Virus genome (UHGV): UHGV-0033546
DNA from: a virus
Strand: one strand, 5' to 3'
Length of the DNA: 64,000 nucleotides
This document shows positions 1 through 64,000 of the stretch, piece after piece. The notes beneath the pieces are model-generated. The model was not told the DNA's origin. It ran no database searches and saw nothing but the letters and a program-made list of their open reading frames with translations. A program made the position numbers and the translations under genes. How positions within the stretch are numbered: the first letter of the stretch is position 1; every line of letters starts with the position of its first letter.

Positions 1-356
1 TAACCTCTATTCATAAAAGCATTAAAAATTTGGTCATCAATCGATGGAATAGCAACTTTTTCTGCATCATTTAGCAAATCATTAATTTCATCAGATAGCA
101 TAACACATGTACCTTTATTTCCTGTAATTGTTACTGCACAATTACGAACGTTTTCTTTATCAAATTTTAGGTTAATATTTTCGTAGTGAAAATCCTTTAA
201 TGCCGAATATATTTTTAAAATGAAATTGTCTTTTACTACAATAAACCCAACCTCGCTATTAAAACGTGGTTCATGGAAGCTGTAATAAATCTTTTCATCT
301 ATGAAATCGTATGAAATTTTTTCCAATTTTAAATATGAAAATTCAGAACTATACAT
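1..356 (-). CDS. hypothetical protein, N-terminal part only (frame continues past window start)
   Basis: ATG at 356-354 preceded by AGAGGT Shine-Dalgarno; frame open to position 1; position matches the 61.x small-gene block of T-even phages. Confidence 0.4.
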   Translation of the reverse strand, partial: MYSSEFSYLKLEKISYDFIDEKIYYSFHEPRFNSEVGFIVVKDNFILKIYSALKDFHYENINLKFDKENVRNCAVTITGNKGTCVMLSDEINDLLNDAEKVAIPSIDDQIFNAFMNRG

Positions 357-368
357 ACTAACCTCTAA

Positions 369-662
369 TTATTCACCTACCACTTCAGCGATGATATTTT
401 TATTATTAAAGTTTTTATCGCAATACAGAACATAATTATATTGCATTACACCACCAGATTTAAGCTGTTTTTGCACTTCAGCTTTCATTTCAGGACGATC
501 ACGCTCAACGATATTCATAATATCTGCTTCAATTTGAGTTTCAACTTCAGTCTGATCCGCAGTCATAGACCATTCGCACAAATCTTTATCATAACCTGCC
601 ATGGCAGGCTGAGCAGCACAAGAAGATAAAGCAAAAATTGCAGCAAAGATAAATTTTTTCAT
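369..662 (-). CDS. sp: Spackle-like periplasmic protein (superinfection exclusion / lysis inhibition), 97 aa with signal peptide
   Basis: 97-aa ORF, N-terminal signal peptide MKKFIFAAIFALSSCAAQPAMA, ATG at 662 with GGAG SD; length, sequence and position next to dmd/41 match T4 Sp as I recall it. Confidence 0.7.
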   Translation of the reverse strand: MKKFIFAAIFALSSCAAQPAMAGYDKDLCEWSMTADQTEVETQIEADIMNIVERDRPEMKAEVQKQLKSGGVMQYNYVLYCDKNFNNKNIIAEVVGE

Positions 663-688
663 GATAATCTCCTCAGTAGTTTATGTTT

Positions 689-717
689 ATAGTATCTCAA
701 TTTCCTGCAAAAGTAAA
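689..717 (-). promoter_or_regulatory. early-type promoter: -35 TTTACT (717-712), 17-nt spacer, -10 TACTAT (694-689)
   Basis: Read on minus strand; about 27 nt upstream of sp ATG; same geometry as 13 other sites in the window. Confidence 0.45.
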
Positions 718-720
718 CAG

Positions 721-978
721 TTATTTTAAAACTTCTGCATAATCACATGTTACAAACTGTTTCTCTAACTTGACGATTTTACGAAAGTATCTTTTGCATT
801 GGCGAATCTGTCGCTTCGTAGGGCGCACAGCAAACTTAATAAATTCCGCTCGACCAAATGGAGGGCTTTCTTCTGCCGGAATATCTAATACTAATTCCCA
901 CGTATCTGCAATAAGTGCTTTGAATTGTGTATTTTTCCTGACGTTATACGGAGTAGGTTTAAATAAAACAATATGCAT
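721..978 (-). CDS. hypothetical small protein (61.4-like position)
   Basis: ORF in track 721..1020; ATG at 978 abuts dmd stop (TAATATG); the longer start would overlap dmd by 41 nt. Confidence 0.45.
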   Translation of the reverse strand: MHIVLFKPTPYNVRKNTQFKALIADTWELVLDIPAEESPPFGRAEFIKFAVRPTKRQIRQCKRYFRKIVKLEKQFVTCDYAEVLK

Positions 979-979
979 A

Positions 980-1162
980 TTATCCTCGGCAATCCACTTC
1001 ACATACTTTCTTGCCATCAATGAAAGCTTTAACTAATGCTTTATTAACTTCAGCATATTGAGTAGTAGCCCATTGAACGTCATCTTTCATCATTGTGATT
1101 TCTTTAGTAAACATGCTTTCGTTCTTAAACCACCCCATAAAAACTACCTTTACCAATTCCAT
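980..1162 (-). CDS. dmd: Dmd-like antitoxin (discriminator of mRNA degradation), 60 aa
   Basis: 60-aa ORF directly downstream of gene 41 with ATG at 1162 and GGAG SD; size and position as T4 dmd; identity from memory only. Confidence 0.55.
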   Translation of the reverse strand: MELVKVVFMGWFKNESMFTKEITMMKDDVQWATTQYAEVNKALVKAFIDGKKVCEVDCRG

Positions 1163-1191
1163 AACAATCTCCTCATTTAACCAACAAGACT

Positions 1192-1220
1192 ACTATACCA
1201 TAATCTTGTCAGCTTGTAAA
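1192..1220 (-). promoter_or_regulatory. early-type promoter: -35 TTTACA (1220-1215), spacer 17, -10 TATAGT (1197-1192)
   Basis: Minus-strand reading; -35 abuts gene 41 stop; drives dmd and downstream 61.x genes. Confidence 0.45.
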
Positions 1221-2648
1221 CTAAAATTTTAATTCATTTGCCAAAGCATCTAACTGAGCTCGAGCGGATTCGTTTCTTTGATAGCGGTTCTGTTCAGCTT
1301 GAATCTGCTGTGAACCTGCTACTTCGTTCACTTCGGTTGGAGTAGAATCTTGTTCAATTTCTACCCATTTCTGATTTCCTTTTTGAACACCCATCAAAAA
1401 CTTATTCCATTTATTCTTATCACCATATCGTGATTTGATTTGCTTAATGAGTTGTTGTTCAGCAGCTGCTAACTCTTCAGTTTCAATGACCGCAAGCATA
1501 AAATCGGCTGTCGCTGGAAGACCAGCAGATTCTGCTATATCACTCATGTTAACATCAGAAGAGTCCCAAGCTTGTTTACCAACCTGCGCTGCAGTCCAAA
1601 GAACAGTTTCAGTTTCAACAGCCAGAGCACGTAATTCCTCTGCAATAGCTTTAACAGTTGTGTAACTATTTTCTGAATAAACTCGGATGCGGCACGATTT
1701 ACAAATACCTAGATAGTCGACAATAATGATTGTTGGAACAAAATTCTTCTTGAGCTTCAATTCATTCAAGAGAGACCTGAATGTGTTAGCATCTGCTCCA
1801 CCAGTAGGATACTGTTTAACAATTAAACGACCGAGAGTAGATTTCTCACGCCATTTTTCCATTTTTCCTTTATACTCAGCGTAAGAAATATGCCCATCAT
1901 CAATGTCATCAAGAGAAACATCAAGCATATTAGCATCAATGCGCTTAGCACAGACTTCTTCTGCCATTTCCATGGAAATGTAAAGAACATTATGTCCAAG
2001 CTGCAAATAATCTGCTGCTAATGAACACAATCCTAATGACTTACCAACGTTAACACCAGCCATTAAAACGTTCAGTGTTCCAGTCTCAGCTCCGCCTTTA
2101 GTAATTTTATTCAGAATTTTGAGTCTAAATGGAACCTTACGAGCTTTATTCATATAAGATAGCCAACGTGCTTCGTAGTCATCCATCCAATCATGGCCAA
2201 CGTAGCTATCAAATGAAATTGATAATGCTTGACGCATGATGTCAGGAATAGCACCTACATCTGGCATTTTCTTATTTCGTTTTTCCGGAGGAAGCTCAGC
2301 ATTGGTTTGAATTTCAATTATTTTAGACGTAGCATTAAACATCGCCCTTTGCTGAACATATTTTTCTGTTTCTTTTACTAACCAACTGTGGTCTTCCGGA
2401 GAATCAGCTAGTTTTGAAATAAGTGTTTTTACACCAGAATATTCTGTTTCAGTAAATGAACTATTTTCTAATGCAACATTTAACGCATTAATAGATGGAA
2501 CGCTATGGTACTCATTGACATGAGATTTAATTAATTTGAATGTATTTTTAGCTGGACCACTTTCAAAATATTCTGAATCCATATATGGCCAAACTTTTGA
2601 AAAATAAGCTTGATCAAATATGAGATGAGAAAGAATAATTTCTACCAC
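1221..2648 (-). CDS. 41: gp41 replicative DNA helicase (DnaB-like), 475 aa
   Basis: Walker A GVNVGKS, DnaB-family architecture, 475 aa; GTG start at 2648 with strong AAGGAG SD; matches T4 gp41 sequence as recalled. Confidence 0.93.
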   Translation of the reverse strand: MVEIILSHLIFDQAYFSKVWPYMDSEYFESGPAKNTFKLIKSHVNEYHSVPSINALNVALENSSFTETEYSGVKTLISKLADSPEDHSWLVKETEKYVQQRAMFNATSKIIEIQTNAELPPEKRNKKMPDVGAIPDIMRQALSISFDSYVGHDWMDDYEARWLSYMNKARKVPFRLKILNKITKGGAETGTLNVLMAGVNVGKSLGLCSLAADYLQLGHNVLYISMEMAEEVCAKRIDANMLDVSLDDIDDGHISYAEYKGKMEKWREKSTLGRLIVKQYPTGGADANTFRSLLNELKLKKNFVPTIIIVDYLGICKSCRIRVYSENSYTTVKAIAEELRALAVETETVLWTAAQVGKQAWDSSDVNMSDIAESAGLPATADFMLAVIETEELAAAEQQLIKQIKSRYGDKNKWNKFLMGVQKGNQKWVEIEQDSTPTEVNEVAGSQQIQAEQNRYQRNESARAQLDALANELKF

Positions 2649-2657
2649 ACTTACTCC

Positions 2658-3002
2658 TTAAAAGAATTTAAATTTTTTCTTTGACCTTTTATTAAATGCA
2701 TCTTGTAGTTGCATTGTAATACATTTTTCTACATGAGGAGCTAACTCAGCTTTTCTTTCTTGGTCAAGAACAGCAAAGTCCATTACAACCTTTCCATCAA
2801 CCCAATCTAATTTTGTCACATACACAATGTGTGTAGAACCATCTTCTAGTTTAATGACAATCTCCTGGATAACATTTTCCATGGCAGATTTAATTATCTT
2901 AAGAGATTCATTAAAAAGACGTTCTTTTCTTTCTTCTTCCCCCTCCGAAGAGGGGGATTCATCGATAATTTCTAGATCTAAATCTAAATCATCTTTATTC
3001 AT
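2658..3002 (-). CDS. 40: gp40-like head-assembly protein, 114 aa
   Basis: ORF between uvsX and 41; ATG at 3002 gives 114 aa and a short overlap with the uvsX stop. Confidence 0.6.
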   Translation of the reverse strand: MNKDDLDLDLEIIDESPSSEGEEERKERLFNESLKIIKSAMENVIQEIVIKLEDGSTHIVYVTKLDWVDGKVVMDFAVLDQERKAELAPHVEKCITMQLQDAFNKRSKKKFKFF

Positions 3003-4176
3003 TAAATTCTTCCATATCACTTAACTGATCTAGGTCAGTTTCTAAATCAGCTGCTGATTTACTTTTACTTTCTGGAGATTTAAATTTTTCAACCTTTGAG
3101 TTAATCAATTCATCAACTTCAGCTTCAACAATTTCATTACTATCAATAGCACCTAATTGATAAGCACGTTTAATAGCATCTCGGAATGGCTGATGCTTAA
3201 ATAAAGGACCCCAGAATGTAGTGCAGTTGGTATCTTTTGCACGCCAAGATTTTTCTTCGCGAATCATCTCGCCGGTTTCTTCGTCAAGAAATTCACGAGC
3301 ATACCAGCCATTTTTTGGTTTTACCACAAATCCTAATTCAAGAGCCATATCTAACAATCCAGAATAAGGATCGATACCACCGTCAAATTTAACATCAATA
3401 AAGAATTTACTTTTTTCTTTAACAGTACGAGATTTTTCTACATTTAGAACAAATTGATACCCCTGAAGATCAGAACCATCTTTAATCTGGCGCTTACCGA
3501 TAATGAATACAGTATCAGCCGAATACATTACGCCTGTACCACCTGTCATCACGGTTTTACTAAACATTTCAATTGTTTCAATTGTATGGTTAACCGCAAC
3601 ACATGGAATATTTTTAATGCTAAAATAAGGAGTAACAATACGGAATAATGACTTCAGCGATTTAGCACGAGTCATATCTGCCACAGATTTTTCATTCAAG
3701 GCATCTTCCGTTTCTTTCTTAGAAGCCATATTACCGATTGAGTCGATGAATACAATAACCTTTTCACCACGCTCAATAGCTTCAAGCTGATTCACCATAT
3801 CAATTTTCAGCTGTTCAACTGACTGGATTGGCGTATGAATTACTCGTTCCGGGTCAACACCCATGGATCGCAAATAAGCTGGAGTAATACCAAATTCGCT
3901 ATCATAAAATAGACAAACCGCGTCAGGATATTTGTTCAAATACGCCGCAACCATAGTCAAAGACATATTTGATTTAAAGTGTTTAGAAGGACCTGCAAAA
4001 ATGGTTAAACCAGACTGCATACCACCATCAATCGCACCAGAAATAGCGATATTAAGCATTGGGATTTTTGTGCGAATTACATCCTTTTCATTAAAGAATT
4101 TAGATGTAGTCAGTTCAGCAGTCATTTTAGAAGTGGAAGCTTTAATCAAACGGGATTTTAAATCTGCAATAGACAT
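2995..4176 (-). CDS. uvsX: UvsX RecA-like recombinase, 393 aa
   Basis: RecA fold with Walker A GPSKHFKS; near-identical to T4 UvsX N-terminus and C-terminal acidic tail as recalled. Confidence 0.95.
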   Translation of the reverse strand: MSIADLKSRLIKASTSKMTAELTTSKFFNEKDVIRTKIPMLNIAISGAIDGGMQSGLTIFAGPSKHFKSNMSLTMVAAYLNKYPDAVCLFYDSEFGITPAYLRSMGVDPERVIHTPIQSVEQLKIDMVNQLEAIERGEKVIVFIDSIGNMASKKETEDALNEKSVADMTRAKSLKSLFRIVTPYFSIKNIPCVAVNHTIETIEMFSKTVMTGGTGVMYSADTVFIIGKRQIKDGSDLQGYQFVLNVEKSRTVKEKSKFFIDVKFDGGIDPYSGLLDMALELGFVVKPKNGWYAREFLDEETGEMIREEKSWRAKDTNCTTFWGPLFKHQPFRDAIKRAYQLGAIDSNEIVEAEVDELINSKVEKFKSPESKSKSAADLETDLDQLSDMEEFNE

Positions 4177-4229
4177 TCATTTTTTCCATAGGCATCATTA
4201 TATTTTCCTCACTGGTTAAAGATAGAGTA

Positions 4230-4253
4230 ATTATAACACAATAAATTTAGGCA
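4230..4253 (-). promoter_or_regulatory. candidate MotA-dependent middle promoter for uvsX (MotA-box-like TGCCTAA at 4253-4247, -10 TATAAT at 4235-4230)
   Basis: Minus-strand reading of the uvsX upstream intergenic region; box is one mismatch from the TGCTT consensus; spacing about 12 nt. Confidence 0.3.
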
Positions 4254-5096
4254 TTAATCAACTGCTATTGGATGAATAGCATTAAACTTATGAAATGCTT
4301 CTGATTTTTCTTTACGCGAAACACACATACGAAGAACCTTTAATGGCTCGTCTTCTTCACCCAACGATTTTCGTTTTTCAATATTAGAAGTTTTCCAACG
4401 AGCTTGCTCTGGAAACTCTCTATTGATTTGCTCAAGAGCTCTATTATGTTTTGAATTACTACGAATTGAACTACACCCACCAGGAGCTTGTGCTTTTCCA
4501 GATACAACTAGATATTTGAACAAGGCCAAATGCGGATAACCTTGATTAATTAAATTGAGAAATGCATACATATCTTCGCATAAATCAATTTTTCCATACC
4601 CAATTTGTTCTGTGGTAAGTTTTCCTAAATCATACCATGTATTTGTGAATCCATATGAATTTTCACGATAATTACCCCAAGATGAAGTAATTTTAAAAAT
4701 TGGTAGACGAGCATGGCCATGATAATACCCGCAATCCATGGCATCTTCAACGTATTGAATCAATTCATAGAACTGTTCACGAGTTAATTGATTAATTTTA
4801 TCTACGCAGCGACGATCATCTTTCTTTCGCATTGAACTCATACGAATAGTAGTATCATCATCAATCATCCAAATTCGTTGACCTGCATACATATCAGTAA
4901 TTGCTTTACGAGTACCAGCAATTCCGTTAACATCATCAGGAATAGTTATAATTTTAGCTCTAGACCCGTAAGCGTCATAATAAGCTTTTTCTTCATGTTT
5001 ACGCACTACAATATGGGGTTCATAATCAGTCGGAAACATATCAAGGGCAGAAACTGCCCCGACACGCTGATAACTTGGAATTACGAATTGAATCAT
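4254..5096 (-). CDS. GT-A fold glycosyltransferase, 280 aa, at the locus occupied by beta-gt in T4 (possibly a beta-glucosyl-HMC-alpha-glucosyltransferase type enzyme)
   Basis: N-terminal FVIPSYQRVG strand and DDD (DxD) motif typical of GT-A enzymes; ATG at 5096 in ATGA overlap with gene 42 stop; 280 aa versus 351-aa T4 beta-gt and not alignable to it by eye. Confidence 0.55.
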   Translation of the reverse strand: MIQFVIPSYQRVGAVSALDMFPTDYEPHIVVRKHEEKAYYDAYGSRAKIITIPDDVNGIAGTRKAITDMYAGQRIWMIDDDTTIRMSSMRKKDDRRCVDKINQLTREQFYELIQYVEDAMDCGYYHGHARLPIFKITSSWGNYRENSYGFTNTWYDLGKLTTEQIGYGKIDLCEDMYAFLNLINQGYPHLALFKYLVVSGKAQAPGGCSSIRSNSKHNRALEQINREFPEQARWKTSNIEKRKSLGEEDEPLKVLRMCVSRKEKSEAFHKFNAIHPIAVD

Positions 5097-5833
5097 TTCC
5101 ACTCACCATTATAATCTTTTTTCGCAATATGAGTTTCGCCAGTATTCCACCAATGGTCAACCAAATAAAACTGATTTTCGTACACATGAAGACTTCCGAC
5201 ATTCCATATAATAGAACCTGCTTTATACTGTCGTGATGGGTCGCCTGCATTCAAATCAGATACTAATTTATCTAGTACGTATTTTTGCCACGCATAATCA
5301 TTACGATAGCCTGCCCAGCAGTCATTGCTTCTCATATTAACAACTGCATTGACTTTCTTATCACGAATCAGGTACTGTACTGTATTAGTACACATGAAAT
5401 CTGACATGCCGTCTTTGTTGTAGTCAAACTGCATAGATGGACGAGTATAAATCATGATACCACGCCGAGAATCAGGATTTTGACCAAGTTCAGCTAAACA
5501 CATATCATACTGGGCATAGTTATTTTCTGACCAGATAGCCCAACCATAATTCGAGTTAATTTCGCCTTTAGAAGATGCTACCTGCTGCCAAATCTTTGGT
5601 GTTTCACCTGGAATATCTTTAACAAACAAGCTCTTAGATTTATACCATTCAAGTTCACGCTGAATGTATTCATCATTAAGAGCGCCAAAAATAAACGGTT
5701 CATCTGCTACAAATGATGCGCCAATAATTTCAATAGTTTTAACACCAGTTTTATCAACTACGAAATCTTTTTCCTTTAATGCAAGCCCCAAATGAAGACG
5801 GATTTCTTCAACTGTCATAGAGTCACTAATCAT
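5093..5833 (-). CDS. 42: gp42 dCMP hydroxymethylase, 246 aa
   Basis: 246 aa; sequence from MISDSMTVEEIRLHLGLALKEKDF onward matches T4 gp42 as recalled. Confidence 0.92.
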   Translation of the reverse strand: MISDSMTVEEIRLHLGLALKEKDFVVDKTGVKTIEIIGASFVADEPFIFGALNDEYIQRELEWYKSKSLFVKDIPGETPKIWQQVASSKGEINSNYGWAIWSENNYAQYDMCLAELGQNPDSRRGIMIYTRPSMQFDYNKDGMSDFMCTNTVQYLIRDKKVNAVVNMRSNDCWAGYRNDYAWQKYVLDKLVSDLNAGDPSRQYKAGSIIWNVGSLHVYENQFYLVDHWWNTGETHIAKKDYNGEWK

Positions 5834-5986
5834 TTAAACCTCAATTGATACATTCATATTTAACTTGTAACAGTAATAAACTCCAACCTAAAATAATAGT
5901 TGGAATCATAAGAGGAACCGTTACACTATAGTATATACTTATTATAATCATCAAGATTAAAAGCAATGCTGCTATAATTTTGCTTT

Positions 5987-6238
5987 TCATTCCTTCTCTC
6001 TGATGATAATTACTTGATTTGGTTGTGCAGACTTTTTAGTTTCACCTGCAATTGACCAAATAAATGTAATAAACCAACCAATAATTGACCAATTAAACAG
6101 TAAAGATGTGAAAAAGATTCCTACTGTCGATTTTGACCCACGCATCAAGGCGATGAACCACGGAAGCATGTATATAATAATAGCCAACACGCCTGAAACT
6201 AAAACCATAAAAATTGAACCTGCTACTAAAGTTTCCAT
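5987..6238 (-). CDS. imm: Imm immunity (superinfection exclusion) membrane protein, 83 aa
   Basis: 83-aa protein with two hydrophobic segments immediately downstream of 43/imm.1, same size as T4 Imm. Confidence 0.75.
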   Translation of the reverse strand: METLVAGSIFMVLVSGVLAIIIYMLPWFIALMRGSKSTVGIFFTSLLFNWSIIGWFITFIWSIAGETKKSAQPNQVIIIREKE

Positions 6239-6245
6239 GTTTTCC

Positions 6246-6626
6246 TCACTTAGTCAAATTTTTTACACATGAATTATAAGAATTCACTACATACTCCATC
6301 GGAGCATTTTTACCAGTACGCCATTGGTAATTATTAGCCCAATTAGCCCAAAGTTCGGCACAGTAGTTTTCAATTTTTTCTTCGCGTGTAATTACATCTG
6401 AATTACGATATGCTTGAGCAGATTCATCTGGACGAATAGCCTCGTCAAAATTCGCCTGCATTTGTTCTACCGTCTGTTTTGGAGCTTCTTTATAACACTT
6501 GACGTTAGGATTATAAAACTTACTTGAACAGTTTACAATTTTTCCTACATCAGATTGATTTACTACCGGTCCTTGAGCTACACAACCAGTAAGACCCAAT
6601 GCAATAACTAAAATAGTGATTTTCAT
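6246..6626 (-). CDS. small lipoprotein (imm.1 position), about 126 aa
   Basis: ATG at 6626 with GGAG SD; lipobox LTGC in MKITILVIALGLTGC; the longer track ORF (to 6815) would run through the promoter and terminator. Confidence 0.5.
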   Translation of the reverse strand: MKITILVIALGLTGCVAQGPVVNQSDVGKIVNCSSKFYNPNVKCYKEAPKQTVEQMQANFDEAIRPDESAQAYRNSDVITREEKIENYCAELWANWANNYQWRTGKNAPMEYVVNSYNSCVKNLTK

Positions 6627-6660
6627 TTCATTCTCCAAATCTGTATTGGTTGATAGTTGT

Positions 6661-6689
6661 ATAGTACCATGGAAGAACAGGGATGTAAA
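6661..6689 (-). promoter_or_regulatory. early-type promoter: -35 TTTACA (6689-6684), spacer 17, -10 TACTAT (6666-6661), AT-rich UP element upstream
   Basis: Minus-strand reading; lies between gene 43 terminator hairpin and the imm.1 ATG. Confidence 0.45.
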
Positions 6690-6777
6690 TAGTTTTGTGA
6701 AAAAATTTTTAATGAATTTACAGGACCTAGAATCATCTATTTTTCCTAAGTATAGATTTATATTACTTGTATGAAAA

Positions 6778-6795
6778 AGGGACCCGGAGGTCCCT
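6778..6795 (-). terminator. intrinsic terminator after gene 43 (7-bp stem, tetraloop, U5 tract)
   Basis: On transcript: AGGGACC-UCCG-GGUCCCU followed by UUUUUC; starts 13 nt after the gene 43 stop. Confidence 0.55.
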
Positions 6796-6807
6796 AGATT
6801 TATTCTA

Positions 6808-9504
6808 TCAGCCAAACAGGAAGTCTAACGAAGCTTTTTCCTCATAGTCCATACCTGCAGATTCACACATACCCGCAAGCGGTTTAACAAACGATTTTTG
6901 GAACAAAGTTGAGTAGTCAATCCAAGACAGTACGTCAGAACGAATTTCTTTTGGAAGTTCCGTACCCGATGGCCAAGCAATGCACTTATCACCAAATGGA
7001 TTTCCTTCACGTAATGGAAGAACCATTACCTTATTTCCATCCAAAATTGGAGCTACACCTAAACCGTTAACAGCTCGACGATAAGTTAGTACACCACGAA
7101 TATGGAACGGACATTTAAATCCTGGCCAACCTTTATCATCATATTTCGCTATATCGTTCGCAGTTTTTACTTCAGCAATAACTTTATAGTCAAGTTGACG
7201 ATATTCTTTCTCGAAGTTCTTGTAATATTCTTGGACAGACTCTTCACCTTCCTGAAGAATACGACGAATACTTTCTTCGAGAGCTTCTTGGACCGCTTTA
7301 GGCGTTGAGCTCTGCTGAGTTTCCATACCCATGATTTTTAGATGCGGTTCGGCAAATCGCTTATCTTCCATATCATAAACGTTCAGAGCATAACGTTTTT
7401 TCGCTTTCCAAAATCCACCGACACCCTTTGAACCAAGCGGAGGGCAAGAAATAGCTTCACGGTCCATATGCATCAGATGCTCGCGGTTATTCATATAATC
7501 ACATAACTCGCGATATGCAACATCAATCATAGGTTCCATCTTTTTCTTACCGAACTGATTCATGAATTCAACTAAATCATTTTGTTCTTTAAAGCGATCA
7601 AGACCTACTTTTTCAATAACTTTATCTACACAAACATATACCGAATCAGTATCACCTGCTGCGATGAAATCTTCACCATTAGTTCCACATACTTTATTCA
7701 GATATTCATTAATTTTGCGAGCAATCCACTGAATACCGACTTGACCGAAAATTGTGATAGCAGTAGCATTTCGCAAATCATAGTAACGGAAATGAATATT
7801 ACCAAGAGCACCATAAAGACTGTTAATAAGAATTTTACGGTTCAGCTGATTTGTGTTAGCAAGTGTAGCAGCTTTTTCACATTCTTCAATCAGACTATTA
7901 AGAACAGATTCGGTGTAATTCGATAATTCGTTTAAGAAATCATCACTGAACTTAACATATCGTTCAACTTCTGGTTTAGTTGAGCAAGACCCTGCACCTT
8001 TCATAATAATCTTTTTAATAGCTTCGGCATTCATTTCTTCCGCGAACATTTTCTTTTTCCAATCTTTACGCTGGAAAAATACTTTAGCGATTTCCTTTGG
8101 AATGATACCTTCTTGGTGCTTATCATACATCCATCCATTCGGAGAGCAAGAATATTCATCACTTGGCTTAGGAGCTGTTCCTGCGATATATTCATGAATT
8201 GGATGAACTTTAAACTGCCCACGAATAGTCTCAGGACTAATGTTAACCTGACGAATAATGCTAGGATACAGAGACGTCAAGTCAAAACTCATAATGTATC
8301 GACGAGCAATCGGTTTAGGTTCAAACACAAATGCACCTGGAAAACTCTGTTTAACGTGCGAACCTTGTTGAGGAATAACCTTATGTTCACCTTTCAATGA
8401 GTTAAAAATAATAGCATCCCAAGTTTTAATAGGACTCATTACACCAGAAAAAGGCATTTTAGCATAATAAGACATACTTAAAACTAGATCGATAAACCCA
8501 CGAATTTTATCAATTGCTTGAACTGATTCTACGTCAATGATGTTATAACTAATGTATCGTTGATGATTAGTCTCACGAAGTTTATTAATAGGACCATCGT
8601 ACGGCAATTTACCTTTTTTGGTTTCATGTTGAGCAACTGATTCCAAAGAGAATGACGGCAAATTAGTAAAAGCGAATTTCTTGTACAAATCTAAATAATC
8701 AAGAATAGATACGCCATCAATAGAATAAATTTCTTTGCTACCATACATATTTTGAATTAGTTTAGATTTTACTCGACCGATTGGAGAGAAGCGTTTCATA
8801 CTGCGTTCGCCCAGAACCATTTTAACACGATTCATGATATACGGAACGTCAAATCCCTCAATATTCCAACCGGTAAAAATAGCAGGTCGTTTCTGTTCCC
8901 AGAGATTAATATATTCCATGAGCATATCACGCTCATTATCGAATGGCATATAAATTACTCGGTCAAGAATTTCTTGAGGAACTTCATCACCACCTTCACA
9001 GTCAAGCTTAGCAGCTAACTTTGCATCCCATTTTGATACTGAACCGTACATTGAATTCAAAAGGTCGAAAACATAAAAACGATCATCAATTGAATCATAA
9101 TGGGTGATAGCATCAATTTCATATTCTGCTTTCATTGGGTCAGGAAATTTATCACCAGTAACCTCAATGTCGCAGTTAGCTACACGAACAAATTTTCGGT
9201 CATAAACAATTTCTGAACCATATGTATCACTGATATAAGCGAGTTTAAAATCGTTCATACCAAGAGCTTCGAGACCGATGTCTTCCATTCGTTTCATCCA
9301 ATCTCGGGCATCTTTCATTGATGGAAATTTTTGAGGAGCACAGTTTTTACCGTAAATGTCTTTGTACTTTGACTCTTCCTTACAGTGCCTAAACATAGTC
9401 GGAAGATATTCTACTTCGCGAGTACGTTCCTTTCCGTTTTCATCAATATAACGCTCAACAATGTTATTTCCGACTGTTTCAATAGAGATATAAAATTCTT
9501 TCAT
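6808..9504 (-). CDS. 43: gp43 DNA polymerase (family B), 898 aa
   Basis: 898 aa; exonuclease and polymerase motifs (DTDS); N-terminus MKEFYISIETVGNNIVERYIDENGKER and C-terminal DFLFG match T4 gp43 as recalled. Confidence 0.97.
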   Translation of the reverse strand: MKEFYISIETVGNNIVERYIDENGKERTREVEYLPTMFRHCKEESKYKDIYGKNCAPQKFPSMKDARDWMKRMEDIGLEALGMNDFKLAYISDTYGSEIVYDRKFVRVANCDIEVTGDKFPDPMKAEYEIDAITHYDSIDDRFYVFDLLNSMYGSVSKWDAKLAAKLDCEGGDEVPQEILDRVIYMPFDNERDMLMEYINLWEQKRPAIFTGWNIEGFDVPYIMNRVKMVLGERSMKRFSPIGRVKSKLIQNMYGSKEIYSIDGVSILDYLDLYKKFAFTNLPSFSLESVAQHETKKGKLPYDGPINKLRETNHQRYISYNIIDVESVQAIDKIRGFIDLVLSMSYYAKMPFSGVMSPIKTWDAIIFNSLKGEHKVIPQQGSHVKQSFPGAFVFEPKPIARRYIMSFDLTSLYPSIIRQVNISPETIRGQFKVHPIHEYIAGTAPKPSDEYSCSPNGWMYDKHQEGIIPKEIAKVFFQRKDWKKKMFAEEMNAEAIKKIIMKGAGSCSTKPEVERYVKFSDDFLNELSNYTESVLNSLIEECEKAATLANTNQLNRKILINSLYGALGNIHFRYYDLRNATAITIFGQVGIQWIARKINEYLNKVCGTNGEDFIAAGDTDSVYVCVDKVIEKVGLDRFKEQNDLVEFMNQFGKKKMEPMIDVAYRELCDYMNNREHLMHMDREAISCPPLGSKGVGGFWKAKKRYALNVYDMEDKRFAEPHLKIMGMETQQSSTPKAVQEALEESIRRILQEGEESVQEYYKNFEKEYRQLDYKVIAEVKTANDIAKYDDKGWPGFKCPFHIRGVLTYRRAVNGLGVAPILDGNKVMVLPLREGNPFGDKCIAWPSGTELPKEIRSDVLSWIDYSTLFQKSFVKPLAGMCESAGMDYEEKASLDFLFG

Positions 9505-9545
9505 AGATATTCCTTAGTTTATAGCCCGAGTTATTAGGCTCTTGA
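9505..9545 (-). promoter_or_regulatory. gene 43 translational operator region (5'UTR hairpin plus SD)
   Basis: mRNA reads GAGCCUAAUAACUCGGGCUAUAAACUAAGGAAUAUCUAUG, which I recall as the gp43 autogenous-repression operator; assignment from memory. Confidence 0.4.
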
Positions 9546-9562
9546 TATATTATACTCCAAAT

Positions 9563-9580
9563 AAGGGGCCGAAGCCCCTT
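9563..9580 (-). terminator. GC-clamped hairpin with UUCG tetraloop downstream of regA
   Basis: + strand AAGGGGC-CGAA-GCCCCTT; on minus transcript C(UUCG)G loop; weak U tract, so possibly attenuator or RNA stabiliser. Confidence 0.4.
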
Positions 9581-9582
9581 GC

Positions 9583-9951
9583 TTAATTACCAATCGTATA
9601 TTTAGGAACGAGTTTCCATTCATGTTTTTGTTTAAAAGAAATAACTCGGAAGTTATTAGTTAGATCTTTCATAAAAGTTCTTTGACCTGGAGCGATTTCA
9701 ATCAGTCCCCAATCTTCTAACAGCCACGCAATCGAATCACGGCGAACTTCATCTTCTTCTGTCATTTCAACCTGACGGCCATCCATACGAAGCATTTCTT
9801 TAAAATGAACGATATAGTATAGTCCTTTTTTCTGAAGAATATGACAGGACTGATACAAAACTTTATCTTTATTATTAGCAATTCCCATACGAGTCAAAGT
9901 TTCTTTTACTTTCAGAAAATCTTCAGGTTTTTTAAGAGTAATTTCAATCAT
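9583..9951 (-). CDS. regA: RegA translational repressor, 122 aa
   Basis: 122 aa between 62 and 43; sequence matches T4 RegA as recalled. Confidence 0.85.
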   Translation of the reverse strand: MIEITLKKPEDFLKVKETLTRMGIANNKDKVLYQSCHILQKKGLYYIVHFKEMLRMDGRQVEMTEEDEVRRDSIAWLLEDWGLIEIAPGQRTFMKDLTNNFRVISFKQKHEWKLVPKYTIGN

Positions 9952-9952
9952 T

Positions 9953-10516
9953 TTACCATTCCAATGCTAGTTTTTTGAGTTGTTTCTGTTCTTTTACATT
10001 CTTAGTCACTTCTTTTAAAAAATCATCCGTGACTAAACCTTTTAGTTCTTTTAATACTAAAGGAAGTTTTCCATTTTTAGTAAGAATTGATTTATAGTTA
10101 ATTGCATCATTTGTATTAACTTGATACCGTTTAGCAAGTAACTTAATAATCAATACTTCGGTAGAATCTTCAACCAGTTTTGCCCATTTACCATATCTTT
10201 TACCACGAGGAACTGCAGCCATCAGATAATTAAAATGAGCTTCATCACTTAATCCGGAACCGATTAAATTCATTGCATATACAGCTGGCATGCACTCCGG
10301 AAATTGTGATAATGCATTTTCAACCATGAATTTTGAATAATCTTTTTGAGCAATAGAGCATTTAGTTTTATTATTAATAGCTCCAATTATTTCAAAAAAT
10401 TCATTTTCAGATTTTTCCTTAAAAGAATCAGCAGCAGATTGGACAGCTGTCCAATCTTTTGAATACCAAGCAACTTGATGCTTGTTTAATTGAATATCAT
10501 CTTCAAATAAGCTCAT
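9953..10516 (-). CDS. 62: gp62 clamp-loader small subunit, 187 aa
   Basis: ATG at 10516 in TGATATG overlap with gene 44 stop; 187 aa; matches T4 gp62. Confidence 0.85.
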
Positions 10517-10517
10517 A

Positions 10518-11477
10518 TCACTTCCACTGCATTTCACATGCTAATTGAATGAAAAGATATGCTAAATGTAATTCCGTATTAGCCGCAATTCCATGATACT
10601 GATTATTTTCACCAACAATTTCATACATACGAATAATACTTTGCGGAGTTACACGTGAATAAATTTCTTCGGCAAGTTTACCTACGAACCACGAATAATC
10701 AGCTGCATATTTTGGTGCTAAAGCTCTGAGTTGTTTAACATCTTTATTTTTGAGAGACTCAAGAACATCATCAATAGCACCACGATCGTTAGTAACCAAT
10801 GATAAAATACCAGCATCCAAAACACCTTTAGATGAATAACTATCGAGCTCACCAATAGTTTTACGAAAATCAGGAAAATTCTTTTTAACCAAAGCTGCTA
10901 CAACTTTCATATCAGCTATAGCAATTCCTTCATGCTTGCAGATTTCAGTCAATCGACGAATCATCTGCTTCATCATTTCAATTTTATCTTCATCAGTCGG
11001 TTGACCGAATGTAATAACTCGGCAGCGTGACTGAAGCGGTTTAATAATACCATCAATATTGTTAGCAGTAATAATAATACTACAGTTTGAACTATAAGCT
11101 TCCATAAAGGAACGAAGATGTCGCTGAGACTCTGCTAACCCTGAACGGTCAAATTCATCAATAACGATTACTTTTTGACGACCATCAAATGAAGCTGCAC
11201 TAGCAAAATTAGTCAAAGGACCACGAACGAAATCAATTTTACAATCTGACCCATTCACAAACATCATATCAGCATTTACATCATGACACAATGCTTTTGC
11301 TACAGTTGTTTTACCTGTTCCTGGAGAAGGAGAATGAAGAATAATATGTGGAATCTTACCTTTACTTGTAATAGATTTAAAGGTTTCTTTATCAAAGGCG
11401 GGAAGAATACATTCATCGATAGTAGATGGACGATATTTCTGTTCAAGAATGTGTTCTTTTTCATTTACAGTAATCAT
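10518..11477 (-). CDS. 44: gp44 clamp-loader ATPase (RFC-like), 319 aa
   Basis: Walker A GTGKTT, SRC motif; ATG at 11477 (MITVNEKEH) with GAGGAA SD; matches T4 gp44. Confidence 0.9.
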
Positions 11478-11507
11478 AATTTCCTCATTCAAGTTTTAGT
11501 GTAAATT

Positions 11508-11529
11508 ATAAAGGGCCGAAGCCCTTTAT
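11508..11529 (-). terminator. hairpin with UUCG tetraloop between 45 stop and 44 SD
   Basis: + strand ATAAAGGGC-CGAA-GCCCTTTAT; followed on transcript by UUUAUAAUUU. Confidence 0.45.
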
Positions 11530-12215
11530 TAAAAATCATGGGTAGAATCAGCTTCAAGAGCTACTACATAATTCGCGTGTTCACCTTCAAATTTAGCAGC
11601 ACCTTGTTTACCTTTTGCCCAGAGCAGAAGTTTATAATTTCCTGGTTGCATTTTCATATTTGCCATATTGATAATGAAATTAAATGTATTTTCACCATCA
11701 TAATCACCAAGATTCAAAGAATATTTAACACGGGTCAGAGCAGAATCTTCTACTTTATTAAAACCGTTAATTACGATTTTACCTTCTTTTACCGTGATAG
11801 CAATTGTATCAATTTGCAGACCACGAGATACACGCAACAGTTGTTGAAGGTCTTCAGCTTTAATTTCAGTAACAACAGATGCTACCGGGAATGGAATTGG
11901 TTTATTAGGAGCAACTACTGTACTCGGATCGGCTGCTGGCCAAAAAATTGTTGAACGAGCATCAGCAATTTTAATATTTCCATCTTCTGATTGGGAAATT
12001 TCTGCATCATCATTAACTAGGGACAGAATACCGAGAAAACCGTTCAAATCGTAAATTGCTACATCAAAATCAATAGTGTCAGAAATATTTGCTTCCGCAT
12101 AAGTTGTACCATTAACTGCGCGAGTCATAATAAATTGACCAGATTTAAGCATAATACCGGAGTTAATAGTAGCGAAATTTTTCAAAATATTCAGTGTGTC
12201 TTTAGATAATTTCAT
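11529..12215 (-). CDS. 45: gp45 sliding clamp, 228 aa
   Basis: 228 aa; sequence matches T4 gp45 as recalled; ATGA overlap with upstream endonuclease-like ORF. Confidence 0.9.
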   Translation of the reverse strand: MKLSKDTLNILKNFATINSGIMLKSGQFIMTRAVNGTTYAEANISDTIDFDVAIYDLNGFLGILSLVNDDAEISQSEDGNIKIADARSTIFWPAADPSTVVAPNKPIPFPVASVVTEIKAEDLQQLLRVSRGLQIDTIAITVKEGKIVINGFNKVEDSALTRVKYSLNLGDYDGENTFNFIINMANMKMQPGNYKLLLWAKGKQGAAKFEGEHANYVVALEADSTHDF

Positions 12216-13099
12216 TTCAATTTCCTATTTACATAATAGTTAGACCAGGACCGTACAGCACCCTGATAAGATTCGTCGTTAAACCCATTAGCTACTGCAA
12301 TTTTACGAAATTTATTATAACTCGGTTTTCCGTAAGCATGCCATAAAGATTTTAATTCATCTTCATGTTCAATCCAAGTTCCTCTAGCTTTAGATTTTCT
12401 AAATTTTGATTTGAATTCCGGTGAATTATTTCTAACAGTTGCTTGAATTGAAGCTCTCTGTCTTCTTTCAGCATTATTCCATAACTCTTTTTGAGATTTA
12501 GAAATTTTTGATTTTACACTTTCTGAATTCATTATATCACTAAACTTTTTAGCATAACTGCAATCAAGATATTTCAATTTCATCTTATTTGAAAGTTTAA
12601 GCTTTTTCTCATCGGTCCAGTGATTCTTCATTGAATTAGATATTTTGTATTTTACGTCAGAACTATGTTTGTAACCTTTACGAATACCAACATAATCGGG
12701 CGTAATTTCAGATTGCGAAAGCTTTACAATTTTTCCAGTTAAAACATTTTTATATGTTCCATATCCTTTAGCGCCAATTAAAGTATTTTCATCTGCGTAT
12801 GCTTTATTAAAATATTTTATATTACTTTTTGCTTTAACTTTTAATTGAAAAAATCTTTCCAATTTTCTTGGATCTAATATAGTTTCAGCTAAAATTTTGA
12901 CGGTATATTTAGTGGTTTTAATAAGCTCAAAATATTCATCGCTATAACTCGATGACACGCTTCCAGTATAAATCTTTCCAGCTGAATCAATTATATTTGT
13001 TCCATCGAAAATTGCGTCAATTTTCGAACCTATATAATAACATGGAAAAATATTTTTAGCTTCCCGCTCTGGAAAGCTAATAAGATATACTAAATTCAT
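12212..13099 (-). CDS. free-standing homing-endonuclease-like protein (degenerate GIY-YIG-like N-terminus plus C-terminal DNA-binding module), 295 aa
   Basis: N-terminal VYLIS...(12 aa)...YYIGS resembles the GIY-X10-12-YIG spacing but lacks an obvious catalytic Arg; C-terminal 110 aa homologous to the C-terminus of the HNH ORF at 15437-16291; ATGA overlaps with rpbA stop and 45 start. Confidence 0.5.
12212..13099 (-). mobile_element. putative homing-endonuclease gene insertion between rpbA and 45
   Basis: Endonuclease-like ORF wedged between two conserved replication/transcription genes with precise translational coupling. Confidence 0.4.
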
Positions 13100-13485
13100 T
13101 TATTAAAATCAGCCGCAATTGTTTCTGCAACAATTTGAGCAGCGACAATTAGACGTTCATCTGCATTACCACAATAATCATCTTCAAGGCGTTCACCACA
13201 TGAAGTCATAATAAATTTAGCACCGGCGTTTAAAGATTCTGTCGTATGTTTGCGCATTAGTTCAATCCATTTATTACTTACTTCACGATCGATAGCTTCA
13301 TAATACGCATAACGAGCAGGTGCAGATTTAATTTTATCCTGAATAATTTCCATTGCGTTTTCAGAAAGAGACAAAACCCATGCTCGACGAATTTTATTTT
13401 GGTTTTGTGGATTTGAATCAGAACGCACGTGTTTTGGCTGAATATCTTTTACATCAACAGTATAATTCACAGTAATTTTAGTCAT
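13096..13485 (-). CDS. rpbA: RpbA RNA polymerase-binding protein, 129 aa
   Basis: 129 aa, position upstream of 45, sequence consistent with T4 RpbA. Confidence 0.7.
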
Positions 13486-13494
13486 AATACACCT

Positions 13495-13683
13495 TTAGTC
13501 ATAATAATCAGTAACAGTCCAAGCTTCATTTCTGTTGGACATTATTTTCATATATTCTGCTTTAAATGCATTCTTAAGCATAGATTCAGTAACTATATGC
13601 TCTTCATTAGAAAAATTATTTCTCAGAATATATCGTTTTATTTCAGGAATAGTTAATAGATGCTGTCCAGTTGAATATTCCAT
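13495..13683 (-). CDS. hypothetical protein, 62 aa (45.2-like)
   Basis: 62-aa ORF with ATG at 13683 between 46 and rpbA. Confidence 0.5.
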   Translation of the reverse strand: MEYSTGQHLLTIPEIKRYILRNNFSNEEHIVTESMLKNAFKAEYMKIMSNRNEAWTVTDYYD

Positions 13684-13738
13684 GTTTTTCCTCCATAGAG
13701 ATTATACTCTAATAAATTAAAGCATAATCTCTTGTAAA

Positions 13739-15421
13739 TTAAACCATTACAGTAAATCGACCAACTTTCTTCATCTGAAGATGCTGACCATATTCTTGCG
13801 GGTCATGGTCTTTATGTGAAATTATAAAAACATTAGTGTTTTTCATTGAATTTATAATATTAGCTACACCTTTAATACCTTCAGCATCAAATGACCCGTC
13901 AAACACTTCATCGAGTATTAATGTACTAATACTAACACCAGATACAATAGAAGCAATATCACGCCAAGTAAATAAAAGAGCAATATCAATTCGCGCTTTT
14001 TCACCTTCACTAAATGAAGCATAACTAAAATCTTCACGACCACGGGATTTAATTGTTTCATTAAATTCTTCATCTAATGTAAACACATAATCCGCTTCCA
14101 TTATTTTAAGATAATGGTTAATCTGCTTATTAAATAATGGAATGTACTTTTTAATAATAGCACCTTTAATACCAGAATCTTTGAGCATATCAGTCAAAAT
14201 TCCTCTGTGGTATTTTTCCATTACTAAATTAGTTTTTGTTTTAACAATTTTATCAAGTTCTTCTTGAAGCAGTGCTATTTCATCAGCATGGTCAATAAAC
14301 TCGGATGATGCTTTTTCGATAGCCGCTTTAACTTTTTTAGCTTTATCTACTGTGGTGATTAAAGACTGCTTTTTATTGCGAATATCATTTGCCAACGTCT
14401 GTTGGGTTTTAATATTATCTCGGTATTCATCAACGAGAACTTTTAAATTATCACGATGTGTTGAAAGCTGTTCAAACGAATGTGTGCATTCAGAAACTTT
14501 ATCTTTAATTTTAGAAACAACTTTATCACCGGAACTTAATTGTGACAAACAGGTTGGACATAATCCACCTTCGTGATACATATTAATGACTTTATTATAC
14601 GAGTCAATTTTTGATTTAATTAAAAATGCTTCTTGACCGATTTTATTAAATGCATCAGTCGGGTCTTCATCCAAAACAATATTAACTAATCTTTCATTAG
14701 CTTCTTCTATTTCCGATTTTAGTGTTCTAGCTTCTTTTGCCAAATCATCATACATATTCTGTAGACGAGTAAGATTATCACCAGTTAATTTTTTCTGGCG
14801 TTCAACATTATCGTTATATATTTTAATTTGTTGGATAATACTGTCTTTTTTAACATCAAGCACTTGGTTCTGCGAATTTAATTCACGTATTAGTGCTTTA
14901 TTAAGCTTATCCATTTCAGCTAATGTTCCTACCTCAAGCAGGTCTTCCACAAGCTTTCTTCGCGCAGGGGTCGACAAACCCATGAAAGGGGTATACCCTG
15001 CTGTACCAAGGACAACAATCTGCTTGAAACTGGCATATGACATTCCGATAAGCTGTTCAAATTCTGCTTGGAAATCTTTACTGCTGGCAGATTCATTAAG
15101 ACGTGTACCGTTAACGGTGATTTCGAAAACGTTTGGTTTTTGTCCTCTTTTGATATAGTACTTTTTCTCATCATATTCCATCCACAATTCAACTAAAAGT
15201 TCTTTCTTATTTGTGCTGTTTATTAATTGGCCTTTCTTTACATCACGAAATGGCTTGCCAAAAAGCCCAAATGTGATGGCTTCTAACATAGTAGACTTAC
15301 CACCGCCATTTCGTCCAGTAATAAGAGTTTTTTGAACCTTATCTAATTGAATGTCAACTCCATTTTGACCAACTGACATTATATTTTTATATTTTACTCT
15401 ATTAAGTTTAAATGATTTCAT
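13739..15421 (-). CDS. 46: gp46 recombination endonuclease subunit (Rad50/SbcC-like ATPase), 560 aa
   Basis: Walker A GRNGGGKST, long coiled coil with CPTC zinc hook, C-terminal signature and Walker B; 560 aa as in T4. Confidence 0.9.
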   Translation of the reverse strand: MKSFKLNRVKYKNIMSVGQNGVDIQLDKVQKTLITGRNGGGKSTMLEAITFGLFGKPFRDVKKGQLINSTNKKELLVELWMEYDEKKYYIKRGQKPNVFEITVNGTRLNESASSKDFQAEFEQLIGMSYASFKQIVVLGTAGYTPFMGLSTPARRKLVEDLLEVGTLAEMDKLNKALIRELNSQNQVLDVKKDSIIQQIKIYNDNVERQKKLTGDNLTRLQNMYDDLAKEARTLKSEIEEANERLVNIVLDEDPTDAFNKIGQEAFLIKSKIDSYNKVINMYHEGGLCPTCLSQLSSGDKVVSKIKDKVSECTHSFEQLSTHRDNLKVLVDEYRDNIKTQQTLANDIRNKKQSLITTVDKAKKVKAAIEKASSEFIDHADEIALLQEELDKIVKTKTNLVMEKYHRGILTDMLKDSGIKGAIIKKYIPLFNKQINHYLKIMEADYVFTLDEEFNETIKSRGREDFSYASFSEGEKARIDIALLFTWRDIASIVSGVSISTLILDEVFDGSFDAEGIKGVANIINSMKNTNVFIISHKDHDPQEYGQHLQMKKVGRFTVMV

Positions 15422-15436
15422 TTTGTATCCAATTGT

Positions 15437-16291
15437 TCACAATGAAGAAAATTCTTTAACTAAAGCCTGTAATGAAGCCTCTATTGGATATCCATTCTTA
15501 ACTAACATTTTCCTAAACATCACATGTTTAGGACGATTATATGATATCCACAATTCATACAATTTATCTTTATTATCCCAATGATAGCCTTTTCGTCGAG
15601 ATGCTATATGAGCTTTTCTAATCTCCGGATTTTTCCAACTAGCAGCTACTGAATTTAATATAGCTATTTTATATTCAGGTTTTGATAAAGCAGCACGAAC
15701 AGCCTTTTGGTGTTTAATTTTATTTTCTTCGTTATTAAACCATTCCCTTGAAGCCATTGAAATTTTTTGTTTTGTTTTAAAATTATTTAATCTTTCTTTG
15801 TTATCTTTCCTATTTTTTGCTACTGAAAAATATTTTAATGCCCTTTCTCTAGCAACATTTCTATTTTGTGGATTTGAATAATACTGTTGAAGCCTTTTTG
15901 ATATTGTGTCACTTACATCCTGTCTTATAAAACTATATTCAGCAGCTATTAAATCAACTTCGGCTAAAGATAAATTTTTATATGTTTTTCCTGACATCAT
16001 TCTATTTAAAGCATTTAGCATTTTTCCATTTTTACCTTTTGCTAATAAGAAATGTGCTTTGAAATGATTAAAATGACTTAAATTAACTAAATTCCATGTA
16101 GATTTTAAATATTCAGGAAATATTGATTTAGGAAGCACGTGGTGTGCTTCCGTTTTACCTGGAGTTTTAACAGTTGAATTCATAGAAATAAAATTAATAT
16201 AAGACTTGGCGTCTTCTTCACTCAACGCTAATTTTTCAACTAATTCCTTTATTAAAAATTCATCATTAATATCAAGTTTAAAATTCTTCAC
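15437..16291 (-). CDS. HNH homing endonuclease (mob-like), 284 aa
   Basis: HNH signature AHHVLPKS...WNLVNLS...HFNHFKAH near N-terminus; basic repeat-rich C-terminus; GTG start at 16291 overlapping upstream stop. Confidence 0.65.
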   Translation of the reverse strand: MKNFKLDINDEFLIKELVEKLALSEEDAKSYINFISMNSTVKTPGKTEAHHVLPKSIFPEYLKSTWNLVNLSHFNHFKAHFLLAKGKNGKMLNALNRMMSGKTYKNLSLAEVDLIAAEYSFIRQDVSDTISKRLQQYYSNPQNRNVARERALKYFSVAKNRKDNKERLNNFKTKQKISMASREWFNNEENKIKHQKAVRAALSKPEYKIAILNSVAASWKNPEIRKAHIASRRKGYHWDNKDKLYELWISYNRPKHVMFRKMLVKNGYPIEASLQALVKEFSSL

Positions 16292-16551
16292 AAAAGATTC
16301 CTTTTAATGTATCTTTTAGACCATTCTATCATATCATCATAATCTAAAAAGTATTCATCAAATTCAGCCATGCAAACAACACCTTGTGCTGCTTTTGATG
16401 TGATATAAATTATTCCAACATATCTAGAATCTTCTTCGGTGTAATCAATATTTGCTATGAATTCATCATTAATGTCAAATGTCGAAAACTTCACAGTATG
16501 CATCCTTAATACAAGATATGGCTGTATCTTGTATTGATTTAGGTGTGTCAT
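16288..16551 (-). CDS. hypothetical protein, 87 aa (possibly shorter from ATG 16503)
   Basis: ATG at 16551; overlaps next upstream ORF by 77 nt in another frame; stop overlaps HNH start. Confidence 0.3.
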   Translation of the reverse strand: MTHLNQYKIQPYLVLRMHTVKFSTFDINDEFIANIDYTEEDSRYVGIIYITSKAAQGVVCMAEFDEYFLDYDDMIEWSKRYIKRNLL

Positions 16552-16738
16552 TATCTAAAATGTTGAAGTTAAAAGATACAGCCCAGTCAGTGCAGACCGT
16601 AACCTTTTTAATACAGTTATCTTCAACTTCTAGTGGTTCAAACCAGTATTCAATAATTTCTTTATGACCAATATCATCTTTTACTTCGCATTCAAAATGC
16701 TGACTCATCATAACATTTTTAAATTCATCAAAAGTCAT
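16475..16738 (-). CDS. hypothetical acidic protein, 87 aa
   Basis: ATG at 16738 in ATGA overlap with gene 47 stop. Confidence 0.4.
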   Translation of the reverse strand: MTFDEFKNVMMSQHFECEVKDDIGHKEIIEYWFEPLEVEDNCIKKVTVCTDWAVSFNFNILDNDTPKSIQDTAISCIKDAYCEVFDI

Positions 16739-17754
16739 TGTGTTGCCTCTACATATAACTGATTTGCATATTGAATAAGTGCTTCGCGATCAGAATCAGT
16801 GATGTCTGGAATTGCATTAATGTATTCTTCCATCAATGTCTGGAGAGATTGAACTTCAACTTCTTCACTATCATCTGACTCGACAGAGTTATCAATCTTT
16901 GACACAACTCGTAACGAATGCACAACTTTTTCTAGTTCGGATTCGAACTTCGTTAGATTTTTGTCTACTTCAGTTACTATAACACGTACTGATAGATTTG
17001 TAAAATCTTTATAGTCAATTTTCCCCTTAAATGGATATTGAATTCGACGATGCCAGGTGGTGTTGTTTGGAATAAATTCCATTCGTTCTGTTTCTGTATC
17101 AAACATCCAGAACCCGCGAGGGTCATTCTCGTCACCTGCAGTTAGTGTCCATGGTGTCCCAATATATCTGACGTTAGCAGCCTCAGAGATAGTATGGAAG
17201 TGACCAGACCACACCTCTTTATAAGTCTTAAGGAAATCAGGTTCAAGACCGTGAGATTTCATTCCTTTATAAAAATAAAATCCATTCAGTTCCCAGTGAC
17301 CGACACAAAAAGAAGCAGATGAAGTTTTGATATGCTCAAGAATTTCACCAGTATTTTCTTCGCACATCCAGGGAATTAAATCAATCAAACATCCGTCAAA
17401 ATCTACTGTGGTAGGCTTATCATATACTTTAACATTAGGATATTTAGCCAAAAGCTCAGTAGAAGCATTTGGATGCATTACATTTTTGTAGTGGAGATCG
17501 TGATTTCCTACAATAGTATGTAGGGTAATACCAGCATCATCAAGCATTTGAACTATTTCACGAGCGAACTCCATAGTTTTATGTGTGATTGCTTTTCGCA
17601 CATCAAAAATATCGCCATATTGAATCCATGTAGTAATTCCATTTTTCTTAGAATATTCTATCGCTTGTTTAATTCCATCAATTTGAATACCGCGAATCCA
17701 CTCATCATCAGCTTTAACACCTAAATGCCAATCACCTAAATTTAAAATTTTCAT
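16735..17754 (-). CDS. 47: gp47 recombination nuclease (Mre11/SbcD-like phosphoesterase), 339 aa
   Basis: Calcineurin-like phosphoesterase motifs (GDWH, GDIFD, GNHD, GHxH); 339 aa as in T4. Confidence 0.9.
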   Translation of the reverse strand: MKILNLGDWHLGVKADDEWIRGIQIDGIKQAIEYSKKNGITTWIQYGDIFDVRKAITHKTMEFAREIVQMLDDAGITLHTIVGNHDLHYKNVMHPNASTELLAKYPNVKVYDKPTTVDFDGCLIDLIPWMCEENTGEILEHIKTSSASFCVGHWELNGFYFYKGMKSHGLEPDFLKTYKEVWSGHFHTISEAANVRYIGTPWTLTAGDENDPRGFWMFDTETERMEFIPNNTTWHRRIQYPFKGKIDYKDFTNLSVRVIVTEVDKNLTKFESELEKVVHSLRVVSKIDNSVESDDSEEVEVQSLQTLMEEYINAIPDITDSDREALIQYANQLYVEATQ

Positions 17755-17914
17755 ATGTCAAGAACCGTCATTGAAATGCAAAATAAAATTATTGAAATAA
17801 ACCCATCTGGTGTGCTAAAGAACCCAATCCAACATGCTCTAGTGAATAAATAAAACGCGAGAAAAAGTATCACATATCCAAGAAATATCATTATATCAAA
17901 CTCCGTATAAAGCT

Positions 17915-17932
17915 AAAGGGCCGAAGCCCTTT
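17915..17932 (-). terminator. hairpin with UUCG tetraloop overlapping a-gt stop
   Basis: + strand AAAGGGC-CGAA-GCCCTTT; 7-bp stem. Confidence 0.45.
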
Positions 17933-19133
17933 ATTTTGTAATAATGTCAAACTGTTCTTTAAAGCAGAAGCTTGAATCTTGATGCTGATACAAAAATTCA
18001 TAAGCTTTTTCTCGCTCACGGTCATAAAGAGCTCGGTCAGATGACAGTTCTTTAATACGCTCGAATGTCGATTCCATGTCATTTTCGTCAAACCAAACGA
18101 TACCGCTATCATGAGAAATTAACGGAGTATTATCAACACGGAATTTTAAATTTTCGCCAGTAGATTTCCAAAATACCGGAATTGTTCCACACGCTCCAAG
18201 CTCGAGATGAGTATATTCTAAAGAACGTTGTAGATATTTTTTGTCCAACTTACTCAACTGATAACCAAAACCGGATTTACTCATGCGTTCAAGCATTTCG
18301 CTATTTACATAACGATCAAGAATTTGCGTTGGCAAATTAGGAGCAATTTTAATTTGGTCTACTTGATGAAGACGATAATACTCGTATGGAATTCCTTTTT
18401 CTTTAATAGGAATGAACGCTGGAGAACGTTCCAGACCTTCCATAATAGTACTTAGCCCAGCAGGTTTAAGATGTTTTTCGTGGAAATCAAACATCTGATA
18501 AAAACCTTTCCATGTAGTCGTACGACCAATCCAACGATTGACATTCATGTTAATTTTAGAAACATCTTTCCAGTAGGTTGATCGAACCTTCGCAATATCC
18601 ATAGGAGGCTGAAAGTTGTATACAGTCGGTGCTTCTTCAATATCATCAAACAGAGAAACCGTTTCTGGATACCATTCTTTCATCAAAACTTTATTAAAAT
18701 CGCCATTATCAGAATGACTAAAAATAACATCAGCTCGACGAACAGTTTCTTCTAATCCCAAATTTCGACGCAAAGAAAGAGAAGAATGGTCATGTTGATA
18801 AACTACAACACGAACCGAAGGTTTAATGTTATCAATAATTTTTTTATAGTTATTAATAGTGTCTTCTTCGACTGAAGTAGCAGGAACTGAATTGATAATT
18901 AGAATATCACAATCATTTACCAGCTTAAGCGTTTTATCATATTCTTTTGCCAATAAAACCGGAATTGAAAATGATTTATAATCATGTGCGCAATTACGAG
19001 TAAATGATTTATCTTTAGCATAAACCAAAGTTACTTCATGACCATTTTTAATAAACCAATCACGTTGCTCGAGAGAAAATTTAGTTACACCACAACCTTC
19101 AAGACCCCGAGCCATAAAAATACATACTTTCAT
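17931..19133 (-). CDS. a-gt: alpha-glucosyltransferase (DNA hmC alpha-glucosylation), 400 aa
   Basis: 400 aa; sequence close to T4 alpha-gt as recalled. Confidence 0.9.
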   Translation of the reverse strand: MKVCIFMARGLEGCGVTKFSLEQRDWFIKNGHEVTLVYAKDKSFTRNCAHDYKSFSIPVLLAKEYDKTLKLVNDCDILIINSVPATSVEEDTINNYKKIIDNIKPSVRVVVYQHDHSSLSLRRNLGLEETVRRADVIFSHSDNGDFNKVLMKEWYPETVSLFDDIEEAPTVYNFQPPMDIAKVRSTYWKDVSKINMNVNRWIGRTTTWKGFYQMFDFHEKHLKPAGLSTIMEGLERSPAFIPIKEKGIPYEYYRLHQVDQIKIAPNLPTQILDRYVNSEMLERMSKSGFGYQLSKLDKKYLQRSLEYTHLELGACGTIPVFWKSTGENLKFRVDNTPLISHDSGIVWFDENDMESTFERIKELSSDRALYDREREKAYEFLYQHQDSSFCFKEQFDIITK

Positions 19134-19183
19134 TTAATATCCTCATTGTTTTGGTTTATTTTACCAAAAATTTATAAAGCAAT

Positions 19184-19203
19184 ATAGGAGCCGAAGCTCC
19201 TAT
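19184..19203 (-). terminator. hairpin with UUCG tetraloop upstream of a-gt (8-bp stem, U-rich tail)
   Basis: + strand ATAGGAGC-CGAA-GCTCCTAT. Confidence 0.45.
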
Positions 19204-19376
19204 CCACATAATACACCATACAGAGGCTCATTAGAGCTTCTAAATTTTATACGCTTATATGTTATAGTTCCTTCTGCTTTAGCTTTATCATGAGACTCTT
19301 TAAAGCGTCTCATCATTTCTACTTTAGAGGAACGAATTTTATTATAATCTATTTCACAAGTCTGGGCGTTCATCTT

Positions 19377-19583
19377 TCACAGCTGCCACCATTTTTTGAC
19401 TTGATAAGAATCAACCCACACTTTCATATTAGGGTCTGCTCTTACAATAGGAGGATTAACTTCTTTAATTGAACTATCATGGTATTCTTTTTCAGAAATT
19501 TTCACACAAAGATGACCGTTCAAAGATTCAGTAAATCCTGCATTAATTTTAAGACGCTTGAATTTTACGTGTGTAAGCATCAA
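19377..19583 (-). CDS. hypothetical protein, 68 aa
   Basis: Track ORF in the a-gt to 55 interval. Confidence 0.35.
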   Translation of the reverse strand: MMLTHVKFKRLKINAGFTESLNGHLCVKISEKEYHDSSIKEVNPPIVRADPNMKVWVDSYQVKKWWQL

Positions 19584-19866
19584 TCATATCCTCAATCTGC
19601 GATCTAGTAGTCTTCCAAAGAATACTAATGAGTTCATCGTTATATGGCTGTTTTAGAATATCCCGACTTTTCTTGATAGCATATTCGTATTGAGCAAAAT
19701 TATTATTTTCAGCTGCGATCTGAGCGTGCTTATAAAGACGGTTCAGTTCGCGTTTGTTTTTAGACAATAACTTATTTGCTTTTCTTTCTGCTTCAAGACG
19801 GTTCTTTTCTTCAATAGAAGAAATAAGCTTTTCCACTTCATCATTAATTTCGGGTTTATCAGTCAT
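19549..19866 (-). CDS. hypothetical coiled-coil protein, 105 aa
   Basis: Track ORF, charged helical sequence. Confidence 0.45.
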   Translation of the reverse strand: MTDKPEINDEVEKLISSIEEKNRLEAERKANKLLSKNKRELNRLYKHAQIAAENNNFAQYEYAIKKSRDILKQPYNDELISILWKTTRSQIEDMIDAYTRKIQAS

Positions 19867-19867
19867 A

Positions 19868-20086
19868 TTATTTCTCTAATATAAAATAAAAATCATCATC
19901 TGTTAAATGATACCGATAGTTTAATTCTACACCATTAGATTTAAAAGCGGTATCATACGGATTTTCTGGGTCAATATCAATGTCAAGAGCTAAAACTTCC
20001 CTGAGATACATTTTAAGTAAATAGGGAATAGCTTCAACTTCAGGTATTTCTTCCAAGAATCCGGAGAGGTTAATCGTTAGCCTCAT
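19868..20086 (-). CDS. hypothetical protein, 72 aa
   Basis: Track ORF directly downstream of gene 55. Confidence 0.45.
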
Positions 20087-20627
20087 ATAAAAAATCCAAA
20101 CTAGGAGAATCGTCTACAACACTTTTCTTTTCAGCCCCCGGTGTTCTATAGGTTGATTCTTCGTAATGCGTCATTTTATCGTAGATGTCTTGAATAAAAG
20201 TTTCATCTACTAACGCAACCATATCGTCGTCACGACTGTCATAGACATTGTGAACGAAGTAACTATATTTCTTTGCAACTTCCTTACGTTCTTTTTTAAT
20301 ACGTTGGACGAATGCATTAAAACAAGCTTGAGTTATATATGCATGTGGGTTTTTATATTTCGTTTCATCAAAATTATGAAGTCCCTTAATAGAAGCTTCT
20401 ATACCATCTGCAATCATTTCTTGTTTCCAAGATTGGGTGTATCCTGAAAAGTTGAAACGTTTAGATAAGCCTTCTGCAATAAGCATAATGGCTAATCCAA
20501 TAGTATCATTCTGACGAACTACTTTATTTGGGTCTTTATTATTTGCTAATTCTGTTTTCCAATCAATAATAGCTTGTAAAAGCTCTTTATTGTTTACGTA
20601 ATTATATTTAGGCTTAGTTTCTGACAT
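20070..20627 (-). CDS. 55: gp55 late-transcription sigma factor, 185 aa
   Basis: ATG at 20627 ([17 protein letters not shown]) with GAGGTG SD; matches T4 gp55. Confidence 0.9.
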
Positions 20628-20705
20628 TTTCACCTCTTAGCTCAATTCATAGATCTATTATATCATAATATTTGAAGATCTATCTTAAAGCATAGAGGAT
20701 ATCAG

Positions 20706-20975
20706 TTATCTAAGTAAACAGTATGCTTGGAACACTTTCTCCATCATCTTTTTAAATTCATGAATATCTATGTAATGACTAGTTAAATCAGCATGATATA
20801 AAAAGTCTAAAAACTTTTCATGTGTGCTAACATATTCACTTTCATTTAATTCAGAAACATGACTTTCCCAATATCCAACACCAGTCTTATTTGGGAAAAA
20901 TGAAATTTTCATGTATTGATCAACATAGAAAATGCCATAATTTTCAATAGTAATAGAAATATTAATAAATTTCAT
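20706..20975 (-). CDS. hypothetical protein, 89 aa
   Basis: Track ORF in small-gene block between nrdH-like and 55. Confidence 0.4.
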   Translation of the reverse strand: MKFINISITIENYGIFYVDQYMKISFFPNKTGVGYWESHVSELNESEYVSTHEKFLDFLYHADLTSHYIDIHEFKKMMEKVFQAYCLLR

Positions 20976-21193
20976 GCATTCATCAACTTAGCCGCTTCAA
21001 GAGCTGCATCTAGTGAATCAAATTGGTCAACGTATTCAATCAATTCGCCATAATTAGCGTATAACCACCATTGACTAAATTCATACTCAAGGATGAATCC
21101 GTTTCCTTCAATTTGAGTTAAACCAATGCCATTTGTATTTACTTCATATCCGGCAAGACGCAAATCGTTAATAAGAGCTTCGTTCATATTCAT
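20972..21193 (-). CDS. hypothetical protein, 73 aa
   Basis: Track ORF, 4-nt overlaps with neighbours. Confidence 0.4.
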   Translation of the reverse strand: MNMNEALINDLRLAGYEVNTNGIGLTQIEGNGFILEYEFSQWWLYANYGELIEYVDQFDSLDAALEAAKLMNA

Positions 21194-21516
21194 ACCTTAG
21201 CAATTTTCAGGTCAGCAAATTTTTTCTTGCGTTGATTTTTCATACGACGAATAGTTTTATCGGAAATTTCATGCTTTTGATAAGCTTTAGATTCTACGCC
21301 AAAAGCTTTAACATCAAATTCTGACAAGATATATTGAACCAACAATTCACGGACAGTATTTCGTCCAATCTTCTGATCATTCTGTTTCATCGTCTGATGA
21401 AGCTCTTTTTCCCATTTATCCAAAATTTGAGGAGTTACAATATCGCCTTTTTCTAGCAAAGAAACTACTTTATCATATGCGTAAGAATTGATGGCGTTTT
21501 TAATTTGAATAGTCAT
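21190..21516 (-). CDS. hypothetical protein, 108 aa
   Basis: Track ORF. Confidence 0.45.
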   Translation of the reverse strand: MTIQIKNAINSYAYDKVVSLLEKGDIVTPQILDKWEKELHQTMKQNDQKIGRNTVRELLVQYILSEFDVKAFGVESKAYQKHEISDKTIRRMKNQRKKKFADLKIAKV

Positions 21517-21554
21517 ACATTATCCTCAATTACATTAAAATTTTATTATCCAAA

Positions 21555-21570
21555 AAGGGCCGAAGCCCTT
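21555..21570 (-). terminator. hairpin with UUCG tetraloop
   Basis: + strand AAGGGC-CGAA-GCCCTT between two small ORFs; U-rich tail. Confidence 0.4.
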
Positions 21571-21769
21571 AACTAAACTGTTTGGCACCCTTCCAGCCTT
21601 CATACATCATTGCGGCTGATATTAATATTGCTCCTGAGCAACTTGAATATTTGTGATTCCAAAACCAATTTAGAAAAACTTCGTCATCAATACCTTGGGC
21701 TATCATATTTTCAAAGAACTGACGACGAGCTTCAGCAATTCGTTGCGATAATTTAGATTCAGGATTCAT
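21569..21769 (-). CDS. hypothetical protein, 66 aa
   Basis: Track ORF. Confidence 0.4.
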   Translation of the reverse strand: MNPESKLSQRIAEARRQFFENMIAQGIDDEVFLNWFWNHKYSSCSGAILISAAMMYEGWKGAKQFS

Positions 21770-21985
21770 TTAAATTTTCCAGTTACCATTTTCATCAATA
21801 AATTTAATCCAGTCATTTACTGACCACTTGGTCGTATCGCTTTTTGGAGTAACATTTAAAGTATATAACCCTTGTTTAAAAAGCATTCGTTTGATATTCA
21901 TATTTTCCTCAGCTGTAACGATAACACTCATTTGATTTACGTTTAGCAACTCGTTGAGAAGTATTATAATCAAAATCATCGTCAA
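21770..21985 (-). CDS. hypothetical protein, 71 aa (start uncertain; an internal ATG at 21901 avoids overlap)
   Basis: Track ORF overlapping the next by 76 nt. Confidence 0.3.
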   Translation of the reverse strand: MTMILIIILLNELLNVNQMSVIVTAEENMNIKRMLFKQGLYTLNVTPKSDTTKWSVNDWIKFIDENGNWKI

Positions 21986-22241
21986 TGTAAACAGATTTTT
22001 TCAATTTTCTTACTTCACCACGTAATTGACGATTTAGCTCATCTTTAACTTCTGAATCGATGCCTTTCATTCTACGCCATTTATCTGAGCGAAAAATGTT
22101 TTCAACCATATCTTTATGACTTACACCATCAGGAGCTTTACGCTTTCCAAAATAGTCATAATCACGAACTTTTAAGTCTTTACGACGATACGTTTTACCC
22201 ATGGAGTTTAATTTCCTTAGCAACTGAACTAAATACAGCAC
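21909..22241 (-). CDS. hypothetical basic protein, 110 aa (start uncertain)
   Basis: Track ORF. Confidence 0.35.
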   Translation of the reverse strand: MLYLVQLLRKLNSMGKTYRRKDLKVRDYDYFGKRKAPDGVSHKDMVENIFRSDKWRRMKGIDSEVKDELNRQLRGEVRKLKKSVYIDDDFDYNTSQRVAKRKSNECYRYS

Positions 22242-22401
22242 GATCGCAAATCAAGCGTTTATTCCATTTAAGTAAAGTATAGTGAACATCTAGATCATCT
22301 ACTGCTGTAACAATAACAATATGTCCATTAACACGATAATACTGATCTCTTTTAATCTCTTTATCAACCATATCAAATCCTCAAAGGCAATTCATATGTT
22401 A

Positions 22402-22430
22402 ATAATACCATAGTTTGAACTTGTTGTAAA
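22402..22430 (-). promoter_or_regulatory. early-type promoter: -35 TTTACA (22430-22425), spacer 17, -10 TATTAT (22407-22402)
   Basis: Minus-strand reading; AT-rich UP element; upstream of an unlisted 49-aa ORF (ATG 22372). Confidence 0.45.
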
Positions 22431-22512
22431 CAACTTTGTGAAAATTATTTTAGGTAATGATAAGAAAGGAACGATAGCTTAGAATGGTAATATACAGAAT
22501 GTGAGAAAGAAA

Positions 22513-22525
22513 GGCCCAGAGGGCC
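22513..22525 (-). terminator. short GC hairpin immediately after nrdH-like stop
   Basis: + strand GGCCC-AGA-GGGCC. Confidence 0.3.
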
Positions 22526-22529
22526 CGTC

Positions 22530-22853
22530 TTAATCTTCTATGATATCTCTATCATATCCAAGTGAAATGAGAGTTTCTTTGAAGTGTTTAATGTTCTTTT
22601 GTCTAGAATCATTAATGAAAATGACTGGATACCGAATGTTAAGAGATGTAAATCCAGCACGTTTAGCAAGAGATACAATCAGTGGACGATCATACTCAAT
22701 CTTACCATTATTTGTAAGAACTTTATAGAAAGTAAAAGGAGCATTGAGCTCCTTTAGAAGTTTTGTAACTGATTGACATCCAGGACAACGACCTACTTCA
22801 TCTGGAATTCCATAGACTTCAATCTTATTCTTTAAGTTCGAGTTTTGTTCCAC
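22530..22853 (-). CDS. NrdH-like glutaredoxin/thioredoxin-fold redoxin (CPGC active site)
   Basis: CxxC motif GRCPGC in a redoxin-length domain; no in-frame ATG, proposed GTG start at 22853 with AAGGA SD; track ORF extends to 22982. Confidence 0.5.
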   Translation of the reverse strand: MEQNSNLKNKIEVYGIPDEVGRCPGCQSVTKLLKELNAPFTFYKVLTNNGKIEYDRPLIVSLAKRAGFTSLNIRYPVIFINDSRQKNIKHFKETLISLGYDRDIIED

Positions 22854-23136
22854 GAGAAATAATTCCTTGATAAGCCCAATAAGGAGGATTAACAGAATCC
22901 TCACCAGAGTTTTCTTCAGGAAAATAAACTTGGATAACAAATCCAGATGCGTCAAAGGTAAAATAAACTGTAGGCAGTTCACCTAACAATTCGGCACGAG
23001 CATTAATTTCTTCAAGATCGGATTCACGCCCAGCCCAAAAACTAGGATTTAGACTACATTCGTAGAAATAATAGTCATTACCGAACATATCAAAACCATT
23101 CCAGCTTTCCACCACATAACGTTCAAAACTAATCAT
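22825..23136 (-). CDS. hypothetical protein, 103 aa
   Basis: Track ORF. Confidence 0.45.
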   Translation of the reverse strand: MISFERYVVESWNGFDMFGNDYYFYECSLNPSFWAGRESDLEEINARAELLGELPTVYFTFDASGFVIQVYFPEENSGEDSVNPPYWAYQGIISRGTKLELKE

Positions 23137-23138
23137 AA

Positions 23139-23354
23139 TTAATCCTTTTTATCAAGAACAGCATTCAGCTTGTTAGTAATTTTATCCAGACGCTCATTGA
23201 ACTCGCTAGAAGACAGTCCTTTTTCTGGAGAAATCAAACTAATTACGAAAAATATAACAATAAAAGGAATAAGGAAAATAGCTCCAACTGCCATAAACAA
23301 AAAGAATGTTACAGTTGTAAGAAAATCAGCTAAACCTTTACGAAATTTATACAT
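23139..23354 (-). CDS. small membrane protein, 71 aa
   Basis: Single long hydrophobic helix FLTTVTFFLFMAVGAIFLIPFIVIFFVISLI. Confidence 0.45.
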   Translation of the reverse strand: MYKFRKGLADFLTTVTFFLFMAVGAIFLIPFIVIFFVISLISPEKGLSSSEFNERLDKITNKLNAVLDKKD

Positions 23355-23469
23355 ATTTTACCCTTAATTGATTAACCAAGCATTGATAAGCACTAAACTA
23401 TACTGCGAATAAAATTCTGGACCAAAATGAAAAATCATATCATTTATAGTATCCATAATGTAATTCAAT

Positions 23470-23940
23470 TTAATCATGTTTCCACACCCCATTGGTATTT
23501 GACCAAAGCCGCTGATTATCTGATCCTCGCCACAGCTTTTTGGTCGGAAGATTTTTCTCATACTTCCCATCAATAATAACATCAACATATTTAAGCATTT
23601 CTAGTTGTTTAATATCTTCAAACTTATATCCTGTCCACAACCAAATGCTTTTATTTGGATAAAGATTTTTGATAGTTTGAACCACAGAGTGAATTACATC
23701 TCTATTATCAGGATAAAGAGGGTCACCTCCGGTTATAGTTAATCCTTCTATATAATCGTTATTCAAGCATTCAATTAATTGTTCCAGTGTTTCACCAGTG
23801 AATGGAATACCATTTCTAGCATTCCATGTTGATTTATTATAACACCCTTCGCATTTATGCAAACAACCTGTAACGAAAAGAACGGTCCTGCACCCAGGAC
23901 CATTAATAAAATCGCAAGGATAAATTCTATCGTAATTCAT
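23470..23940 (-). CDS. nrdG: NrdG anaerobic ribonucleotide reductase activase (radical SAM), 156 aa
   Basis: Cys cluster CLHKCEGC, 156 aa, ATGA-coupled to nrdD. Confidence 0.9.
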   Translation of the reverse strand: MNYDRIYPCDFINGPGCRTVLFVTGCLHKCEGCYNKSTWNARNGIPFTGETLEQLIECLNNDYIEGLTITGGDPLYPDNRDVIHSVVQTIKNLYPNKSIWLWTGYKFEDIKQLEMLKYVDVIIDGKYEKNLPTKKLWRGSDNQRLWSNTNGVWKHD

Positions 23941-25754
23941 TGATGCTTAACCCTATGCATGATTTCTTTATTTTTACCGAGATTAAATCCGCGTTCGTTC
24001 GGGTTTCCCAAATATCCGCATGTTCTTCTTATGGTATTCATCTTTTTAGGATCAGTTTCTCCACAAATAGAACAAACAAATCCGGTTTCAGTAGGAGTCA
24101 TTTCATGGGTACTTCCACATGTAAAACATTTATCTACTGGCATGTTAACACCAAAATAATCTAAATGTTGTGCAGCATAATCCCATACAGCCTCAAGACC
24201 TTTTAAGTTATTTTTCATATCAGGAAGTTCAACATAAGAAATGTGACCACCTGTTGCAATGAAATGATATGGTGCTTCACGAGAAATCTTTTCAAACGGG
24301 GTGATATTTTCTTCTACTGAAACGTGGAAACTGTTAGTGTACCAGCCTTTATCAGTAACATCCTTTACACTTCCATATTTTTCGGTATCAAGTTTACAGA
24401 AGCGATAACAAAGGTTTTCAGCGGGTGTAGAATACAAGCTAAAAGCAAAACCGGTTCTTTCAGTCCACTGCTTAAGATGAGCATTCATTTTAGTTAAAAT
24501 TTCCTGTCCAATATCACGACCAACAAGAATATTCAATTCATGAATACCAATGTATCCTAGAGACACTGAACTTCTGCCGTTTTTAAATAACTCAATTATA
24601 TCGTCATCAGGTTTAAGACGAACCCCGAATGCACCTTCTTGATAAAGAATAGGAGCAACAGTCGCTTTAACTCCTTTTAAGGAACTAATTCTACACATCA
24701 AAGCTTCAAAACACAAATCCATTCGCTCATTGAATAATTCAACAAATTTCTGTTCATTGAACTGTGTTCCAATATAAGAATCTAACGCAATGCGAGGAAG
24801 ATTCAGTGTTACAACACCAAGATTATTACGTCCATCAAGAATTTCATTACCAGTCGAATCTTTCCATACGCTCAAGAAACTACGGCAACCCATTGGAGAA
24901 ACAGGAACAGATGAACCAGTGATAGCTTTATTGTTCTTAGCTGAAATAATATCAGGATACATCCTTTTGCTTGCACACTCTAGAGCAAGCAGTTTAATAT
25001 CATAGTTCGGGTCGTCTTTATAAAGATTAACACCTTCTTCAACGAACATAACAAGCTTAGGGAAAATAGGAGTTATCCCATCACGACCAAGACCTTTAAT
25101 GCGATTTTTCAGAATTGCTTTCTGAATCATTCGTTCAGTCCAGTCAGTTCCCGTACCAAATGTAATTGTTACAAAAGGCGTTTGTCCGTTTGAACTAAAG
25201 AGAGTATTTACTTCATATTCATAAGCTTGGAATGCATCGTATACGTCTTTTTCTGTTTTAGATTGAGCATAATTTAACGCATCAGCGATTTGCCATTTTT
25301 CTGCATCCTCAATATGTTTTGCATAGGTGCGTTTAACATAAGGAGAAAGTACTTTATCTACATTCGCAAAAGTCGTTCCGCCATATTGGTGAGAAGCAAC
25401 CTGTGCAGTAATTTGTGCCATAATTGCAGTAGCAACGCCAATTGATTTAGGAGTTTCAATCTGTGCATTACCAAGCTTAAATCCGTTCTCAAGCATTCCT
25501 TTTAAATCTACTAAACAGCAATTAGTAAATGGAAGAGCAGGGGAATAATCAATATCGTGGAAATGAATAATTCCGCTTTCATGCGCTTTCATAATAAAAG
25601 ACGGGACCATATTTTTGGCAATGTGTTTAGACACAATACCAGCCATAAGGTCCCGTTGAGTTGGAAAAACACGAGAATCTTTATTAGCATTCTCGTTTAA
25701 AAGGTCTTTATTAGTTTTATGAATTAATCCTTCAATTTCTTTTTCAATTGTCAT
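23937..25754 (-). CDS. nrdD: NrdD anaerobic ribonucleoside-triphosphate reductase, 605 aa, uninterrupted
   Basis: Glycyl-radical C-terminus RRTCGYLG and Zn-ribbon CFTCG...CSICG; continuous 605-aa frame. Confidence 0.95.
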   Translation of the reverse strand: MTIEKEIEGLIHKTNKDLLNENANKDSRVFPTQRDLMAGIVSKHIAKNMVPSFIMKAHESGIIHFHDIDYSPALPFTNCCLVDLKGMLENGFKLGNAQIETPKSIGVATAIMAQITAQVASHQYGGTTFANVDKVLSPYVKRTYAKHIEDAEKWQIADALNYAQSKTEKDVYDAFQAYEYEVNTLFSSNGQTPFVTITFGTGTDWTERMIQKAILKNRIKGLGRDGITPIFPKLVMFVEEGVNLYKDDPNYDIKLLALECASKRMYPDIISAKNNKAITGSSVPVSPMGCRSFLSVWKDSTGNEILDGRNNLGVVTLNLPRIALDSYIGTQFNEQKFVELFNERMDLCFEALMCRISSLKGVKATVAPILYQEGAFGVRLKPDDDIIELFKNGRSSVSLGYIGIHELNILVGRDIGQEILTKMNAHLKQWTERTGFAFSLYSTPAENLCYRFCKLDTEKYGSVKDVTDKGWYTNSFHVSVEENITPFEKISREAPYHFIATGGHISYVELPDMKNNLKGLEAVWDYAAQHLDYFGVNMPVDKCFTCGSTHEMTPTETGFVCSICGETDPKKMNTIRRTCGYLGNPNERGFNLGKNKEIMHRVKHQ

Positions 25755-26224
25755 TTTAAACTCTTTCTAAGCTGCTTCTTAAATGAAGCTATTAATTGTG
25801 TTTTGGTGTCAGATTCATTATATTCAAATCCTCTTTGAAGCATCTCAGCCATCATTTCCTCTTTTCCTAAACGAGAAAATTCCTTTGATTTATCTCCAAC
25901 GAAGTTAGGGTGAATATTATTTTGGGTGTAATCGGATTTTAAATAAGTAAGTAAATTTTCTAACCATTCAAGATAATCAACGCCTTGTCCCTTTAAGCCA
26001 GAACGATTAAATTTGTGTTTCATTTGACCTTCCGCAGCATTACATAAATTACAAAGCAATCCACGTACCTTTCCCGCTTTTGGTCCATTTAATTCATGGT
26101 CATGGTCGAGGTGATTAGCTTGAACATCAGGATTTAGTTCTCGTTGGCAAATTAAGCATTTACCGTTTTGTGCATCATAAAATTTCTGTTTTTCTTCTTT
26201 GTATAATTTGCCAGTCAATAACAT
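25751..26224 (-). CDS. 49: gp49 endonuclease VII (Holliday junction resolvase), 157 aa
   Basis: 157 aa, Zn-binding CLIC...CNLC with HLDHDH motif; matches T4 endo VII. Confidence 0.85.
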   Translation of the reverse strand: MLLTGKLYKEEKQKFYDAQNGKCLICQRELNPDVQANHLDHDHELNGPKAGKVRGLLCNLCNAAEGQMKHKFNRSGLKGQGVDYLEWLENLLTYLKSDYTQNNIHPNFVGDKSKEFSRLGKEEMMAEMLQRGFEYNESDTKTQLIASFKKQLRKSLK

Positions 26225-26272
26225 AATAAACCCTTACCTTAAATAGATAAGGGTATTTATTATTTTCAAGTA

Positions 26273-26737
26273 TTAAAATGCTCGGTCAGAAAAAGAAATT
26301 TGAGTTTCAAGCCATTCAATATATTCTGCCGCGGCTTGCATTAAATTTCCTTCATAATCATCAATATCTTTTTTCAACGCCGATTTAGATAATGCGTATG
26401 AAATGCGTTCACCCTGAAATCCAGCTTTAGGCTTCTGAACAACTTGATTAGTTCGCTCTACAACTTCTTCAATTTCGCCATTTTCTGCTGATTCAGTATT
26501 CCACAAGCACCAATACGTAATTGGCTTATCGTAGATATTAATAATCTTTCCATCAGAAAGTTCAATTTCAATAATTCCAGTATCAGGTTCTATATCATCT
26601 TCGCATTCTTTTGCAAGTTCACGAACTTTAAAGACAGTACCTGCACTAAGTTCCGGCCAGTAATTACACAGCCCTTTATCAGCACGATTAATTCTAAACC
26701 ACTTATCTACTGCAATCATATCCCATCTCCATATCAA
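26273..26737 (-). CDS. hypothetical protein, 154 aa (pin-locus position)
   Basis: Track ORF downstream of 49; function not supported by sequence alone. Confidence 0.45.
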   Translation of the reverse strand: MIWRWDMIAVDKWFRINRADKGLCNYWPELSAGTVFKVRELAKECEDDIEPDTGIIEIELSDGKIINIYDKPITYWCLWNTESAENGEIEEVVERTNQVVQKPKAGFQGERISYALSKSALKKDIDDYEGNLMQAAAEYIEWLETQISFSDRAF

Positions 26738-26842
26738 TTAAGTCGTTTATCGTTGGTTCATTATATACTGTTTCTTCATCAGTGTAAACCGGTTCTTCCG
26801 GCTCTGGCTCTACTGTTTCCCATCTAGCCGCCCACCAAGGTT

Positions 26843-27190
26843 TTATAGCGTAATCCATTCTCGTATTGTCTGAGTTACTACACGTTCACGGGGCTCGACT
26901 AGTTCAACAGTCGGAACTGCATAATACCAGTCAGAATGGTAAGAACCTGAGCGAGTTTCATTTACGGAAACATGTACATTGTGTTTTGGACTAAAATAAA
27001 CACACTGACGATATTGGCATTTACCATCTTGCACCCAGTCTTCTATTTCGATAGGTTTAAGATAATCCGAAAAATCAAAATCATAGTTTTCTGAAAATGC
27101 ATCATGGTCTTCAATGATTTCATTCAGAACTGCATCAACATCGTAAATCATATTTACCCCAGTTTGACTATACAATCGCCATATTTCCAT
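26843..27190 (-). CDS. hypothetical protein, 115 aa
   Basis: Track ORF. Confidence 0.4.
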   Translation of the reverse strand: MEIWRLYSQTGVNMIYDVDAVLNEIIEDHDAFSENYDFDFSDYLKPIEIEDWVQDGKCQYRQCVYFSPKHNVHVSVNETRSGSYHSDWYYAVPTVELVEPRERVVTQTIREWITL

Positions 27191-27369
27191 TTAGAAATAG
27201 ACTTTTCACCATTAGAATAATAAACTTCAAGTTTAGCACGGTTATTTTTAATTTGAATAACCTTGGCTGTCATCAAAGTTCCATACCCATAATAAACTGC
27301 AACCTCATCACCTACATATACCGCGCTTCCGCGGTAGTCATGGATATAATCAGTTTCTTCGAGCATCAT
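27154..27369 (-). CDS. hypothetical protein, 71 aa
   Basis: Track ORF. Confidence 0.4.
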   Translation of the reverse strand: MMLEETDYIHDYRGSAVYVGDEVAVYYGYGTLMTAKVIQIKNNRAKLEVYYSNGEKSISKWKYGDCIVKLG

Positions 27370-27629
27370 TTAAAGTATTCCCGCAATTGGTCAAATCCAC
27401 CGATATGACTTCCATCAGGAGCAAATACCTGAGGCATCGTCAAACCGATTTGAGTATCACGACCTAGTTTGGTCAGAAGCTCAGCGATTTTCTCATCATC
27501 AAAAACACCTTTTTCTGGCATAATATTGATAAATTCAAACGGCTGTTTCTTCACGGTCAGAAGACGCTTTGCATTATCGCAATACACGCATTTATGGATG
27601 TTGCTATCATAACCATATACTTTAAACAT
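27366..27629 (-). CDS. nrdC: NrdC thioredoxin/glutaredoxin, 87 aa
   Basis: CVYC active site, 87 aa, matches T4 NrdC as recalled. Confidence 0.85.
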   Translation of the reverse strand: MFKVYGYDSNIHKCVYCDNAKRLLTVKKQPFEFINIMPEKGVFDDEKIAELLTKLGRDTQIGLTMPQVFAPDGSHIGGFDQLREYFK

Positions 27630-27630
27630 A

Positions 27631-27873
27631 TTATTCCTTAATTCCTAGTACTTGTTTAAAAGTCTCATCGTAATCAAGACTTTGGCCTGTTTGTTCTTTA
27701 TGTTTGTATATAATATCACTTACTTCTGATAGCATATTTTTATATGAACGAGTTAAAGCAGATTTAAGAACGCTGTATCTATCAGGAAATTTACCATGTT
27801 CATTATAATAAGCTATTGCTAATTCACGGACTGCCTTTTCAGCAGTCTCCATATATTCTTTACGCTTTGTCAT
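27631..27873 (-). CDS. hypothetical protein, 80 aa
   Basis: Track ORF. Confidence 0.45.
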
Positions 27874-28177
27874 TTTCTTCTCGGTTAAATCGGTGTTTGC
27901 AATGACGGCATTTATAACGAAGAATACTAGTCTGCCAATGAATTAATTGAACCTGTTCAGTACCGCATTCAGGACAATTAGGAACGTTTTTAGAAGCCCT
28001 TTCACGACGTTCAACCATAACCATAATAGCATCCCAGGCTGGAGGTTTAAAATCTAAATCATCACAACCATGAATCTTTCCACGCATTTCCAGATCGTCT
28101 TCTTCACCCGCTATAATAATTTTAATTAGACTGGAATTACTTGAAGCTGCAATATCTTCTAATAGACGCTTTTTCAT
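27860..28177 (-). CDS. zinc-ribbon protein, 105 aa
   Basis: CPECG...CRHCKH four-Cys ribbon. Confidence 0.45.
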
Positions 28178-29100
28178 TTCAATACCTCAATAGCATTACG
28201 TAAACCATTTGCTTTGGTGGTTAAAGCCTTAAGAACTTTGGTATGCTCTTCAATTTGTTTTTCAACTTCAATCAAACGAGCATTGAGATATTCGCGTTCT
28301 TCTTTCATAGTATCATTCCCATGATTGAATTTTGGCGTAGGTTTAAATTCGCTGGGGTCCTTTAACTTAATAACAAATTTAGTTTCAAACAGTGAAAGAC
28401 CATAATTCGTATTATCATCAAAGGATTCAACTACATCCATATTAGATAATAACTCACGCAAATTATAAGCCAAAGAACTAATAGTTTCATTGTGTTTATT
28501 AGCTTCGCGCGGTTTCATATACGGAAGATTTTTATATATCTCGTGCGGAGCACAAACAATAATTGACAATTCAAATTGTCCATTCTGGGATGATGGAGTG
28601 AATTTAGCAGTAACCCAGTCTTTTACATTCACATTAATAGTACGGTTATCACCATGACAAAACAGTCTACGAGAATGCTTAAAAAGCATATTAACGTTCT
28701 CATTAAATTCACTTGAAAACTCACTAGCGAATTTTTCTTTACTATTTTTAGAAAACCATTCTTCTAAATAAGTTCTTTTCACGTCATTAATAATATTAAA
28801 TGTAACAACACTAGCATTTGATATATTAGTCTCAATGTAGCTCGGATACATAAATTTTTTAACATTATTAACAGCTATCACAGAAGATAGTAATCGGGAA
28901 CGTTTGAACCACTCGAGCAAAGAACCAAGAGAATGTGAATACGCATTTTGTGTATCTTTACAAATATGGTTTTCCCATCCAATATAGTCTAAAAAATCAC
29001 GAAGAATATTATTGATTACTGCTCTGTGTCCTATCTGATAATTACGATGTTTAGTAATAAGACTGTCAAAATAATCAATATAATGTTTACGAGTTTTCAT
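28174..29100 (-). CDS. hypothetical protein with C-terminal coiled coil, 308 aa (paralog array member 1)
   Basis: ATG at 29100; C-terminal heptad-like helix; N-terminus MKTR... resembles array member 3. Confidence 0.5.
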   Translation of the reverse strand: MKTRKHYIDYFDSLITKHRNYQIGHRAVINNILRDFLDYIGWENHICKDTQNAYSHSLGSLLEWFKRSRLLSSVIAVNNVKKFMYPSYIETNISNASVVTFNIINDVKRTYLEEWFSKNSKEKFASEFSSEFNENVNMLFKHSRRLFCHGDNRTINVNVKDWVTAKFTPSSQNGQFELSIIVCAPHEIYKNLPYMKPREANKHNETISSLAYNLRELLSNMDVVESFDDNTNYGLSLFETKFVIKLKDPSEFKPTPKFNHGNDTMKEEREYLNARLIEVEKQIEEHTKVLKALTTKANGLRNAIEVLK

Positions 29101-29152
29101 ATTCTTCTCACTTGGTTAATGATTTATGCTCCAAGCCATCCTTGGCTTTAAA

Positions 29153-30154
29153 TTACTTAATTAACTGTAAAGCTTGTTCAAGACGATCCAGGCGATTAAC
29201 AGATTCTTCCCAAATCCTTTTAGCCTGTTCATATTCTTTTTGCGCTTTATTAGAAATTTCTAGAACTTCTTTATAAGCTTTTTCTAGTGCAATAACTTCT
29301 GGACGAATTTCTACTGGTTCAGGCGAATCGTCAAGATTATCCATTAGTTCCTCAAGGGTAGTTTCTTCTTTAGGAGTATTCACAATTTCATCACATTTTT
29401 GTTGGTAAATTTCTTTATCAGTCGGTGAATACGCACACTTTACTTCACGAAGACTAACTACAATTTTATATCCTTCCCAACCGCACATATTCTTAAAAGG
29501 ATAAGTATGAATATTTTCTACTGTTTCCATACATCCAAAAGCTGTCTCTAATTGATGAGTTATAGTGCTAGCAATTGAGAAAAATTTATTAATATTCTTT
29601 TGGTTAGCTTCTGGTGTAAAAAATTCATAATTCACAAAAATAGCTACTTTATTTTTATCAAGCTCGTATTCTTTTACGATAATCATATCAGAAGCTAAAG
29701 GATGAATTTGACGATAATCGCCATAGCATAATTTAGAAGCGGATTTTATAATTTGCTTCTTGAAAAGTCTGAAATTACTAACCCAACGACGAGTAAAAAT
29801 ATTCTCAGGGTCTTCTTTATTATTAAGATGATAAGAATTAACATCACCGAACCAATTATATCCTACTACATTTTTAGTTCGTTTAATTTCTTTCCCAAAT
29901 TTACCAAAAATATCCCGATTAACCAAATATGAAAGAAGACGAGACCCTTTAAAGGTTTCCTTAATATCATCTTTATCTGTATGACTAGAAATTTTACGAA
30001 CTTCATGAATAAATTTACTTGAAGAAACAATACTTACATCAGTATTATTGAGCCACTGATTGATAATAGAAAGAACACTATTCTGACTAGACATAGGTTT
30101 AACTTTATCATCAATAACGCTATTGAATGATTTGATATATTCGTTACGAGTCAT
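29153..30154 (-). CDS. hypothetical protein with C-terminal coiled coil, 333 aa (array member 2)
   Basis: ATG at 30154 with GGAG SD (track ORF starts 30205). Confidence 0.5.
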   Translation of the reverse strand: MTRNEYIKSFNSVIDDKVKPMSSQNSVLSIINQWLNNTDVSIVSSSKFIHEVRKISSHTDKDDIKETFKGSRLLSYLVNRDIFGKFGKEIKRTKNVVGYNWFGDVNSYHLNNKEDPENIFTRRWVSNFRLFKKQIIKSASKLCYGDYRQIHPLASDMIIVKEYELDKNKVAIFVNYEFFTPEANQKNINKFFSIASTITHQLETAFGCMETVENIHTYPFKNMCGWEGYKIVVSLREVKCAYSPTDKEIYQQKCDEIVNTPKEETTLEELMDNLDDSPEPVEIRPEVIALEKAYKEVLEISNKAQKEYEQAKRIWEESVNRLDRLEQALQLIK

Positions 30155-30211
30155 ATTAATCTCCTCAGTAGAAAGTAAGAACATTATACCACATCCTTGT
30201 GGCAAAGTAAA

Positions 30212-31216
30212 CTAGTTTAGTGCATTTAGTGCATTGTTCAGTTTAGAACGTTGTTTTGTCAGATTTTGAACCCTTGACTGTGCTTGTTCTAACACCTTTT
30301 CAGCTTCTAACATTTCATTAGTTGCTTTAACTAATTCATCATCTACTGCTTTAAGAGACTTCTCAATCGCATCGGCGTGCCATTTTTCTACAGGTTTAAA
30401 ATTTGAATTTTCAGTAGGAAGAAAACTCACTTTATTAAGTTTACATGCATCTATGTTACTTGAACTATACATCCAGCATTTAGGATCGTTTGATGAACAG
30501 TTAGTTTGGGGTTCAGGTTTTTTCTCTTGCGGGACTTCGTCCTTTCTCAAAAAATCGTATTTAAATGAAACGATCATATCAAGTTCATATGTTGTTGTGT
30601 CTAATTTAAATCGCTCAAAACGAGGTAAAATCTTAGACTGAACAGCGGCAACAACATCCATATACTTAAATGCTTCTGTCAACTGTGATTTAAGGCATTC
30701 ACAAATTGAAAGAGAATTTTTTGTATTAGGTTTAAAGCTAATTCGTGCAGTTCTATTATTTTCTTTTAATGGTCTTACTTCCATCTGAAGAGTATAACCA
30801 TCAAATTTCAGATTCTTTAAGTTAATATCAGAACCTTTTAATCGACTAGCTGTGGACAAAATTTGTTTTAGTTGTGTACGGAATAGAGCAATAAATCTCC
30901 ATTCAATACGATAATGATTTGGATTGAAAAATCCAGATGATAAATCAACCTTACTCTGACCAACACCTTGAACAAATAGAGGATTTTTATAATCAATAGT
31001 TTTACAGAAATCGGTGAGCTGCTCACGAGCAGTCATTTGTGTAATATACCCCGCTTTACTAAAATGACGTAACCATTCACTGCTATTCATATATTTAAAG
31101 TGAATATCATGATTAACTTTATCAGGGTCTAAATTATTTTGACACAAAAATGTCATAACATCACGAGTATAGCTGGCATTACGAACCATATCTTCAATTT
31201 GAGAACGAGTTTTCAT
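30212..31216 (-). CDS. hypothetical protein with C-terminal coiled coil, 334 aa (array member 3)
   Basis: ATG at 31216; similar length and C-terminal coiled coil. Confidence 0.5.
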   Translation of the reverse strand: MKTRSQIEDMVRNASYTRDVMTFLCQNNLDPDKVNHDIHFKYMNSSEWLRHFSKAGYITQMTAREQLTDFCKTIDYKNPLFVQGVGQSKVDLSSGFFNPNHYRIEWRFIALFRTQLKQILSTASRLKGSDINLKNLKFDGYTLQMEVRPLKENNRTARISFKPNTKNSLSICECLKSQLTEAFKYMDVVAAVQSKILPRFERFKLDTTTYELDMIVSFKYDFLRKDEVPQEKKPEPQTNCSSNDPKCWMYSSSNIDACKLNKVSFLPTENSNFKPVEKWHADAIEKSLKAVDDELVKATNEMLEAEKVLEQAQSRVQNLTKQRSKLNNALNALN

Positions 31217-31224
31217 GGTGTTCC

Positions 31225-31761
31225 TTAAGATTTAAGTAAATCAACAATTTTAATTAACTTTTCACGCTCAGATTTAGCTTTACTACTCAATCCAGATAGT
31301 CTGAAAATTTCATCATCATATTGTTGAATAGAAATATTCAGTTCTTCAATCTGTTTATTAAAATAATCAATTTGTTCAGAGTGTTTTTCGTTACTACGAA
31401 CTGGTACGGGTTTCGTAGGCAATTTAGTTGAACTAGATTCATCCGGGCGATAAATTAAAATACAACTTGAACCAATTGGGCATTTTGCACCAGATGAATA
31501 TTCCAATGTTCCAGATTCTTTTAAAACTTCAAAAGCTAAACAGAGATGATGCCCCATATTAACATAATCTGTAGAGCGAGCTCTGATGTAATAATCATCG
31601 CCACGAATACTAAATTTAAAGCATTTAAGGTCTTCTGTATTATTGGTCTTAAAAATCATTTGCTTATCTAGACCTTTAGCTAATCGAGCGCCTAATGCTA
31701 ATAATCGTCGCTGATTTTCCCACAAATCCGCAATCATTTGATCGAATGACAATTTCGGCAT
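31225..31761 (-). CDS. hypothetical protein with C-terminal coiled coil, 178 aa (array member 4)
   Basis: ATG at 31761 in TGATG overlap with upstream stop (track ORF starts 31830). Confidence 0.45.
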   Translation of the reverse strand: MPKLSFDQMIADLWENQRRLLALGARLAKGLDKQMIFKTNNTEDLKCFKFSIRGDDYYIRARSTDYVNMGHHLCLAFEVLKESGTLEYSSGAKCPIGSSCILIYRPDESSSTKLPTKPVPVRSNEKHSEQIDYFNKQIEELNISIQQYDDEIFRLSGLSSKAKSEREKLIKIVDLLKS

Positions 31762-32111
31762 CAGTCGACCATAAAGATCATAGCCTTTATTATAATTACG
31801 AAGGATTTCACTCGCGTTAATACGAGACAATGCTCCAATTTATTAAGGGCTTTCATAATGCGATTAGATAAACCCATTCCAGACCCATTTGTTCGCTGCA
31901 AATGTTTTTCTAATCCAAATCCAATATCAACTTTAAACTTATCTAAAATTTCTGCATGAACATCTCTGTCAATAACATTCAAATCCAAAGTTGGGTTAAA
32001 TCTATGAAAAAATTTATCTGGCTCTCCACGACGAAGTACAGTCCATTCATTCAATTTTTTATTAACTAAAGATTTAATTACTGCATTGACATTATTAATC
32101 ACTACTGGCAT
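31761..32111 (-). CDS. hypothetical protein, about 116 aa
   Basis: Track ORF 31761..32147; internal ATG at 32111 avoids overlap. Confidence 0.4.
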   Translation of the reverse strand: MPVVINNVNAVIKSLVNKKLNEWTVLRRGEPDKFFHRFNPTLDLNVIDRDVHAEILDKFKVDIGFGLEKHLQRTNGSGMGLSNRIMKALNKLEHCLVLTRVKSFVIIIKAMIFMVD

Positions 32112-32118
32112 ATTTTCC

Positions 32119-32526
32119 TCACTCAATTTCAATTTTACTAAATACATAGAATATGATTGAACAGACTACATAAGCGCCACACACAGATTGAACTAATACC
32201 ATTCCAAAGAACCAAACAATATTATCAAACAGTGTCTGTTTTACGTCGAAAGGACGTAAACTTACAGTAATATTATCGCCTTTTTCTATTGATGAATACA
32301 TCTCTGGTGAAATATATTCGCTAAATCTATAACCGTCTTTTAGTTCATATATGGCAATAAACGATAAACTAGACCCCTTTCCTTGTGTTCCTGTAATGGT
32401 ATTAACTACAGTAACATCATAATCTTTATAATGCATATAATCATTAATAGCATAATAACCATATGCAATCGCTATACATAAACAACATATCAATAAATTC
32501 AATCTTTTAATTATCAACTGTTTCAT
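32119..32526 (-). CDS. membrane protein, 135 aa
   Basis: N-terminal and C-terminal transmembrane helices. Confidence 0.45.
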   Translation of the reverse strand: MKQLIIKRLNLLICCLCIAIAYGYYAINDYMHYKDYDVTVVNTITGTQGKGSSLSFIAIYELKDGYRFSEYISPEMYSSIEKGDNITVSLRPFDVKQTLFDNIVWFFGMVLVQSVCGAYVVCSIIFYVFSKIEIE

Positions 32527-32581
32527 AATAATCTCAATTAAAAGGGCTTAGAACCATTATACCATCCTTGGTATAAAGCGG

Positions 32582-33109
32582 TTATGCGAGTACCGTCTTT
32601 AACCGTTCTTCAAACTTCCGAAGAGTATTTTGGCGTTCAGCTCTTTGCTTTTTGTAAGTTTCAATACGCTCTGAAATGAGAGTGTATCGTTCATTTACTG
32701 ATTCTTTCATAAAATCAGGAATTTCACGAGAAGCTTTAATCTCGTCAAATTTATCAATAACAGCTTGCTCTTCAGCAATTAAATTATCATACATTAAAAT
32801 ATCTTTCTTGATGAACTCAATATCTTCTTGAGTTACACGAGATAATTTAGATGCTTTATCCTTTTTGTACTGTTCGTTAGTATCACGAGACCAGTGTAAT
32901 GTACGATTTTTATTCGTATTTTTGTAAATTTCTACAATACCAATCTCATCAATAATAACGATCCAATTCCAACGTGATTTGTAAATTTGTCCTCCATCAA
33001 CAGTGATTTCACCTCCGATTGAGATGTCATTAAAGAACTTGCTTTGTGCTTCAGATTTAAATTTACCATCATTGTAATTTACCAAGTTGAAAATATCTTT
33101 AGCGTTCAT
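32582..33109 (-). CDS. hypothetical protein, 175 aa
   Basis: Track ORF with early promoter upstream. Confidence 0.5.
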   Translation of the reverse strand: MNAKDIFNLVNYNDGKFKSEAQSKFFNDISIGGEITVDGGQIYKSRWNWIVIIDEIGIVEIYKNTNKNRTLHWSRDTNEQYKKDKASKLSRVTQEDIEFIKKDILMYDNLIAEEQAVIDKFDEIKASREIPDFMKESVNERYTLISERIETYKKQRAERQNTLRKFEERLKTVLA

Positions 33110-33137
33110 TTTCTGTTCCTCCGTAGTTGATAGTTGT

Positions 33138-33166
33138 ATAGTACCACAGAGGAACAGTCTTGTAAA
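33138..33166 (-). promoter_or_regulatory. early-type promoter: -35 TTTACA (33166-33161), spacer 17, -10 TACTAT (33143-33138)
   Basis: Minus-strand reading; about 29 nt upstream of ATG 33109. Confidence 0.45.
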
Positions 33167-33169
33167 CCA

Positions 33170-33484
33170 CTAAAAGAAACTTCTTTCACAATTTTTTCCA
33201 CTGAACCAGGCGCTCACTGCTTTCTTAGTCTCAGGAGCAGTGTTATCCATAAACCATTCAAAGGCAGCCTTTTTATGATTCTGGAGGGCTTCTCGGGCTT
33301 TAATCTGCTCACGGTCTATTAACACTAACACATGAGCCTTTCTTGTCACCATGGGCTTCTTATGATTTTTTGAATACTCCCAGTCATTTGTCCATCGCAT
33401 TGTCGTTGCGAACTGAAATACTGCTTCTTTAATTTTAGTTTCGTAAATTTCACGAGCCTTTGAGTATAACATCACTACCTCCAT
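33170..33484 (-). CDS. hypothetical protein, 104 aa
   Basis: Track ORF. Confidence 0.45.
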   Translation of the reverse strand: MEVVMLYSKAREIYETKIKEAVFQFATTMRWTNDWEYSKNHKKPMVTRKAHVLVLIDREQIKAREALQNHKKAAFEWFMDNTAPETKKAVSAWFSGKNCERSFF

Positions 33485-33573
33485 TCACCAGTTTAATTCT
33501 AGTCATCTTTTTAATGGCAGTCCATATAATCTATTTCTGAACTGCCTTTTTGTCATAGAAGTCCTCTTATGAA

Positions 33574-34542
33574 TTATTTCAGAAGAGTAACCTCAGCGAT
33601 TTCTTCCCAACCGTTTTTGTCGGTCATAATAAAGTCAGCAAGATAAAGAGCAGTACGCAGTGAAACATTGCGTAAACGATTAACATTAACTTTCATCCAT
33701 GATAATGCTTTATAAGTTTCTTCATCAGAAAGACCGCGCTTTTGCATCATGTCAGTTGAAAGAATAACATCTTCAACCCTGACCATAATTTCTTCATTAG
33801 TGTGAACACCCAAATCTAAATAAACCGAGCGGGACACTAATGCTTGTAAATGTGGAGCAAGTTTAGTACCACGGTCTAATTCGCGGTCAATGTCAACGTT
33901 TGTGATAAAAACAATCGTTCCTTTAAATTCAAACTCACGCTCAATGCCTTTTTCTTCTAAGTAAGAAGACGCAGTGCTCCAGCAGACTTTACGGGTCTCT
34001 CCAGTGTCCAGAGCAGCTTTTAGAAGATTAAGAATGTCCATATCAGAGAAAACATCCACATCATCAATCAAAAGGACAGAATTCTCTTCACGATTATTCC
34101 AAAGCTGCTCATAAAGACCAATACCAGAGATTTTACCATTAATGCTTTTATATTCAATGTATCCAATATCATTTGCTTTATTTAAAGCTTTATCTAAAGA
34201 ATACGTTTTACCAATACCTGCCGCTCCTGAGATAATTAATGAACGAATATTTCCGTTAATAATACCATTCGTCATCATTCCCATAACATTAAATCTTTTA
34301 TTAATGCGGGTTTTCATATCTTCATATGATTCTTTAACTTCTTCAACTTTTACACCATCATATGAAATATCTGATTTGTAAACCCAAACACCGCGACGCT
34401 TACCGTCAATTTCAACAAAAACTTTACCATCTCCTTGTGCATCTACCGGAGCATTATCTGGGAACCATTCGCCTAAGAGCTCAAAAGTTCCAGAGATTTC
34501 TTTACCGAAGTAGATACCCTTATTGATAGTTACAGTTTTCAT
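33574..34542 (-). CDS. P-loop AAA-type ATPase, 322 aa
   Basis: Walker A GAAGIGKT and Walker B LLIDDVD; ATG at 34542 with GGAGAA SD (track start 34560 is GTG). Confidence 0.55.
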   Translation of the reverse strand: MKTVTINKGIYFGKEISGTFELLGEWFPDNAPVDAQGDGKVFVEIDGKRRGVWVYKSDISYDGVKVEEVKESYEDMKTRINKRFNVMGMMTNGIINGNIRSLIISGAAGIGKTYSLDKALNKANDIGYIEYKSINGKISGIGLYEQLWNNREENSVLLIDDVDVFSDMDILNLLKAALDTGETRKVCWSTASSYLEEKGIEREFEFKGTIVFITNVDIDRELDRGTKLAPHLQALVSRSVYLDLGVHTNEEIMVRVEDVILSTDMMQKRGLSDEETYKALSWMKVNVNRLRNVSLRTALYLADFIMTDKNGWEEIAEVTLLK

Positions 34543-34578
34543 TTTATTCTCCAATTTCACATTTGTTTTGATAGGGTA

Positions 34579-34607
34579 ATAGTATCACACTACTACCCTA
34601 CTGTAAA
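34579..34607 (-). promoter_or_regulatory. early-type promoter: -35 TTTACA (34607-34602), spacer 17, -10 TACTAT (34584-34579)
   Basis: Minus-strand reading; upstream of the AAA ATPase gene. Confidence 0.45.
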
Positions 34608-34611
34608 CAAT

Positions 34612-34875
34612 TTATTTTAATGTTTGCCAAATTTTTACTGCTTCGCGACGAGATACTTCTACAGCTCCAAGTTCTACGGCTTTTTGGCGTCGCCGAGCAT
34701 GTAAGTCATAATGTTTAATGCGTTTATCTTGAAACCAAGAACGTTTCATTCCTATTGCTTCTGCCATTTTATGAAGCTCTTCAATATCTCCATCAGTGAA
34801 CATATGACAATTTTTAGTTGGATGACCGCGAAGTTTCCATCCATGATTCATTAAAACATCTACGTAAACTGTCAT
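34612..34875 (-). CDS. hypothetical protein, 87 aa
   Basis: Track ORF; ATGA overlap with an upstream 48-aa ORF. Confidence 0.45.
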   Translation of the reverse strand: MTVYVDVLMNHGWKLRGHPTKNCHMFTDGDIEELHKMAEAIGMKRSWFQDKRIKHYDLHARRRQKAVELGAVEVSRREAVKIWQTLK

Positions 34876-35021
34876 TGATTCTGCTCCAAATATGTTTCTA
34901 TAATTTTCTGAGCGAGATAAACTGCGTTATCTTCAGTTGCATCTTCTAAGAAACTTTCAAAACACTCTGAAATTTCTTCTGTGTCAATCAACTTTTTTAC
35001 TTCAATTGGTGTAATTTTCAT
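34874..35021 (-). CDS. hypothetical acidic peptide, 48 aa (below track cutoff)
   Basis: ATG at 35021 about 30 nt downstream of an early promoter; stop overlaps next ATG. Confidence 0.3.
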
Positions 35022-35057
35022 TTTGTTTTCCGTTTATGTGTTTGTTTTGATAGTTGT

Positions 35058-35086
35058 ATAGTACTACAAAGCTCTATGCTTGTAAA
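35058..35086 (-). promoter_or_regulatory. early-type promoter: -35 TTTACA (35086-35081), spacer 17, -10 TACTAT (35063-35058)
   Basis: Minus-strand reading; AT-rich UP element. Confidence 0.45.
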
Positions 35087-35116
35087 CAGTTTTGTGAAAA
35101 ATTTTTGAAATAAAAA

Positions 35117-35136
35117 AGGGAGCCCGAAGGCTCCCT
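35117..35136 (-). terminator. hairpin with UUCG tetraloop immediately after the nucleotidyltransferase-like gene (8-bp stem)
   Basis: + strand AGGGAGCC-CGAA-GGCTCCCT. Confidence 0.45.
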
Positions 35137-35137
35137 A

Positions 35138-36151
35138 TCATTTATAATAACTTCGATGGTTTTCAAGATAGACCTTCTCAAGGAAGTCATCCCAGAAACT
35201 CATGTCTACTTTTTGCTGCATACCGTTCTTAGAAGCTTCAGTAGATGCTGCTTCTACTTGATCGACCACATCTTCCAAAAACTCTTGGACTGTTTTAAAT
35301 GGATGTTTACCCAACTTCACGTCGAGAATAAATGGAGCGTCTTGAAGTGGATAGACTAAGTCACCAGTTTTGTAAATTTCCAATAGTTGAAGTCCACCAC
35401 GACAAGCATGACTCAGAGCTTTCCAATCAATGCCCTCATTCGCTTCAGCCTTACGAGCACGTTCACCGTATTCAGCATCTAGTTTGTTCAAAGATTGCTT
35501 AAGCTCAATAAGAGAAAGTGTTGTCTGATATTTGCGACCCAACACAGTGTAGAACGTTTGTGGACCTGTTTTCTCATGATTATGGAATACCCATTCACAA
35601 AATTCGTTCTCTGGAAGACGATGCTTAATATCTTCAATTTTAACGCGACGTTGTCCTTGTGTTCCATCTTCTCGGTAGACATTCCGTTGATCAGGAATTT
35701 GATTAATTACTTTCAACACATCACGTAATGCAGCCAAACGAGAACCTTTAACACCATATTTAGAAGCTTGCTTACGAACATATCCTAAATAGGACTTCAT
35801 GTTGGTTGTATAAAAACGAGAACGGTTGTCTTGAATAAACTTCCACACATCAGGCAAATCAGATTTAACCACTAGTTCAGGTGGAGTGTGAAGCATATCT
35901 AATGCGACAGTTTCGCCATCTGCTGCTAATTTAAAGAAATACTTAAGACTGTATAGTTCATGGTCAATATCATCTTTAGTGTTTTTAGATGATGTATTGT
36001 TAGTGTTTTTACTCATGTGCTCTTTGACATTTCCGATAAGAATATCACGAGCAGGAGGAACAAAAATTTCTTTAAAATCTACATCAGATTCTGGGGTAGA
36101 AGTTCCATAAAGATGACTACCAAAATAGCTTTTCATTACTGTTTTCATCAT
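35138..36151 (-). CDS. nucleotidyltransferase-fold protein, 337 aa
   Basis: N-terminal hG[GS]x10DxD motif (FGSHLYGTSTPESDVDF) typical of minimal nucleotidyltransferases; C-terminal domain unassigned. Confidence 0.5.
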   Translation of the reverse strand: MMKTVMKSYFGSHLYGTSTPESDVDFKEIFVPPARDILIGNVKEHMSKNTNNTSSKNTKDDIDHELYSLKYFFKLAADGETVALDMLHTPPELVVKSDLPDVWKFIQDNRSRFYTTNMKSYLGYVRKQASKYGVKGSRLAALRDVLKVINQIPDQRNVYREDGTQGQRRVKIEDIKHRLPENEFCEWVFHNHEKTGPQTFYTVLGRKYQTTLSLIELKQSLNKLDAEYGERARKAEANEGIDWKALSHACRGGLQLLEIYKTGDLVYPLQDAPFILDVKLGKHPFKTVQEFLEDVVDQVEAASTEASKNGMQQKVDMSFWDDFLEKVYLENHRSYYK

Positions 36152-36609
36152 TCAGCCTTATATTCAATAACAGGACATACTTTAGCTTTACGAGCTTTTA
36201 AAAATTCGACGATAATCGATTTCTTGGGTTGAATAGGAGGTAAACCTTTAGCCTTCCTATCAATATTTTCTACATGTAAAGCATAATCCTTTTTCCATTT
36301 ATAATCTTTATATTTTTCATGTAGTTGCGCAGGAATAACAAATGAACCTATAATAAGTAAAACAATCAAAAGAGCAAATATAAATGCTGATGGAAGAAGA
36401 GTCCATAAACTACCAAAAATAAGCCAACGCTGTAGGCTTTCTGCACAAATAATTGTTAACCCTACGAGTATAGCACATCCAAAAATAGAAACGAAAAATG
36501 TAGGGATAACAATAGACCAAAAGTATGCACATAGTGTCTTAGGTCGTTTCCATTCGTCGTTAAACAGTTTGAATAATTTATAATGCCAAGAGTTTTCATT
36601 AATAATCAT
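36148..36609 (-). CDS. membrane protein, 153 aa
   Basis: Two to three TM helices; ATGA-coupled upstream of the nucleotidyltransferase-like gene. Confidence 0.5.
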   Translation of the reverse strand: MIINENSWHYKLFKLFNDEWKRPKTLCAYFWSIVIPTFFVSIFGCAILVGLTIICAESLQRWLIFGSLWTLLPSAFIFALLIVLLIIGSFVIPAQLHEKYKDYKWKKDYALHVENIDRKAKGLPPIQPKKSIIVEFLKARKAKVCPVIEYKAE

Positions 36610-36611
36610 AA

Positions 36612-37133
36612 TTATCCTTTCATTGAAGGTGTAACAGTTGTTAAATACTTAATCATAGCTTCAGCTTCTGATTTTGATAATGAAATTTCTCCATTGTTTT
36701 GACGAATAGAAATAAAATCCGGATGACGGTCACCACCAGCTTTTAAAACACACATATAAGTATCAACTTCATCTTCAATATCTGAAATGATTGAAGCAGT
36801 TCCACACGAATGTGGTTTTTGATAAATCAATACAGCTTTTCTTCCACCGTTTGACTGTTCATAAACTTTTAACACATCAAACAAATCACTTCTTTTATCA
36901 ATAGCTAAGATGTTGTTTTCATCTTCAATGTTAAATCCTTCGGATACTTCATAAAGTGTCACCCATAAATCGCCAATATCAATAACAGCGTTCACTTTTC
37001 CATGACTTTCAAGAGCATGACAAATTTTCTTGATTTCGTCATAACTCATTTTAATAATATCATCTCCTTGAATAAGAAAGATGTCATTTTTAAATTCAAC
37101 ACGAATTAAACCACTTCCACTTGAAATAAACAT
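36612..37133 (-). CDS. hypothetical protein, 173 aa (tandem paralog A)
   Basis: Shares N- and C-terminal motifs with the adjacent 183-aa ORF. Confidence 0.5.
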   Translation of the reverse strand: MFISSGSGLIRVEFKNDIFLIQGDDIIKMSYDEIKKICHALESHGKVNAVIDIGDLWVTLYEVSEGFNIEDENNILAIDKRSDLFDVLKVYEQSNGGRKAVLIYQKPHSCGTASIISDIEDEVDTYMCVLKAGGDRHPDFISIRQNNGEISLSKSEAEAMIKYLTTVTPSMKG

Positions 37134-37139
37134 ATTTCC

Positions 37140-37691
37140 TCACTTTGAAATCATAGTTGGAATGACAGAATCAAGATAAGTCTTTAGCGCAATAGCTTCG
37201 TCTTTGGTAAATGTGACAATATGCACTCGAGAATCATCAATTTGACGAACAAGTACAACATCACCATCTTCATAAGAAGTCTTGACATCCAAAGTCGTAG
37301 TATAGTTTGCAGCTACTGGATTAATAATGCTAGCACTGCGGTCTTTAGCCCATTGAAGTTTAGCCTTTTCGGGTGTTTCGACTGTTTCAGATTCCAAGAA
37401 TTCTTTCACCTTGGCAACGAATGTTTCCCAATTGTTGATAGAAATACATGCAAGTTCAGTTTCAATATTACCACCGTGAGAGCCACGATAAAAACGAACT
37501 TGGAGGTCGCCTGTAATAGTTATACTGGTAACTCCTGAGGGAGCATAAGATAAAATCGCAGCCAGTTCCATAGGAAGAATAATAATATTATCGTTTCCCT
37601 GCGTCAGAACGTATACATTACCACGTTTTTCGATAACCAGGTCACCGAATAAATTAGTTGTTTCAATTACAGCTTTCATATTATTCACCAA
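37140..37691 (-). CDS. hypothetical protein, 183 aa (tandem paralog B)
   Basis: Paralog of 36612-37133 (C-terminus TKDEAIALKTYLDSVIPTM versus SKSEAEAMIKYLTTVTPSM). Confidence 0.5.
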   Translation of the reverse strand: MVNNMKAVIETTNLFGDLVIEKRGNVYVLTQGNDNIIILPMELAAILSYAPSGVTSITITGDLQVRFYRGSHGGNIETELACISINNWETFVAKVKEFLESETVETPEKAKLQWAKDRSASIINPVAANYTTTLDVKTSYEDGDVVLVRQIDDSRVHIVTFTKDEAIALKTYLDSVIPTMISK

Positions 37692-37872
37692 TTAAAGTCT
37701 CAATTAATTCTCTTAATTTAAAAGCTTGCTCATTTGTCATTACATACTCCTCTGAATCATATCAATAATGTTGTTCACCAAATTATAAGTAAACATTGGG
37801 TAATTATATTGAATCATCACATACACAACAAGCAAAACTTTCATTCTCTTCTCCTTGGCAGTTGACAAGATT

Positions 37873-37901
37873 ACTATACCATAACCTTGCCAACTTGTAA
37901 A
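37873..37901 (-). promoter_or_regulatory. early-type promoter: -35 TTTACA (37901-37896), spacer 17, -10 TATAGT (37878-37873)
   Basis: Minus-strand reading; upstream of an unlisted 36-aa hydrophobic ORF (ATG 37844, AGGAG SD). Confidence 0.4.
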
Positions 37902-38067
37902 CCATTAAATGACGTTTTCGATAAAATTCTGAAGCTTTGTGTGAGCATCAACCATGATTTTCATTTCTTCCTTTGCGAAAGCTGTACCTCTTTCCCGAGC
38001 AGAATACTCATAGTCAGAAACTGCATTAGCATATTCTTCAATTAGCTTCATTAAAAACATCTGCTTT

Positions 38068-38262
38068 TCAGTTTTCATTATTCCACCTAATCATTTCAAG
38101 ATATTGAACTAACTTAGCTTTGGATTTATCCAAATCCTTTTTAGCAGCTTCTATACCGTCGTATGAATATCCTTCACAATGCTCAACTGCTAATTGGTAT
38201 GAATCTATTTCAATATCACGTGCTAATTTAATGATTTTTTCAAACTGTTCACGTGTCAGCAT
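38068..38262 (-). CDS. hypothetical protein, 64 aa
   Basis: Track ORF. Confidence 0.4.
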   Translation of the reverse strand: MLTREQFEKIIKLARDIEIDSYQLAVEHCEGYSYDGIEAAKKDLDKSKAKLVQYLEMIRWNNEN

Positions 38263-38264
38263 AC

Positions 38265-38504
38265 TTAAACTCTCGTATTATGATCGATAATTTCATCAAG
38301 AAACATATCTAAAGCTTCTACAGCATTATCAACTTTATCTTCAAGTTCATCAATACCTTTATTTGCAATACCTGACGAAAACCAAGCAAAGTCGCTAAGT
38401 TCCTCATCTGCTTTACGAATTAAAGCTACCAATTCTTTAATCTTATCCGCTTGTTCAATGCTAATCATTATTCCACCACGTATGAAAGAGAGAATATTGC
38501 ACAC
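38265..38504 (-). CDS. hypothetical protein, 79 aa
   Basis: Track ORF. Confidence 0.4.
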
Positions 38505-38656
38505 GCCATATGTGTTGCAGCTTCATCACACATATCATAACGTTTCTTAAGAAGTTCTACAAGCTCTTCACTAGTAACTTCATCCATGTCGACGAAAAAA
38601 TCACCATTAATGATGACGTAGATATTTCCTTCTTGATTGAGTGCTTCAATTTTCAT
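38468..38656 (-). CDS. hypothetical acidic protein, about 62 aa
   Basis: ATG at 38656 with GGAG SD (track start 38701 is TTG and would cover the promoter). Confidence 0.4.
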
Positions 38657-38684
38657 GATGTTCTCCTCTTTATCTGATAGTTGT

Positions 38685-38713
38685 ATAGTATCACAGCTCA
38701 AATGGAAAGTAAA
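38685..38713 (-). promoter_or_regulatory. early-type promoter: -35 TTTACT (38713-38708), spacer 17, -10 TACTAT (38690-38685)
   Basis: Minus-strand reading. Confidence 0.45.
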
Positions 38714-38729
38714 CCGGTAAAATGAAAAA

Positions 38730-38747
38730 AGTCTCCCGAAGGAGACT
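38730..38747 (-). terminator. hairpin with UUCG tetraloop just after the 128-aa ORF
   Basis: + strand AGTCTCC-CGAA-GGAGACT. Confidence 0.45.
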
Positions 38748-38751
38748 AATG

Positions 38752-39138
38752 TTATTCGAGGGAAAGAAGATATTTGCTCTGGTAAAACATCCCAGTAATA
38801 TCATCTATCGTGCTTTGAATGGCTGGAGGCATTTCTTTATAAATGCTGTTAGATTGGTCTAGTATGTGATCAATCATTTTAATTGTGTCGGTAGGAAGTT
38901 TACTGGCATCTGGAATAGAAGGCGTGTATTTTCTACCAGAATACCCCAAATATTGCTCACCAAATTTGTCAATCAAATCTGGCAACTCAGAAAAAATAAA
39001 ATCGTATGCTTTGTGTCTAGCATAACTTTTAGTTTCAAAATGTGCAGAATGAAAATAAGCTTGTGCAGCCATTAATAAACCTGAGTATTCATCTGCCTTC
39101 GAAGGTTTTCCACTCTGTGAAAAGTCGCTGAATTTCAT
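38752..39138 (-). CDS. hypothetical protein, 128 aa (rI.-1 position)
   Basis: Track ORF immediately downstream of rI. Confidence 0.5.
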
Positions 39139-39428
39139 TCAGTCTCCAATTTAATGTTCATAATTCTAGCGTATGATTGTGCCATCTCCGCGCCTCGTTC
39201 TATACATTCAAAATCGGAAGAGCACGGGTCATTTTTATAAGTCGTTCTCATAAAACTATAGAACTGTTCAGATGATTCTACGCTTTTATTTTCAAAAAGC
39301 ATATAAACATGTCTAATACCAGATTCCATAAATTTATCAAAATGAGGATCGACATTCGCTTCAATTGGTGGAGATAAAGCAAACGCTAATCCTAGCATGG
39401 CAAATAGTGCCGTTGCTTTTAAGGCCAT
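39135..39428 (-). CDS. rI: RI lysis-inhibition regulator (antiholin), 97 aa with signal-anchor
   Basis: 97 aa, N-terminal MALKATALFAMLGLAFALSPPIEA; sequence matches T4 RI as recalled. Confidence 0.8.
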   Translation of the reverse strand: MALKATALFAMLGLAFALSPPIEANVDPHFDKFMESGIRHVYMLFENKSVESSEQFYSFMRTTYKNDPCSSDFECIERGAEMAQSYARIMNIKLETE

Positions 39429-39440
39429 AAAGGCCTCCTA

Positions 39441-39653
39441 TCATTTTTGTCCTGTATTTACTTTATGCCGATGTACGGCCTTAACTTTATCAAGGTATTT
39501 TTCAAAATTTCGCAATCTGGTATAGTCTGCCGGAGATTGGTTGAGTGATACTTCTCGACGCAAAGCTGAAATAACATTTCCAACTTCCCTACGAATTTCA
39601 TCTAATTGAAGCACAGTAAGATTGCGAAGTTGCTTTTCAGTTAATTGTAGCAT
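39441..39653 (-). CDS. hypothetical protein, 70 aa
   Basis: Track ORF between tk and rI. Confidence 0.45.
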
Positions 39654-39695
39654 ATATACCCCTTTAGTTAGATAAACCTATTTATAACTTTTGCA

Positions 39696-40277
39696 CTAAC
39701 CGAGCTTTTTAGTTAATTCATTCCAATGTTTTCTACATAAAGAAACATAAATTTCATCACCAATACAGATTTGATTACCTTCTTTAACAGGTGTTCCATC
39801 TTCCATTAATCGAGCTGTCATAATCGCTTTTTTACCACAATGACAAACTGCCTTTAGTTCAATAAGTTTATCTGCAATCGCTAAAAGTTCTTTAGAACCT
39901 TCGAATAATTTTCCAGCGAAATCAGTTCTTAATCCATAAGCCATAACAGGAACATTATATGTATCAACAATTCGGCTTAATTGGTGCACCTGTTCAGTTT
40001 TTAAAAACTGAGCTTCATCTACAAATACGCAATGAATATCTTTTTGTGCTTCAGCCCATTTATAGAACTCGAAAATATCCATATCATCCGTAATAATATT
40101 CGCTTCCTGTTTAATTCCAATGCGAGAAACGACTTCACAAACAGAATCGCGAGTATCAATAGCAGGCTTAAGAACTAATACACCCATTCCGCGTTCTTTA
40201 TAATTATGCGCAGCAGTCAAAAGAGAAGCAGATTTTCCAGCATTCATTGCTGCATAAGTAAAAATTAAACTCGCCAT
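39696..40277 (-). CDS. tk: thymidine kinase, 193 aa
   Basis: P-loop MNAGKS, C-terminal Zn motif CHCGKK...C; 193 aa as T4 tk. Confidence 0.9.
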   Translation of the reverse strand: MASLIFTYAAMNAGKSASLLTAAHNYKERGMGVLVLKPAIDTRDSVCEVVSRIGIKQEANIITDDMDIFEFYKWAEAQKDIHCVFVDEAQFLKTEQVHQLSRIVDTYNVPVMAYGLRTDFAGKLFEGSKELLAIADKLIELKAVCHCGKKAIMTARLMEDGTPVKEGNQICIGDEIYVSLCRKHWNELTKKLG

Positions 40278-40286
40278 ATCACCTTC

Positions 40287-40472
40287 TTAAAGCGTATTCA
40301 CATAAGCTATTAATTCGTTTTCTTTCTTATCAAACCGACCAGCAAATTCTTCCTGCTGTTCGGGAGATATCGGGCCATATTCATCATAAAAGGCGTTTGC
40401 TTCTGTATGCTCATCTAGAAGTTCATGGATAAGCTCAAACAATTTATCTTTTTGTTCTTTACTTAGGCTCAT
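40287..40472 (-). CDS. hypothetical acidic protein, 61 aa
   Basis: Track ORF. Confidence 0.4.
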   Translation of the reverse strand: MSLSKEQKDKLFELIHELLDEHTEANAFYDEYGPISPEQQEEFAGRFDKKENELIAYVNTL

Positions 40473-40638
40473 ATATTAATTTCCAGAAGTTTTAAAATAA
40501 TTCGCTTTTGCTTAAATATTTCCATAGTTAAATGATCAGTATCTTTTTGACCAATTCCAATGGCAAAACCTTTATTAGCAGCGAGTTCAATTAAATTATC
40601 AAGTTCATGTAACACTTCGTATTGTAACTCAGAGCTAT

Positions 40639-40845
40639 TCATTTCGGTTTACCTTCTTTAACGAAATCAGGATAAGGATAAAATCCTGAATAAAATCCTT
40701 CGCCTTTATGATTGATGCATCCTTTATTAGAACAATAGCACCAATAATCAAAATCACAAGCCATTTCATCATTACATAAAGCAAATACAACTGGCCATTC
40801 GCACTTTTCGCAGTGGGCATTTTTAAGAATACTAGTTTGGCTCAT
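40639..40845 (-). CDS. Cys-rich small protein, about 68 aa
   Basis: ATG at 40845 in ATGA overlap with upstream stop; multiple Cys (CEKCEW, CYCSNKGC). Confidence 0.4.
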   Translation of the reverse strand: MSQTSILKNAHCEKCEWPVVFALCNDEMACDFDYWCYCSNKGCINHKGEGFYSGFYPYPDFVKEGKPK

Positions 40846-41054
40846 AACCATGTAACCTTTAAGCAATATTCTTCTACGTGTTGTTTACGACCTTTCTTAT
40901 CAATAAAGGTATATTCAACGAATGTTCCAATGTAGTCTTTATCTACATCATGTGGACTATTAATTGGGCATTTAGTACGGCAAATGCGTTCCCATTGACG
41001 AATAATTACTGCTTTGTTTTTAGGATCAAACGGATGCGGGTAATGTGCTTTCAT
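40842..41054 (-). CDS. hypothetical protein, 70 aa
   Basis: Track ORF. Confidence 0.4.
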   Translation of the reverse strand: MKAHYPHPFDPKNKAVIIRQWERICRTKCPINSPHDVDKDYIGTFVEYTFIDKKGRKQHVEEYCLKVTWL

Positions 41055-41505
41055 AATCCACCACTATTAAATCAATATCAGGAGTAAACATGTCGATTAA
41101 TTTAGAAACCTTATCCCAATCACCGCCAGCAATACCACAACCTATACGTGGAATGTAAATTACTGGTTTAAACAAAAGGGTTTCTGCCTGTAGATTTAAT
41201 TCTATCATACAGTTTACTAAAGCACCATAATCAAGATTAGAACCCGGTTCGTATTGCGTATACAAATTATAGCACATACTAAATCCTGTAGGATTATGTT
41301 TAAAAACAATAGACATGTCGCCTAATTTATCACGAGAACCGTACTCGGTAGTGGTTTTATCTATTTCTAAAATTTTGGGATAGGCTCTTGCTAATTGACC
41401 CGCTACGCCAGAGCCCATTGTATGGAAGCAATTGCACCCGTGCGCAATAATATTACCTCCAAGAAAGAGGGCGACAATATCGCCCTTGATATATTTTACA
41501 ATCAT
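41026..41505 (-). CDS. macrodomain (ADP-ribose binding/processing) protein, 159 aa
   Basis: Macro-fold motifs: KGDIV...NIIAHGCN, glycine-rich GSGVAGQLARA, and IPRIGCGIAGG. Confidence 0.55.
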   Translation of the reverse strand: MIVKYIKGDIVALFLGGNIIAHGCNCFHTMGSGVAGQLARAYPKILEIDKTTTEYGSRDKLGDMSIVFKHNPTGFSMCYNLYTQYEPGSNLDYGALVNCMIELNLQAETLLFKPVIYIPRIGCGIAGGDWDKVSKLIDMFTPDIDLIVVDYESTLPASV

Positions 41506-41849
41506 CTAGTACTCAATCCTCGATTATAAGAATCTACTAAACGGTCAACCATTGAACGACAAGCGGCTTTGTCTTTTTCCTCCGCGACTGAGCATTCTAA
41601 GGTATTCCATTTTTTAGCATATCGTTTTAATAATGTATCGTTTTTGTATCTGCTTGATTTATCTCTTTCTCCGTCTTTATATGCATATATTAATTTCTGC
41701 GCAAATTCAGCTTGACATGCTTTATTTTTCCCACAATAATCTGCCGCAGTGCGGTTTACATACTCTCTAATTTCAGTATATGATGTATCTGCTGACGCAG
41801 AAGCAGAAATTGAAATTAATCCTATACATAAAACCAAAATTTTAGTCAT
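41502..41849 (-). CDS. secreted Cys-containing protein, 115 aa
   Basis: Signal peptide MTKILVLCIGLISISASASA. Confidence 0.5.
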   Translation of the reverse strand: MTKILVLCIGLISISASASADTSYTEIREYVNRTAADYCGKNKACQAEFAQKLIYAYKDGERDKSSRYKNDTLLKRYAKKWNTLECSVAEEKDKAACRSMVDRLVDSYNRGLSTR

Positions 41850-42387
41850 TTACTATTTCCAAAAGTTTATTATTTTTAAGGTAATTAGCCTTTTCTAGGA
41901 CTTCAGAAGCATATTTAGAACCTGCTTTAACATTCCATCCCGAATTATAAGAGGATATTGCTTTTCTTATATCGCCCTTATGTATATTTAACCAATAAGA
42001 AAGTTCAATGTACGCCCAGGAAGCTGAATTGGACCGTTTATTCAACATTCTTTTTATTTCAGCATCGGTCATATTATAACCAAGTTCCTTAACTCTTGCT
42101 CGCATAGTTGGCAAATAATTTTGGAACATTCCATAGGCATGATGCTTTGGTTTAGATTTTAAATTAACTCCGCCAGAGCTTTCTTGCCATAAAATGGCTG
42201 CCATTATATGACCTAATCCACTCTTATGAACATTTTGGTGTGTTTTATATTTTCCATCCTTAGAAAACTGTTCCCCGAATTGATACGCGTAACGCATGTT
42301 ATCGAGTTGGACATTACTGAAAGTATGCTCGGAGCTATGTGCCATCATAGAAATGGCCAATAGACCAGCGAGTAGTGCTTTTCTCAT
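41842..42387 (-). CDS. secreted lytic-transglycosylase-like protein, 181 aa
   Basis: Signal peptide MRKALLAGLLAISMMAHS; SLT-type motifs WQESSGG, GMFQ, YNSG. Confidence 0.5.
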   Translation of the reverse strand: MRKALLAGLLAISMMAHSSEHTFSNVQLDNMRYAYQFGEQFSKDGKYKTHQNVHKSGLGHIMAAILWQESSGGVNLKSKPKHHAYGMFQNYLPTMRARVKELGYNMTDAEIKRMLNKRSNSASWAYIELSYWLNIHKGDIRKAISSYNSGWNVKAGSKYASEVLEKANYLKNNKLLEIVND

Positions 42388-42394
42388 GTTTACC

Positions 42395-42856
42395 TCATTG
42401 AGTTTTAATTACTGCTTTAGAAGCCTTTCCTGGTAAACGACGACTGTTGATAATTGCCATCCTACATTGAAGTGACGGGTCTTTGAACTTCGCATTAGGT
42501 TTACAAACCGTAAATCCAAGCCAAAGATTTCCATCTGTGATTTCTAAACGTCCAGGACGATATTCAACTCCATCAATAAAATCCTCGTCAATATCAGGAC
42601 GCGGAGGCATACTCAGGAATTCATTAACTTCTAAAACATGGTCTTTTATTTTATGGAATAATTCAAAAACATATGTCTCATCAATCTCCCGTTGAATTGC
42701 ACGATCAAGAAGATGTTGAGAATATTTTAGATGAAACGATGAGACTCCTGCTGCTTTTGATGCCTCACGAATCTCATTGTTAATTTGACGAAACTCCGAC
42801 TCAAAGTGACGACGAAGCTTATTTCGACGGATAAAAACTTCTGTGTTGATAGTCAT
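42395..42856 (-). CDS. regB: RegB sequence-specific endoribonuclease, 153 aa
   Basis: 153 aa; N-terminus MTINTEVFIRRNKLRRHFESEF matches T4 RegB as recalled. Confidence 0.8.
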   Translation of the reverse strand: MTINTEVFIRRNKLRRHFESEFRQINNEIREASKAAGVSSFHLKYSQHLLDRAIQREIDETYVFELFHKIKDHVLEVNEFLSMPPRPDIDEDFIDGVEYRPGRLEITDGNLWLGFTVCKPNAKFKDPSLQCRMAIINSRRLPGKASKAVIKTQ

Positions 42857-42883
42857 GTTATTCTCCTCTTAACTGATAGGAAA

Positions 42884-42912
42884 ATTATACCACAGTCAAG
42901 AGGAAAAGTAAA
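42884..42912 (-). promoter_or_regulatory. early-type promoter: -35 TTTACT (42912-42907), spacer 17, -10 TATAAT (42889-42884)
   Basis: Minus-strand reading; 28 nt upstream of regB ATG. Confidence 0.5.
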
Positions 42913-42915
42913 CAG

Positions 42916-43194
42916 TTATTCTTTAAATCTAATCAATTTATTCATAGACTTTGTAACTTCTGCACGGACCTCATGCAGGTTTTTAAGCTGTTCAAGACGT
43001 TGCTCATAGTAAGCAATTTCATCTTCTTCGAGACAGTCGTCAGAATCTTCTTTAAGATAACGCGCATAGTCCTGGAAAGCTTTACGAACTACTTCTTGGA
43101 AGTCATCAAGACTTTGAATTTTCTTAGGAGCAACAGATACACGACGAGGGGCGGTATAATACTCGTAACCAAACCCTGCGCTTAATTGAGCCAT
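42916..43194 (-). CDS. hypothetical protein, about 92 aa
   Basis: ATG at 43194 with GAGGAAA SD; track ORF extends to 43266 and overlaps the upstream ORF. Confidence 0.4.
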
Positions 43195-43459
43195 TAATAT
43201 TTTTCCTCTGGTTGGAACACTGCACGACAAGCCCACATACTGGCTTCTTTGAGTTTCGTTTAGCAATAGTTAACTGATCGAGGCTTTCGGCGTAATTCTT
43301 CGCGAATTCATAGTCTTCACAATTATCTAGTGCTTCCCAGAATTCGTCATATAAAGCGGAAAAGATAAGTCCTAAACGAACTTCAGCGTCTTTGATAGCA
43401 TTCACTTTACCGATTTTCTCTTCAGTATGTGGTTTATAACCTTTAATATCTTCAATCAT
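43124..43459 (-). CDS. hypothetical protein, about 111 aa (C-terminal 40 aa low-complexity; possible frameshift with next ORF)
   Basis: ATG at 43459; overlaps 42916-43194 by 71 nt in another frame. Confidence 0.35.
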
Positions 43460-43673
43460 ATTTGACTTCCTCGCCAGTACCCAAATCATATTCAACTAAA
43501 CGAATAGGTTCATGAATGCCATATCCTTGAACAGAAATTTCTGTCGTAGGATAAATTCCATCAATATCACCCATATTCCATGCCTCATTAAATTGTTGTT
43601 CGCCTGAATTACTAAACCATTCAGCGAAAGCATTTAGTACATCTTCAGAACCTTCAATAATTATCTTTGCCAT
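43452..43673 (-). CDS. hypothetical acidic protein, 73 aa
   Basis: Track ORF. Confidence 0.45.
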   Translation of the reverse strand: MAKIIIEGSEDVLNAFAEWFSNSGEQQFNEAWNMGDIDGIYPTTEISVQGYGIHEPIRLVEYDLGTGEEVKYD

Positions 43674-44035
43674 TATAAGCTCTCAGTAAAGGTACGAGCG
43701 ATAACGTCGCGCTGCTGTTCCGGAGTCAGAGAGTTAAAGCGAACTGCATAACCGGATACACGGATGGTCAGCTGCGGATATTTTTCCGGATGCTTAACTG
43801 CATCTTCCAGAGTTTCACGACGCAGAACGTTAACGTTCAGGTGTTGACCACCTTCAATTTTAACTGTAGGCTGTGACTCAATTTCAATTTCACGGGCATG
43901 CAAACCATAGAAAATTTCTGGGTCTACAAAAGAGTCCTCTTTAAAAGTTTTAGAGACAATAATTCGTGCTTGAATACCATCTTCAAAATAAATAGTACCT
44001 TTATGTGTGCCTTCAAGAATTTGATATGCTTTCAT
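43673..44035 (-). CDS. autonomous glycyl-radical cofactor (GrcA/YfiD-like), 120 aa
   Basis: Glycyl-radical signature RVSGYAVRF near C-terminus in a PFL-C-terminal-like 120-aa protein. Confidence 0.6.
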
Positions 44036-44041
44036 ATAACC

Positions 44042-44371
44042 TCAATTAGAAAATAAATTTATCCAAGATTGTTCTTTAATTAAAAATGGCTCAGAATCAT
44101 ATGCCATTAAACTTTGGGTAATTAATCCTTTAAATGGTCCATCAATAAATTCCATTGTAAAATATGGAATTTTATTCATTAACCGTGCATTAGGAGCAGT
44201 GCACAAAACTCTGCATCCTTTGAATACACCTTTCTGTAATTTATATTGCTTGGGATAAAATTCGCTCAAGACGTTGTTATTTGCTAAAATTTCAAAATGA
44301 TTCACCAACTTATTTTTAATAGTTTTTGGCGAAAAATAAAGATATTCAAAAAGCTGCGCATCTGTCATCAT
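44042..44371 (-). CDS. hypothetical protein, about 109 aa
   Basis: ATG at 44371 in ATGA overlap with upstream stop (track start 44422). Confidence 0.4.
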   Translation of the reverse strand: MMTDAQLFEYLYFSPKTIKNKLVNHFEILANNNVLSEFYPKQYKLQKGVFKGCRVLCTAPNARLMNKIPYFTMEFIDGPFKGLITQSLMAYDSEPFLIKEQSWINLFSN

Positions 44372-44907
44372 TGCATTCCAATTACGAAAAACTGTGGACG
44401 AGTAATACCACCAATGCAACATTTACTATTGCAGCAGTAGTGTACAGTGTCCATATGGGCGCTATAAATCTTATCCATATCAGGAGATTTAACAGGCTCA
44501 TCAATTATATACAAAATTCGCGAAAGCGATAAACCTATAAACTTGCTTCCTTTATTACCAATAAAACTACGGACAGAATCGGTAAATAAACGAAAACGTA
44601 TATCGTCATTAGAATAACGCGAAAATTCCTTTTTGATGTTATCTGCAGAAATTTTAGCGTAAGCTGAAGTATTAGAAAGAACAATAACTGTTCCGCCATC
44701 ATACAGCCAATTAGCAGCAAAGTTAGTCACAGCAGTTGATTTACCGGATTGACGTCCACCATCTAGTCGAAGAGTGCAATACTGTTTAAGCAAGTCTTCA
44801 AATGGCAAGATATAATCGTTTTTACAAATTTCTTCTACTCTAGCATCAGAATGGTGTGTAAAAGCATTCATCAGGGATAGATAAGGACCAGTCAAAAATG
44901 TTCTCAT
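44368..44907 (-). CDS. P-loop NTPase-like protein, about 179 aa
   Basis: Walker A GGRQSGKST; ATG at 44907 has the best SD (AGAGAGAA); track start 44955. Confidence 0.45.
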   Translation of the reverse strand: MRTFLTGPYLSLMNAFTHHSDARVEEICKNDYILPFEDLLKQYCTLRLDGGRQSGKSTAVTNFAANWLYDGGTVIVLSNTSAYAKISADNIKKEFSRYSNDDIRFRLFTDSVRSFIGNKGSKFIGLSLSRILYIIDEPVKSPDMDKIYSAHMDTVHYCCNSKCCIGGITRPQFFVIGMQ

Positions 44908-45060
44908 TTTGTTCTCTCTAGATTTGGGCCATTCCATGGCACATGAATTGTCCATTCCTGTATTTACCCATTACCGCGCCCGGGCTCGACCTTATTACAG
45001 GTTGGCGGGAATCCCTCACAGAATCATGAGGTCCAGGTTGTTCCCATGTTATTTACTGTA

Positions 45061-45534
45061 TTATTTAAATGATTTGACGTACTGAACAGAACCTTTGCTA
45101 TTCACGAAAGCGATTTTACCATTTTTGTTATACATGGTAGCAGTACGCTGATAGCCATAAGTTTGCTTACCAGATTGATAACCAACTAATGCAAAATTAT
45201 CTTCGCCCATTTTATTCTGTTTAGCACGAATACGCTCATGACCGTGAGCCATAAGAACCTTAGCATCGCCAGTTGCAATGGATCTACGAGTTTTTTCATC
45301 TTCAACTGTATTAACAAAGTCGTCAAATGAATCAAATTTAGCATGAGATTTATTATACAGTTTTCCATCTACTGCATAATTATATCCCTGTACATCCATC
45401 TCAACTTCTGTACCATCATCCAATACAGCAGTGATTTTTTGACCTTTTTTAAATTTCAAAAGATCAGTAAAAGATTCAGCAATAATTTGAGAATTAATAG
45501 CTGCTTCAGTGATAAATTCTTGATATGTTTTCAT
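45061..45534 (-). CDS. internal-protein-like head protein with capsid-targeting leader, 157 aa
   Basis: N-terminus MKTYQEFITEA matches the T4 IP capsid-targeting sequence (cleavage expected after ...E-A); body unlike T4 IPII/IPIII by length. Confidence 0.6.
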   Translation of the reverse strand: MKTYQEFITEAAINSQIIAESFTDLLKFKKGQKITAVLDDGTEVEMDVQGYNYAVDGKLYNKSHAKFDSFDDFVNTVEDEKTRRSIATGDAKVLMAHGHERIRAKQNKMGEDNFALVGYQSGKQTYGYQRTATMYNKNGKIAFVNSKGSVQYVKSFK

Positions 45535-45543
45535 GTGTTTCCT

Positions 45544-45960
45544 TTAAATGTAAATATTTTTACCGTAATACTTATACCAGTGTGGTTTCATTAAAATTTT
45601 TTCATCGAGTCGTTGTTGACTCAACTTAATAGCTGATTTGCATGGGTTATAATCATTTTTCCATTCTACTGGAATATCGCTGATGTCAGGAACTTCAGTA
45701 TCTTTTATACTGAACCCGCGTTTTAAGCATTCCGTTATAATGTCTGATTGACGCTTTCGCAAAAATTCTAACTTATCGTAAAAGAACGTAACATGACCAG
45801 AACCTAAAATAAACTCGGAAGATATTTTAAAATCTTTAACTCTCTTACCATTTGCCACATGTTTACGAACTATACCAAAAACGCGTGGCAATTCACGGTA
45901 TTCTGCAATTAAATGCTGATCAGCAAGTTCAGATACTAAAGTCAAATTAATACGAGTCAT
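45544..45960 (-). CDS. denV: DenV endonuclease V (pyrimidine-dimer DNA glycosylase), 138 aa
   Basis: 138 aa; [17 protein letters not shown]...[10 protein letters not shown] conserved with T4 DenV, diverged in C-terminal half. Confidence 0.85.
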
Positions 45961-45985
45961 TTTATCCCTCCAAGTAACTGTGAAT

Positions 45986-46014
45986 ATACTATCACAATTC
46001 TAGGAGAAAGTAAA
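45986..46014 (-). promoter_or_regulatory. early-type promoter: -35 TTTACT (46014-46009), spacer 17, -10 TAGTAT (45991-45986)
   Basis: Minus-strand reading; 26 nt upstream of denV ATG. Confidence 0.4.
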
Positions 46015-46019
46015 CAACT

Positions 46020-46550
<531 letters not shown>

Positions 46551-46991
46551 TTAAAAGAGGTTGTTCATTATTCGGTAAAGTGAAGGACCCATCACATATT
46601 GCCATTGAGTACGAGGAATAAGAGCAAAAGCGTCCATCTCTGGAATCATAACTCCATCTTTATTTTCAAAATAAGACTCGCAATGGCAATTTCTGAACAT
46701 CTCATGCTCTACTGGAATCGTATAATAAAATAACTGCAGGTCTTTATTACTAGAATATTTAAATACACCTAGGTCTTCTAGAAGGTCTGGATTATAATTG
46801 CTAAAACCAGTCTCTTCTAAGCATTCTCTTTTTGCAGCTTCCAGCGCATTCAAATCAGAACTTTCTACACGCCCCTTTGGAATATCCCAACGATGCGCCA
46901 TCATTCCAGGCTTACGAGAACCGGTGACCCGCCCCATAAATAAATCTTTATCTTCTGTCATAAAGATAATACCAGCTGATAGTGTTTTCAT
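46551..46991 (-). CDS. nudE: Nudix hydrolase NudE, 146 aa
   Basis: Nudix box GRVESSDLNALEAAKRECLEETGF. Confidence 0.85.
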   Translation of the reverse strand: MKTLSAGIIFMTEDKDLFMGRVTGSRKPGMMAHRWDIPKGRVESSDLNALEAAKRECLEETGFSNYNPDLLEDLGVFKYSSNKDLQLFYYTIPVEHEMFRNCHCESYFENKDGVMIPEMDAFALIPRTQWQYVMGPSLYRIMNNLF

Positions 46992-47476
46992 TTTAATTTC
47001 CTACATTCAGTGATAAAGTTATTTAAATTTTGAGTATATTTCTTTTCATCAAAAATCTTTTGTTGTCTACGTAAACGCCATGGCATTTCAATGAACACAC
47101 ACCATATTCCTGATATTACTGCTGTTATAAAAACATTAACAAGCAGAGTAAAAAGAGCCCAATCTCCTATTCTATCCATTGGATTTTTTCCAAAGAAATA
47201 AAATACGAATGATGACATAGGAAAACTAATGATATACCACAGAAGCATATTCTTGCCTGTAAACCAATCAGCGTTCGTTAACTTAGCGCGACCGTTTTGA
47301 ATACACACGAATTTATCGTCTGTTAAAGTAGATGGCTTAACTGCTTGATATCCCATTCTAAACTCCCTAATTAACAAATTTTTCATATCTTCGGAACAAC
47401 CATTCCAGTCAACTCTATCAACTGAAATGCCATCATCCCCATCATCTAAATCATACCAGCGAGTTTTAAAAATCAT
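46988..47476 (-). CDS. membrane protein, 162 aa
   Basis: Two to three TM helices in C-terminal half. Confidence 0.5.
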   Translation of the reverse strand: MIFKTRWYDLDDGDDGISVDRVDWNGCSEDMKNLLIREFRMGYQAVKPSTLTDDKFVCIQNGRAKLTNADWFTGKNMLLWYIISFPMSSFVFYFFGKNPMDRIGDWALFTLLVNVFITAVISGIWCVFIEMPWRLRRQQKIFDEKKYTQNLNNFITECRKLK

Positions 47477-47835
47477 TTAATTTTCCTACAATCACTCACA
47501 AACTCTTTCATTGATTCGTTTTCAATATAAGACATGTAGCTATTATATTCCTTTAATTGTATTTTGTAATCCTTTTTTCTTTGCCAATTTATTTTAAAAT
47601 TATCATAATGAAAATATAACATGGTACCAAAGAATGAAAATAATGAAATCGCTATAGTATAACGAAGTTCACTCCAAACCTCTGTTATAATTACTGTGCC
47701 GTCAATGTTTAAAATAAAACAGTCAATTAACAATCCAATAAGACTACCAGCAAGAGCTGTAAATACTGATACGGCAAGAATTAATAGTGCCTCAGGAAAC
47801 GAATATTTGACTTTATTTAATTTTGGCTTTTGCAT
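47473..47835 (-). CDS. membrane protein, 120 aa
   Basis: Two TM helices. Confidence 0.5.
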   Translation of the reverse strand: MQKPKLNKVKYSFPEALLILAVSVFTALAGSLIGLLIDCFILNIDGTVIITEVWSELRYTIAISLFSFFGTMLYFHYDNFKINWQRKKDYKIQLKEYNSYMSYIENESMKEFVSDCRKIK

Positions 47836-47904
47836 CGTGATTCCTTAACAAATTTCATAATTTCATCAAATTCATACGCAGCAAGTTTAAGTTGGTGTTC
47901 CTTT

Positions 47905-48204
47905 TTAATCTTTCCAATCGCGTACGCGTTTACGGTAATGTCTTCCTTGATACCAGTATCCTATCCAATTTACGGGTACTAATAAAAGTGGAATTATCAT
48001 TGGAAGAATTAGTGTTGACACAAATATTACACCAAATTTATTGGCAGTCATAACGTCTATAACCATTCCAACTACAAATGATACAACTACCACAGGACCC
48101 ATTAATACATCAGTAGAAATTATCTGACGCTTTAATTCATACTTCAACGGTTTACTTGGAAGGTATAGTGATGGTTTTGACATATTCTCTACATTCCTTA
48201 ACAA
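47905..48204 (-). CDS. membrane protein, 99 aa
   Basis: Two TM helices. Confidence 0.45.
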   Translation of the reverse strand: MLRNVENMSKPSLYLPSKPLKYELKRQIISTDVLMGPVVVVSFVVGMVIDVMTANKFGVIFVSTLILPMIIPLLLVPVNWIGYWYQGRHYRKRVRDWKD

Positions 48205-48766
48205 ATTTTTCTAATAATAAATCGCTTTCAAAATTGGGATTTTCTACGAATTTATCAAAAAGATCATCAACAATAGTTAAGATATTCTTTTTACTAAGAA
48301 TACGTTTATTTTCATGCTTCGTTTCAGAATCAACTATAAGAGTAAAGAAATATTTCTTGCCATGAAATTTTACAGTAGTATCAATATAGAACAAATTTGA
48401 CTTTTGTAAATTACGTTTAAACCATGCGTCACTTAAACTATAAACGCCAAGATAATCATAATCGTCATTTAAATAACAAACTGTCCATTCAGGAGAAATG
48501 AAATCAGTAAATTCAACATCAAAATCACATGTCAATGAATGAATTGATTCAATGCTGTTAATAAGTATTCCAGGACGTATTAAAGACTTTTTACCTCTGG
48601 AAAATCTTCCAGAAAGGCTTTCATCAGTTTCATATGAAGAACCCCAATAATAATTACGTCCTTCTGCCATACGTTTAAGAGCATTTAGTAATTGGTCTGG
48701 AACATCAACCTGTCTTTGGAACTCTTCAAACATTGAATTGAAATCACTTTGCATTTTCATTTTCAT
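48152..48766 (-). CDS. hypothetical protein, 204 aa
   Basis: Track ORF. Confidence 0.5.
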   Translation of the reverse strand: MKMKMQSDFNSMFEEFQRQVDVPDQLLNALKRMAEGRNYYWGSSYETDESLSGRFSRGKKSLIRPGILINSIESIHSLTCDFDVEFTDFISPEWTVCYLNDDYDYLGVYSLSDAWFKRNLQKSNLFYIDTTVKFHGKKYFFTLIVDSETKHENKRILSKKNILTIVDDLFDKFVENPNFESDLLLEKFVKECREYVKTITIPSK

Positions 48767-48786
48767 TCCTATTTACTCCAAGTAAT

Positions 48787-48802
48787 AGGGGCCGAAGCCC
48801 CT
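48787..48802 (-). terminator. hairpin with UUCG tetraloop
   Basis: + strand TAGGGGC-CGAA-GCCCCTTA between 48808 stop and 48766 start. Confidence 0.4.
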
Positions 48803-48807
48803 TATCA

Positions 48808-49401
48808 TTATTTCAGAGAATTAATGTATTCCTGAACATCGGCAGAGGTAGTTTCAACCCCAGAAATATTACCGTTAAAGGTTTCAACTCGAGCAAGGGT
48901 ATCTTCAATATCAACCTTAGTCAGTGCTGCAATTTCAACTACATCATCGGCAGTACTAATTCCAAGGGCATTTGCTGCACGAGTTTCACGGATATATTCC
49001 AATTTAACCGCAAGTTCTTGACGAGCATCATCTAACTCAACTACTTTCTTGGCGATTTCAATTCGCATTTCAGCATAACCGTCAGCCTTAGTAGTCAACT
49101 GCTCAGCTGTTCGACGATATAGTAAACCGAGTTTAGCATGCATTGTTACATCTTGACCTTCGGAAAGAAGTTTACGAATTTCACGCTCTTTTGATTCGGC
49201 CTGTCGATTCTTTTCGATAACAAGTTCACGAATACGTTTTTCTTCGTTAATAGATTTAATAGAAGCAGTTTTTAGATCTTTAATTTTATCAAGTAGTTTT
49301 GCTGCTGCAGCAGTATACTGTTCTTCGACAGATAGATTTTTAGCCATAGCAGAACCAAGTTTAGTGCGAATAAACTCAACAATTTTCTTCAGTGTGTTCA
49401 T
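48808..49401 (-). CDS. coiled-coil protein, 197 aa (PspA/IM30-like architecture, unconfirmed)
   Basis: Continuous charged heptad-type helices over about 170 aa; resemblance to PspA judged by eye only. Confidence 0.45.
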
Positions 49402-49505
49402 AGTATTTCCTTAGGTTGATTAAGATTTAAAATCCGTAAAAGTAGTATTATACTCTATCATCAAGTCACAGGCTCATAATATCTCAATCATGAGCCTATG
49501 TAAAC

Positions 49506-49781
49506 TTATTTCATATTATTGAAATATTCTTCTGCGATTTCGTCGTTATCATGGTAAACTTTAGAAGACAGTTTAACATAACCTTCAGCAGTGAACATGT
49601 TAATCACAACCTTTACAGTATACCACTGACCGTCTTCATTACCCATTACTGCGTAAGTTTCAAACATCGGATGATCAGGACCGATAACTTTAATATCATT
49701 CACTGTACGACCAAAATCTTCTGAAACGCATTTCATAAAGAAGTTAAACAGTTCGCCGTAATTATCCATTTCATTCTCCAA
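49506..49781 (-). CDS. hypothetical acidic protein, 91 aa
   Basis: Track ORF with early promoter upstream. Confidence 0.5.
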   Translation of the reverse strand: MENEMDNYGELFNFFMKCVSEDFGRTVNDIKVIGPDHPMFETYAVMGNEDGQWYTVKVVINMFTAEGYVKLSSKVYHDNDEIAEEYFNNMK

Positions 49782-49812
49782 GTTGTTTTCTGTATCAGTA
49801 GTTGATAGTTGT

Positions 49813-49841
49813 ATAGTACCATGGAAGAACAGTCTTGTAAA
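49813..49841 (-). promoter_or_regulatory. early-type promoter: -35 TTTACA (49841-49836), spacer 17, -10 TACTAT (49818-49813)
   Basis: Minus-strand reading; strong AT-rich UP element. Confidence 0.45.
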
Positions 49842-49980
49842 CAGTTTTGTGAAAAAATTTTTAAAAATTTTTAGGGAATTCTAGGGCAGGGAGGGGAAAT
49901 TAAAAGGTAGGATAATATATTATAAAGGGTATAAACTAAATGATGCCTAGAAAGGCCCGGAAAGGCCTAGATACCAAAAA

Positions 49981-50002
49981 GCCCCAACCTTTCGGCTGGG
50001 GC
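49981..50002 (-). terminator. intrinsic terminator, 9-bp stem with GAAA tetraloop and U5 tract, immediately after the IP-like gene
   Basis: Transcript GCCCCAGCC-GAAA-GGUUGGGGC followed by UUUUU; near-identical twin at 50540-50561. Confidence 0.6.
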
Positions 50003-50010
50003 TAAGAATG

Positions 50011-50484
50011 TTATTTGATTTGTTTAGCAGACCAAATGCGGTCTTTAATAATTTTTTGGATGTCTTCAACATACTCTAGGTCATGAGCATGTGGATTATC
50101 TTTAAAACTATGAGCTCGCGCAAGTTTCTGGCCTTCGGTCTTAATTACCAAAAGTTCTTTAAGGATAGCTTCATATTTAGAGATAATTCCTTTAACAATA
50201 TTTTTCTCTTGTGCGGCTTTAGGATCTGCTTTAGGAGCAGGTTTACCCGAAGCCTTTGCAAAAGCAGCTCCAGTAGCAACTAGACTTTTCCAGGCCATAC
50301 TAACCGCATTTCCCGTAAATCCTTCTGCTTTCATGTCGCGAGCAAATTGGAATCGTGATTCGTCAGAAGCATCTTTATAAGAATATTTACCCGCTGCAAT
50401 GGCTGCTTTTGCAACAGCTTGAATTTCGGTGCTAGATGCTTCATTTAACACCGCTTCATTTAAAAATTGAGTATATGATTTCAT
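50011..50484 (-). CDS. internal-protein-like protein with capsid-targeting-like leader, 157 aa
   Basis: N-terminus MKSYTQFLNEA follows the IP leader pattern; Ala/Lys-rich body; own late promoter and flanking terminators. Confidence 0.5.
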   Translation of the reverse strand: MKSYTQFLNEAVLNEASSTEIQAVAKAAIAAGKYSYKDASDESRFQFARDMKAEGFTGNAVSMAWKSLVATGAAFAKASGKPAPKADPKAAQEKNIVKGIISKYEAILKELLVIKTEGQKLARAHSFKDNPHAHDLEYVEDIQKIIKDRIWSAKQIK

Positions 50485-50524
50485 CTTATTTCCTGTTTTA
50501 ATTCGTGGATTTAATATACTACTA

Positions 50525-50532
50525 TATTTATA
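50525..50532 (-). promoter_or_regulatory. late promoter box TATAAATA
   Basis: Exact consensus on minus strand 41 nt upstream of ATG 50484; AGGAAA SD in the UTR. Confidence 0.55.
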
Positions 50533-50539
50533 CTAAAAA

Positions 50540-50561
50540 GCCCCAACCTTTCGGTCGGGGC
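50540..50561 (-). terminator. intrinsic terminator, 9-bp stem with GAAA loop and U5 tract (twin of 49981-50002)
   Basis: Transcript GCCCCGACC-GAAA-GGUUGGGGC followed by UUUUUAG; closes the tRNA/small-RNA transcription unit. Confidence 0.6.
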
Positions 50562-50868
50562 TAAGCCTTGCGGCAACCTTGTCGGGGTTCCACCTGCTAA
50601 GGCAAGTGTTTGTACGAAACGCCGGGATTCGAACCCGGTTATTAAGTAGTTGACGCTACTCAATATTTTTAAAAGGCCATATCTCGACCATATCCGAACG
50701 TTCCGTCAAAAACGCTACTCGGCTTACGGTAAAGATATTTCCTCGAATCGATAATTCGGTGCGCCGTTTCAGCTGTGATAGTAAAGAACCAGAACACAGT
50801 AAAACTGTGGGAGGAACTATACTCCAGGGAACATCAGTCCGACGACTTACCGGTAGCGACCCGGTTTC
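50562..50868 (-). ncRNA. candidate stable small RNA(s) downstream of the tRNA array (T4 species 1/2-like region), boundaries uncertain
   Basis: No minus-strand ORF; contains a perfect tRNA T-arm-like element (CCGGG-UUCGAAU-CCCGG at 50620-50636) and several GC-rich stems. Confidence 0.35.
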
Positions 50869-51219
50869 TTAATATTCTTTTAAAGTATCAATCTGTTCAC
50901 GACGTTTACGCCATAAATCAATTGCTTCATACGCAGATTCAGCATTTCGAATTAGTCGGCATTTGTGTAAAGACTTATGATTTTGATATTGTGTAGATAA
51001 CGGAATTTTATCTAAAAGGTCTTTACGTTCAAAGTATTCGTAACCATCTAAGCCAAATGAACGATTTTTAAGAAATTGCCAATGACCATATTCGTTTTCG
51101 ACATAAACATAATCCGCGTGTTGATAAAGCAAATTAATTACACGTTCAGAAATAACAGTGTCATTGTGATTAAAATAAAATGTTAAATCATGAACTACTA
51201 AATAAACATTACCTTTCAT
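50869..51219 (-). CDS. hypothetical protein, 116 aa
   Basis: Track ORF with ATG at 51219, directly downstream of tRNA-Arg. Confidence 0.5.
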   Translation of the reverse strand: MKGNVYLVVHDLTFYFNHNDTVISERVINLLYQHADYVYVENEYGHWQFLKNRSFGLDGYEYFERKDLLDKIPLSTQYQNHKSLHKCRLIRNAESAYEAIDLWRKRREQIDTLKEY

Positions 51220-51235
51220 ATTTTCCTCACTTAAT

Positions 51236-51311
51236 TGGTCGAGGCAGTAGGGATCGAACCTACGACCTAGGACTTAGAAGGTCCTTGCTCTTCCTTCTGA
51301 GCTATGCCCCG
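51236..51311 (-). tRNA. tRNA-Arg (anticodon UCU), CCA encoded
   Basis: Manual cloverleaf: acceptor CGGGGCA/TGCCTCG, T-arm GTAGG-TTCGATC-CCTAC, anticodon loop CUUCUAA. Confidence 0.85.
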
Positions 51312-51315
51312 TAAT

Positions 51316-51391
51316 TGGGGTGACCGATGGGAGTCGAACCCATGACTACGAGAATCACAATCTCGAGTTCTACCAACTGAACTACGGCCAC
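51316..51391 (-). tRNA. tRNA-His (anticodon GUG), CCA encoded
   Basis: Manual cloverleaf: acceptor GTGGCCG/CGGTCAC, D-arm GTTC-AGTTGGTA-GAAC, anticodon loop UUGUGAU, T-loop TTCGACT. Confidence 0.8.
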
Positions 51392-51505
51392 ATTAATACC
51401 TACTCCAACAATCAAGATGTCTTCACACGAAATTAAGAGAAGAATGATCAGTTCAACCCTTATAATCGCGTCAAGTAGATATTAATGTGACAGTTGTCAC
51501 AAATT

Positions 51506-51580
51506 TGGCGGACATGCATGGATTCGAACCATGGACCAATTGATTAACAGTCAACTGCTCTACCACTGAGCTACACATCC
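51506..51580 (-). tRNA. tRNA-Asn (anticodon GUU), CCA encoded
   Basis: Manual cloverleaf: acceptor GGATGTG/CATGTCC, anticodon loop CUGUUAA, T-arm CATGG-TTCGAAT-CCATG. Confidence 0.8.
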
Positions 51581-51584
51581 AAAT

Positions 51585-51671
51585 TGGTGGGGAGTGATGG
51601 AGTCGAACCACCCGAGTCGCAATGACAATGGATTTACAGTCCACACCGCTACCTCTACGGGATAACTCCCC
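51585..51671 (-). tRNA. tRNA-Tyr (anticodon GUA), type II with long variable arm, CCA encoded
   Basis: Acceptor GGGGAGT/ACTCCCC, anticodon loop CUGUAAA, 15-nt variable arm, T-loop TTCGACT. Confidence 0.75.
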
Positions 51672-51684
51672 CTAATTCATAATT

Positions 51685-51759
51685 TGGTGGCCCTGGGTGG
51701 AATTGAACCACCATCTGGCGATTATGAGTCGCTTGCTTGAACCTTCCAGCTACAGGGCC
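51685..51759 (-). tRNA. tRNA with anticodon CAU (Met, or Ile if lysidine-modified as in the T4 tRNA-Ile)
   Basis: Acceptor GGCCCTG/CAGGGCC perfect 7 bp, anticodon loop CUCAUAA, T-arm GGTGG-TTCAATT-CCACC. Confidence 0.8.
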
Positions 51760-51760
51760 T

Positions 51761-51836
51761 TGGTGCTGATTGACGGAATCGAACCGCCGACATCCTCATT
51801 ACAAGTGAGGTGCTCTACCTACTGAGCTAAATCAGC
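51761..51836 (-). tRNA. tRNA-Thr (anticodon UGU), CCA encoded
   Basis: Acceptor GCTGATT/AATCAGC, anticodon loop CUUGUAA, T-loop TTCGATT. Confidence 0.85.
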
Positions 51837-51841
51837 AAAAC

Positions 51842-51931
51842 TGGCGGAGGCGATAGGATTTGAACCTATGAGTCGCCGGAGCGACTGCCGGTTTTCAAGA
51901 CCGGTGCATTAAACCACTCTGCCACGCCTCC
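51842..51931 (-). tRNA. tRNA-Ser (anticodon UGA), type II, CCA encoded
   Basis: Acceptor GGAGGCG/CGCCTCC, anticodon loop CUUGAAA, long variable arm. Confidence 0.85.
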
Positions 51932-51933
51932 AG

Positions 51934-52007
51934 TCTCCATACAAGGATTTGAACCTTGGACCTCCTGATCCCAAATCAGGCGCTCTACCAAACTGAGCTA
52001 CACGGAG
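51934..52007 (-). tRNA. tRNA-Pro (anticodon UGG), CCA not encoded
   Basis: Acceptor CTCCGTG/TATGGAG, anticodon loop UUUGGGA; 3' end is 2 nt from the tRNA-Ser 5' end. Confidence 0.85.
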
Positions 52008-52017
52008 TAAATTAAAT

Positions 52018-52091
<74 letters not shown>

Positions 52092-52096
52092 AAATT

Positions 52097-52183
52097 TGGT
52101 GCGAGAAGTGGGACTCGAACCCACAAGGAAATCATTCCGCAGCATTTTAAGTGCTGTGCCTTTACCAATTTGACCATTCTCGC
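52097..52183 (-). tRNA. tRNA-Leu (anticodon UAA), type II, CCA encoded
   Basis: Acceptor GCGAGAA/TTCTCGC, anticodon loop CUUAAAA, long variable arm. Confidence 0.85.
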
Positions 52184-52184
52184 G

Positions 52185-52257
52185 CTGGGAATAAAGGACT
52201 CGAACCTTTGCATCCTGGAATCAAAATCCAGTGCCTTACCAACTTGGCTAATTCCCA
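52185..52257 (-). tRNA. tRNA-Gln (anticodon UUG), CCA not encoded
   Basis: Acceptor TGGGAAT/ATTCCCA, anticodon loop UUUUGAU; 3' end is 1 nt from the tRNA-Leu 5' end. Confidence 0.85.
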
Positions 52258-52354
52258 ATTATTAACAAAGGCTCTTAAGCAAGAACCCTTGATGATAGAG
52301 GGTATTAATCAGTGCGATATGAGTTAATAATAACAAATAATTCTTAAAGCATAT

Positions 52355-52648
52355 TTACCATTTATGATAATACATATTTACGATGCATTCAAGACCCAAA
52401 GGATTCTTGAAAATATCATATTCAAGAGGACCTTTTTCTGTTTCAATAAAGAAATCAAAATTTACTGTATTAAATTTACGATCTTCCTTCACTAATTTAA
52501 CTTGAGAAGATGAACGGTCAATGTAAACCTTTTCAACTTCAAAATATGTTAAAATGCCATAATCATCAATCAAGGCTTTAGCTGCTTCTTGATCATATTT
52601 ATATCCATTTTCAATGGATGATACTTTCGCATAAAGAATCATTATCAA
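52355..52648 (-). CDS. hypothetical protein, 97 aa
   Basis: Track ORF. Confidence 0.45.
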   Translation of the reverse strand: MIMILYAKVSSIENGYKYDQEAAKALIDDYGILTYFEVEKVYIDRSSSQVKLVKEDRKFNTVNFDFFIETEKGPLEYDIFKNPLGLECIVNMYYHKW

Positions 52649-53046
52649 CCTTCATCAACAATAGTGTGCGTATTGGCATTTACAATTTGCCACCAATCAA
52701 AGCGATTAGAACCACACATCGCTTTGTTTTCATTTTCTTTGATAATGTCACGAAGTTCATCTTCAGTGGAGGCTTTCGCGATTAAATCAGTATACCCACC
52801 ACGTGGATAATAATTATCACCTGCAAACAAAAGGAAATTTACCTTCCCGGAAGGAACATATGCTTCCTTAGGATACTTGTTTCCTGCGTGGTCAACCACT
52901 TCAATATAACGGTAAGGAATATCGGTTCTTTCAACCCATTGCCATGCCGCTGCAGGGGAATCGAAAGCATCTACACCTAAACGATTATCTTCATCTTTAG
53001 ATGGATTATTTTCGTAATCCGCATATACATAGTATTCAACGTTCAT
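52645..53046 (-). CDS. hypothetical protein, 133 aa
   Basis: Track ORF. Confidence 0.5.
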   Translation of the reverse strand: MNVEYYVYADYENNPSKDEDNRLGVDAFDSPAAAWQWVERTDIPYRYIEVVDHAGNKYPKEAYVPSGKVNFLLFAGDNYYPRGGYTDLIAKASTEDELRDIIKENENKAMCGSNRFDWWQIVNANTHTIVDEG

Positions 53047-53231
53047 TATTCACCTTTAGAAATTTTATCCATAACGATAGCGATTAAACCAATTAAAAAT
53101 GCTACTACAAGTGAAAACACATTTTCTGCTGTAGTTAATAATCCACATATAAATCCAACAAACATTGAAAAACTAAAAGCGGAAGCAGAAATTGCAATAG
53201 CAACATTTCGAATTAATTCACAACGTTTCAT
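53046..53231 (-). CDS. small membrane protein, 61 aa
   Basis: Two hydrophobic helices; early promoter upstream. Confidence 0.45.
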   Translation of the reverse strand: MKRCELIRNVAIAISASAFSFSMFVGFICGLLTTAENVFSLVVAFLIGLIAIVMDKISKGE

Positions 53232-53259
53232 TTTATTCTCCTCAGTAGTTGATAGGGTA

Positions 53260-53288
53260 ATAGTATCACTACTAAAACCCTATGTAAA
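53260..53288 (-). promoter_or_regulatory. early-type promoter: -35 TTTACA (53288-53283), spacer 17, -10 TACTAT (53265-53260)
   Basis: Minus-strand reading. Confidence 0.45.
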
Positions 53289-53308
53289 CAACTTTGTGAA
53301 ATTGTTTA

Positions 53309-53596
53309 TTACAAAAGATTTTTAGCAATAATCTTGAGATGTGCTGCAGAAATGTGTTTAGCTTTAAACAACGCAGTTTCTTCAGCAGGAGAGATAACGA
53401 TTGTAGCACCATCCTTTTTAGCAGACCACCCATCACCTAGGTAAACAGTACCTTTGATTTCTTCGCCATCAACCAGACTAATCATTGGTTTACCTTCTCG
53501 TCCTTTATTTGCTTTAATAACTTCAGAAGTAAGAGTAGCCTCGGTAATGGTAGAAACCGGGGTAGTTGTAGAAGTAAATTCTTTGAAAGTTTTCAT
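53309..53596 (-). CDS. ipI: internal protein I (IPI), 95 aa precursor with capsid-targeting leader
   Basis: 95 aa; leader MKTFKEF...; body ...ATLTSEVIKANKGREGKPMISLVDGEEIKGTVYLGDGW matches T4 IPI as recalled; position next to 57B. Confidence 0.7.
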   Translation of the reverse strand: MKTFKEFTSTTTPVSTITEATLTSEVIKANKGREGKPMISLVDGEEIKGTVYLGDGWSAKKDGATIVISPAEETALFKAKHISAAHLKIIAKNLL

Positions 53597-53626
53597 TTTA
53601 TTTTCCTAATTAATTTTGATGAGATA

Positions 53627-53655
53627 ATAGTATCACTACCTCATCAGCGTGTAAA
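53627..53655 (-). promoter_or_regulatory. early-type promoter: -35 TTTACA (53655-53650), spacer 17, -10 TACTAT (53632-53627)
   Basis: Minus-strand reading; 31 nt upstream of ipI ATG. Confidence 0.45.
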
Positions 53656-53668
53656 CAACTTTGTGAAA

Positions 53669-54365
<697 letters not shown>

Positions 54366-54366
<1 letters not shown>

Positions 54367-55091
54367 TATAGTACCTTTAGTGTATTTTTAATTTTAGAAA
54401 AAAGTTCTTCAAGAGAACCATCGTTTGTAATTACTAAATCACCATCACGAATTGGCAATCCAGCTTCTGTAATATGTGTATCATTGGATTTTTGACCAGG
54501 ACGAACTACATGAATTACTGTAGCACCCATCGCCCTAGCCGCATCCATTTCATGATCTTGACGAGTATCAGGAACGATATAATAATCATAACCTGAATTA
54601 AATTTATCAAGATAATCTAAAGCAAATAATTTTACCCAATACATGCGGTCGAAGTTATTAACAATCAAATCCGTACCTAGGGCTTGCATCAGACGACGGA
54701 CTGACCATTGATCTTCAATATTATTTATAACGTCAATAATCTTGTTAAATGCTACGGAATTAACTGATTCTTGTCCTTCGTCATCAAAAACAAACACACC
54801 CTTAATTGGGCTTTTACCGTTAAGATAGCAAAATGCTTGTTCCATAATCGTGATTACTTCTAATTTAGTCAGATTTAAATTAGTCTCACGATCATAGTCA
54901 ATTCCTTCAAACTCTTTACGAGTCAAGCAAGGATAGTCAGTGTTTGCTGCAAATACAGCCCATGCATAAGCCAATGCATCCTTAATCGGACCAGCAAGTT
55001 GGTATTTAACTGCAGAATAACTGTTCATAATAAAATCAGCAGTAGTATCTTTTCCACTACGCTTTACACCGCTTAAAAAGATTAATTTCAT
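54366..55091 (-). CDS. 1: gp1 deoxynucleoside monophosphate kinase, 241 aa
   Basis: ATG at 55091 (MKLIFLSGVKRSGKDTT), P-loop GVKRSGKDT; matches T4 gp1. Confidence 0.9.
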
Positions 55092-55140
55092 GTGTTTCTC
55101 CTCAAATTTAATTAAGATTATAACACACAAAACTGAAGCA

Positions 55141-55671
55141 TTAAACTTCTGCTATAATTTTGCCATCTTTTTCTACTTGAAAATAGGTGTAAGGAATCGT
55201 TGCAGTACATACTAAAGCCGGGTCTGAATCTTCCGTGTAGCTAAATTCTACTTCAGATAGGTCAGAAACCCAAGGCTTATAAAAATTTATTGACATCACG
55301 ATTTCAGTTTTGCTATTATCTAAGATGTAAAGCGTAATGTACTCAGGACCTGTTTTTTGGGCAGTATTTTCACCTGTAAGATAGTTGCTAGTTCCTAGCA
55401 TCCATTCATACATTCCTATCCACGACTTAAGCTCTTCATCAACTATAAATCTCACGATGAGTGGATCGTACTCAAATGTAACTCCTGGACGTTGTGCTCG
55501 GCCCAGTCCAAACGGCCCAGTCACGGTATCAGTAACAGGTATTCTAATTCCCGGAATAGGAACTGACTGAGCATTTAAAGTAAAAGCAGATGTAGTATTA
55601 CTATGTGGTATTGATACTACAAAGTTAGTTGTATTTGCTTGGTTAAAAATTTGTTGTAATGCTTGCGACAT
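55141..55671 (-). CDS. 3: gp3 tail completion/sheath stabiliser, 176 aa
   Basis: ATG at 55671 with AGGA SD gives 176 aa as T4 gp3; track ORF starts 55752. Confidence 0.75.
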   Translation of the reverse strand: MSQALQQIFNQANTTNFVVSIPHSNTTSAFTLNAQSVPIPGIRIPVTDTVTGPFGLGRAQRPGVTFEYDPLIVRFIVDEELKSWIGMYEWMLGTSNYLTGENTAQKTGPEYITLYILDNSKTEIVMSINFYKPWVSDLSEVEFSYTEDSDPALVCTATIPYTYFQVEKDGKIIAEV

Positions 55672-55777
55672 ATATTCCTCATAATGCTTTATAAATGTTG
55701 GTGGTATAATGGGTCTAAGTCCCTTCCATTCAATTCCATTTAGAACAAACAACAGAAAAGAATGGAAGATAATAGAA

Positions 55778-56602
55778 TTAAATATTTGACCAGACTTTGT
55801 TTGCAGAGAAACGTTTTCCTTTGGAGTAGAAGCTTTGGAGTGGCATTAACACAACGTTCGCCCAGTCTTTCGGGGCGATTTCAACAAGGCTACCCATAAT
55901 ATTACCAGGTATATATGCCTTAATCATTTGGTCTGCACCTCTAAATCCTTTCACTTGACTCCAATCAATTTTTAATTTCGTTTTATTAGTAATAGTAGGT
56001 GTATTTGAATATTGCTTTAAAAGCTCTTCTAGAAATTGCTGACGAGCTTTAGGTGGAATATAGTGCAAGTTCAATCCATACATTAAATTATGCTTACCTA
56101 AACCAAGGTAAATTATCAAAGGAAATTTATCCCAATAAGGAAGAGTTTCCTTGTGTTTAGCATCATAAGCAAAAGCATATATTCGTCCCGGCTGCGGGCG
56201 AACAACTTTATGTCCTTTTACTTGCTTAATAGTTTCAGCAAACCACTTTCTGGTTTTATTATTAATTGCTGCACCTTCATTACGAATTTTATCACGTAAT
56301 GTTTGTCTGAATGAATTTATCATAAGCAACTGTCTTTCTTGCTTATTGAGTTTATTCATTGGTTTTGATTCAAGCTTTTGAATCTTTTCAGCCGTTTTAA
56401 TTCCTGAAGCATATTTTGACATTGCTGAAGTAAATGTAGAGTATTTGATTCCTCTTTCTTCAGCAAATTGCTTTCCTGTCATTCCTTTTGCTTTGGCCTT
56501 TTTATATTCAAGACCTATCTGAATCCATTTCTTTTCGTTTAATGATTGCTTAACCTTTGGAACTTGGGGAGTGCTTTCATTAATTATTTGAAAAATAGCC
56601 AT
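55778..56602 (-). CDS. 2: gp2 DNA end-protector protein, 274 aa
   Basis: 274 aa, basic; position and length as T4 gp2. Confidence 0.8.
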
Positions 56603-57054
56603 TATGCCCCCTTAAAGCCAAGAGCTCGTAATCCATCTTCCGTTAGAATTCTAAATTTTATTCCACGCTTTTCAGCTAAAGATTGCGCTGCTTTCCATTT
56701 GTCAGTATTAACGGAATATGTATAAATTTCATTCATGAATCTTTTCTTCGCTGCAGTTGTTAGATGTGCTGGTTTAACTGGTGGTTGAGTTTCTTTTTTA
56801 GGTTTTATTTCAATAAAAAATTCTTGTCCAGAAGAATCTTTCATCCAAATATCCATGAAGTATCTACGTTTTTTCCCTTCTGCATTACAAAAATAAGGAA
56901 TTACTGCTGTTTCACTACCCCATGCAATAATTTCTGGATTTTTATCTAACCATTCAAAAAAGAATTTTTCCCAATTTGATCTATACGTAATTTTTTTAGG
57001 GTCACCTCTATATTTTGATACATTTTTAGGAACCCATTTTCCAGAATATGCCAT
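56602..57054 (-). CDS. 4: gp4 head completion protein, 150 aa
   Basis: 150 aa; ATG at 57054 with AAGGAG SD; late promoter upstream. Confidence 0.8.
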
Positions 57055-57065
57055 TGGATTCTCCT

Positions 57066-57073
57066 TATAAATA
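57066..57073 (+). promoter_or_regulatory. late promoter box TATAAATA for gene 53 (plus strand)
   Basis: Exact consensus 28 nt upstream of gene 53 ATG (57102), followed by CAGGAGGG SD. Confidence 0.6.
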
Positions 57074-57080
57074 GATAATA

Positions 57081-57088
57081 TATTTATA
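57081..57088 (-). promoter_or_regulatory. late promoter box TATAAATA for gene 4 (minus strand)
   Basis: Exact consensus 27 nt upstream of gene 4 ATG. Confidence 0.6.
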
Positions 57089-57101
57089 AACAGGAGGGCC
57101 C

Positions 57102-57692
57102 ATGCTCTTTACATTTTTTGATCCGATTGAATATGCGGCCAAAACGGTGAATAAAAACGCGCCGACTATTCCTATGACAGATATTTTTAGAAACTATAAA
57201 GACTATTTTAAACGCGCTCTTGCGGGATACCGCTTACGTACTTATTATATCAAAGGTTCACCACGCCCGGAAGAATTAGCAAATACTATATATGGAAATC
57301 CACAGTTGTATTGGGTTTTATTGATGTGTAATGATAATTATGACCCGTATTATGGATGGATTACTTCACAAGAAGCAGCTTATCAAGCATCTATACAAAA
57401 ATACAAAAATGTAGGTGGAGACCAAATAGTATATCATGTAAATGAGAACGGTGAAAAATTTTATAATTTAATATCATACGATGATAATCCATATGTTTGG
57501 TATGATAAAGGCGATAAAGCTAGAAAATATCCTCAATATGAAGGAGCACTTGCTGCGGTCGATACGTATGAAGCTGCTGTTCTTGAAAATGAAAAACTTC
57601 GTCAAATAAAAATAATAGCAAAATCAGACATCAATTCATTTATGAACGACCTTATACGTATAATGGAGAAATCTTATGGAAATGATAAGTAA
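57102..57692 (+). CDS. 53: gp53 baseplate wedge protein, 196 aa
   Basis: 196 aa, first plus-strand gene after the divergent late promoters; length and position as T4 gp53. Confidence 0.8.
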   Translation: MLFTFFDPIEYAAKTVNKNAPTIPMTDIFRNYKDYFKRALAGYRLRTYYIKGSPRPEELANTIYGNPQLYWVLLMCNDNYDPYYGWITSQEAAYQASIQKYKNVGGDQIVYHVNENGEKFYNLISYDDNPYVWYDKGDKARKYPQYEGALAAVDTYEAAVLENEKLRQIKIIAKSDINSFMNDLIRIMEKSYGNDK

Positions 57693-59403
57693 TAACCTCA
57701 ATTGGTTTGTTGGTGTTGTTGAAGATAGAATGGACCCATTGAAATTAGGTCGTGTTCGTGTTCGTGTGGTGGGTTTGCACCCACCTCAAAGAGCACAAGG
57801 CGATGTAATGGGTATTCCAACTGATAAATTACCATGGATGTCAGTTATTCAGCCTATAACTTCGGCAGCTATGTCTGGAATTGGAGGTTCCGTTACTGGA
57901 CCGGTAGAAGGAACCAGAGTTTATGGTCATTTTTTAGACAAATGGAAAACTAACGGAATTGTCCTTGGTACGTATGGTGGAATAGTTCGCGAAAAACCTA
58001 ATAGACTTGAAGGATTTTCTGATCCAACTGGACAGTATCCTAGACGTTTAGGAAATGATACGAACGTATTAAACCAAGGCGGAGAAGTAGGATATGATTC
58101 GTCTTCTAATATTATCCAAGATAGCAATCTAGACACTGCGATAAATCCTGATGATAGACCGCTATCAGAGATTCCAACTGATGATAATCCAAATATGTCA
58201 ATGGCTGAAATGCTTCGCCGTGATGAAGGATTAAGACTAAAAGTTTATTGGGATACTGAAGGATATCCGACAATTGGTATTGGTCATCTTATCATGAAGC
58301 AGCCAGTTCGTGATATGACCCAAATTAATAAAGTTTTATCAAAACAAGTTGGTCGTGAAATTACCGGAAATCCAGGTTCTATTACAATGGAAGAAGCGGT
58401 AATTTTATTTGAACGCGATTTGGCTGATATGCAACGGGACATTAAATCACATTCTAAAGTAGGACCAGTCTGGCAAGCTGTCAACCGTTCTCGTCAAATG
58501 GCATTAGAAAATATGGCATTTCAGATGGGTGTTGGTGGTGTAGCTAAATTTAACACAATGTTAACTGCTATGTTAGCAGGAGATTGGGAAAAAGCATATA
58601 AAGCTGGTCGTGATTCATTGTGGTATCAACAAACAAAAGGCCGTGCATCCCGTGTTACCATGATTATTCTTACGGGGAATTTGGAATCATATGGTGTTGA
58701 AGTGAAAACTCCAGCTAGGTCTTTATCGGCAATGGCTGCGACTGTAGCTAAATCTTCTGACCCTGCTGACCCTCCTATTCCAAATGACTCGAGAATTTTA
58801 TTCAAAGAACCAGTTTCTTCATATAAAGGCGAATATCCTTATGTGCATACAATGGAAACTGAAAGTGGACATATTCAGGAATTTGATGATACCCCTGGGC
58901 AAGAACGATACAGATTAGTTCATCCAACTGGAACTTATGAAGAAGTATCACCATCAGGAAGAAGAACAAGAAAAACTGTTGATAATTTGTATGATATAAC
59001 CAACGCTGATGGTAATTTTTTGGTAGCCGGCGATAAAAAGACTAACGTCGGTGGATCAGAAATTTATTACAACATGGATAATCGTCTTCACCAGATAGAT
59101 GGAAGTAATACAATATTTGTACGTGGCGATGAAACTAAGACAGTTGAAGGTAATGGAACTATCTTAGTTAAAGGTAATGTTACTATTGTAGTTGAAGGTA
59201 ATGCTGACATTACAGTTAAAGGAGATGCTACCACTTTAGTTGAAGGAAATCAAACTAACACAGTAAATGGAAATCTTTCTTGGAAAGTTGCTGGGACAGT
59301 TGATTGGGACGTTGGTGGTGATTGGACAGAAAAAATGGCATCTATGAGTTCTATTTCATCTGGTCAATACACAATTGATGGATCGAGGATTGACATTGGC
59401 TAA
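57676..59403 (+). CDS. 5: gp5 baseplate hub / cell-puncturing lysozyme, 575 aa
   Basis: 575 aa; OB-fold N-terminus, central lysozyme domain MAEMLRRDEGLRLKVYWDTEGYPTIGIGHL (paralogous to e), C-terminal VxGxxxxx beta-helix repeats. Confidence 0.95.
   Translation: MEMISNNLNWFVGVVEDRMDPLKLGRVRVRVVGLHPPQRAQGDVMGIPTDKLPWMSVIQPITSAAMSGIGGSVTGPVEGTRVYGHFLDKWKTNGIVLGTYGGIVREKPNRLEGFSDPTGQYPRRLGNDTNVLNQGGEVGYDSSSNIIQDSNLDTAINPDDRPLSEIPTDDNPNMSMAEMLRRDEGLRLKVYWDTEGYPTIGIGHLIMKQPVRDMTQINKVLSKQVGREITGNPGSITMEEAVILFERDLADMQRDIKSHSKVGPVWQAVNRSRQMALENMAFQMGVGGVAKFNTMLTAMLAGDWEKAYKAGRDSLWYQQTKGRASRVTMIILTGNLESYGVEVKTPARSLSAMAATVAKSSDPADPPIPNDSRILFKEPVSSYKGEYPYVHTMETESGHIQEFDDTPGQERYRLVHPTGTYEEVSPSGRRTRKTVDNLYDITNADGNFLVAGDKKTNVGGSEIYYNMDNRLHQIDGSNTIFVRGDETKTVEGNGTILVKGNVTIVVEGNADITVKGDATTLVEGNQTNTVNGNLSWKVAGTVDWDVGGDWTEKMASMSSISSGQYTIDGSRIDIG
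59140..59283 (+). repeat. six imperfect 24-bp tandem repeats inside gene 5 (encode the gp5 C-terminal beta-helix octapeptide repeats)
   Basis: Units such as ACAGTTGAAGGTAATGGAACTATC / TTAGTTAAAGGTAATGTTACTATT / GTAGTTGAAGGTAATGCTGACATT in register. Confidence 0.75.
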
Positions 59404-59437
59404 TATAATTCCAATGAGCACTGATTTAGGAGAATCC

Positions 59438-59932
59438 ATGGAAGGTTCTTCTATCGACGTCACCTTTACTGCTCAATTAGAAACAGGTGAAACGTTAGTA
59501 TCTATAAATATAACTAGTTACGAAGAAACTCCTGGGGTTTTAGTAGAAGAAAATCGTTTATATGGAACGTATGAATCTGTATTTGGATTTGGAAATGATG
59601 CGTTGAAATATCGTTTAGATAATGAATTTAAAACTGCTGCTTCATGGGAAGACCTTCCAACTGATTCTAATACTCAGTTATATTTATGGAAAGCTCCTCA
59701 AAACCTCCAGAAGACATTCACTTACGAAGTAACATTAATATATGACTACCAAGAACAAGGTGAATCTGGAGGTTCTGGCAGTAATTCTAGGTCATCTTCT
59801 GATACTACTGAACCAACTGATCCTCCAGCTCCAATAAGAAAAACTCTTGTTAAAAATTATACAAAAACTATAGTTGGAAATTGGAGTCGTTGGGCTAATA
59901 AATTGAGAAGCTACGTGTATGAGAGGCCATAA
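59438..59932 (+). CDS. 5.1: gp5.1-like protein, about 164 aa
   Basis: ATG at 59438 with AGGAG SD; track ORF begins 59375 overlapping gene 5. Confidence 0.55.
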
Positions 59933-60226
59933 ATGTCAGGATTAAGTTATGATAAGTGTGTTACTGCCGGCCATGAAGCGTGGCCTCCAACAGTTGTGAA
60001 TGCTACACAAAGTAAAGTATTCACTGGAGGAATTGCTGTTCTCGTAGCAGGTGATCCAATTACAGAACATACAGAAATTAAAAAGCCATATGAAACACAT
60101 GGCGGAGTGACACAACCTAGAACTTCTAAGGTATATGTCACTGGAAAGAAAGCTGTTCAAATGGCTGATCCAATATCATGCGGTGATACTGTGGCTCAGG
60201 CATCATCTAAAGTATTCATTAAATAG
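59933..60226 (+). CDS. 5.4: gp5.4 PAAR-repeat spike-tip protein, 97 aa
   Basis: 97 aa, PAAR-like motifs (ITEHTE, ISCGD), follows gene 5 as in T4. Confidence 0.8.
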
Positions 60227-60234
60227 GATTTAAA

Positions 60235-62217
60235 ATGGCAAATACCCCTGTAAATTATCAATTAACAAGAACAGCAAATGCTATTCCCGAGATATTCGTC
60301 GGGGGTACATTTGCTGAAATAAAACAAAACCTCATTGAATGGCTTAATGGTCAAAATGAATTTTTGGATTATGATTTTGAAGGCTCAAGATTAAACGTTC
60401 TGTGTGACCTTTTAGCTTATAATACATTATACATTCAGCAGTTTGGTAATGCTGCCGTATATGAAAGCTTTATGCGTACTGCTAACTTACGAAGCTCAGT
60501 TGTTCAAGCTGCACAAGATAACGGATATTTACCTACTTCAAAATCCGCTGCGCAAACCGAAATTATGTTAACATGCACCGACGCATTGAATAGGAATTAC
60601 ATTACAATTCCTCGCGGAACTCGCTTTTTAGCATATGCAAAAGATACTTCTGTTAATCCATATAACTTCGTTTCTACCGAAGACGTTATTGCTATTCGTG
60701 ATAAAAATAACCAATATTTTCCGCGTTTAAAATTGGCCCAGGGACGTATAGTAAGAACTGAAATCATTTATGATAAATTAACGCCTATTATCATTTATGA
60801 TAAAAATATTGATAGAAACCAGGTTAAATTATATGTTGATGGAGCAGAATGGATTAACTGGACGAGAAAGTCAATGGTTCATGCTGGTTCAACATCAACG
60901 ATTTACTACATGCGTGAAACTATTGATGGAAACACTGAATTCTATTTTGGCGAAGGTGAAATTTCTGTTAATGCAGCAGAAGGAGCTCTAACTGCTAACT
61001 ATATTGGAGGTCTTAAACCTACTCAGAACTCTACGATTGTTATTGAGTACATCAGTACTAACGGTGCAGATGCTAATGGTGCAGTTGGTTTTTCATACGC
61101 AGATACATTGACAAATATAACTGTTATTAACATTAATGAAAACCCAAATGATGACCCAGATTTTGTTGGTGCGGATGGTGGTGGTGATCCAGAAGATATT
61201 GAACGTATTCGTGAATTAGGTACTATTAAGCGTGAAACTCAGCAACGATGTGTAACTGCGACTGACTACGATACATTTGTTTCGGAAAGATTTGGTTCTA
61301 TTATTCAAGCTGTTCAAACTTTCACTGATTCTACTAAACCTGGGTATGCATTTATTGCTGCTAAACCTAAATCAGGATTGTATTTAACTACTGTACAACG
61401 CGAAGATATTAAAAATTATCTCAAAGATTATAATTTAGCGCCTATTACACCATCAATTATTTCTCCTAATTATCTTTTTATTAAGACTAATTTAAAAGTC
61501 ACATATGCTTTAAATAAACTGCAAGAATCCGAACAGTGGCTTGAAGGCCAAATAATTGATAAAATTGATCGCTATTATACCGAAGATGTAGAAATTTTTA
61601 ACTCATCTTTTGCCAAGTCTAAGATGTTAACTTACGTAGATGATGCAGATCATTCTATCATTGGTTCATCAGCGACTATTCAAATTGTTCGTGAAGTACA
61701 AAACTTCTATAAAACACCTGAAGCGGGTATTAAATACAATAATCAAATAAAAGACCGTTCTATGGAATCTAATACGTTTTCATTTAATTCCGGACGAAAG
61801 GTTGTAAATCCTGATACTGGTTTAGAAGAAGATGTATTATACGATGTTCGTATAGTATCAACTGATAGAGATTCTAAAGGAATTGGTAAAGTTATTATCG
61901 GTCCATTTGCTTCTGGCGATGTTACAGAAAATGAAAATATTCAGCCATACGCAGGAAATGATTTTAACAAATTAACAAACTCCACCGGACGTGACAAATA
62001 CTATATTATTGGTGAAATAAACTATCCAGCTGACACAATTTATTGGAATATCGCTAAAATTAATTTAACATCTGAAAAATTTGAAGTTCAGACTATTGAA
62101 TTATATTCTGATCCAACAGATGATGTTATCTTTACTCGCGATGGTTCACTGATTGTATTTGAAAATGACTTACGTCCACAATACTTAACTATCGATTTGG
62201 AGCCTATATCACAATGA
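60235..62217 (+). CDS. 6: gp6 baseplate wedge protein, 660 aa
   Basis: 660 aa as T4 gp6; ATGA overlap with gene 7. Confidence 0.9.
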   Translation: MANTPVNYQLTRTANAIPEIFVGGTFAEIKQNLIEWLNGQNEFLDYDFEGSRLNVLCDLLAYNTLYIQQFGNAAVYESFMRTANLRSSVVQAAQDNGYLPTSKSAAQTEIMLTCTDALNRNYITIPRGTRFLAYAKDTSVNPYNFVSTEDVIAIRDKNNQYFPRLKLAQGRIVRTEIIYDKLTPIIIYDKNIDRNQVKLYVDGAEWINWTRKSMVHAGSTSTIYYMRETIDGNTEFYFGEGEISVNAAEGALTANYIGGLKPTQNSTIVIEYISTNGADANGAVGFSYADTLTNITVININENPNDDPDFVGADGGGDPEDIERIRELGTIKRETQQRCVTATDYDTFVSERFGSIIQAVQTFTDSTKPGYAFIAAKPKSGLYLTTVQREDIKNYLKDYNLAPITPSIISPNYLFIKTNLKVTYALNKLQESEQWLEGQIIDKIDRYYTEDVEIFNSSFAKSKMLTYVDDADHSIIGSSATIQIVREVQNFYKTPEAGIKYNNQIKDRSMESNTFSFNSGRKVVNPDTGLEEDVLYDVRIVSTDRDSKGIGKVIIGPFASGDVTENENIQPYAGNDFNKLTNSTGRDKYYIIGEINYPADTIYWNIAKINLTSEKFEVQTIELYSDPTDDVIFTRDGSLIVFENDLRPQYLTIDLEPISQ

Positions 62218-64000
62218 CAGTAAAAGCACCTTCAGTCACTAGTCTCAGAATTTCCAAGTTATCCGCAAATCAGGTGCAAGTACGCTGGGATGACGTTGGT
62301 GCTAATTTCTACTATTTTGTAGAAATCGCTGAGACAAAAACAAACTCGGGGGAAAATCTCCCGAGTAATCAATATAGATGGATTAACTTAGGATATACTG
62401 CAAATAACAGCTTCTTTTTTGATGATGCTGATCCATTGACATCATATGTTATTAGAGTAGCCACGGCTGCGCAAGATTTTGATCAGTCTGATTGGATTTA
62501 TACTGAAGAGTTTGAAACTTTTGCTACAAATGCTTATACATTTCAAAACATGATTGAAATGCAATTAGCTAATAAATTCATTCAGGAAAAATTTACTCTT
62601 AATAATTCTAATTATGTCAATTTCAATAATGACACAATAATGGCTGCGTTGATGAATGAATCATTTCAGTTCAGCCCATCGTATGCTGATGTCTCATCAA
62701 TCAGTAATTTTATTATTGGTGAAAACGAGTATCATGAAATACAAGGTTCTATTCAGCAAGTATGTAAGGATATTAACCGAGTTTATTTGATGGAATCAGA
62801 AGGGGTTCTATATCTTTTTGAGCGCTATCAACCTGTAGTTAAAGTATCTAATGATAAAGGACAAACCTGGAAAGCTGTAAAGCTCTTCAATGACCGTGTA
62901 GGATATCCTTTATCTAAGACAGTATATTACCAATCTGCAAACACAACATACGTTCTAGGATACGATAAAATTTTCTATGGCCGTAAATCGACTGACGTTA
63001 GATGGTCAGCAGATGATGTCAGATTTAGTTCGCAAGATATAACATTTGCTAAATTAGGAGACCAACTTCATTTAGGATTCGATGTTGAAATCTTCGCTAC
63101 TTATGCGACTTTACCAGCGAATGTATATCGTATAGCTGAAGCCATTACTTGTACGGACGATTATATCTATGTTGTTGCCAGAGATAAAGTTAGATATATA
63201 AAAACGAGTAATGCACCTATAGATTCTGACCCGTTATCGCCAACATACTCGGAAAGACTTTTTGAACCTGATACAATGACTATAACTGGAAATCCTAAAG
63301 CAGTATGCTATAAAATGGATTCTATTGGTGATAAAGTTTTTGCTCTTATTATTGGCGAAGTTGAAACATTGAATGCTAATCCTAGAACATCAAAAATAAT
63401 TGATTCCGCTGATAAAGGAATATATGTTTTAAATCATGACGAAAAAACATGGAAAAGAGTTTTTGGTAATACTGAAGAAGAAAGAAGACGTATTCAACCT
63501 GGATATGCGAATATGTCAACTGACGGTAAATTAGTTTCTCTGTCTTCGAGTAATTTTAAATTTTTAAGTGATAATGTTGTTAATGACCCTGAAACTGCAG
63601 CAAAATATCAGTTAATTGGTGCTGTCAAATATGAATTTCCTCGTGAATGGTTAGCTGATAAGCATTATCATATGATGGCGTTTATAGCGGATGAAAAATC
63701 TGATTGGGAGACTTTTACTCCTCAACCAATGAAATACTACGCAGAACCATTCTTTAACTGGTCTAAAAAATCTAACACACGCTGTTGGATAAACAACTCT
63801 GATAGAGCTGTAGTAGTTTATGCTGATTTAAAATACACTAAAGTTATAGAAAATATTCCGGAAACATCACCAGATAGATTAGTCCATGAATACTGGGATG
63901 ATGGTGATTGTACTATAGTAATGCCAAATGTTAAATTCACTGGATTTAAAAAATATGCATCTGGGATGCTTTTCTATAAAGCCTCCGGTGAAATAATTTC
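62214..64000 (+). CDS. 7: gp7 baseplate wedge protein, N-terminal 595 aa (truncated by window end)
   Basis: ATG at 62214; open frame to window end; MTVKAPSVTSLRISKLSANQVQVRWDD matches T4 gp7. Confidence 0.9.
   Translation, partial: MTVKAPSVTSLRISKLSANQVQVRWDDVGANFYYFVEIAETKTNSGENLPSNQYRWINLGYTANNSFFFDDADPLTSYVIRVATAAQDFDQSDWIYTEEFETFATNAYTFQNMIEMQLANKFIQEKFTLNNSNYVNFNNDTIMAALMNESFQFSPSYADVSSISNFIIGENEYHEIQGSIQQVCKDINRVYLMESEGVLYLFERYQPVVKVSNDKGQTWKAVKLFNDRVGYPLSKTVYYQSANTTYVLGYDKIFYGRKSTDVRWSADDVRFSSQDITFAKLGDQLHLGFDVEIFATYATLPANVYRIAEAITCTDDYIYVVARDKVRYIKTSNAPIDSDPLSPTYSERLFEPDTMTITGNPKAVCYKMDSIGDKVFALIIGEVETLNANPRTSKIIDSADKGIYVLNHDEKTWKRVFGNTEEERRRIQPGYANMSTDGKLVSLSSSNFKFLSDNVVNDPETAAKYQLIGAVKYEFPREWLADKHYHMMAFIADEKSDWETFTPQPMKYYAEPFFNWSKKSNTRCWINNSDRAVVVYADLKYTKVIENIPETSPDRLVHEYWDDGDCTIVMPNVKFTGFKKYASGMLFYKASGEII

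Follow-up and report, generated by a model that had tools for sequence, protein, structure and literature searches.

Single alpha-gt mutants of the coliphages T2 and T6 have non-glucosylated DNA. The second transferase of these phages, beta-glucosyl-HMC-alpha-glucosyltransferase (here ba-gt; also named g-gt, ggt or TAGT, for TET-associated glycosyltransferase), is a 280-aa enzyme with a GT-A fold and a DxD motif, which is encoded between uvsX and gene 42 and has alpha-gt as its partner. Gentiobiosyl-hmC accounts for ~5% in T2 and ~72% in T6, with ~25% of the hmC left bare in both phages (PMC6024577; bioRxiv 10.64898/2026.02.25.707755), and deletion of ba-gt from T6 gives alpha-glucosyl-hmC only (PMC11078745). 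LC-MS on ten Tequatrovirus isolates (Durham) carrying alpha-GT and TAGT and lacking beta-GT detected 5-hmdC and its alpha-glucosyl and alpha-gentiobiosyl forms, with no beta-glucosyl form; vB_Eco_Some was among the isolates measured (PMC13390438).

T4 carries a different enzyme, b-gt (351 aa, family PF09198), at the same position between uvsX and gene 42. The two enzymes share the beta linkage that they form and hmC-containing DNA as their ultimate substrate, whereas the acceptor of b-gt is bare hmC and that of ba-gt is the 6-OH of alpha-glucosyl-hmC; the T4 enzyme has a GT-B fold (PMC13216743). A third type, ORF003c or Aat of RB69 and the Mosigvirus phages, is likewise a phage DNA sugar transferase acting on modified cytosine in T4-like phages, and differs from the enzyme described below in both locus and sugar. 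In the RB collection, Thomas et al. (2018) found a-gt together with ba-gt in twelve phages and the T4 pair only in RB55 and RB59 (PMC6024577). Indeed, alpha-gt with ba-gt is the majority state and the alpha/beta pair of T4 the rare one, as published in 2018 and 2026 (PMC6024577; PMC13216743).

We analyzed a 64-kb stretch of phage DNA, here called the window, from a T4-like coliphage genome of the genus Tequatrovirus. The first 25 kb of the window are ~96-97% identical to hundreds of records of Escherichia, Shigella, Salmonella and Yersinia phages. The gene order is 41-40-uvsX-[ba-gt]-42-imm-43-regA-62-44-45-...-46-47-a-gt-55-nrdG-nrdD, and the features relevant here are the following.

2995..4176, minus strand: uvsX recombinase, the downstream flank, given for context only (Pfam T4_UVSX_C 4.7e-39 and RecA 2.4e-11; synteny with T2, T4 and T6)
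4254..5096, minus strand: ba-gt (g-gt / ggt / TAGT), 280-aa beta-glucosyl-HMC-alpha-glucosyltransferase (ORF, family matches and model)
5093..5833, minus strand: gene 42, dCMP hydroxymethylase, source of the hmC precursor (Pfam Thymidylat_synt 5.7e-15; the syntenic gene is so annotated in T2, T4 and T6)
5841-5990, minus strand: hydrophobic ORF of 49 aa in the gap between gene 42 and imm (PHROG 3610, 1.2e-25)
12212-13099, minus strand: free-standing homing-endonuclease-like ORF of 295 aa between gene 45 and rpbA (PHROG 655, 3e-32)
15437-16291, minus strand: free-standing homing-endonuclease-like ORF of 284 aa between genes 46 and 47 (PHROG 655, 1.2e-44, and an HNH PHROG)
17931..19133, minus strand: alpha-gt, 400-aa DNA alpha-glucosyltransferase (Pfam AGT 2.3e-235; PHROG 2888, 2.5e-221; 90.5% identity to T4 a-gt)
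53312..53596, minus strand: ipI, internal protein I, precursor of IPI* (tblastn with T4 IPI, 100% over 95 aa)
54369..55091, minus strand: gene 1, dNMP kinase, the enzyme phosphorylating hm-dCMP on the hmC pathway (tblastn with T4 gp1, 97.5% over 241 aa; function according to the T4 annotation)

The gene at 4254..5096 on the minus strand is, with a probability of about 0.93, the T2/T6-type beta-glucosyl-HMC-alpha-glucosyltransferase of a Tequatrovirus (T4-like coliphage), making gentiobiosyl-hmC after alpha-gt has acted. The gene, its product, fold, locus and distribution have all been published already. By tblastn against phage records, the protein is 100% identical to the product of a Salmonella phage Lv5cm gene. 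The comparison with the T2 and T6 enzymes proposed in the initial annotation gave 98.2% identity (5 aa differences) to the T2 protein annotated "b-gt: beta-glucosyl-HMC-alpha-glucosyl-transferase" (LC348380) and 97.5% (7 aa differences, by direct comparison) to T6 ggt; identity to the vB_Eco_Some enzyme is also 98.2%. The protein matches PHROG 842, "beta-glucosyl-HMC-alpha-glucosyltransferase", at 1.1e-88, and Pfam PF20691 (TAGT) over profile positions 2-205 of 205, where its 38.3 bits exceed the gathering cut-off of 27.5. Scores beyond the family-model thresholds, taken with the near-identity to the T2 and T6 proteins, place it among the ba-gt enzymes of these phages. Its departures are point differences only: K33, K92 and I101 set it apart from both T2 and T6, it has R11 and P251 as in T6 and not T2, and Y40, D55 and R106 as in T2 and not T6.

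The position of the 280-aa ORF between uvsX and gene 42, as described in the initial annotation, was borne out by Pfam matches and synteny of the flanking genes, and so was its statement that T4 has the 351-aa beta-gt there, with the addition that the T4 locus also has the homing endonuclease segA, which the window locus lacks. A mechanical ORF list opens the frame at a GTG (4254..5102, minus strand, 282 aa); starting from the ATG at 5096, the product has 280 aa and its N-terminus reads MIQFVIPSYQRVG..., with the motif FVIPSYQRVG at residues 4-13 and DDD at residues 79-81. A Shine-Dalgarno-like stretch, GGTGAG, lies a few bases upstream of this ATG, which overlaps the TGA stop of gene 42 as ATGA (5093-5096). 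The same four-base overlap is annotated in T2 (LC348380; gene 42 at 2264-3004, b-gt at 3001-3843), and phages Geo, EL, CP and Some have the layout of the window, with ba-gt between uvsX and gene 42 and overlapping gene 42. The placement of the gene is thus that of the T2 and T6 enzymes.

Chance can be dismissed as the origin of such an ORF: a homologue is encoded in 690 phage records, and the codons that differ from the T2 gene (37 nucleotide differences) are synonymous in 30 cases and non-synonymous in 5. These synonymous and non-synonymous counts show purifying selection on an intact gene. Scanning 3900-6300 for promoters and terminators gave no excess over shuffled sequence (promoter-like sites, 14 with 10.9 expected; terminator-like sites, 1 with 1.1 expected). 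The single terminator-like site, at 5044-5060 on the minus strand, is a hairpin with a GC-rich stem of 7 bp (GGGGCAG TTT CTGCCCT) and a T-rich run after it; it lies in the ba-gt coding sequence, within the first 50 nt.

Searching the PDB by sequence returned chance matches only (E>=0.75). As no relative with a solved structure was found in this way, the evidence on the fold was taken from a model. A word-indexed protein search gave 11 relatives and an exhaustive HMMER search 333 representative homologues, and it was on the latter that both alignment and model were based. The AlphaFold2 model has a mean pLDDT of 93.5 and a pTM of 0.92, and its top Foldseek matches in the PDB are GT-A enzymes of family GT2, namely K4CP chondroitin polymerase, AvpGT, WrtF, RmlT and TarS (E ~2e-6 to 7e-6, TM ~0.5). 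A fold search, which the initial annotation had named as a possible refutation, therefore came out as a glycosyltransferase, and as the GT-A type with a DDD motif that had been read from the sequence. Similarly, a published AF3 model of the T6 TAGT clusters as a sister group to GT2, with which the model of the window protein agrees (PMC13216743).

In an alignment of 46 TAGT members, I6, R11, D80, D175, G186 and G207 are invariant and P7, E35, D79, D81, G206, R212 and P229 reach at least 90% conservation; the window protein keeps every one of these residues. GT-A fold, DxD motif and invariant residues are thus together those of the T2/T6 family. The mechanism would be metal-dependent and inverting, the latter because a beta linkage is formed from UDP-alpha-glucose, with D79-D81 (DxD) probably binding the metal and UDP. 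C173-E174-D175 (CED) is the likely counterpart of the GT2 "TED" motif, E174 or D175 being the putative catalytic base. The cellular GT-A enzymes of family GT2 (TarS, TarP, K4CP, SpsA, BcsA, WrtF) share 8-15% sequence identity with ba-gt and act on polysaccharide, teichoic acid or lipid, whereas the acceptor of ba-gt is a sugar on duplex DNA; ba-gt also differs from them at its C-terminus, where it has a tail and a GGCSxxR motif specific to the family.

The genes that would supply the acceptor, alpha-gt, gene 42 and gene 1, co-occur with ba-gt in the window, and the retention of a 400-aa alpha-gt, noted in the initial annotation, was confirmed. Gene 42 would make hm-dCMP, gene 1 would phosphorylate it, and hm-dCTP would enter the DNA in place of cytosine. 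After replication, alpha-gt would add an alpha-linked glucose to most hmC, and ba-gt, using UDP-glucose, would then attach a second glucose through a beta-1,6 bond to the first, yielding gentiobiosyl-hmC. This beta-1,6 chemistry on alpha-glucosyl-hmC is carried over from orthologues that are 97-98% identical. By the same analogy, the expected DNA would contain alpha-glucosyl-hmC, gentiobiosyl-hmC and bare hmC, the last at roughly a quarter to a third of the total because a T4-type beta-gt that could fill the sites missed by alpha-gt is lacking in the window. The initial annotation had likewise predicted an alpha-linked glucose with a second sugar added to it, and the literature supports this pattern for T2, T6 and Tequatrovirus phages with the same gene pair (PMC6024577, PMC11078745, PMC13390438).

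The alpha-gt gene itself occurs as two alleles that are ~90% identical. The window has the common one (283 records at least 99% identical), and T4, T6 and vB_Eco_Geo share the other. We considered the alpha-gt allele as a determinant of the gentiobiosyl level and rejected it, as Geo (intermediate level) and T6 (high level) have the same T4-like allele and no pattern appears.

Two other activities of the enzyme were weighed. The position of ba-gt is that of beta-gt, and distant TAGT homologues are found by themselves in 288 of 753 phage genomes lacking alpha- or beta-GT, which makes other acceptors possible for some of the family (PMC13216743); the window enzyme could on these grounds be a primary transferase that modifies bare hmC directly and does the work of the T4 beta-gt. 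We consider this very improbable, given the 97-98% identity to the T2 and T6 enzymes. In addition, T6 escaping Brig1 carry inactivating a-gt mutations and the ba-gt deletion has alpha-glucosyl-only DNA (PMC11078745), and in phages with the gene pair ~25-33% of the hmC is bare and beta-glucosyl-hmC was not detected (PMC13390438). Nor is the protein a T4 beta-glucosyltransferase (GT-B, PF09198): a candidate of this kind was rejected on the lack of tblastn similarity, the GT-A model and the absence of a PF09198 match in the protein. As a GT-A fold does not reveal sugar specificity, and as arabinosyl and arabinobiosyl modifications exist in related phages (PMC13390438, PMC6024577), the enzyme might also transfer a different sugar, such as the arabinose of RB69 and Mosigvirus, and so build a new disaccharide. 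This is extremely improbable, since gentiobiosyl-hmC has been measured in phages whose enzymes are 98% identical to that of the window (PMC13390438); moreover, the RB69 candidate (ORF003c/Aat) is a 366-aa protein predicted to be GT-B, against 280 aa and GT-A in the window, and BlastP with the T2 ba-gt found no RB69 homologue (PMC6024577). On size, fold and this published search, the RB69-type arabinosyltransferase that the initial annotation had listed for comparison was excluded. The beta-glucosyl-HMC-alpha-glucosyltransferase assignment is accordingly the one retained below.

How much gentiobiosyl-hmC such an enzyme makes is a separate matter. Among enzymes at least 97% identical, the gentiobiosyl fraction is ~5% in T2, ~40% in Geo, EL and BGP, and ~65-72% in T6, Some and CP (PMC13390438), the ratio of bare hmC to alpha-glucosyl to gentiobiosyl being ~1:2:2 in Geo, EL and BGP. 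Because the fraction runs from ~5% to ~72% at this degree of identity, the level is not readable from sequence. We compared the window protein residue by residue with the seven reference enzymes whose DNA composition is known (T2, Geo, EL, BGP, CP, Some and T6). Among these references, T2 alone has H11 and S251, and across 684 records H11 is confined to the T2 records and SV76 (8 in all). Codon 11 of the T2 gene (LC348380, 3001-3843) reads His, against Arg in all 46 aligned family members. V50, I89, K95, R97, I101, S202 and H203 are common to the intermediate group (Geo, EL, BGP). Apart from K33, K92 and I101, all variable residues of the window protein agree with the high group (CP, Some, T6); relative to the seven references, K33 and K92 are private to it and I101 is shared with the intermediate group. 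With only moderate confidence, we therefore expect a T6-like or intermediate gentiobiosyl level rather than a T2-like one.

A T2-like outcome, in which ba-gt is present and weak and the DNA is essentially mono-alpha-glucosylated with a few per cent of gentiobiosyl-hmC, has in its favor that the T2 gene is 98% identical and yet gives ~5% (PMC6024577), that K33 and K92 are private substitutions, and that both public T6 records have lesions in ba-gt, which suggests that the gene is dispensable in the laboratory. We judge it unlikely: both T2-specific residues, H11 at the family-invariant arginine site and S251, are absent from the window, the protein otherwise equals the high group apart from K33, K92 and I101, and 110 records carry a gene at least 99% identical to it. 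As the window keeps the invariant R11, replaced by H only in T2, a high, T6-like fraction can be suggested. The R11H change of T2 could cause the difference between T2 (~5%) and T6 (~72%), and the window enzyme might then make mainly gentiobiosyl-hmC, giving T6-like DNA; this is a tentative proposal, at somewhat less than even odds. It concerns the enzyme family, and the window itself is not made new by it.

The lesions in the two T6 records are of different kinds. In MH550421 (4138-4980, minus strand) codon 10 is an amber codon (CAG to TAG) and the gene is annotated from M20 as 261 aa; in AP018814 (901-1740) one Asp codon of the DDD (DxD) is missing, leaving 279 aa. The window gene has neither the amber codon nor the DDD-to-DD deletion. 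These lesions could be stock variants or sequencing errors, and in either case the two records are unsuitable as clean references for the T6 enzyme.

No homologue of the T4 b-gt was found anywhere in the 64-kb window by tblastn (E<=1e-3), and the segA query turned up a single weak match (27% identity), which lies within the homing-endonuclease-like ORF at 12212-13099. By contrast with the view of a replaced beta-gt, ba-gt is at least 90% identical in ~473 phage records (110 at 99% or more and 362 at 95-99%), with distant homologues in ~217 more, against only 29 phage records in which a b-gt of the T4 type reaches 90% identity. The initial annotation was thus right that a different glycosyltransferase occupies the beta-gt locus, and this is not an unusual replacement.

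In some Enterobacter, Salmonella and Serratia T4-like phages, a beta-gt homologue (~50% identical to T4) adjoins a TAGT homologue (~65% identical to the window), as in Enterobacter phage myPSH1140 (NC_055739, 23578-24651 and 24657-25478). Such pairing of beta-GT and TAGT has been noted before (PMC6024577, PMC13216743). The window covers only 64 kb of the genome, which leaves a beta-gt elsewhere as a remote possibility; in the two phages of this Enterobacter, Salmonella and Serratia set for which both positions were determined, however, beta-gt is at the ba-gt locus or next to it, and this is likewise its locus in the T4 record examined.

Several other observations were made in the window. Neither of the two homing-endonuclease-like ORFs (12212-13099 and 15437-16291) has a Pfam match; T4 has no gene at either position, and T6 has an ORF of the same size (855 nt) at the 46/47 position. 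For the 49-aa ORF at 5841-5990, at least 47 of the 49 residues are identically encoded in the gap between 42 and imm of T4, where RefSeq NC_000866 annotates nothing. The internal-protein set differs from that of T4: by tblastn, T4 ipII has only a weak match in the window (33% identity) and ipIII has none.

The same 280-aa GT-A protein carries several wrong names in public records, and the gene at 4254..5096 should be named ba-gt or TAGT. The protein is labelled beta-glucosyltransferase in Sf24 and SH7, alpha-glucosyl-transferase in Ge15, or hypothetical protein, and in APTC-EC-2A no feature under the ba-gt match is named a glycosyltransferase. Conversely, the T4-type 351-aa b-gt of RB55 is labelled beta-glucosyl-HMC-alpha-glucosyl-transferase.

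The initial annotation had further expected an altered sensitivity to glucose-dependent type IV restriction enzymes, and here the literature does not bear it out: GmrSD and BrxU, a member of the GmrSD family, are reported to attack DNA whether it carries alpha-glucosyl, beta-glucosyl or gentiobiosyl groups (PMC13216743, PMC13326640, PMC13390438). [quoted passage not shown] The second glucose is therefore of documented benefit against two enzymes, the glycosylase Brig1 and the deglucosylase BapA, and by analogy this benefit would extend to the window phage (PMC11078745; bioRxiv 10.64898/2026.02.25.707755). Phages without beta-gt pay for this with residual bare 5hmC, which in T2- and T6-type DNA is a target of the Brig3 glycosylase (PMC11078745; bioRxiv 10.64898/2026.02.25.707755).

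IPI* is an injected inhibitor of the GmrSD-type restriction of glucosylated DNA (PMC13216743, PMC13326640), and GmrSD and BrxU would still cut DNA of the window type unless IPI* blocks them. If the R11H proposal is true, the phage, with an IPI identical to that of T4, would have a shield against defences of the Brig1/BapA type as well as of the GmrSD type. For phage biology and therapy, the pair of alpha-gt and ba-gt predicts the chemistry of the DNA, affecting which defences a phage meets.

Follow-up and report, generated by a model that had tools for sequence, protein, structure and literature searches.

Short GC-rich hairpins recur through a 64,000-nucleotide stretch of viral DNA (UHGV-0033546; hereafter the window, meaning the whole stretch that was analyzed), and the question they raise is what these structures do for the phage. 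An earlier note had listed twelve such sites and proposed that one motif was being reused as a terminator or RNA-stability element and might also serve as a recombination substrate. By its sequence the window belongs to a Tequatrovirus, a T4-like phage: it shares 96–97% identity with Escherichia phage EC121 and is collinear with T4. The hairpins are the C(UUCG)G tetraloop structures and terminators of T4, which are real, ordinary and already known. C(UUCG)G hairpins were first described in T4 mRNA by Tuerk et al. (1988, PNAS 85:1364, as cited in PMC8948821 and PMC4371310), and the novelty that the earlier note implied does not hold, given that publication, the descriptions of T4 terminators and those of PeSL cassettes.

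A family of GC-rich tetraloop hairpins

A GC-rich hairpin was confirmed at each of the twelve listed sites, within approximately 3 nt of the position given. A count of TTCG-loop hairpins whose stems are perfect over 5 bp or more gives 10 on the minus strand of the window and 0 on the plus strand; dinucleotide shuffles average 0.31 and never exceed 4. No other tetraloop comes close to UUCG in number (10, with the next best at 3). The sequence GGGCNNNNGCCC has 5 matches against 0.08 expected. The loop had been reported as CGAA, but this is the plus-strand reading, and in the transcript the loop is UUCG at eight of the listed sites. Similarly, the core GGGC-CGAA-GCCC is exact at five sites rather than at all twelve, stems that depart from it reading GGAGC, GGAGCC, UCUCC, GGACC and CCCCRRCC. 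Two UUCG hairpins are absent from the earlier list, one of 8 bp at 2938–2957 and a weak one at 36802–36815.

The 13 hairpins in Table 1 all contain at least four G-C pairs and a loop of 3–4 nt. C(UUCG)G is present at 2938, 9563, 11508, 17914, 19184, 21555, 35117, 38730 and 48787. It is absent at 6778, which has C(UCCG)G of the UNCG class, at 22512, which has the 3-nt loop UCU, and at 49980 and 50539, where a GNRA tetraloop, C(GAAA)G, caps 10-bp stems that include G.U pairs. Predicted energies range from −10.8 to −20.6 kcal/mol (z-scores −1.9 to −5.0), with the UUCG hairpins at −10.8 to −16.7 kcal/mol by nearest-neighbor prediction. The same energies give UUCG an advantage of only about 0.9 kcal/mol over the complementary loop. 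Exceptional thermodynamic stability and a block to reverse transcriptase are features of the published T4 hairpins; the exceptional stability of UUCG has its basis in published measurements and in nothing computed on the window.

The hairpins had been described as perfect only in the minus-strand transcript. This is wrong at 10 of the 12 sites, where the stem is a perfect palindrome and can form on either strand, the two predicted energies lying 0.6–1.9 kcal/mol apart. The stem is strand-specific only in the two GAAA hairpins, which contain G.U pairs and are imperfect on the plus strand; in most hairpins only loop identity, position and the U tract are strand-specific. All early and middle transcripts in the window are read from the minus strand. 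T4 as a whole has 20 UUCG hairpins, of which 19 are in mRNA-sense orientation, one of these being the plus-strand hairpin that follows gene 23, indicating that the bias tracks transcription and not absolute strand.

Table 1. Hairpins and associated cassette, with hairpins written 5' to 3' as in the minus-strand transcript. The U-tract column describes the sequence 3' of the stem.
Position (strand)	Hairpin	U tract	Location	Adjacent sequence and comparisons
2938–2957 (−)	UCCCCCUC-UUCG-GAGGGGGA, 8 bp, −16.7 kcal/mol	no	37 nt past uvsX stop, within 5' coding part of gene 40	identical copy in T4 at 22329–22348
6778–6795 (−)	AGGGACC-UCCG-GGUCCCU	yes, UUUU	12 nt past gene 43 (DNA polymerase) stop	looks like a terminator; T4 orthologue has loop UCCA and a stem 1 nt shorter
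9563–9580 (−)	AAGGGGC-UUCG-GCCCCUU	no strong tract	2 nt past regA stop	followed by conserved GGAGUAUAAU, then the gene 43 translational operator hairpin
11508–11529 (−)	AUAAAGGGC-UUCG-GCCCUUUAU	no strong tract	genes 45/44 junction	gene 45 stop UAA abuts stem, its last base common to both
17914–17933 (−)	UAAAGGGC-UUCG-GCCCUUUA	no	after a-gt	stop UAA is first 3 nt of stem; identical to 45/44 hairpin across 22 nt
19184–19203 (−)	AUAGGAGC-UUCG-GCUCCUAU	yes, marginal	upstream of a-gt	terminator-like; stem holds UAG stop of upstream small ORF; followed by AUUGCUUUA (MotA-box-like), 11 nt, UAAAAU; same hairpin in T4 at 38715–38734, there with mobB downstream
21555–21570 (−)	AAGGGC-UUCG-GCCCUU	borderline, UUUGG	between homologues of T4 55.3 and 55.2	stem overlaps stop UAA
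22512–22526 (−)	GGGCCC-UCU-GGGCCU	yes, UUCUUUCU	3 nt past stop 22530–22532	looks like a terminator; identical in T4
35117–35136 (−)	AGGGAGCC-UUCG-GGCUCCCU	yes, UUUUUUAUUU	1 nt past nrdC.11 stop	strong predicted terminator; early-type promoter 31 nt downstream, TTTACA, 17 nt, TACTAT (35086–35058), a PeSL-like composite
38730–38747 (−)	AGUCUCC-UUCG-GGAGACU	yes, UUUUUUCAUUUU	4 nt past rI.-1 stop	followed by GGUUUAC at early-promoter −35 position (GTTTAC then GATACT); composite recurs whole in T4 at 15277–15319
48787–48802 (−)	AGGGGC-UUCG-GCCCCU	no	5 nt past e.6 stop	followed by GGAG Shine-Dalgarno of e.5; 88% identical to regA/43 element across 35 nt
49980–50003 (−)	AGCCCCAGCC-GAAA-GGUUGGGGCU, 10 bp with G.U pairs	yes, UUUUU	7 nt past stop of ORF 50011–50484	copy B of duplicated terminator
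50005–50530 (−)			between copies A and B	525-bp cassette, ORF 50011–50484 (157 aa); not in T4 or T2
50539–50562 (−)	AGCCCCGACC-GAAA-GGUUGGGGCU	yes, UUUUU	downstream of tRNA / rnaD / rnaC cluster	copy A of duplicated terminator; T4 has one copy (~70825–70859)

Placement after stop codons and presence of U tracts

Of the 10 UUCG hairpins, eight are intergenic or border on a spacer, and those at 2938 and 36802 fall in coding sequence. The reported placement right after stop codons stands: 11 hairpins have their start at −4 to +12 nt relative to the stop of a minus-strand ORF, and the stems at 11508, 17914, 19184 and 21555 include the stop codon. Most of the hairpins had also been said to precede a U tract. 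By the criterion of the analysis tool, applied to the minus strand, this is clear for seven of the twelve listed sites (6778, 19184, 22513, 35117, 38730, 49980 and 50540) and not for the other five (9563, 11508, 17914, 21555 and 48787); the tract at 19184, although counted, is marginal, and that at 21555 is borderline.

Conservation of the hairpins in related phages

Each family hairpin of the window is present at the orthologous junction of T4, and eight of the UUCG hairpins have direct orthologues in the T4 reference genome. They share with the T4 C(UUCG)G hairpins the loop, the C-G closing pair, the mostly intergenic location, the mRNA strand and the phage group, and nothing of substance differs. 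The window stems are slightly more perfect than those of the T4 reference at 45/44 and 55.3/55.2, and the loop after gene 43 is UCCG where T4 has UCCA.

Two junctions were followed through relatives. A tetraloop hairpin is found at the 45-44 junction in 13 of 13 distinct relatives (9 UUCG, 2 UACG, 1 GAAA and 1 UUUG). At the regA-43 junction all relatives examined but one have a hairpin just before the conserved GGAGTATAAT, immediately behind either regA itself or an inserted small ORF, and at least seven different stem sequences occur there. Across dozens of relatives the hairpins of these two junctions carry UUCG, UACG, UCCG or GAAA loops; the background frequency of such hairpins is 2–5% per 112 nt. 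Spacing remains close, at 3–7 nt past the stop of inserted ORFs. When the sequences are aligned on the loop, pairing is found in 98.6% of cells and two-sided changes in 6 of 7 pairs, values that are biased towards structure by the anchoring of the alignment on predicted hairpins. Stems that covary while structure and tetraloop class are retained indicate, at the level of sequence comparison, selection on RNA structure.

Hairpins and the exchange of gene modules

The suggestion that the hairpins act in recombination has already been published in the form of PeSL cassettes (PMC2839356, PMC4122927). Taken in full, it would make them mainly DNA-level substrates, PeSL-like dispersed repeats that move gene modules, with terminator activity secondary. 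The suggestion holds for the 525-bp cassette, which lies between two terminator copies, each of about 35 nt; only one copy is present in T4, whose flanks match the outer flanks of the cassette. Of 693 matching phage records, 461 contain the cassette, which is polymorphic among Tequatroviruses and in one relative has further ORFs inserted at its site; the product of its ORF had no match in Pfam. The same reading gains from identity that extends beyond the stem for 9563/48787, 11508/17914 and 38730/T4 15277–15319, from small ORFs that come and go just upstream of the regA-43 hairpin, and from published PeSL shuffling in T4-like phages, including the T4/PST pair (PMC2839356, PMC4122927).

We also compared the hairpins directly with the composite cassettes of promoter and terminator known from T4-like phages as PeSL/PmSL (Arbiol 2010, PMC2839356; Comeau 2014, PMC4122927); a PeSL cassette unites a stem-loop with a sigma-70-type early promoter in a single intergenic element of about 100 bp. 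As in those elements, the stem-loops at 35117 and 38730 are followed, within the same intergenic spacer, by early promoters of the form TTTAC(A/T), 17 nt, TA(C/T)(A/T)AT; a MotA-box middle-promoter-like sequence lies downstream of 19184, and the repeated hairpins at either end of one ORF cassette resemble the arrangement of the PeSL mini-circle model. Unlike PeSL, most members lack an adjacent promoter (none at 6778, 11508, 17914, 21555 or 48787), and most indels relative to T4 lie away from hairpins. A second type, an inverted repeat that spans the promoter itself, is present in the window and was not in the earlier list.

As a general property, recombination at the hairpins fails on the distribution of these events. 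Among 18 indels or replacements that separate the window from T4, the ends of just one (50005/50530) fall in a family hairpin, with one more within 35 nt and another within about 100 nt; 11 of 106 gene junctions carry a hairpin, so that no enrichment is apparent beyond that due to intergenic location. Furthermore, covarying stems point to RNA structure, whereas homologous recombination would need sequence identity, and the 19:1 sense-strand loop bias lacks a DNA-level explanation. We consider it unlikely that recombination is the main role of the family.

Relationship to translation and to RNA-binding proteins

Another possibility, which we rate as improbable, is that the hairpins are translation-gated attenuators. 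A ribosome terminating on the upstream cistron would occlude or unfold the stem, so that hairpin formation, and with it termination or pausing, would occur only if translation lags behind RNA polymerase, and read-through into downstream delayed-early genes would depend on protein synthesis. The starts of the 11 hairpins at −4 to +12 nt from a stop, the four stems that contain the stop, and the 3–7 nt spacing retained after inserted ORFs are all compatible with such gating, the textbook ribosome footprint extending about 12–15 nt downstream of the A site. T4 delayed-early RNA synthesis does need ongoing translation, by a mechanism that is debated (PMC2988021). However, tight spacing is predicted by the compactness of T4-type genomes alone, and the literature ascribes the translation dependence to Rho polarity or nuclease protection.

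It is highly improbable that the hairpins are operators for sequence-specific RNA-binding proteins (such as the translational repressors RegA and gp43) or RNase recognition sites. In favor of this, the 9563 hairpin lies between regA and gene 43, near the gene 43 translational operator, and GGAG, the motif cleaved by RegB, occurs in several stems. Against it, the operator for gp43 is a different hairpin, located downstream, with a loop of 8 nt and independent conservation (PMC3014915); stem sequence varies freely among relatives, which argues against sequence-specific recognition; GGAG buried in such structures is reported to be RegB-resistant (PMC1702504); and no proteins are said to bind the UUCG loop (PMC4371310).

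Function of the hairpins

The role in termination or RNA stability proposed by the earlier note is supported by the restriction of the hairpins to the sense strand, their placement after stop codons, the seven U tracts, the covarying stems, and the annotation of the two GAAA hairpins as terminators in RefSeq records of related phages (NC_054943 and NC_054926). It is also the standard published reading of the T4 elements (PMC2988022, PMC1702504, PMC8948821). T4 mRNA is where the UUCG tetraloop first came to light (PMC4371310), and T4 intergenic stem-loops, such as terminators, often contain it (PMC1702504). In T4, a terminator consists of a GC-rich stem with a loop of 4 nt and poly(U); termination at a weak one affects approximately 30% of transcripts (PMC2988022). 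An omics study of T4 reports no terminators.

A single function cannot cover all of the hairpins, because in five or six of them the U tract is missing or unconvincing and one is located in coding sequence. Like T4 and E. coli intrinsic terminators, the hairpins have a GC-rich stem of 6–10 bp, a tetraloop and, in 7 of 13 cases, a U tract. Unlike those terminators, the five or six members without a U tract lie within known polycistronic units; these resemble terminator hairpins but probably release polymerase inefficiently. In their position at the 3' end of a cistron in polycistronic RNA, and in having no U tract, they are like the bacterial mRNA-stabilizing 3' stem-loops (REP, terminator hairpins), and by analogy they would be expected to block PNPase, RNase II and RNase R. 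They differ from that class in being much shorter and capped by a tetraloop, and are neither long imperfect palindromes nor a single repeated sequence family.

Very probably, then, the hairpins are T-even RNA-level elements, acting as terminators or attenuators where a U tract follows and as 3'-end stabilizing caps where it does not, the U tract being the one feature by which we divided the two classes. Termination and stabilization at each site are activities that we infer from sequence. The proposed elements are short GC-rich hairpins at cistron 3' ends with very stable tetraloops, mostly C(UUCG)G and in some cases UNCG or GNRA. Those with a U tract (6778, 22512, 35117, 38730, 49980, 50539 and, marginally, 19184 and 21555) are most likely intrinsic Rho-independent terminators or attenuators that would act on the host RNA polymerase. 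Several of them precede an early or middle promoter, such that one transcription unit would close where the next opens. Those without a U tract (2938, 9563, 11508, 17914 and 48787), inside known polycistronic units such as 45-44-62-regA-43, are most likely fast-folding caps against 3'-to-5' exonucleases that would set the stability of the upstream segment, and they may double as weak pause or attenuation sites. The UUCG loop would allow a short stem to fold quickly and stably within an AT-rich genome.

Hairpins of the early and middle gene region

A 20-kb stretch of the window shares 96–97% identity with numerous Tequatrovirus genomes, that of Escherichia phage EC121 among them, and the whole window (G+C approximately 35%) is collinear with T4 from approximately 19.7 to 84.8 kb, the collinearity being broken by 18 indels or replacements. 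Genes lie on the minus strand from position 1 to approximately 57,000 and match the early/middle region of T4, the matched genes including 41, 40, uvsX, 42, 43, regA, 62, 44, 45, 46, 47, a-gt, 55, nrdG/D, nrdC, tk, vs, regB, e, and the tRNA cluster. The window has 11 tRNA genes compared to 8 in T4, and also differs from T4 in the interval from the tRNA cluster to rnaC, where T4 carries segB.

A GC-rich hairpin was confirmed at all 12 of the sites where the earlier note had placed one. The shared core described there (GGGC-CGAA-GCCC type) holds in its exact form, GGGCCGAAGCCC, at five sites but not at the remainder of the 12; these five occurrences compare with an expectation of 0.08. The CGAA loop is a plus-strand reading, the corresponding loop in the minus-strand transcript being UUCG. 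Hairpins with a UUCG loop and a perfect stem of 5 bp or more number 10 on the minus strand and 0 on the plus strand; dinucleotide shuffles average 0.31 and never exceed 4, and no other tetraloop occurs more than three times in the window. Two UUCG hairpins lie outside the original list, one of them weak (see table). The proposed placement after stop codons was borne out, with 11 hairpins starting at −4 to +12 nt relative to the end of a minus-strand ORF; at four sites the stem includes the stop codon itself. Folding calculations likewise supported the hairpins, the predicted free energies ranging from −10.8 to −20.6 kcal/mol and the z-scores from −1.9 to −5.0. An origin by chance or base composition is ruled out by the dinucleotide shuffles and the z-scores of the individual hairpins. 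Ten of the 12 stems are perfect palindromes, so it is incorrect for these that a perfect hairpin forms only on the minus strand; the modelled difference between strands for the palindromic hairpins is just 0.6–1.9 kcal/mol, and strand-specific stems are found only in the two GAAA hairpins, by means of G·U pairs. Rfam yielded no family matching any hairpin, its sole matches being the 11 tRNAs. The hairpins are real and strongly non-random; the corrections needed concern the strand on which the loop was read and the symmetry of the stems.

Positions of hairpins and associated features in the window
Feature	Position (nt)	Strand	Description
Listed family hairpins	6778; 22513; 49981, 50540; eight other sites	-	Transcript loops UCCG (6778), 3-base UCU (22513), GAAA (49981, 50540), UUCG (eight sites)
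Additional UUCG hairpins	2938-2957; 36802-36815	-	The second is weak
Hairpins within 5' coding part of downstream gene	2938-2957; 23881-23904; 41468-41486	-	Genes 40, nrdG, tk.4; stable, GC-rich
MotA-box-like element	19150-19183	-	AUUGCUUUA right after the 19184 hairpin, then 11 nt, then UAAAAU
Second hairpin family	1180-1213; 13697-13732; 34571-34601; 37861-37894; 49467-49500; 53252-53283; 53617-53646	-	Promoter-linked inverted repeats
Gene 43 translational operator	9505-9545	-	Hairpin GAGCCUAAUAACUCGGGCU with upstream GGAGUAUAAU
Hairpin over ribosome-binding site	46515-46544	-	Gene e (lysozyme)
Hairpin over ribosome-binding site	26230-26254	-	Gene downstream of 26230
Cassette between GAAA terminators	50005-50530		525 bp; 157-aa ORF (50011-50484)
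tRNA genes	51236-52257	-	Arg, His, Asn, Tyr, Met, Thr, Ser, Pro, Gly, Leu, Gln

Conservation in T4 and its relatives

Every family hairpin is carried by the orthologous junction of T4. Single-base deletions distinguish T4 from the window at 45/44 and 55.3/55.2 and are tolerated through G·U pairs, and the hairpin after gene 43 has the loop UCCA in T4 and UCCG in the window. When the complete T4 genome is considered, 19 of 20 UUCG hairpins are on the mRNA-sense strand; among these are a plus-strand hairpin after late gene 23 and the known gene 60 bypass hairpin. With the plus-strand gene 23 hairpin included in this sense-strand set, the strand bias tracks transcription rather than absolute strand.

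Junctions were compared among IMG/VR contigs anchored on RegA and gp45. At the 45-to-44 junction a tetraloop hairpin is present in 13 of 13 distinct relatives, with gp45 identity down to 53%, the loop being UUCG in nine, UACG in two, GAAA in one, and UUUG in one. At the regA-to-43 junction a hairpin lies just 5' of a conserved GGAGTATAAT in all loci examined except the most divergent one (L043), and is positioned either directly after regA or 3–7 nt past the stop of a small ORF. The stems are lineage-specific with pairing kept (GGGGC, GGGAC, GGAGCC, GGGAG, GGGCC, GGCC, GCGGG). In an alignment anchored on the loop, 98.6% of cells are paired and both-sided changes occur in six of seven pairs, values that lean towards structure in that the alignment was built on predicted hairpins; as an independent control, the background rate of such hairpins is 2–5% per 112-nt segment. 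The small ORF (38–79 aa) begins at or over the regA stop in many T4-like phages (loci L003, L007, and L009–L043), differs by lineage, and always lies between regA and the unit formed by the hairpin and GGAGTATAAT; T4 and the window lack it.

Probable terminators and stability elements

The suggestion that the motif is reused as a terminator or RNA-stability element is essentially right and matches published descriptions of T4, the probable function at each site being judged from anatomy. A sense-strand U tract, previously ascribed to most of the hairpins, is present at 7 of the 12 sites by the criterion of the tool used and absent from the other 5. The family is thus a mixed one, having members with and without a U tract. 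Full intrinsic-terminator anatomy is found after gene 43, at 22512, after nrdC.11, after rI.-1, and in the two GAAA hairpins, which sit downstream of the tRNA/rnaC cluster. Early promoters follow hairpins 35117 and 38730, and a sequence resembling a MotA box with a −10 element follows hairpin 19184; the anatomy at all three is that of a composite unit, where the end of one transcription unit would adjoin the start of the next. Hairpins without a U tract lie at regA/43, 45/44, a-gt/47.1, and e.6/e.5, with one inside gene 40, in units known to be polycistronic in T4, and their anatomy is best read as that of putative exonuclease-blocking, fast-folding caps or weak attenuators.

The hairpins are textbook T4 biology, and their interpretation is already in the literature, with nothing new added here. 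The UUCG tetraloop of mRNA was first discovered in T4 (PMC4371310) and is frequent there in intergenic stem-loops "like transcription terminators" (PMC1702504). It was in these hairpins that the discovery was made, and reviews of T4 treat them as terminators and as stable stem-loops between genes. A T4 terminator is described as a GC-rich stem with a 4-nt loop plus poly(U); numerous examples come from computational prediction, some terminators are situated at the 5' ends of coding sequences, and approximately 30% of transcripts stop at a weak one (PMC2988022). Both GAAA hairpins are annotated as terminators in RefSeq NC_054943 and NC_054926. A T4 transcriptome paper (PMC9697503) contains no terminator or 3'-end analysis.

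The three hairpins inside downstream genes (2938, 23881, and 41468) lie 16–37 nt past the stop of the upstream gene, which the downstream gene overlaps, and recall the terminators reported for T4 at the 5' ends of mobE and segF (PMC2988022).

Possible recombination at the hairpins

That the hairpins could serve as a recombination substrate holds for one cassette and fails in general. The cassette is flanked by two copies, approximately 35 nt each, of one GAAA terminator. T4 carries just one copy, and its flanking sequences match those on the outer sides of the pair in the window. Of 693 matching phage records, 461 contain the cassette; T4 and T2 lack it. The cassette was the only one of the 18 window–T4 differences with ends in a family hairpin; near misses were the mobB insertion in T4, 35 nt from a hairpin, and another at approximately 100 nt. 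Because the hairpins occupy 11 of 106 gene junctions, there is no breakpoint enrichment beyond that expected from being intergenic, and a general link between breakpoints and hairpins was rejected as unsupported in this comparison. Among T4-like phages, including the T4/PST pair, PeSLs (cassettes of stem-loop and promoter) mediate modular shuffling (PMC2839356, PMC4122927).

The cassette with its duplicated terminator copies is polymorphic among Tequatroviruses. In one relative (L099, NC_054926, 720–1984) two more ORFs and a third, different terminator are inserted just downstream of copy B, the copy at 49981, which suggests repeated insertions at the spot after the tRNA/rnaC cluster. Pfam gave no match for the cassette ORF, and no recombinase- or homing-endonuclease-like protein was found among the inserted ORFs.

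Promoter-linked and translational hairpins

The DNA of the UUCG loop (GCTTCG) was considered as the MotA box of a middle promoter at regA-43. The expected spacing from MotA box to −10 element is 11–13 nt. This role was rejected on two grounds: the distance from GCTT to the −10 element is 15 nt, and the hairpin persists in relatives that have a different loop (UACG, GAAA) or stem. Near 19184, a good MotA-box-like sequence lies outside the hairpin itself, and the element formed by AUUGCUUUA and UAAAAU looks like a candidate middle promoter of the MotA-box type serving a-gt. T4 has an insertion, the homing endonuclease gene mobB, that separates this element from a-gt and is missing from the window.

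A second hairpin family, absent from the earlier note, consists of long inverted repeats of 13–16 bp (−14 to −20 kcal/mol). The stem starts directly 3' of the −35 hexamer of an early-type promoter (GTTTACA) and stops near +1, with the −10 box within the loop or 3' arm, such that these hairpins could be foldable only in read-through transcripts from upstream. They resemble the PeSLs of the RB49 type, whose stem-loop overlies the promoter boxes or occupies the space between them (PMC2839356).

The gene 43 operator hairpin and its upstream sequence are kept in most relatives and form an element separate from the UUCG hairpin. The gene e hairpin matches a structure published for T4 that prevents early transcripts from being translated (PMC3014915).

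Possible sensitivity to translation

T4 delayed-early transcription has long been known to depend on protein synthesis. The tight, conserved spacing between stop and hairpin raises the idea of translation-gated attenuators, which we regard as very improbable. According to this idea, a ribosome terminating at the end of the cistron upstream would keep the hairpin from forming, and intrinsic termination or pausing would then occur only with translation uncoupled from transcription. That a stem at or over the stop makes termination translation-sensitive is the only reading with some novelty, and it is an unlikely one; if true, it would provide a Rho-independent explanation for part of the delayed-early dependence on protein synthesis.

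The hairpins are of practical use in annotation: they would show where transcription units or stability segments end in the T-even early region, and one of them delimits a polymorphic ORF cassette. The conserved stem at or over the stop offers a handle for asking whether termination in T4 delayed-early expression responds to translation.

Follow-up and report, generated by a model that had tools for sequence, protein, structure and literature searches.

The window analyzed here, a 64,000-nt stretch of the virus genome UHGV-0033546, belongs to a T4-like (Tequatrovirus) genome in which the minus strand carries the early and middle genes. Around the locus, the genes follow one another in the direction of transcription as 47, 46.2, 46.1, an HNH ORF, 46, 45.2, rpbA, ORF295, 45, 44, 62, regA, and 43. 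ORF295 (12212-13099, minus strand) runs from ATG to TGA over 295 codons; a preliminary description made from the sequence had given the same frame, with ATGA at both ends, without stating its strand. The start codon overlaps the TGA stop of rpbA (13096..13485, minus strand; Pfam Phage_RpbA, 9e-41) in an ATGA at 13096..13099 (minus strand), and the TGA stop overlaps the ATG of the sliding-clamp gene 45 (11529..12215, minus strand; Pfam gp45-slide_C, 6e-52) in a second ATGA at 12215-12212 (minus strand). This double coupling is genuine and is also unremarkable, since 4-nt overlaps of this type were found in 18 of the 102 same-strand adjacent ORF pairs in the window. No Shine-Dalgarno sequence is present upstream of the ORF295 start, and termination-reinitiation from rpbA probably provides a low level of translation. 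T4 has no gene at this site, as the preliminary description had suggested: a 55-bp spacer lies between its rpbA (32659-33048) and its gene 45 (31917-32603).

The G+C content of ORF295 is 29.4%, compared to 35% in the flanks. This low value is the only observation in favor of a frame left open by chance in an AT-rich spacer, a reading that is already refuted: the frame is kept at 292-296 aa in three genera at 55-60% identity with an omega of ca. 0.2, its product has a fold modeled with high confidence, and an exhaustive HMMER search returned at least 327 related clusters (at 50% identity).

Insertion boundaries and the gene 45 promoter

The insertion was mapped by aligning the window to the ORF-free phages DalCa and T4. 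ORF295 substitutes exactly for the rpbA-45 spacer, the window-specific insertion relative to T4 spanning ca. 12227-13101. Homology with the ORF-free phages ends after ...GATTTTAAT, in the last rpbA codons, and restarts at GGAAAT, the gene 45 Shine-Dalgarno sequence. In the window, this signal (AGGAAA, 12226-12221) lies in the 3' end of ORF295 (12212..12226, minus strand), where it is encoded by the final codons N-R-K; the GGAAAT corresponds by homology to the ribosome-binding site native to gene 45 of T4. Comparison of the rpbA-45 junctions of related phages, as the preliminary description had suggested, revealed orthologues at the same site in Mosigvirus AV118 (60% identity) and Gaprivervirus TH15 (56% identity). 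The N-R-K-x-K-stop ending and AATAGGAAA are kept in all three orthologue groups. At the other junction, the last rpbA codon and stop read AAA TGA in the window and CGT TAA in ORF-free phages; in TH15 the equivalent overlap is GTGA, with a GTG start placed on the rpbA stop. The TH15 copy was also considered as a truncation, which was rejected, as the gene is intact when read from this GTG.

Seven loci carrying the ORF (ORF+) were compared to five ORF-free loci. The two groups were separated by four differences in the last codon and stop of rpbA and by three silent changes located in codons 3 and 7 of gene 45. The silent changes were considered as a mark of the target or of immunity and were rejected as such, for the ORF-free phage LH2 (OQ378934; L017, 1130-1300) has them too. 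LH2 has an intact T4-type rpbA-45 spacer, yet its gene 45 has TTA at codon 3 and GAC at codon 7, variants otherwise seen only in the sampled ORF+ phages; LH2 may have the donor-type background or a resistant allele, or the sharing may be coincidental. The ORF+ genomes are devoid of the spacer altogether, and they would be immune if the cleavage site lies within it. Near the start of ORF295, a GC-containing hairpin of 10 bp, with a T-run (AAAAATATTTTT) after it, lies in codons 7-15 (13056..13080, minus strand). The hairpin resembles a terminator and is stable in this phage, and it could attenuate read-through from rpbA into ORF295. However, its z-score is only -1.9, AV118 has no hairpin, and TH15 has a different one at a similar place; it is not claimed as a real signal.

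The start of the T4 middle promoter P45 is located at T4 coordinate 32626 (T4 transcription review, PMC2988021), i.e. within the T4 spacer (32604-32658), in which AATTGCTTTA, 12 nt, and TAAAAT fit the MotA-box consensus and spacing (PMC2988021). Because P45 lies in the replaced spacer, the insertion of ORF295 deleted it. A candidate middle promoter for gene 45, consisting of the MotA-box-like GCATGCTTAC, 12 nt, and TATAAT (consensus and spacing per PMC2988021), is found within the 3' end of ORF295 (12314..12341, minus strand), 123 nt before gene 45. The orthologues have, at the same codons and with the same spacing, ATTGCTTTA-12-TATATT (AV118) and AATGCTTTA-12-TATATT (TH15). The strict MotA/-10 pattern has only five matches on the gene-sense strand in the 64 kb, one of which sits where the known promoter P45.2 is expected. 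The embedded motif arose in 0.25% of nucleotide shuffles; when codons were resampled with the protein held fixed, however, it was regenerated in 36-44% of trials. The notion that the motif is statistically compelling was therefore rejected, and its conservation is inseparable from that of the protein. This candidate probably restores middle transcription of gene 45, in parallel to the gene 32 promoters embedded within the segG ORF (PMC2988022).

That the motif is largely dictated by the amino acids counts against the homing interpretation developed below, and the displacement of P45, with the gene 45 Shine-Dalgarno sequence and a promoter candidate now embedded in ORF295, could be taken as a sign of domestication. 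The ORF295 protein might be a catalytically dead derivative that binds DNA without cutting it; its gene would then be kept for supplying gene 45 with a promoter and a ribosome-binding site, or for a role of the protein in transcriptional regulation at this site, like that of I-TevI at its own operator. We regard such a derivative as unlikely. Ca. 95% of close relatives are without the gene, and several phages have a frameshifted copy, so it is dispensable; its residues and its spread, treated below, also bear on this point.

Domain organization and the missing arginine

The GIY-YIG-like spacing pointed out in the preliminary description is evident in the translation (MNLVYLIS...CYYIGSK), and the protein matches PHROG 655, "homing endonuclease", at 3e-32. 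It has a modular Seg architecture, i.e. a GIY-YIG domain, a NUMOD3-type region, and a C-terminus like that of SegA and SegF. The N-terminal nuclease domain (aa 1-105; 12785..13099, minus strand) features Y5 (GIY), Y22-I-G (YIG), K26, K42-x-Y44-x-G-S47, E81, and Y-F-N98. The central NUMOD3-like helices (aa 146-235; 12395..12664, minus strand) were delineated by a motif scan on the helices of an AF2 model; S-x3-K-x-K-[IL]-S-x3-K occurs in three clear copies (aa 146, 162, and 192) and two more degenerate ones. [quoted passage not shown] The last 60 residues form three helices, comprising a putative DNA-binding domain (aa 240-289; 12233..12382, minus strand) common to T4 SegA (8e-5), T4 SegF (1e-3), and the HNH ORF at 15437-16291.

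In the high-confidence AF2 model, the N-terminal domain has the beta-beta-alpha-beta-alpha catalytic fold. Among 152 representatives of the family, little or no variation is seen at Y5, Y22, G24, K26, Y44, S47, E81, and N98. The tyrosines of V4-Y5-L6 and Y22-I23-G24, both invariant, align with I-TevI Y6 and Y17, and the invariant N98 of Y-F-N aligns with I-TevI N90. The candidate for the metal-binding glutamate is E81, the sole invariant acidic residue of the second helix (151 of 152 representatives). MAFFT places it on I-TevI E73, two residues from E75, and the E75 column is variable, with Lys in the active SegG; the equivalence of E81 and E75 thus rests on invariance, the alignment being offset.

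Profile searches for the GIY-YIG domain gave a divided answer. Pfam and NCBIfam yielded nothing significant with the ORF295 protein, and there was no PF01541 match above the gathering score. On the other hand, alignment of the N-terminal profile to T4 SegA has a probability of 93%, and in tblastn residues 1-102 are 38.8% identical to T4 SegG. As controls for PF01541, SegA and I-TevI were matched, but the active SegG and SegF were not; the test is therefore uninformative for the SegG-like subclass, and a blank result is no sign of decay. In T4, SegG (L002, 1501-2133) and SegF (L006, 15606-16280) have no Pfam match at E <= 0.1, and SegG has no NCBIfam match. The I-TevI catalytic domain was matched neither by the family profile in HMMER against the PDB (where only the NUMOD3 part was hit) nor by hhalign, and a protein scan of IMG/VR viral contigs found no relatives of the ORF295 protein.

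In I-TevI, the canonical catalytic arginine (R27, helix alpha1) follows YIG by ca. 10 residues. The preliminary description had remarked that no obvious catalytic Arg was present, and indeed there is none at this distance; the aligned column contains A40. In a joint alignment, R27-W-K-R-H31 of I-TevI falls on A40-G-K42-I-Y44. In these columns SegG has S-G-K-E-Y and I-TevII has N-W-K-E-Y, and SegA and SegF are also without the Arg; Table 1 of PMC2988022 gives all four enzymes as active. The commonest state in the family (75/152) features no basic residue at position 40 and a Lys or Arg at 42. Because the model has residues 43-44 in a strand, K42 and Y44 are predicted to point outward from one face of it, similar to R27 and H31 on the I-TevI helix. 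We infer that K42, two residues before the invariant Y44, is a candidate substitute for the arginine; R12 (120/152) and K26 (151/152) are other possibilities.

Two further features set ORF295 apart. Its clade has a specific 3-aa insertion, YSD (residues 52-54), before a helix, and positions 49 and 51 have no Lys or Arg, unlike many relatives. Together with the absence of an R27 counterpart and the blank Pfam and NCBIfam results, these features count against homing and cleavage and would suit the catalytically dead derivative considered above. Against that derivative, the Arg-less K-x-Y arrangement is also that of the active SegG and I-TevII and is the prevailing one in the family, and Y5, Y22, E81, and N98 are strictly retained. 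Both the lack of the Arg and the lack of a Pfam match are properties of the whole SegG-like subclass.

The closest characterized relative of the N-terminal domain is SegG (gene 32.1), a free-standing GIY-YIG enzyme encoded between T4 genes 59 and 32 (38.8% over 102 aa). The two proteins have the same motifs (VY...YYIGSK...GK-x-Y...E...YFN), and both are without Arg at the R27 column and invisible to Pfam. Like ORF295, segG is a promoter-less cassette before an essential replication gene whose promoters lie in the seg ORF (PMC2988022). They differ in site (59/32 as opposed to rpbA/45) and in their C-terminal halves, which are unrelated, the 210-aa SegG being without NUMOD3-like repeats or a SegA/F-like end. 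In addition, SegG keeps an Arg, within KQKR where the helix begins, that is missing in ORF295, and the activity of SegG is proven, that of ORF295 predicted. SegA and SegF share the overall plan of ORF295 (GIY-YIG domain, NUMOD3, and C-terminal helical domain); however, they lack the ca. 18-residue beta-hairpin between YIG and G-Y-x-GS, and their sites are uvsX/beta-gt and 56/soc, respectively. I-TevI, the td intron endonuclease and structural archetype, differs in being intron-encoded, in having a zinc finger, which ORF295 does not, and in having helix alpha1 with R27 and H31 where ORF295 has a beta-hairpin with K42 and Y44.

The HNH ORF (284 aa; 15437-16291, minus strand) resembles the Mob proteins and lies between 46 and 46.1. 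Like ORF295, it belongs to PHROG 655 and is a clean insertion relative to T4 (15413-16269). Residues 93-286 of ORF295 are 27% identical to it (E 2e-12); because this homologous part is the C-terminal two-thirds of the HNH protein, two different nuclease domains share one DNA-binding module. The HNH ORF differs in its catalytic domain, its site (46/46.1), and its wider distribution. It occurs at 98% identity in ca. 71 records, T6 among them, and is a distant relative of T4 MobD (30% identity). Elsewhere in the window, neither mobB, mobC, nor the nrdD intron with I-TevII is present at the places aligned with T4 (19125-19148, 23920-23940, and 25216-25219). At 4165-5110, a different ORF (282 aa, 4254-5102) stands where T4 has segA and beta-gt. 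As these T4 elements are lacking, the set of mobile endonuclease genes is largely non-overlapping with that of T4. Two more segments, 20700-20961 (ca. 260 bp) and 22829-23154 (ca. 325 bp), have no counterpart in T4 1-50000.

Distribution, selection, and allele sharing

The flanks of ORF295 match 641 phage records, 504 of them at 95-99% identity; ORF295 itself is present in ca. 25 of these, out of some 500 Tequatrovirus records, or ca. 5% of T4-like phages. It resembles the free-standing Seg genes, which likewise lie between conserved genes in the same orientation and occur in some phages but not in their near kin. In comparison to AV118, pN was 0.29 and pS 0.68 for the whole of ORF295 (omega ca. 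0.21), and the values for the nuclease domain were 0.25 and 0.75; the neighboring genes gave 0.09-0.5 in the comparison with AV118. In six intact close copies, 20 synonymous and 12 non-synonymous sites were variable (omega ca. 0.15). These values point to purifying selection on ORF295, with an omega of about 0.15-0.2. Selection on the nuclease domain speaks against a dead derivative and is not expected in a mere passenger.

Near-identical copies of ORF295 were found in diverged backbones. Between the window and G10400, there is one difference in the 884 nt of ORF295 compared to 24.8 expected, with 1.7-3.3% divergence in the flanking kilobases (P = 4e-10). SHBML and EC121 have no difference in ORF295 compared to 20 expected, and three further pairs behave alike. 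Overall, the copies have 0-2 differences per 884 nt in backbones diverged by 1-3.5%. The P values for allele sharing range from 6e-5 to 4e-10. The tract of low divergence stops ca. 15 nt upstream and ca. 55 nt downstream of ORF295. This pattern is consistent with homing, not proof of it, and would indicate ongoing spread, contrary to what is expected of a domesticated gene.

T-even recombination is so free that the allele sharing could, in principle, have arisen without a nuclease. T4-like genomes are mosaics, and ORF295 might be a passive passenger with an idle nuclease, spread solely by the very high general recombination of these phages or in trans by, e.g., the Mob-like HNH gene 2.3 kb away; one precedent for trans-homing, that of mobE and I-TevIII, is documented in PMC2790892. 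We consider a passenger origin very unlikely. The tract of low divergence is centered on ORF295 and ends within ca. 15-55 nt of it, as if conversion started there, and the HNH gene has a different, wider distribution that includes T6.

Some copies are interrupted. In EC121 (L011), a +1 C frameshift occurs at codon 18-19; in Mosigvirus AV115, G2285, and FL18, the gene is in two fragments, and AV111 has a 249-aa truncation. Sequencing errors are possible in all of these cases. Invasion, purifying selection during spread, and sporadic decay would together correspond to the life cycle that is expected for such a gene if it encodes a homing endonuclease.

The homing model and its implications

In our view, ORF295 is probably a free-standing Seg-type (SegG-like) homing endonuclease gene, a selfish mobile element that copies itself by cutting ORF-free rpbA-45 regions. 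The GIY-YIG assignment made in the preliminary description is upheld by motifs, fold, and homology. Its suggestion that the enzyme is degenerate or domesticated is not: the motif shared with SegG and I-TevII, the purifying selection, and the near-identical ORFs in diverged backbones favor recent mobility over decay, and the gene appears to be intact and to have moved recently. In a mixed infection, the ORF295 protein would bind and cut the ORF-free rpbA-45 region of a related phage, and recombination-dependent repair on the ORF-bearing template would copy ORF295 and short flanking tracts into the cut genome. ORF295 would thereby replace the P45-bearing 55-bp spacer, leaving the gene 45 Shine-Dalgarno sequence in its own last codons, and the embedded MotA-box/-10 candidate would then probably drive middle transcription of gene 45, as happens for gene 32 within segG.

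A more far-reaching proposal has two parts. The SegG-like clade may be a structurally distinct GIY-YIG variant in which a beta-hairpin takes the place of helix alpha1 and K42/Y44 that of Arg-x3-His, and ORF295 may have become hard to delete through the replacement of P45 by a promoter in its coding sequence. We put this forward tentatively and think it somewhat doubtful. If it is true, a Lys-x-Tyr on one face of a strand would do the job of Arg-x3-His on the face of a helix.

In public records, the ORF295 protein is named "hypothetical", "putative 24.6 kDa protein", or, automatically, "homing endonuclease". No endonuclease at rpbA/45 figures in the T4 mobile-element review (PMC2988022), and our literature search found no paper describing one there. 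ORF295 thus adds an uncharacterized member and an insertion site, rpbA/45, to the T-even Seg endonucleases and leaves the current view of homing endonucleases unaltered. Its present, absent, and decaying copies in three phage genera form a natural series for study of the homing life cycle. It is likely a further case of an essential gene, in this instance that of the sliding clamp, whose expression signals have been taken over by a selfish one, with P45 displaced and a Shine-Dalgarno sequence and candidate promoter embedded. The SegG-like family comprises at least 327 clusters and escapes Pfam and NCBIfam, so that unrecognized GIY-YIG enzymes are probably numerous among phage "hypothetical proteins", and the Arg-less subclass matters for their annotation. 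This displaced-promoter arrangement and the Arg-less SegG-like subclass that standard profile libraries do not see are the most useful by-products of the analysis.

Follow-up and report, generated by a model that had tools for sequence, protein, structure and literature searches.

We find that two genes of a T4-like phage, here called ORF A and ORF B, encode endonucleases that carry homologous tails on unrelated catalytic heads. The window analysed is a 64,000-nucleotide stretch of the virus genome UHGV-0033546, in which the two genes lie 2.3 kb apart on the same strand (Table 1). The likely explanation is that A and B are free-standing homing endonuclease genes, independent of each other, in a T4-like (Tequatrovirus) phage, and that each joins a nuclease head to a modular tail, shared through old, repeated exchange of modules within the T4-like endonuclease pool and not through an exchange between A and B; we infer that the enzymes bind and cleave DNA, have particular targets and home. 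Direct observations are the domain composition of both proteins, the homology of the tails with its extent, the occurrence of the tail modules across the family and the insertion polymorphism of the genes.

Table 1. Positions in the window of the two endonuclease genes, their parts and the associated gene 46 sequences
Feature	Coordinates	Strand	Description
ORF A	12212..13099	-	Seg-type GIY-YIG homing endonuclease gene, free-standing, 295 aa, between gene 45 and rpbA; matches PHROG 655 and 7504 ('homing endonuclease')
A head, aa 1-105	12785..13099	-	GIY-YIG nuclease domain
A linker, aa 106-144	12668..12784	-	Low-confidence loop, then short beta strands; absent from B
A repeat array, aa 145-238	12386..12667	-	About six helical repeats of 16-17 aa, NUMOD3-like
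A terminal domain, aa 239-290	12230..12385	-	Three-helix; W..DEL..LW..G.P....FRK.AV..GF.D.SY...V..W
ORF B	15437..16291	-	MobD-type HNH homing endonuclease gene, free-standing, 284 aa, GTG start, between gene 46.1 and gene 46; matches PHROG 655 and 12434 ('HNH endonuclease')
B head, aa 1-120	15932..16291	-	HNH (beta-beta-alpha-metal) nuclease domain, by sequence comparison
B repeat array, aa 121-233	15593..15931	-	About seven repeats of ~17 aa
B terminal domain, aa 234-283	15443..15592	-	HMM E 2.6e-23; homologous to the C-terminus of T4 MobD
First 18 nt of B	16274..16291	-	GTGAAGAATTTTAAACTT; the same as the first 18 nt of T4 gene 46
Recoded gene 46 start downstream of B	15404..15421	-	ATGAAATCATTTAAACTT; MKSFKL, not MKNFKL

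The heads belong to different nuclease superfamilies, GIY-YIG in A and HNH in B, as the preliminary description of this DNA had proposed, and they show no similarity to each other (A1-130 versus B1-110, z -0.5). Motif A of the GIY-YIG domain is present in A as V4-Y5-L6 and Y22-I23-G24, with Y22 and G24 invariant and Y5 nearly so across 11 relatives. The same head alignment shows E81 and N98 to be invariant at the positions of the catalytic Glu and Asn, which are E75 and N90 in I-TevI (PMC2988022); a counterpart of the motif B Arg (I-TevI R27) is not obvious, as no Arg is invariant from the YIG motif to E81, and another residue may take its place in the SegG subtype. The Pfam models PF01541 (GIY-YIG) and PF19835 (SegE_GIY-YIG) do not match A, and SegE_GIY-YIG is matched by 2 of its 11 aligned head relatives (best E 2e-4). 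Membership of A in the GIY-YIG superfamily therefore rests on its fold, which has the alpha/beta arrangement of these domains, on its motifs and on its homology to SegG.

In the head of B, H50, H51, P54, V69, H76 and H80 are invariant and N67 nearly so among 24 relatives. Its profile matches McrA (6ghc, E 8.7e-5), Cas8f-HNH, a group II intron maturase, pyocin AP41 and the Cas9 HNH domain over the HH...N...H stretch. These matches to solved HNH nucleases, together with the similarity to T4 MobD, identify the head as HNH at the sequence level; the His-Me finger group 1 includes T4 MobA-E (PMC5714182). Pfam and NCBIfam returned nothing significant for either protein, a phmmer search of PDB sequences with A and B gave nothing relevant, and Foldseek with the model of A gave no PDB match. 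A profile of SegG-like heads searched against the PDB produced only spurious repeat matches to designed beta-propellers, which we rejected.

The two tails are homologous, as judged by BLASTP, phmmer and shuffle tests. BLASTP with composition-based statistics aligned A93-286 with B70-282 over 221 columns at 27% identity (E 2e-12), and among the 246 six-frame ORFs of the window A and B find only each other (phmmer E 5e-10 and 1e-9). Smith-Waterman comparisons with BLOSUM62 and 2000 shuffles gave z 14.0 for the full-length proteins, 12.8 for the last 110 aa (observed score reached in 0 of 2000 shuffles) and 13.7 for the last 60 aa. Most of the signal lies in the last 50-55 aa: the terminal domains alone (A239-295 versus B234-284) reach z 13.1, which no shuffle equals, and the two halves of the repeat region reach 3.7 and 4.4. 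Further towards the N-terminus, where BLAST extends its alignment (A93-144 versus B70-124), z is 2.0 and not significant. Reversed-sequence controls gave z 0.9 and 2.5, so lysine-rich composition is not the cause of the match. The C-terminal alignment pointed out in the preliminary description, between ORFs correctly placed on the minus strand, is thereby borne out; its three quoted blocks all fall inside the BLAST alignment, and the score of the last 110 aa exceeds the shuffled controls proposed there as the deciding comparison. The homology stands, but the shared module is not the ~110 aa given there: it spans ~150 aa (A145-290, B121-283), with 27-36% identity along the tail and 19 of 53 residues identical in the terminal domain.

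Both tails follow one plan, in which five to seven helical repeats of 16-17 aa are followed by a three-helix terminal domain of ~50 aa. Self-comparison reveals repeat offsets of 16, 34 and 46 aa in A and of 17 and 47 aa in B. The AlphaFold model of A has strands at 113-118, 124-128 and 136-138 in the linker, with pLDDT <50 at 102-109, and six predicted helices from 147 to 237, with block-mean pLDDT of 74-84 initially and 95-98 over aa 161-230; despite the high pLDDT of the repeat helices, pTM is 0.42. The repeats resemble NUMOD3 in their 16-17-aa period, their helical prediction and their ..E.+.K[IL]S... pattern, and the relatives P0005, P0013 and P0038 carry true NUMOD3 repeats at the equivalent position. 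The NUMOD3 model (PF07460) itself matches A at aa 142-158 below its cut-off (E 0.65; 10.4 bits against 20.4) and does not match B.

The terminal domain is helix-turn-helix-like, with three helices and the family pattern W..YDELY.LW....P....FR..AV..GYPD..Y..MV..F; its helices 2 and 3 are connected by a loop (NGYPD..Y) that exceeds the classical helix-turn-helix turn in length. Among 81 terminal-domain segments no Pfam family matched recurrently, the NUMOD1 and I-HmuI_NUMOD-like Pfam models matched neither these segments nor A, B or MobD, and a terminal-domain profile found nothing in the PDB. Comparison with NUMOD2, as exemplified by I-Bth0305I, gave no significant hmmsearch match and an hhalign probability of 0.2%, a single-sequence template of low power. 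Of the shared module, for which the label 'NUMOD-type' was originally suggested, the repeats are NUMOD3-like only at a level below the Pfam threshold, and the terminal domain matches no Pfam NUMOD family. A literature search covering work other than Sitbon and Pietrokovski 2003 found no description of this domain.

An exhaustive search of 1.84 billion representatives with the tail profile yielded 179 matches at E <= 1e-3; a word-indexed protein search returned few relatives (6, 7 and 4 matches), and the breadth of the family is visible only in the exhaustive search. Among the matches listed, about 80 of 150 contain the terminal domain, singly or as two or three tandem copies, in protein clusters of T4-like phages, and the heads joined to it, again among the matches listed, comprise 33 Mob-like HNH, 23 SegA-E-like GIY-YIG (a class assigned from a sequence motif) and 6 SegG-like GIY-YIG domains. 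In T4, MobD (3e-22), SegA (3e-16) and SegF (1.7e-5) bear it, so that T4 already has GIY-YIG and HNH enzymes sharing the domain. Heads of the A type also occur with tails made of NUMOD3 only (P0005, P0006), those of the B type also occur with a NUMOD1/I-HmuI-like end replacing the terminal domain (P0009-P0011), and in 23 of 66 nearest-neighbour pairs the two terminal domains belong to proteins with different head types. More than 20 other terminal domains outscore that of B against that of A, and likewise that of A against that of B (88 against up to 127-150); in a ranking of matches to the tail of A, B comes in about 21st place. At the nucleotide level, blastn of the two genes gives only scattered chance matches of 9-40 nt and no collinear similarity. 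Since the tails are not mutual closest relatives and share no DNA similarity, the shuffling must be old and family-wide and not an event here. Versions of A that are 55-60% identical occupy the same 45/rpbA site in other phages with the head and tail architecture unchanged, so the fusion is older than this genome. Module exchange as such, put forward in the preliminary description, is therefore upheld, and its placement in this genome is not. Exchange of modules between nuclease families is described as the accepted explanation for such architectures in PMC2988022 and, citing Sitbon and Pietrokovski 2003, in PMC2677866, and DNA-binding modules arranged as 'beads on a string' are common to GIY-YIG and HNH phage endonucleases (PMC2988022; PMC2677866).

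A recent exchange, in which recombination or gene conversion copied one tail onto the other gene in this phage or a close ancestor, could draw on the proximity and common strand of the two genes and on the intensive recombination of T4-like phages. It is nevertheless very improbable in view of the low identity of the tails (27% overall, 19 of 53 residues in the terminal domain), the lack of anything beyond chance matches in blastn, the many closer relatives of each terminal domain elsewhere and the divergent A versions that already have this architecture at the same locus. That the similarity merely reflects lysine-rich, helical, low-complexity repeats is a practically negligible alternative: both tails are indeed rich in K, S, N and E and internally repetitive, and their repeat halves alone score only z 3.7-4.4, but the non-repetitive terminal domain reaches 13.1 with reversed controls at 0.9-2.5, the BLASTP statistics were composition-based, and the tail profile recovers 179 proteins from 1.84 billion with a conserved pattern.

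The remaining alternatives concern function. The terminal domain could be homologous without being a DNA-recognition module, serving instead in dimerisation, by which two nicking heads would produce a double-strand break, in binding a phage replication or recombination protein, or in autoregulation of the expression of its own gene. DNA binding by the domain is something we infer, its helix 2-3 loop is long for a helix-turn-helix, and HNH homing enzymes are often nickases (PMC2988022). We consider such a role unlikely: the domain always ends a NUMOD3-like array, where I-TevI and I-HmuI have a helix-turn-helix domain; a NUMOD1/I-HmuI-like domain substitutes for it at the same position in relatives of B; it occurs in tandem like DNA-binding beads; and it is present on monomer-type GIY-YIG enzymes such as SegA. 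Slightly less probable still is that A, B or both have decayed or been domesticated and have lost their homing endonuclease function. Truncated copies exist elsewhere (B in RB68, A in ESh24 and EC121) and the motif B Arg is not evident in A, but both ORFs are full length in the window with all conserved head residues present, B is 98% conserved over 71 records, and the closely related SegG head belongs to an active T4 enzyme (PMC2988022). By analogy, the shared tail probably binds DNA. We see about an even chance that the terminal domain (W..YDELY.LW....P....FRK.AV..GYPD.SY..MV..F) is a distinct, so far uncurated DNA-binding module, a further NUMOD-type bead apparently confined to homing endonucleases of T4-like phages, often in tandem and freely swapped among HNH heads and GIY-YIG heads of two or more subtypes. 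If so, its specificity could be read from matched insertion sites, including the known targets of SegA and SegF.

Like free-standing homing endonuclease genes, A and B vary in presence among relatives, and with respect to T4 each is an insertion. T4 lacks A, having a 55-nt spacer at its position, and also lacks B, which is an 870-bp insertion by comparison. At >=95% identity A occurs in 25 phage records, and at 95-99% identity B occurs in 71, including T2 and T6. The whole region with both genes is found in only 5 of 797 related records (four phages), and a single gene in many: both are present in EC121 (with A annotated at 747 nt), GRNsp7, B1.1 and N2, A is missing from CM8 and FJ1, B is missing from PaulHMueller, and Tequatrovirus BCH953P4 has a 100% identical copy of A and no B. 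The flanks of the two sites are 96-98% identical among relatives. Decayed copies include a B of 208 aa in RB68 and an A fragment of 139 aa in ESh24. The recoded gene 46 start is identical in the B-bearing CM8. For the 5' end of gene 45, strict linkage to A of a patch of ~11 substitutions was considered and rejected, as FJ1 has most of the patch; most of it apparently also occurs in ~50 records without an annotated second gene beside gene 45. What is specific to A-bearing genomes is limited to the replaced spacer and three synonymous changes among the first 18 nt of gene 45. Because the patch is also found in genomes without A, it is weak evidence for the A target site.

I-TevI and I-HmuI serve as models for the mechanism that we propose for these two independent homing endonuclease genes. 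The tail would attach to an extended, asymmetric stretch of DNA and bring the head into position for a cut or nick close by. Alleles without the gene would be attacked, at the 45/rpbA spacer in the case of A and at the junction of 46.1 and 46 in the case of B, and during co-infection recombinational repair would copy the gene and flanking markers into the cut genome.

Among known systems, the closest named relative of B is T4 MobD, a putative HNH homing endonuclease at the nrdC.11/mobD.1 locus (30% identity over 83% of the length), whose activity is listed as 'not determined' (PMC2988022). MobD is built on the same plan of an HNH head, repeats with the 17-aa period of B and a terminal domain, but it occupies another genomic site and its sequence is much diverged, B lying at the 46.1/46 junction and being absent from T4. 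The head of A is closest to that of T4 SegG, a GIY-YIG enzyme of the 32/59 locus that is experimentally active (PMC2988022); they share the conserved Y, YIG, E and N positions and 38.8% identity over aa 1-102, whereas the C-terminal half of SegG is unrelated to the tail of A and the terminal-domain HMM does not match it. SegA and SegF, both experimentally active homing endonucleases (PMC2988022, Table 1), carry the terminal domain at their C-termini, preceded in SegA by NUMOD3-like motifs and matched only partially in SegF, but unlike A they have heads of the SegA-E subtype (YIG.H....DD.Y.GSG) and other insertion sites.

I-TevI (GIY-YIG) and I-HmuI (HNH) are modular phage homing endonucleases with solved structures; unlike A and B they are intron-encoded and end in a NUMOD1-type domain, for which A and B have no Pfam match, and A and B have no zinc finger and many more helical repeats. 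The NUMOD modules of Sitbon and Pietrokovski 2003 (NUMOD1, NUMOD3 and NUMOD4 in Pfam), as presented in PMC2677866 and PMC1564403, embody the same concept of small DNA-binding modules recombined on GIY-YIG and HNH heads, but the repeats of A and B are only NUMOD3-like and not detectably related to the 'NUMOD 2' repeats of I-Bth0305I. The finding leaves the understanding of phage homing endonucleases unchanged and adds to their modular picture two well-delimited examples, in which homologous tails are joined to a GIY-YIG head of the SegG type and to an HNH head of the MobD type. A second outcome is the delimitation of a small terminal domain outside Pfam coverage that is common to T4 SegA, SegF and MobD and that, with several bearers of known or inferable target, could serve the study or engineering of DNA recognition in modular nucleases. 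Set beside these systems, the A/B pair is genuine but unexceptional, one more instance of the mix-and-match construction already known from phage homing endonucleases.

ORF A (295 aa) and ORF B (284 aa) share their C-terminal region and differ in their heads. BLASTP aligned the two proteins over 221 columns at 27% identity (E = 2e-12), and searched against the window's 246 six-frame ORFs, either one retrieved the other alone. The preliminary description had proposed that their last ~110 aa align, and this was confirmed against 2000 shuffles (z = 12.8; z = 13.7 for the last 60 aa), with the heads scoring z of about 0 in the same comparison. The bulk of the signal comes from the terminal 50-55 aa (z = 13.1), and the halves of the repeat region preceding the terminal domain gave z = 3.7 and 4.4. 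Residues A93-144, where the BLAST alignment begins, showed no significant similarity to B, and reversed-sequence controls excluded a composition effect as the source of the likeness. While the C-terminal sharing is real, its extent exceeds the ~110 aa first proposed: the common module spans ~150 aa (A145-290, B121-283).

That this tail is joined to two different catalytic heads, as had also been claimed, agrees with our analysis of each head. Residues 1-102 of A are 38.8% identical to T4 SegG, an active GIY-YIG homing endonuclease (PMC2988022). Among 11 relatives, Y22, G24, Y44, E81 and N98 never vary and Y5 hardly does; these residues form the GIY...YIG...E...N signature, and the motif-B Arg has no evident counterpart. 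B is 30% identical to T4 MobD across 83% of its length, with H50, H51, H76 and H80 invariant and N67 nearly invariant among its relatives, and its head profile matches the solved HNH nucleases McrA (E = 8.7e-5), Cas8f-HNH, pyocin AP41 and Cas9 HNH. T4 Mob proteins have been placed in His-Me finger group 1 (PMC5714182). Between the head and the helical repeats of A, AlphaFold predicts three short beta strands (aa 106-144), an element absent from B.

Self-comparison revealed that A, B and MobD each repeat every 16-17 aa, and the AlphaFold prediction places six helices, one per repeat, in A aa 147-237. The repeat pattern, ..PE.+.K[IL]S....K..W., resembles NUMOD3 at a sub-threshold Pfam score (E = 0.65). 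As to the earlier label "NUMOD-type", 81 segments of the ~50-aa terminal domain yielded no recurring Pfam family. Likewise, the terminal-domain profile found no match among PDB sequences, and no relation was detectable to the helix-turn-helix repeats that are named "NUMOD 2" in I-Bth0305I.

When 1.84 billion representative proteins were searched exhaustively with a profile, 179 matched at E <= 1e-3. The terminal domain is present in ~80 among the 150 matches listed, in one to three tandem copies each; two or three copies occur in a protein of phage PHB13 (L006; the same protein is found in phage Cognac) and in the relatives P0015 and P0017. Among these ~80 carriers, the attached heads are Mob-like HNH (33), SegA-E-like GIY-YIG (23, a class assigned by sequence motif), SegG-like GIY-YIG (6) and HNH_3 (1), the remainder being fragments. 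BLAST-level matches (326 records) come only from T4-like phages of enterobacteria, Aeromonas, Serratia and Edwardsiella. On the T4 genome (loci L013-L017), the terminal-domain HMM detected MobD (3e-22), SegA (3e-16) and, partially, SegF (1.7e-5); therefore, T4 itself has GIY-YIG and HNH enzymes that share the domain. Relatives P0005 and P0006 carry the A-type head with NUMOD3-only tails, and P0009-P0011 carry the B-type head with a NUMOD1/I-HmuI-like end.

The preliminary description read the shared tail as domain shuffling between mobile nucleases in this genome. The kind of interpretation is right, but its place and time are not, since closer relatives of both tails lie elsewhere. The terminal domains of A and B score 88 against each other, a value surpassed by more than 20 other domains against A and likewise against B, and B ranks only about 21st among matches to the A tail. 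The two genes have no collinear nucleotide similarity, and the same architecture is already present in other phages whose copies of A, at this locus, are 55-60% identical. On these grounds, we reject a tail exchange within this genome. Across the family, nearest-neighbour terminal-domain pairs lie on opposite head types in 23 of 66 cases, which suggests that modules were exchanged repeatedly over a long period.

The window derives from a T4-like phage (Tequatrovirus), and this region shares 97% identity with phages EC121, GRNsp7, vB_Eco-B1.1 and N2. The genes run gp44, gp45, ORF A, rpbA, 45.2, gp46, ORF B, 46.1, 46.2, gp47 and alpha-gt, all on the minus strand; public records label A and B "homing endonuclease" or "hypothetical protein". 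Both are absent from T4. Among close relatives, A occurs in 25 records and B in 71, including T2 and T6, with both present in four phages. A frameshift shortens the decayed B of RB68 (P0008) to 208 aa; A is annotated only as a 139-aa tail fragment in ESh24 (P0014) and at 747 nt in EC121, which is counted among the decayed copies. Variable presence, insertion and decay are all consistent with a homing endonuclease gene's life cycle. Phage N2 has a third endonuclease gene, an "HNH endonuclease", at a position between 45.2 and gene 46 where the window carries none; this short region is a hotspot for insertions of the kind. No group I intron exceeded the Rfam threshold across the whole window. Elsewhere, 11 clustered tRNA genes explain why G+C peaks locally, at 0.42, over 50-52 kb.

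Coordinates of the features discussed
Feature	Source	Position	Strand
ORF A	window	12212-13099	-
Beta-strand element of A	window	12668-12784	-
Gene 45 5' end	window	12180-12215	-
ORF B	window	15437-16291	-
First six codons of B	window	16274-16291	-
Gene 46 restart	window	15404-15421	-
tRNA gene cluster	window	51239-52257	-
Third endonuclease gene	phage N2 (L002)	2739-3455	+
A as annotated	phage EC121 (L001)	1213-1959	
Tandem terminal-domain protein	phage PHB13 (L006)	355-1377	

A stands in place of the 55-nt rpbA/gene 45 spacer and overlaps each neighbour by 4 nt. In A-bearing genomes, gene 45 carries ~11 substitutions relative to T4 within its initial 36 nt (TTALL to TLNIL). FJ1, which is without A, has a hybrid allele with most of this patch, and the near-match apparently recurs in ~50 further records that show no second annotated gene beside gene 45. 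What is specific to A-carrying genomes is limited to the replaced spacer and three synonymous changes within the opening 18 nt of gene 45.

Compared with T4, B adds 870 bp, inserted right where gene 46 begins. Its first six codons (GTG AAG AAT TTT AAA CTT) are exactly those of T4 gene 46, which restarts downstream of B in recoded form (ATG AAA TCA TTT AAA CTT); therefore, the insertion split the gene 46 start and brought a replacement 5' end. The sequence suggests a B target across the 46.1/46 junction and a recoding that would protect the carrier; the insertion possibly destroys its own target site as well.

GIY-YIG and HNH phage endonucleases are known to have "beads-on-a-string" DNA-binding regions, in which common small modules appear in varying combinations (PMC2988022; PMC2677866; PMC1564403); Sitbon and Pietrokovski 2003 is the source cited in this literature for such shared modules. 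The modular principle of these enzymes is already established, and what may be new here is limited to defining the bounds of this terminal domain and charting where it occurs.
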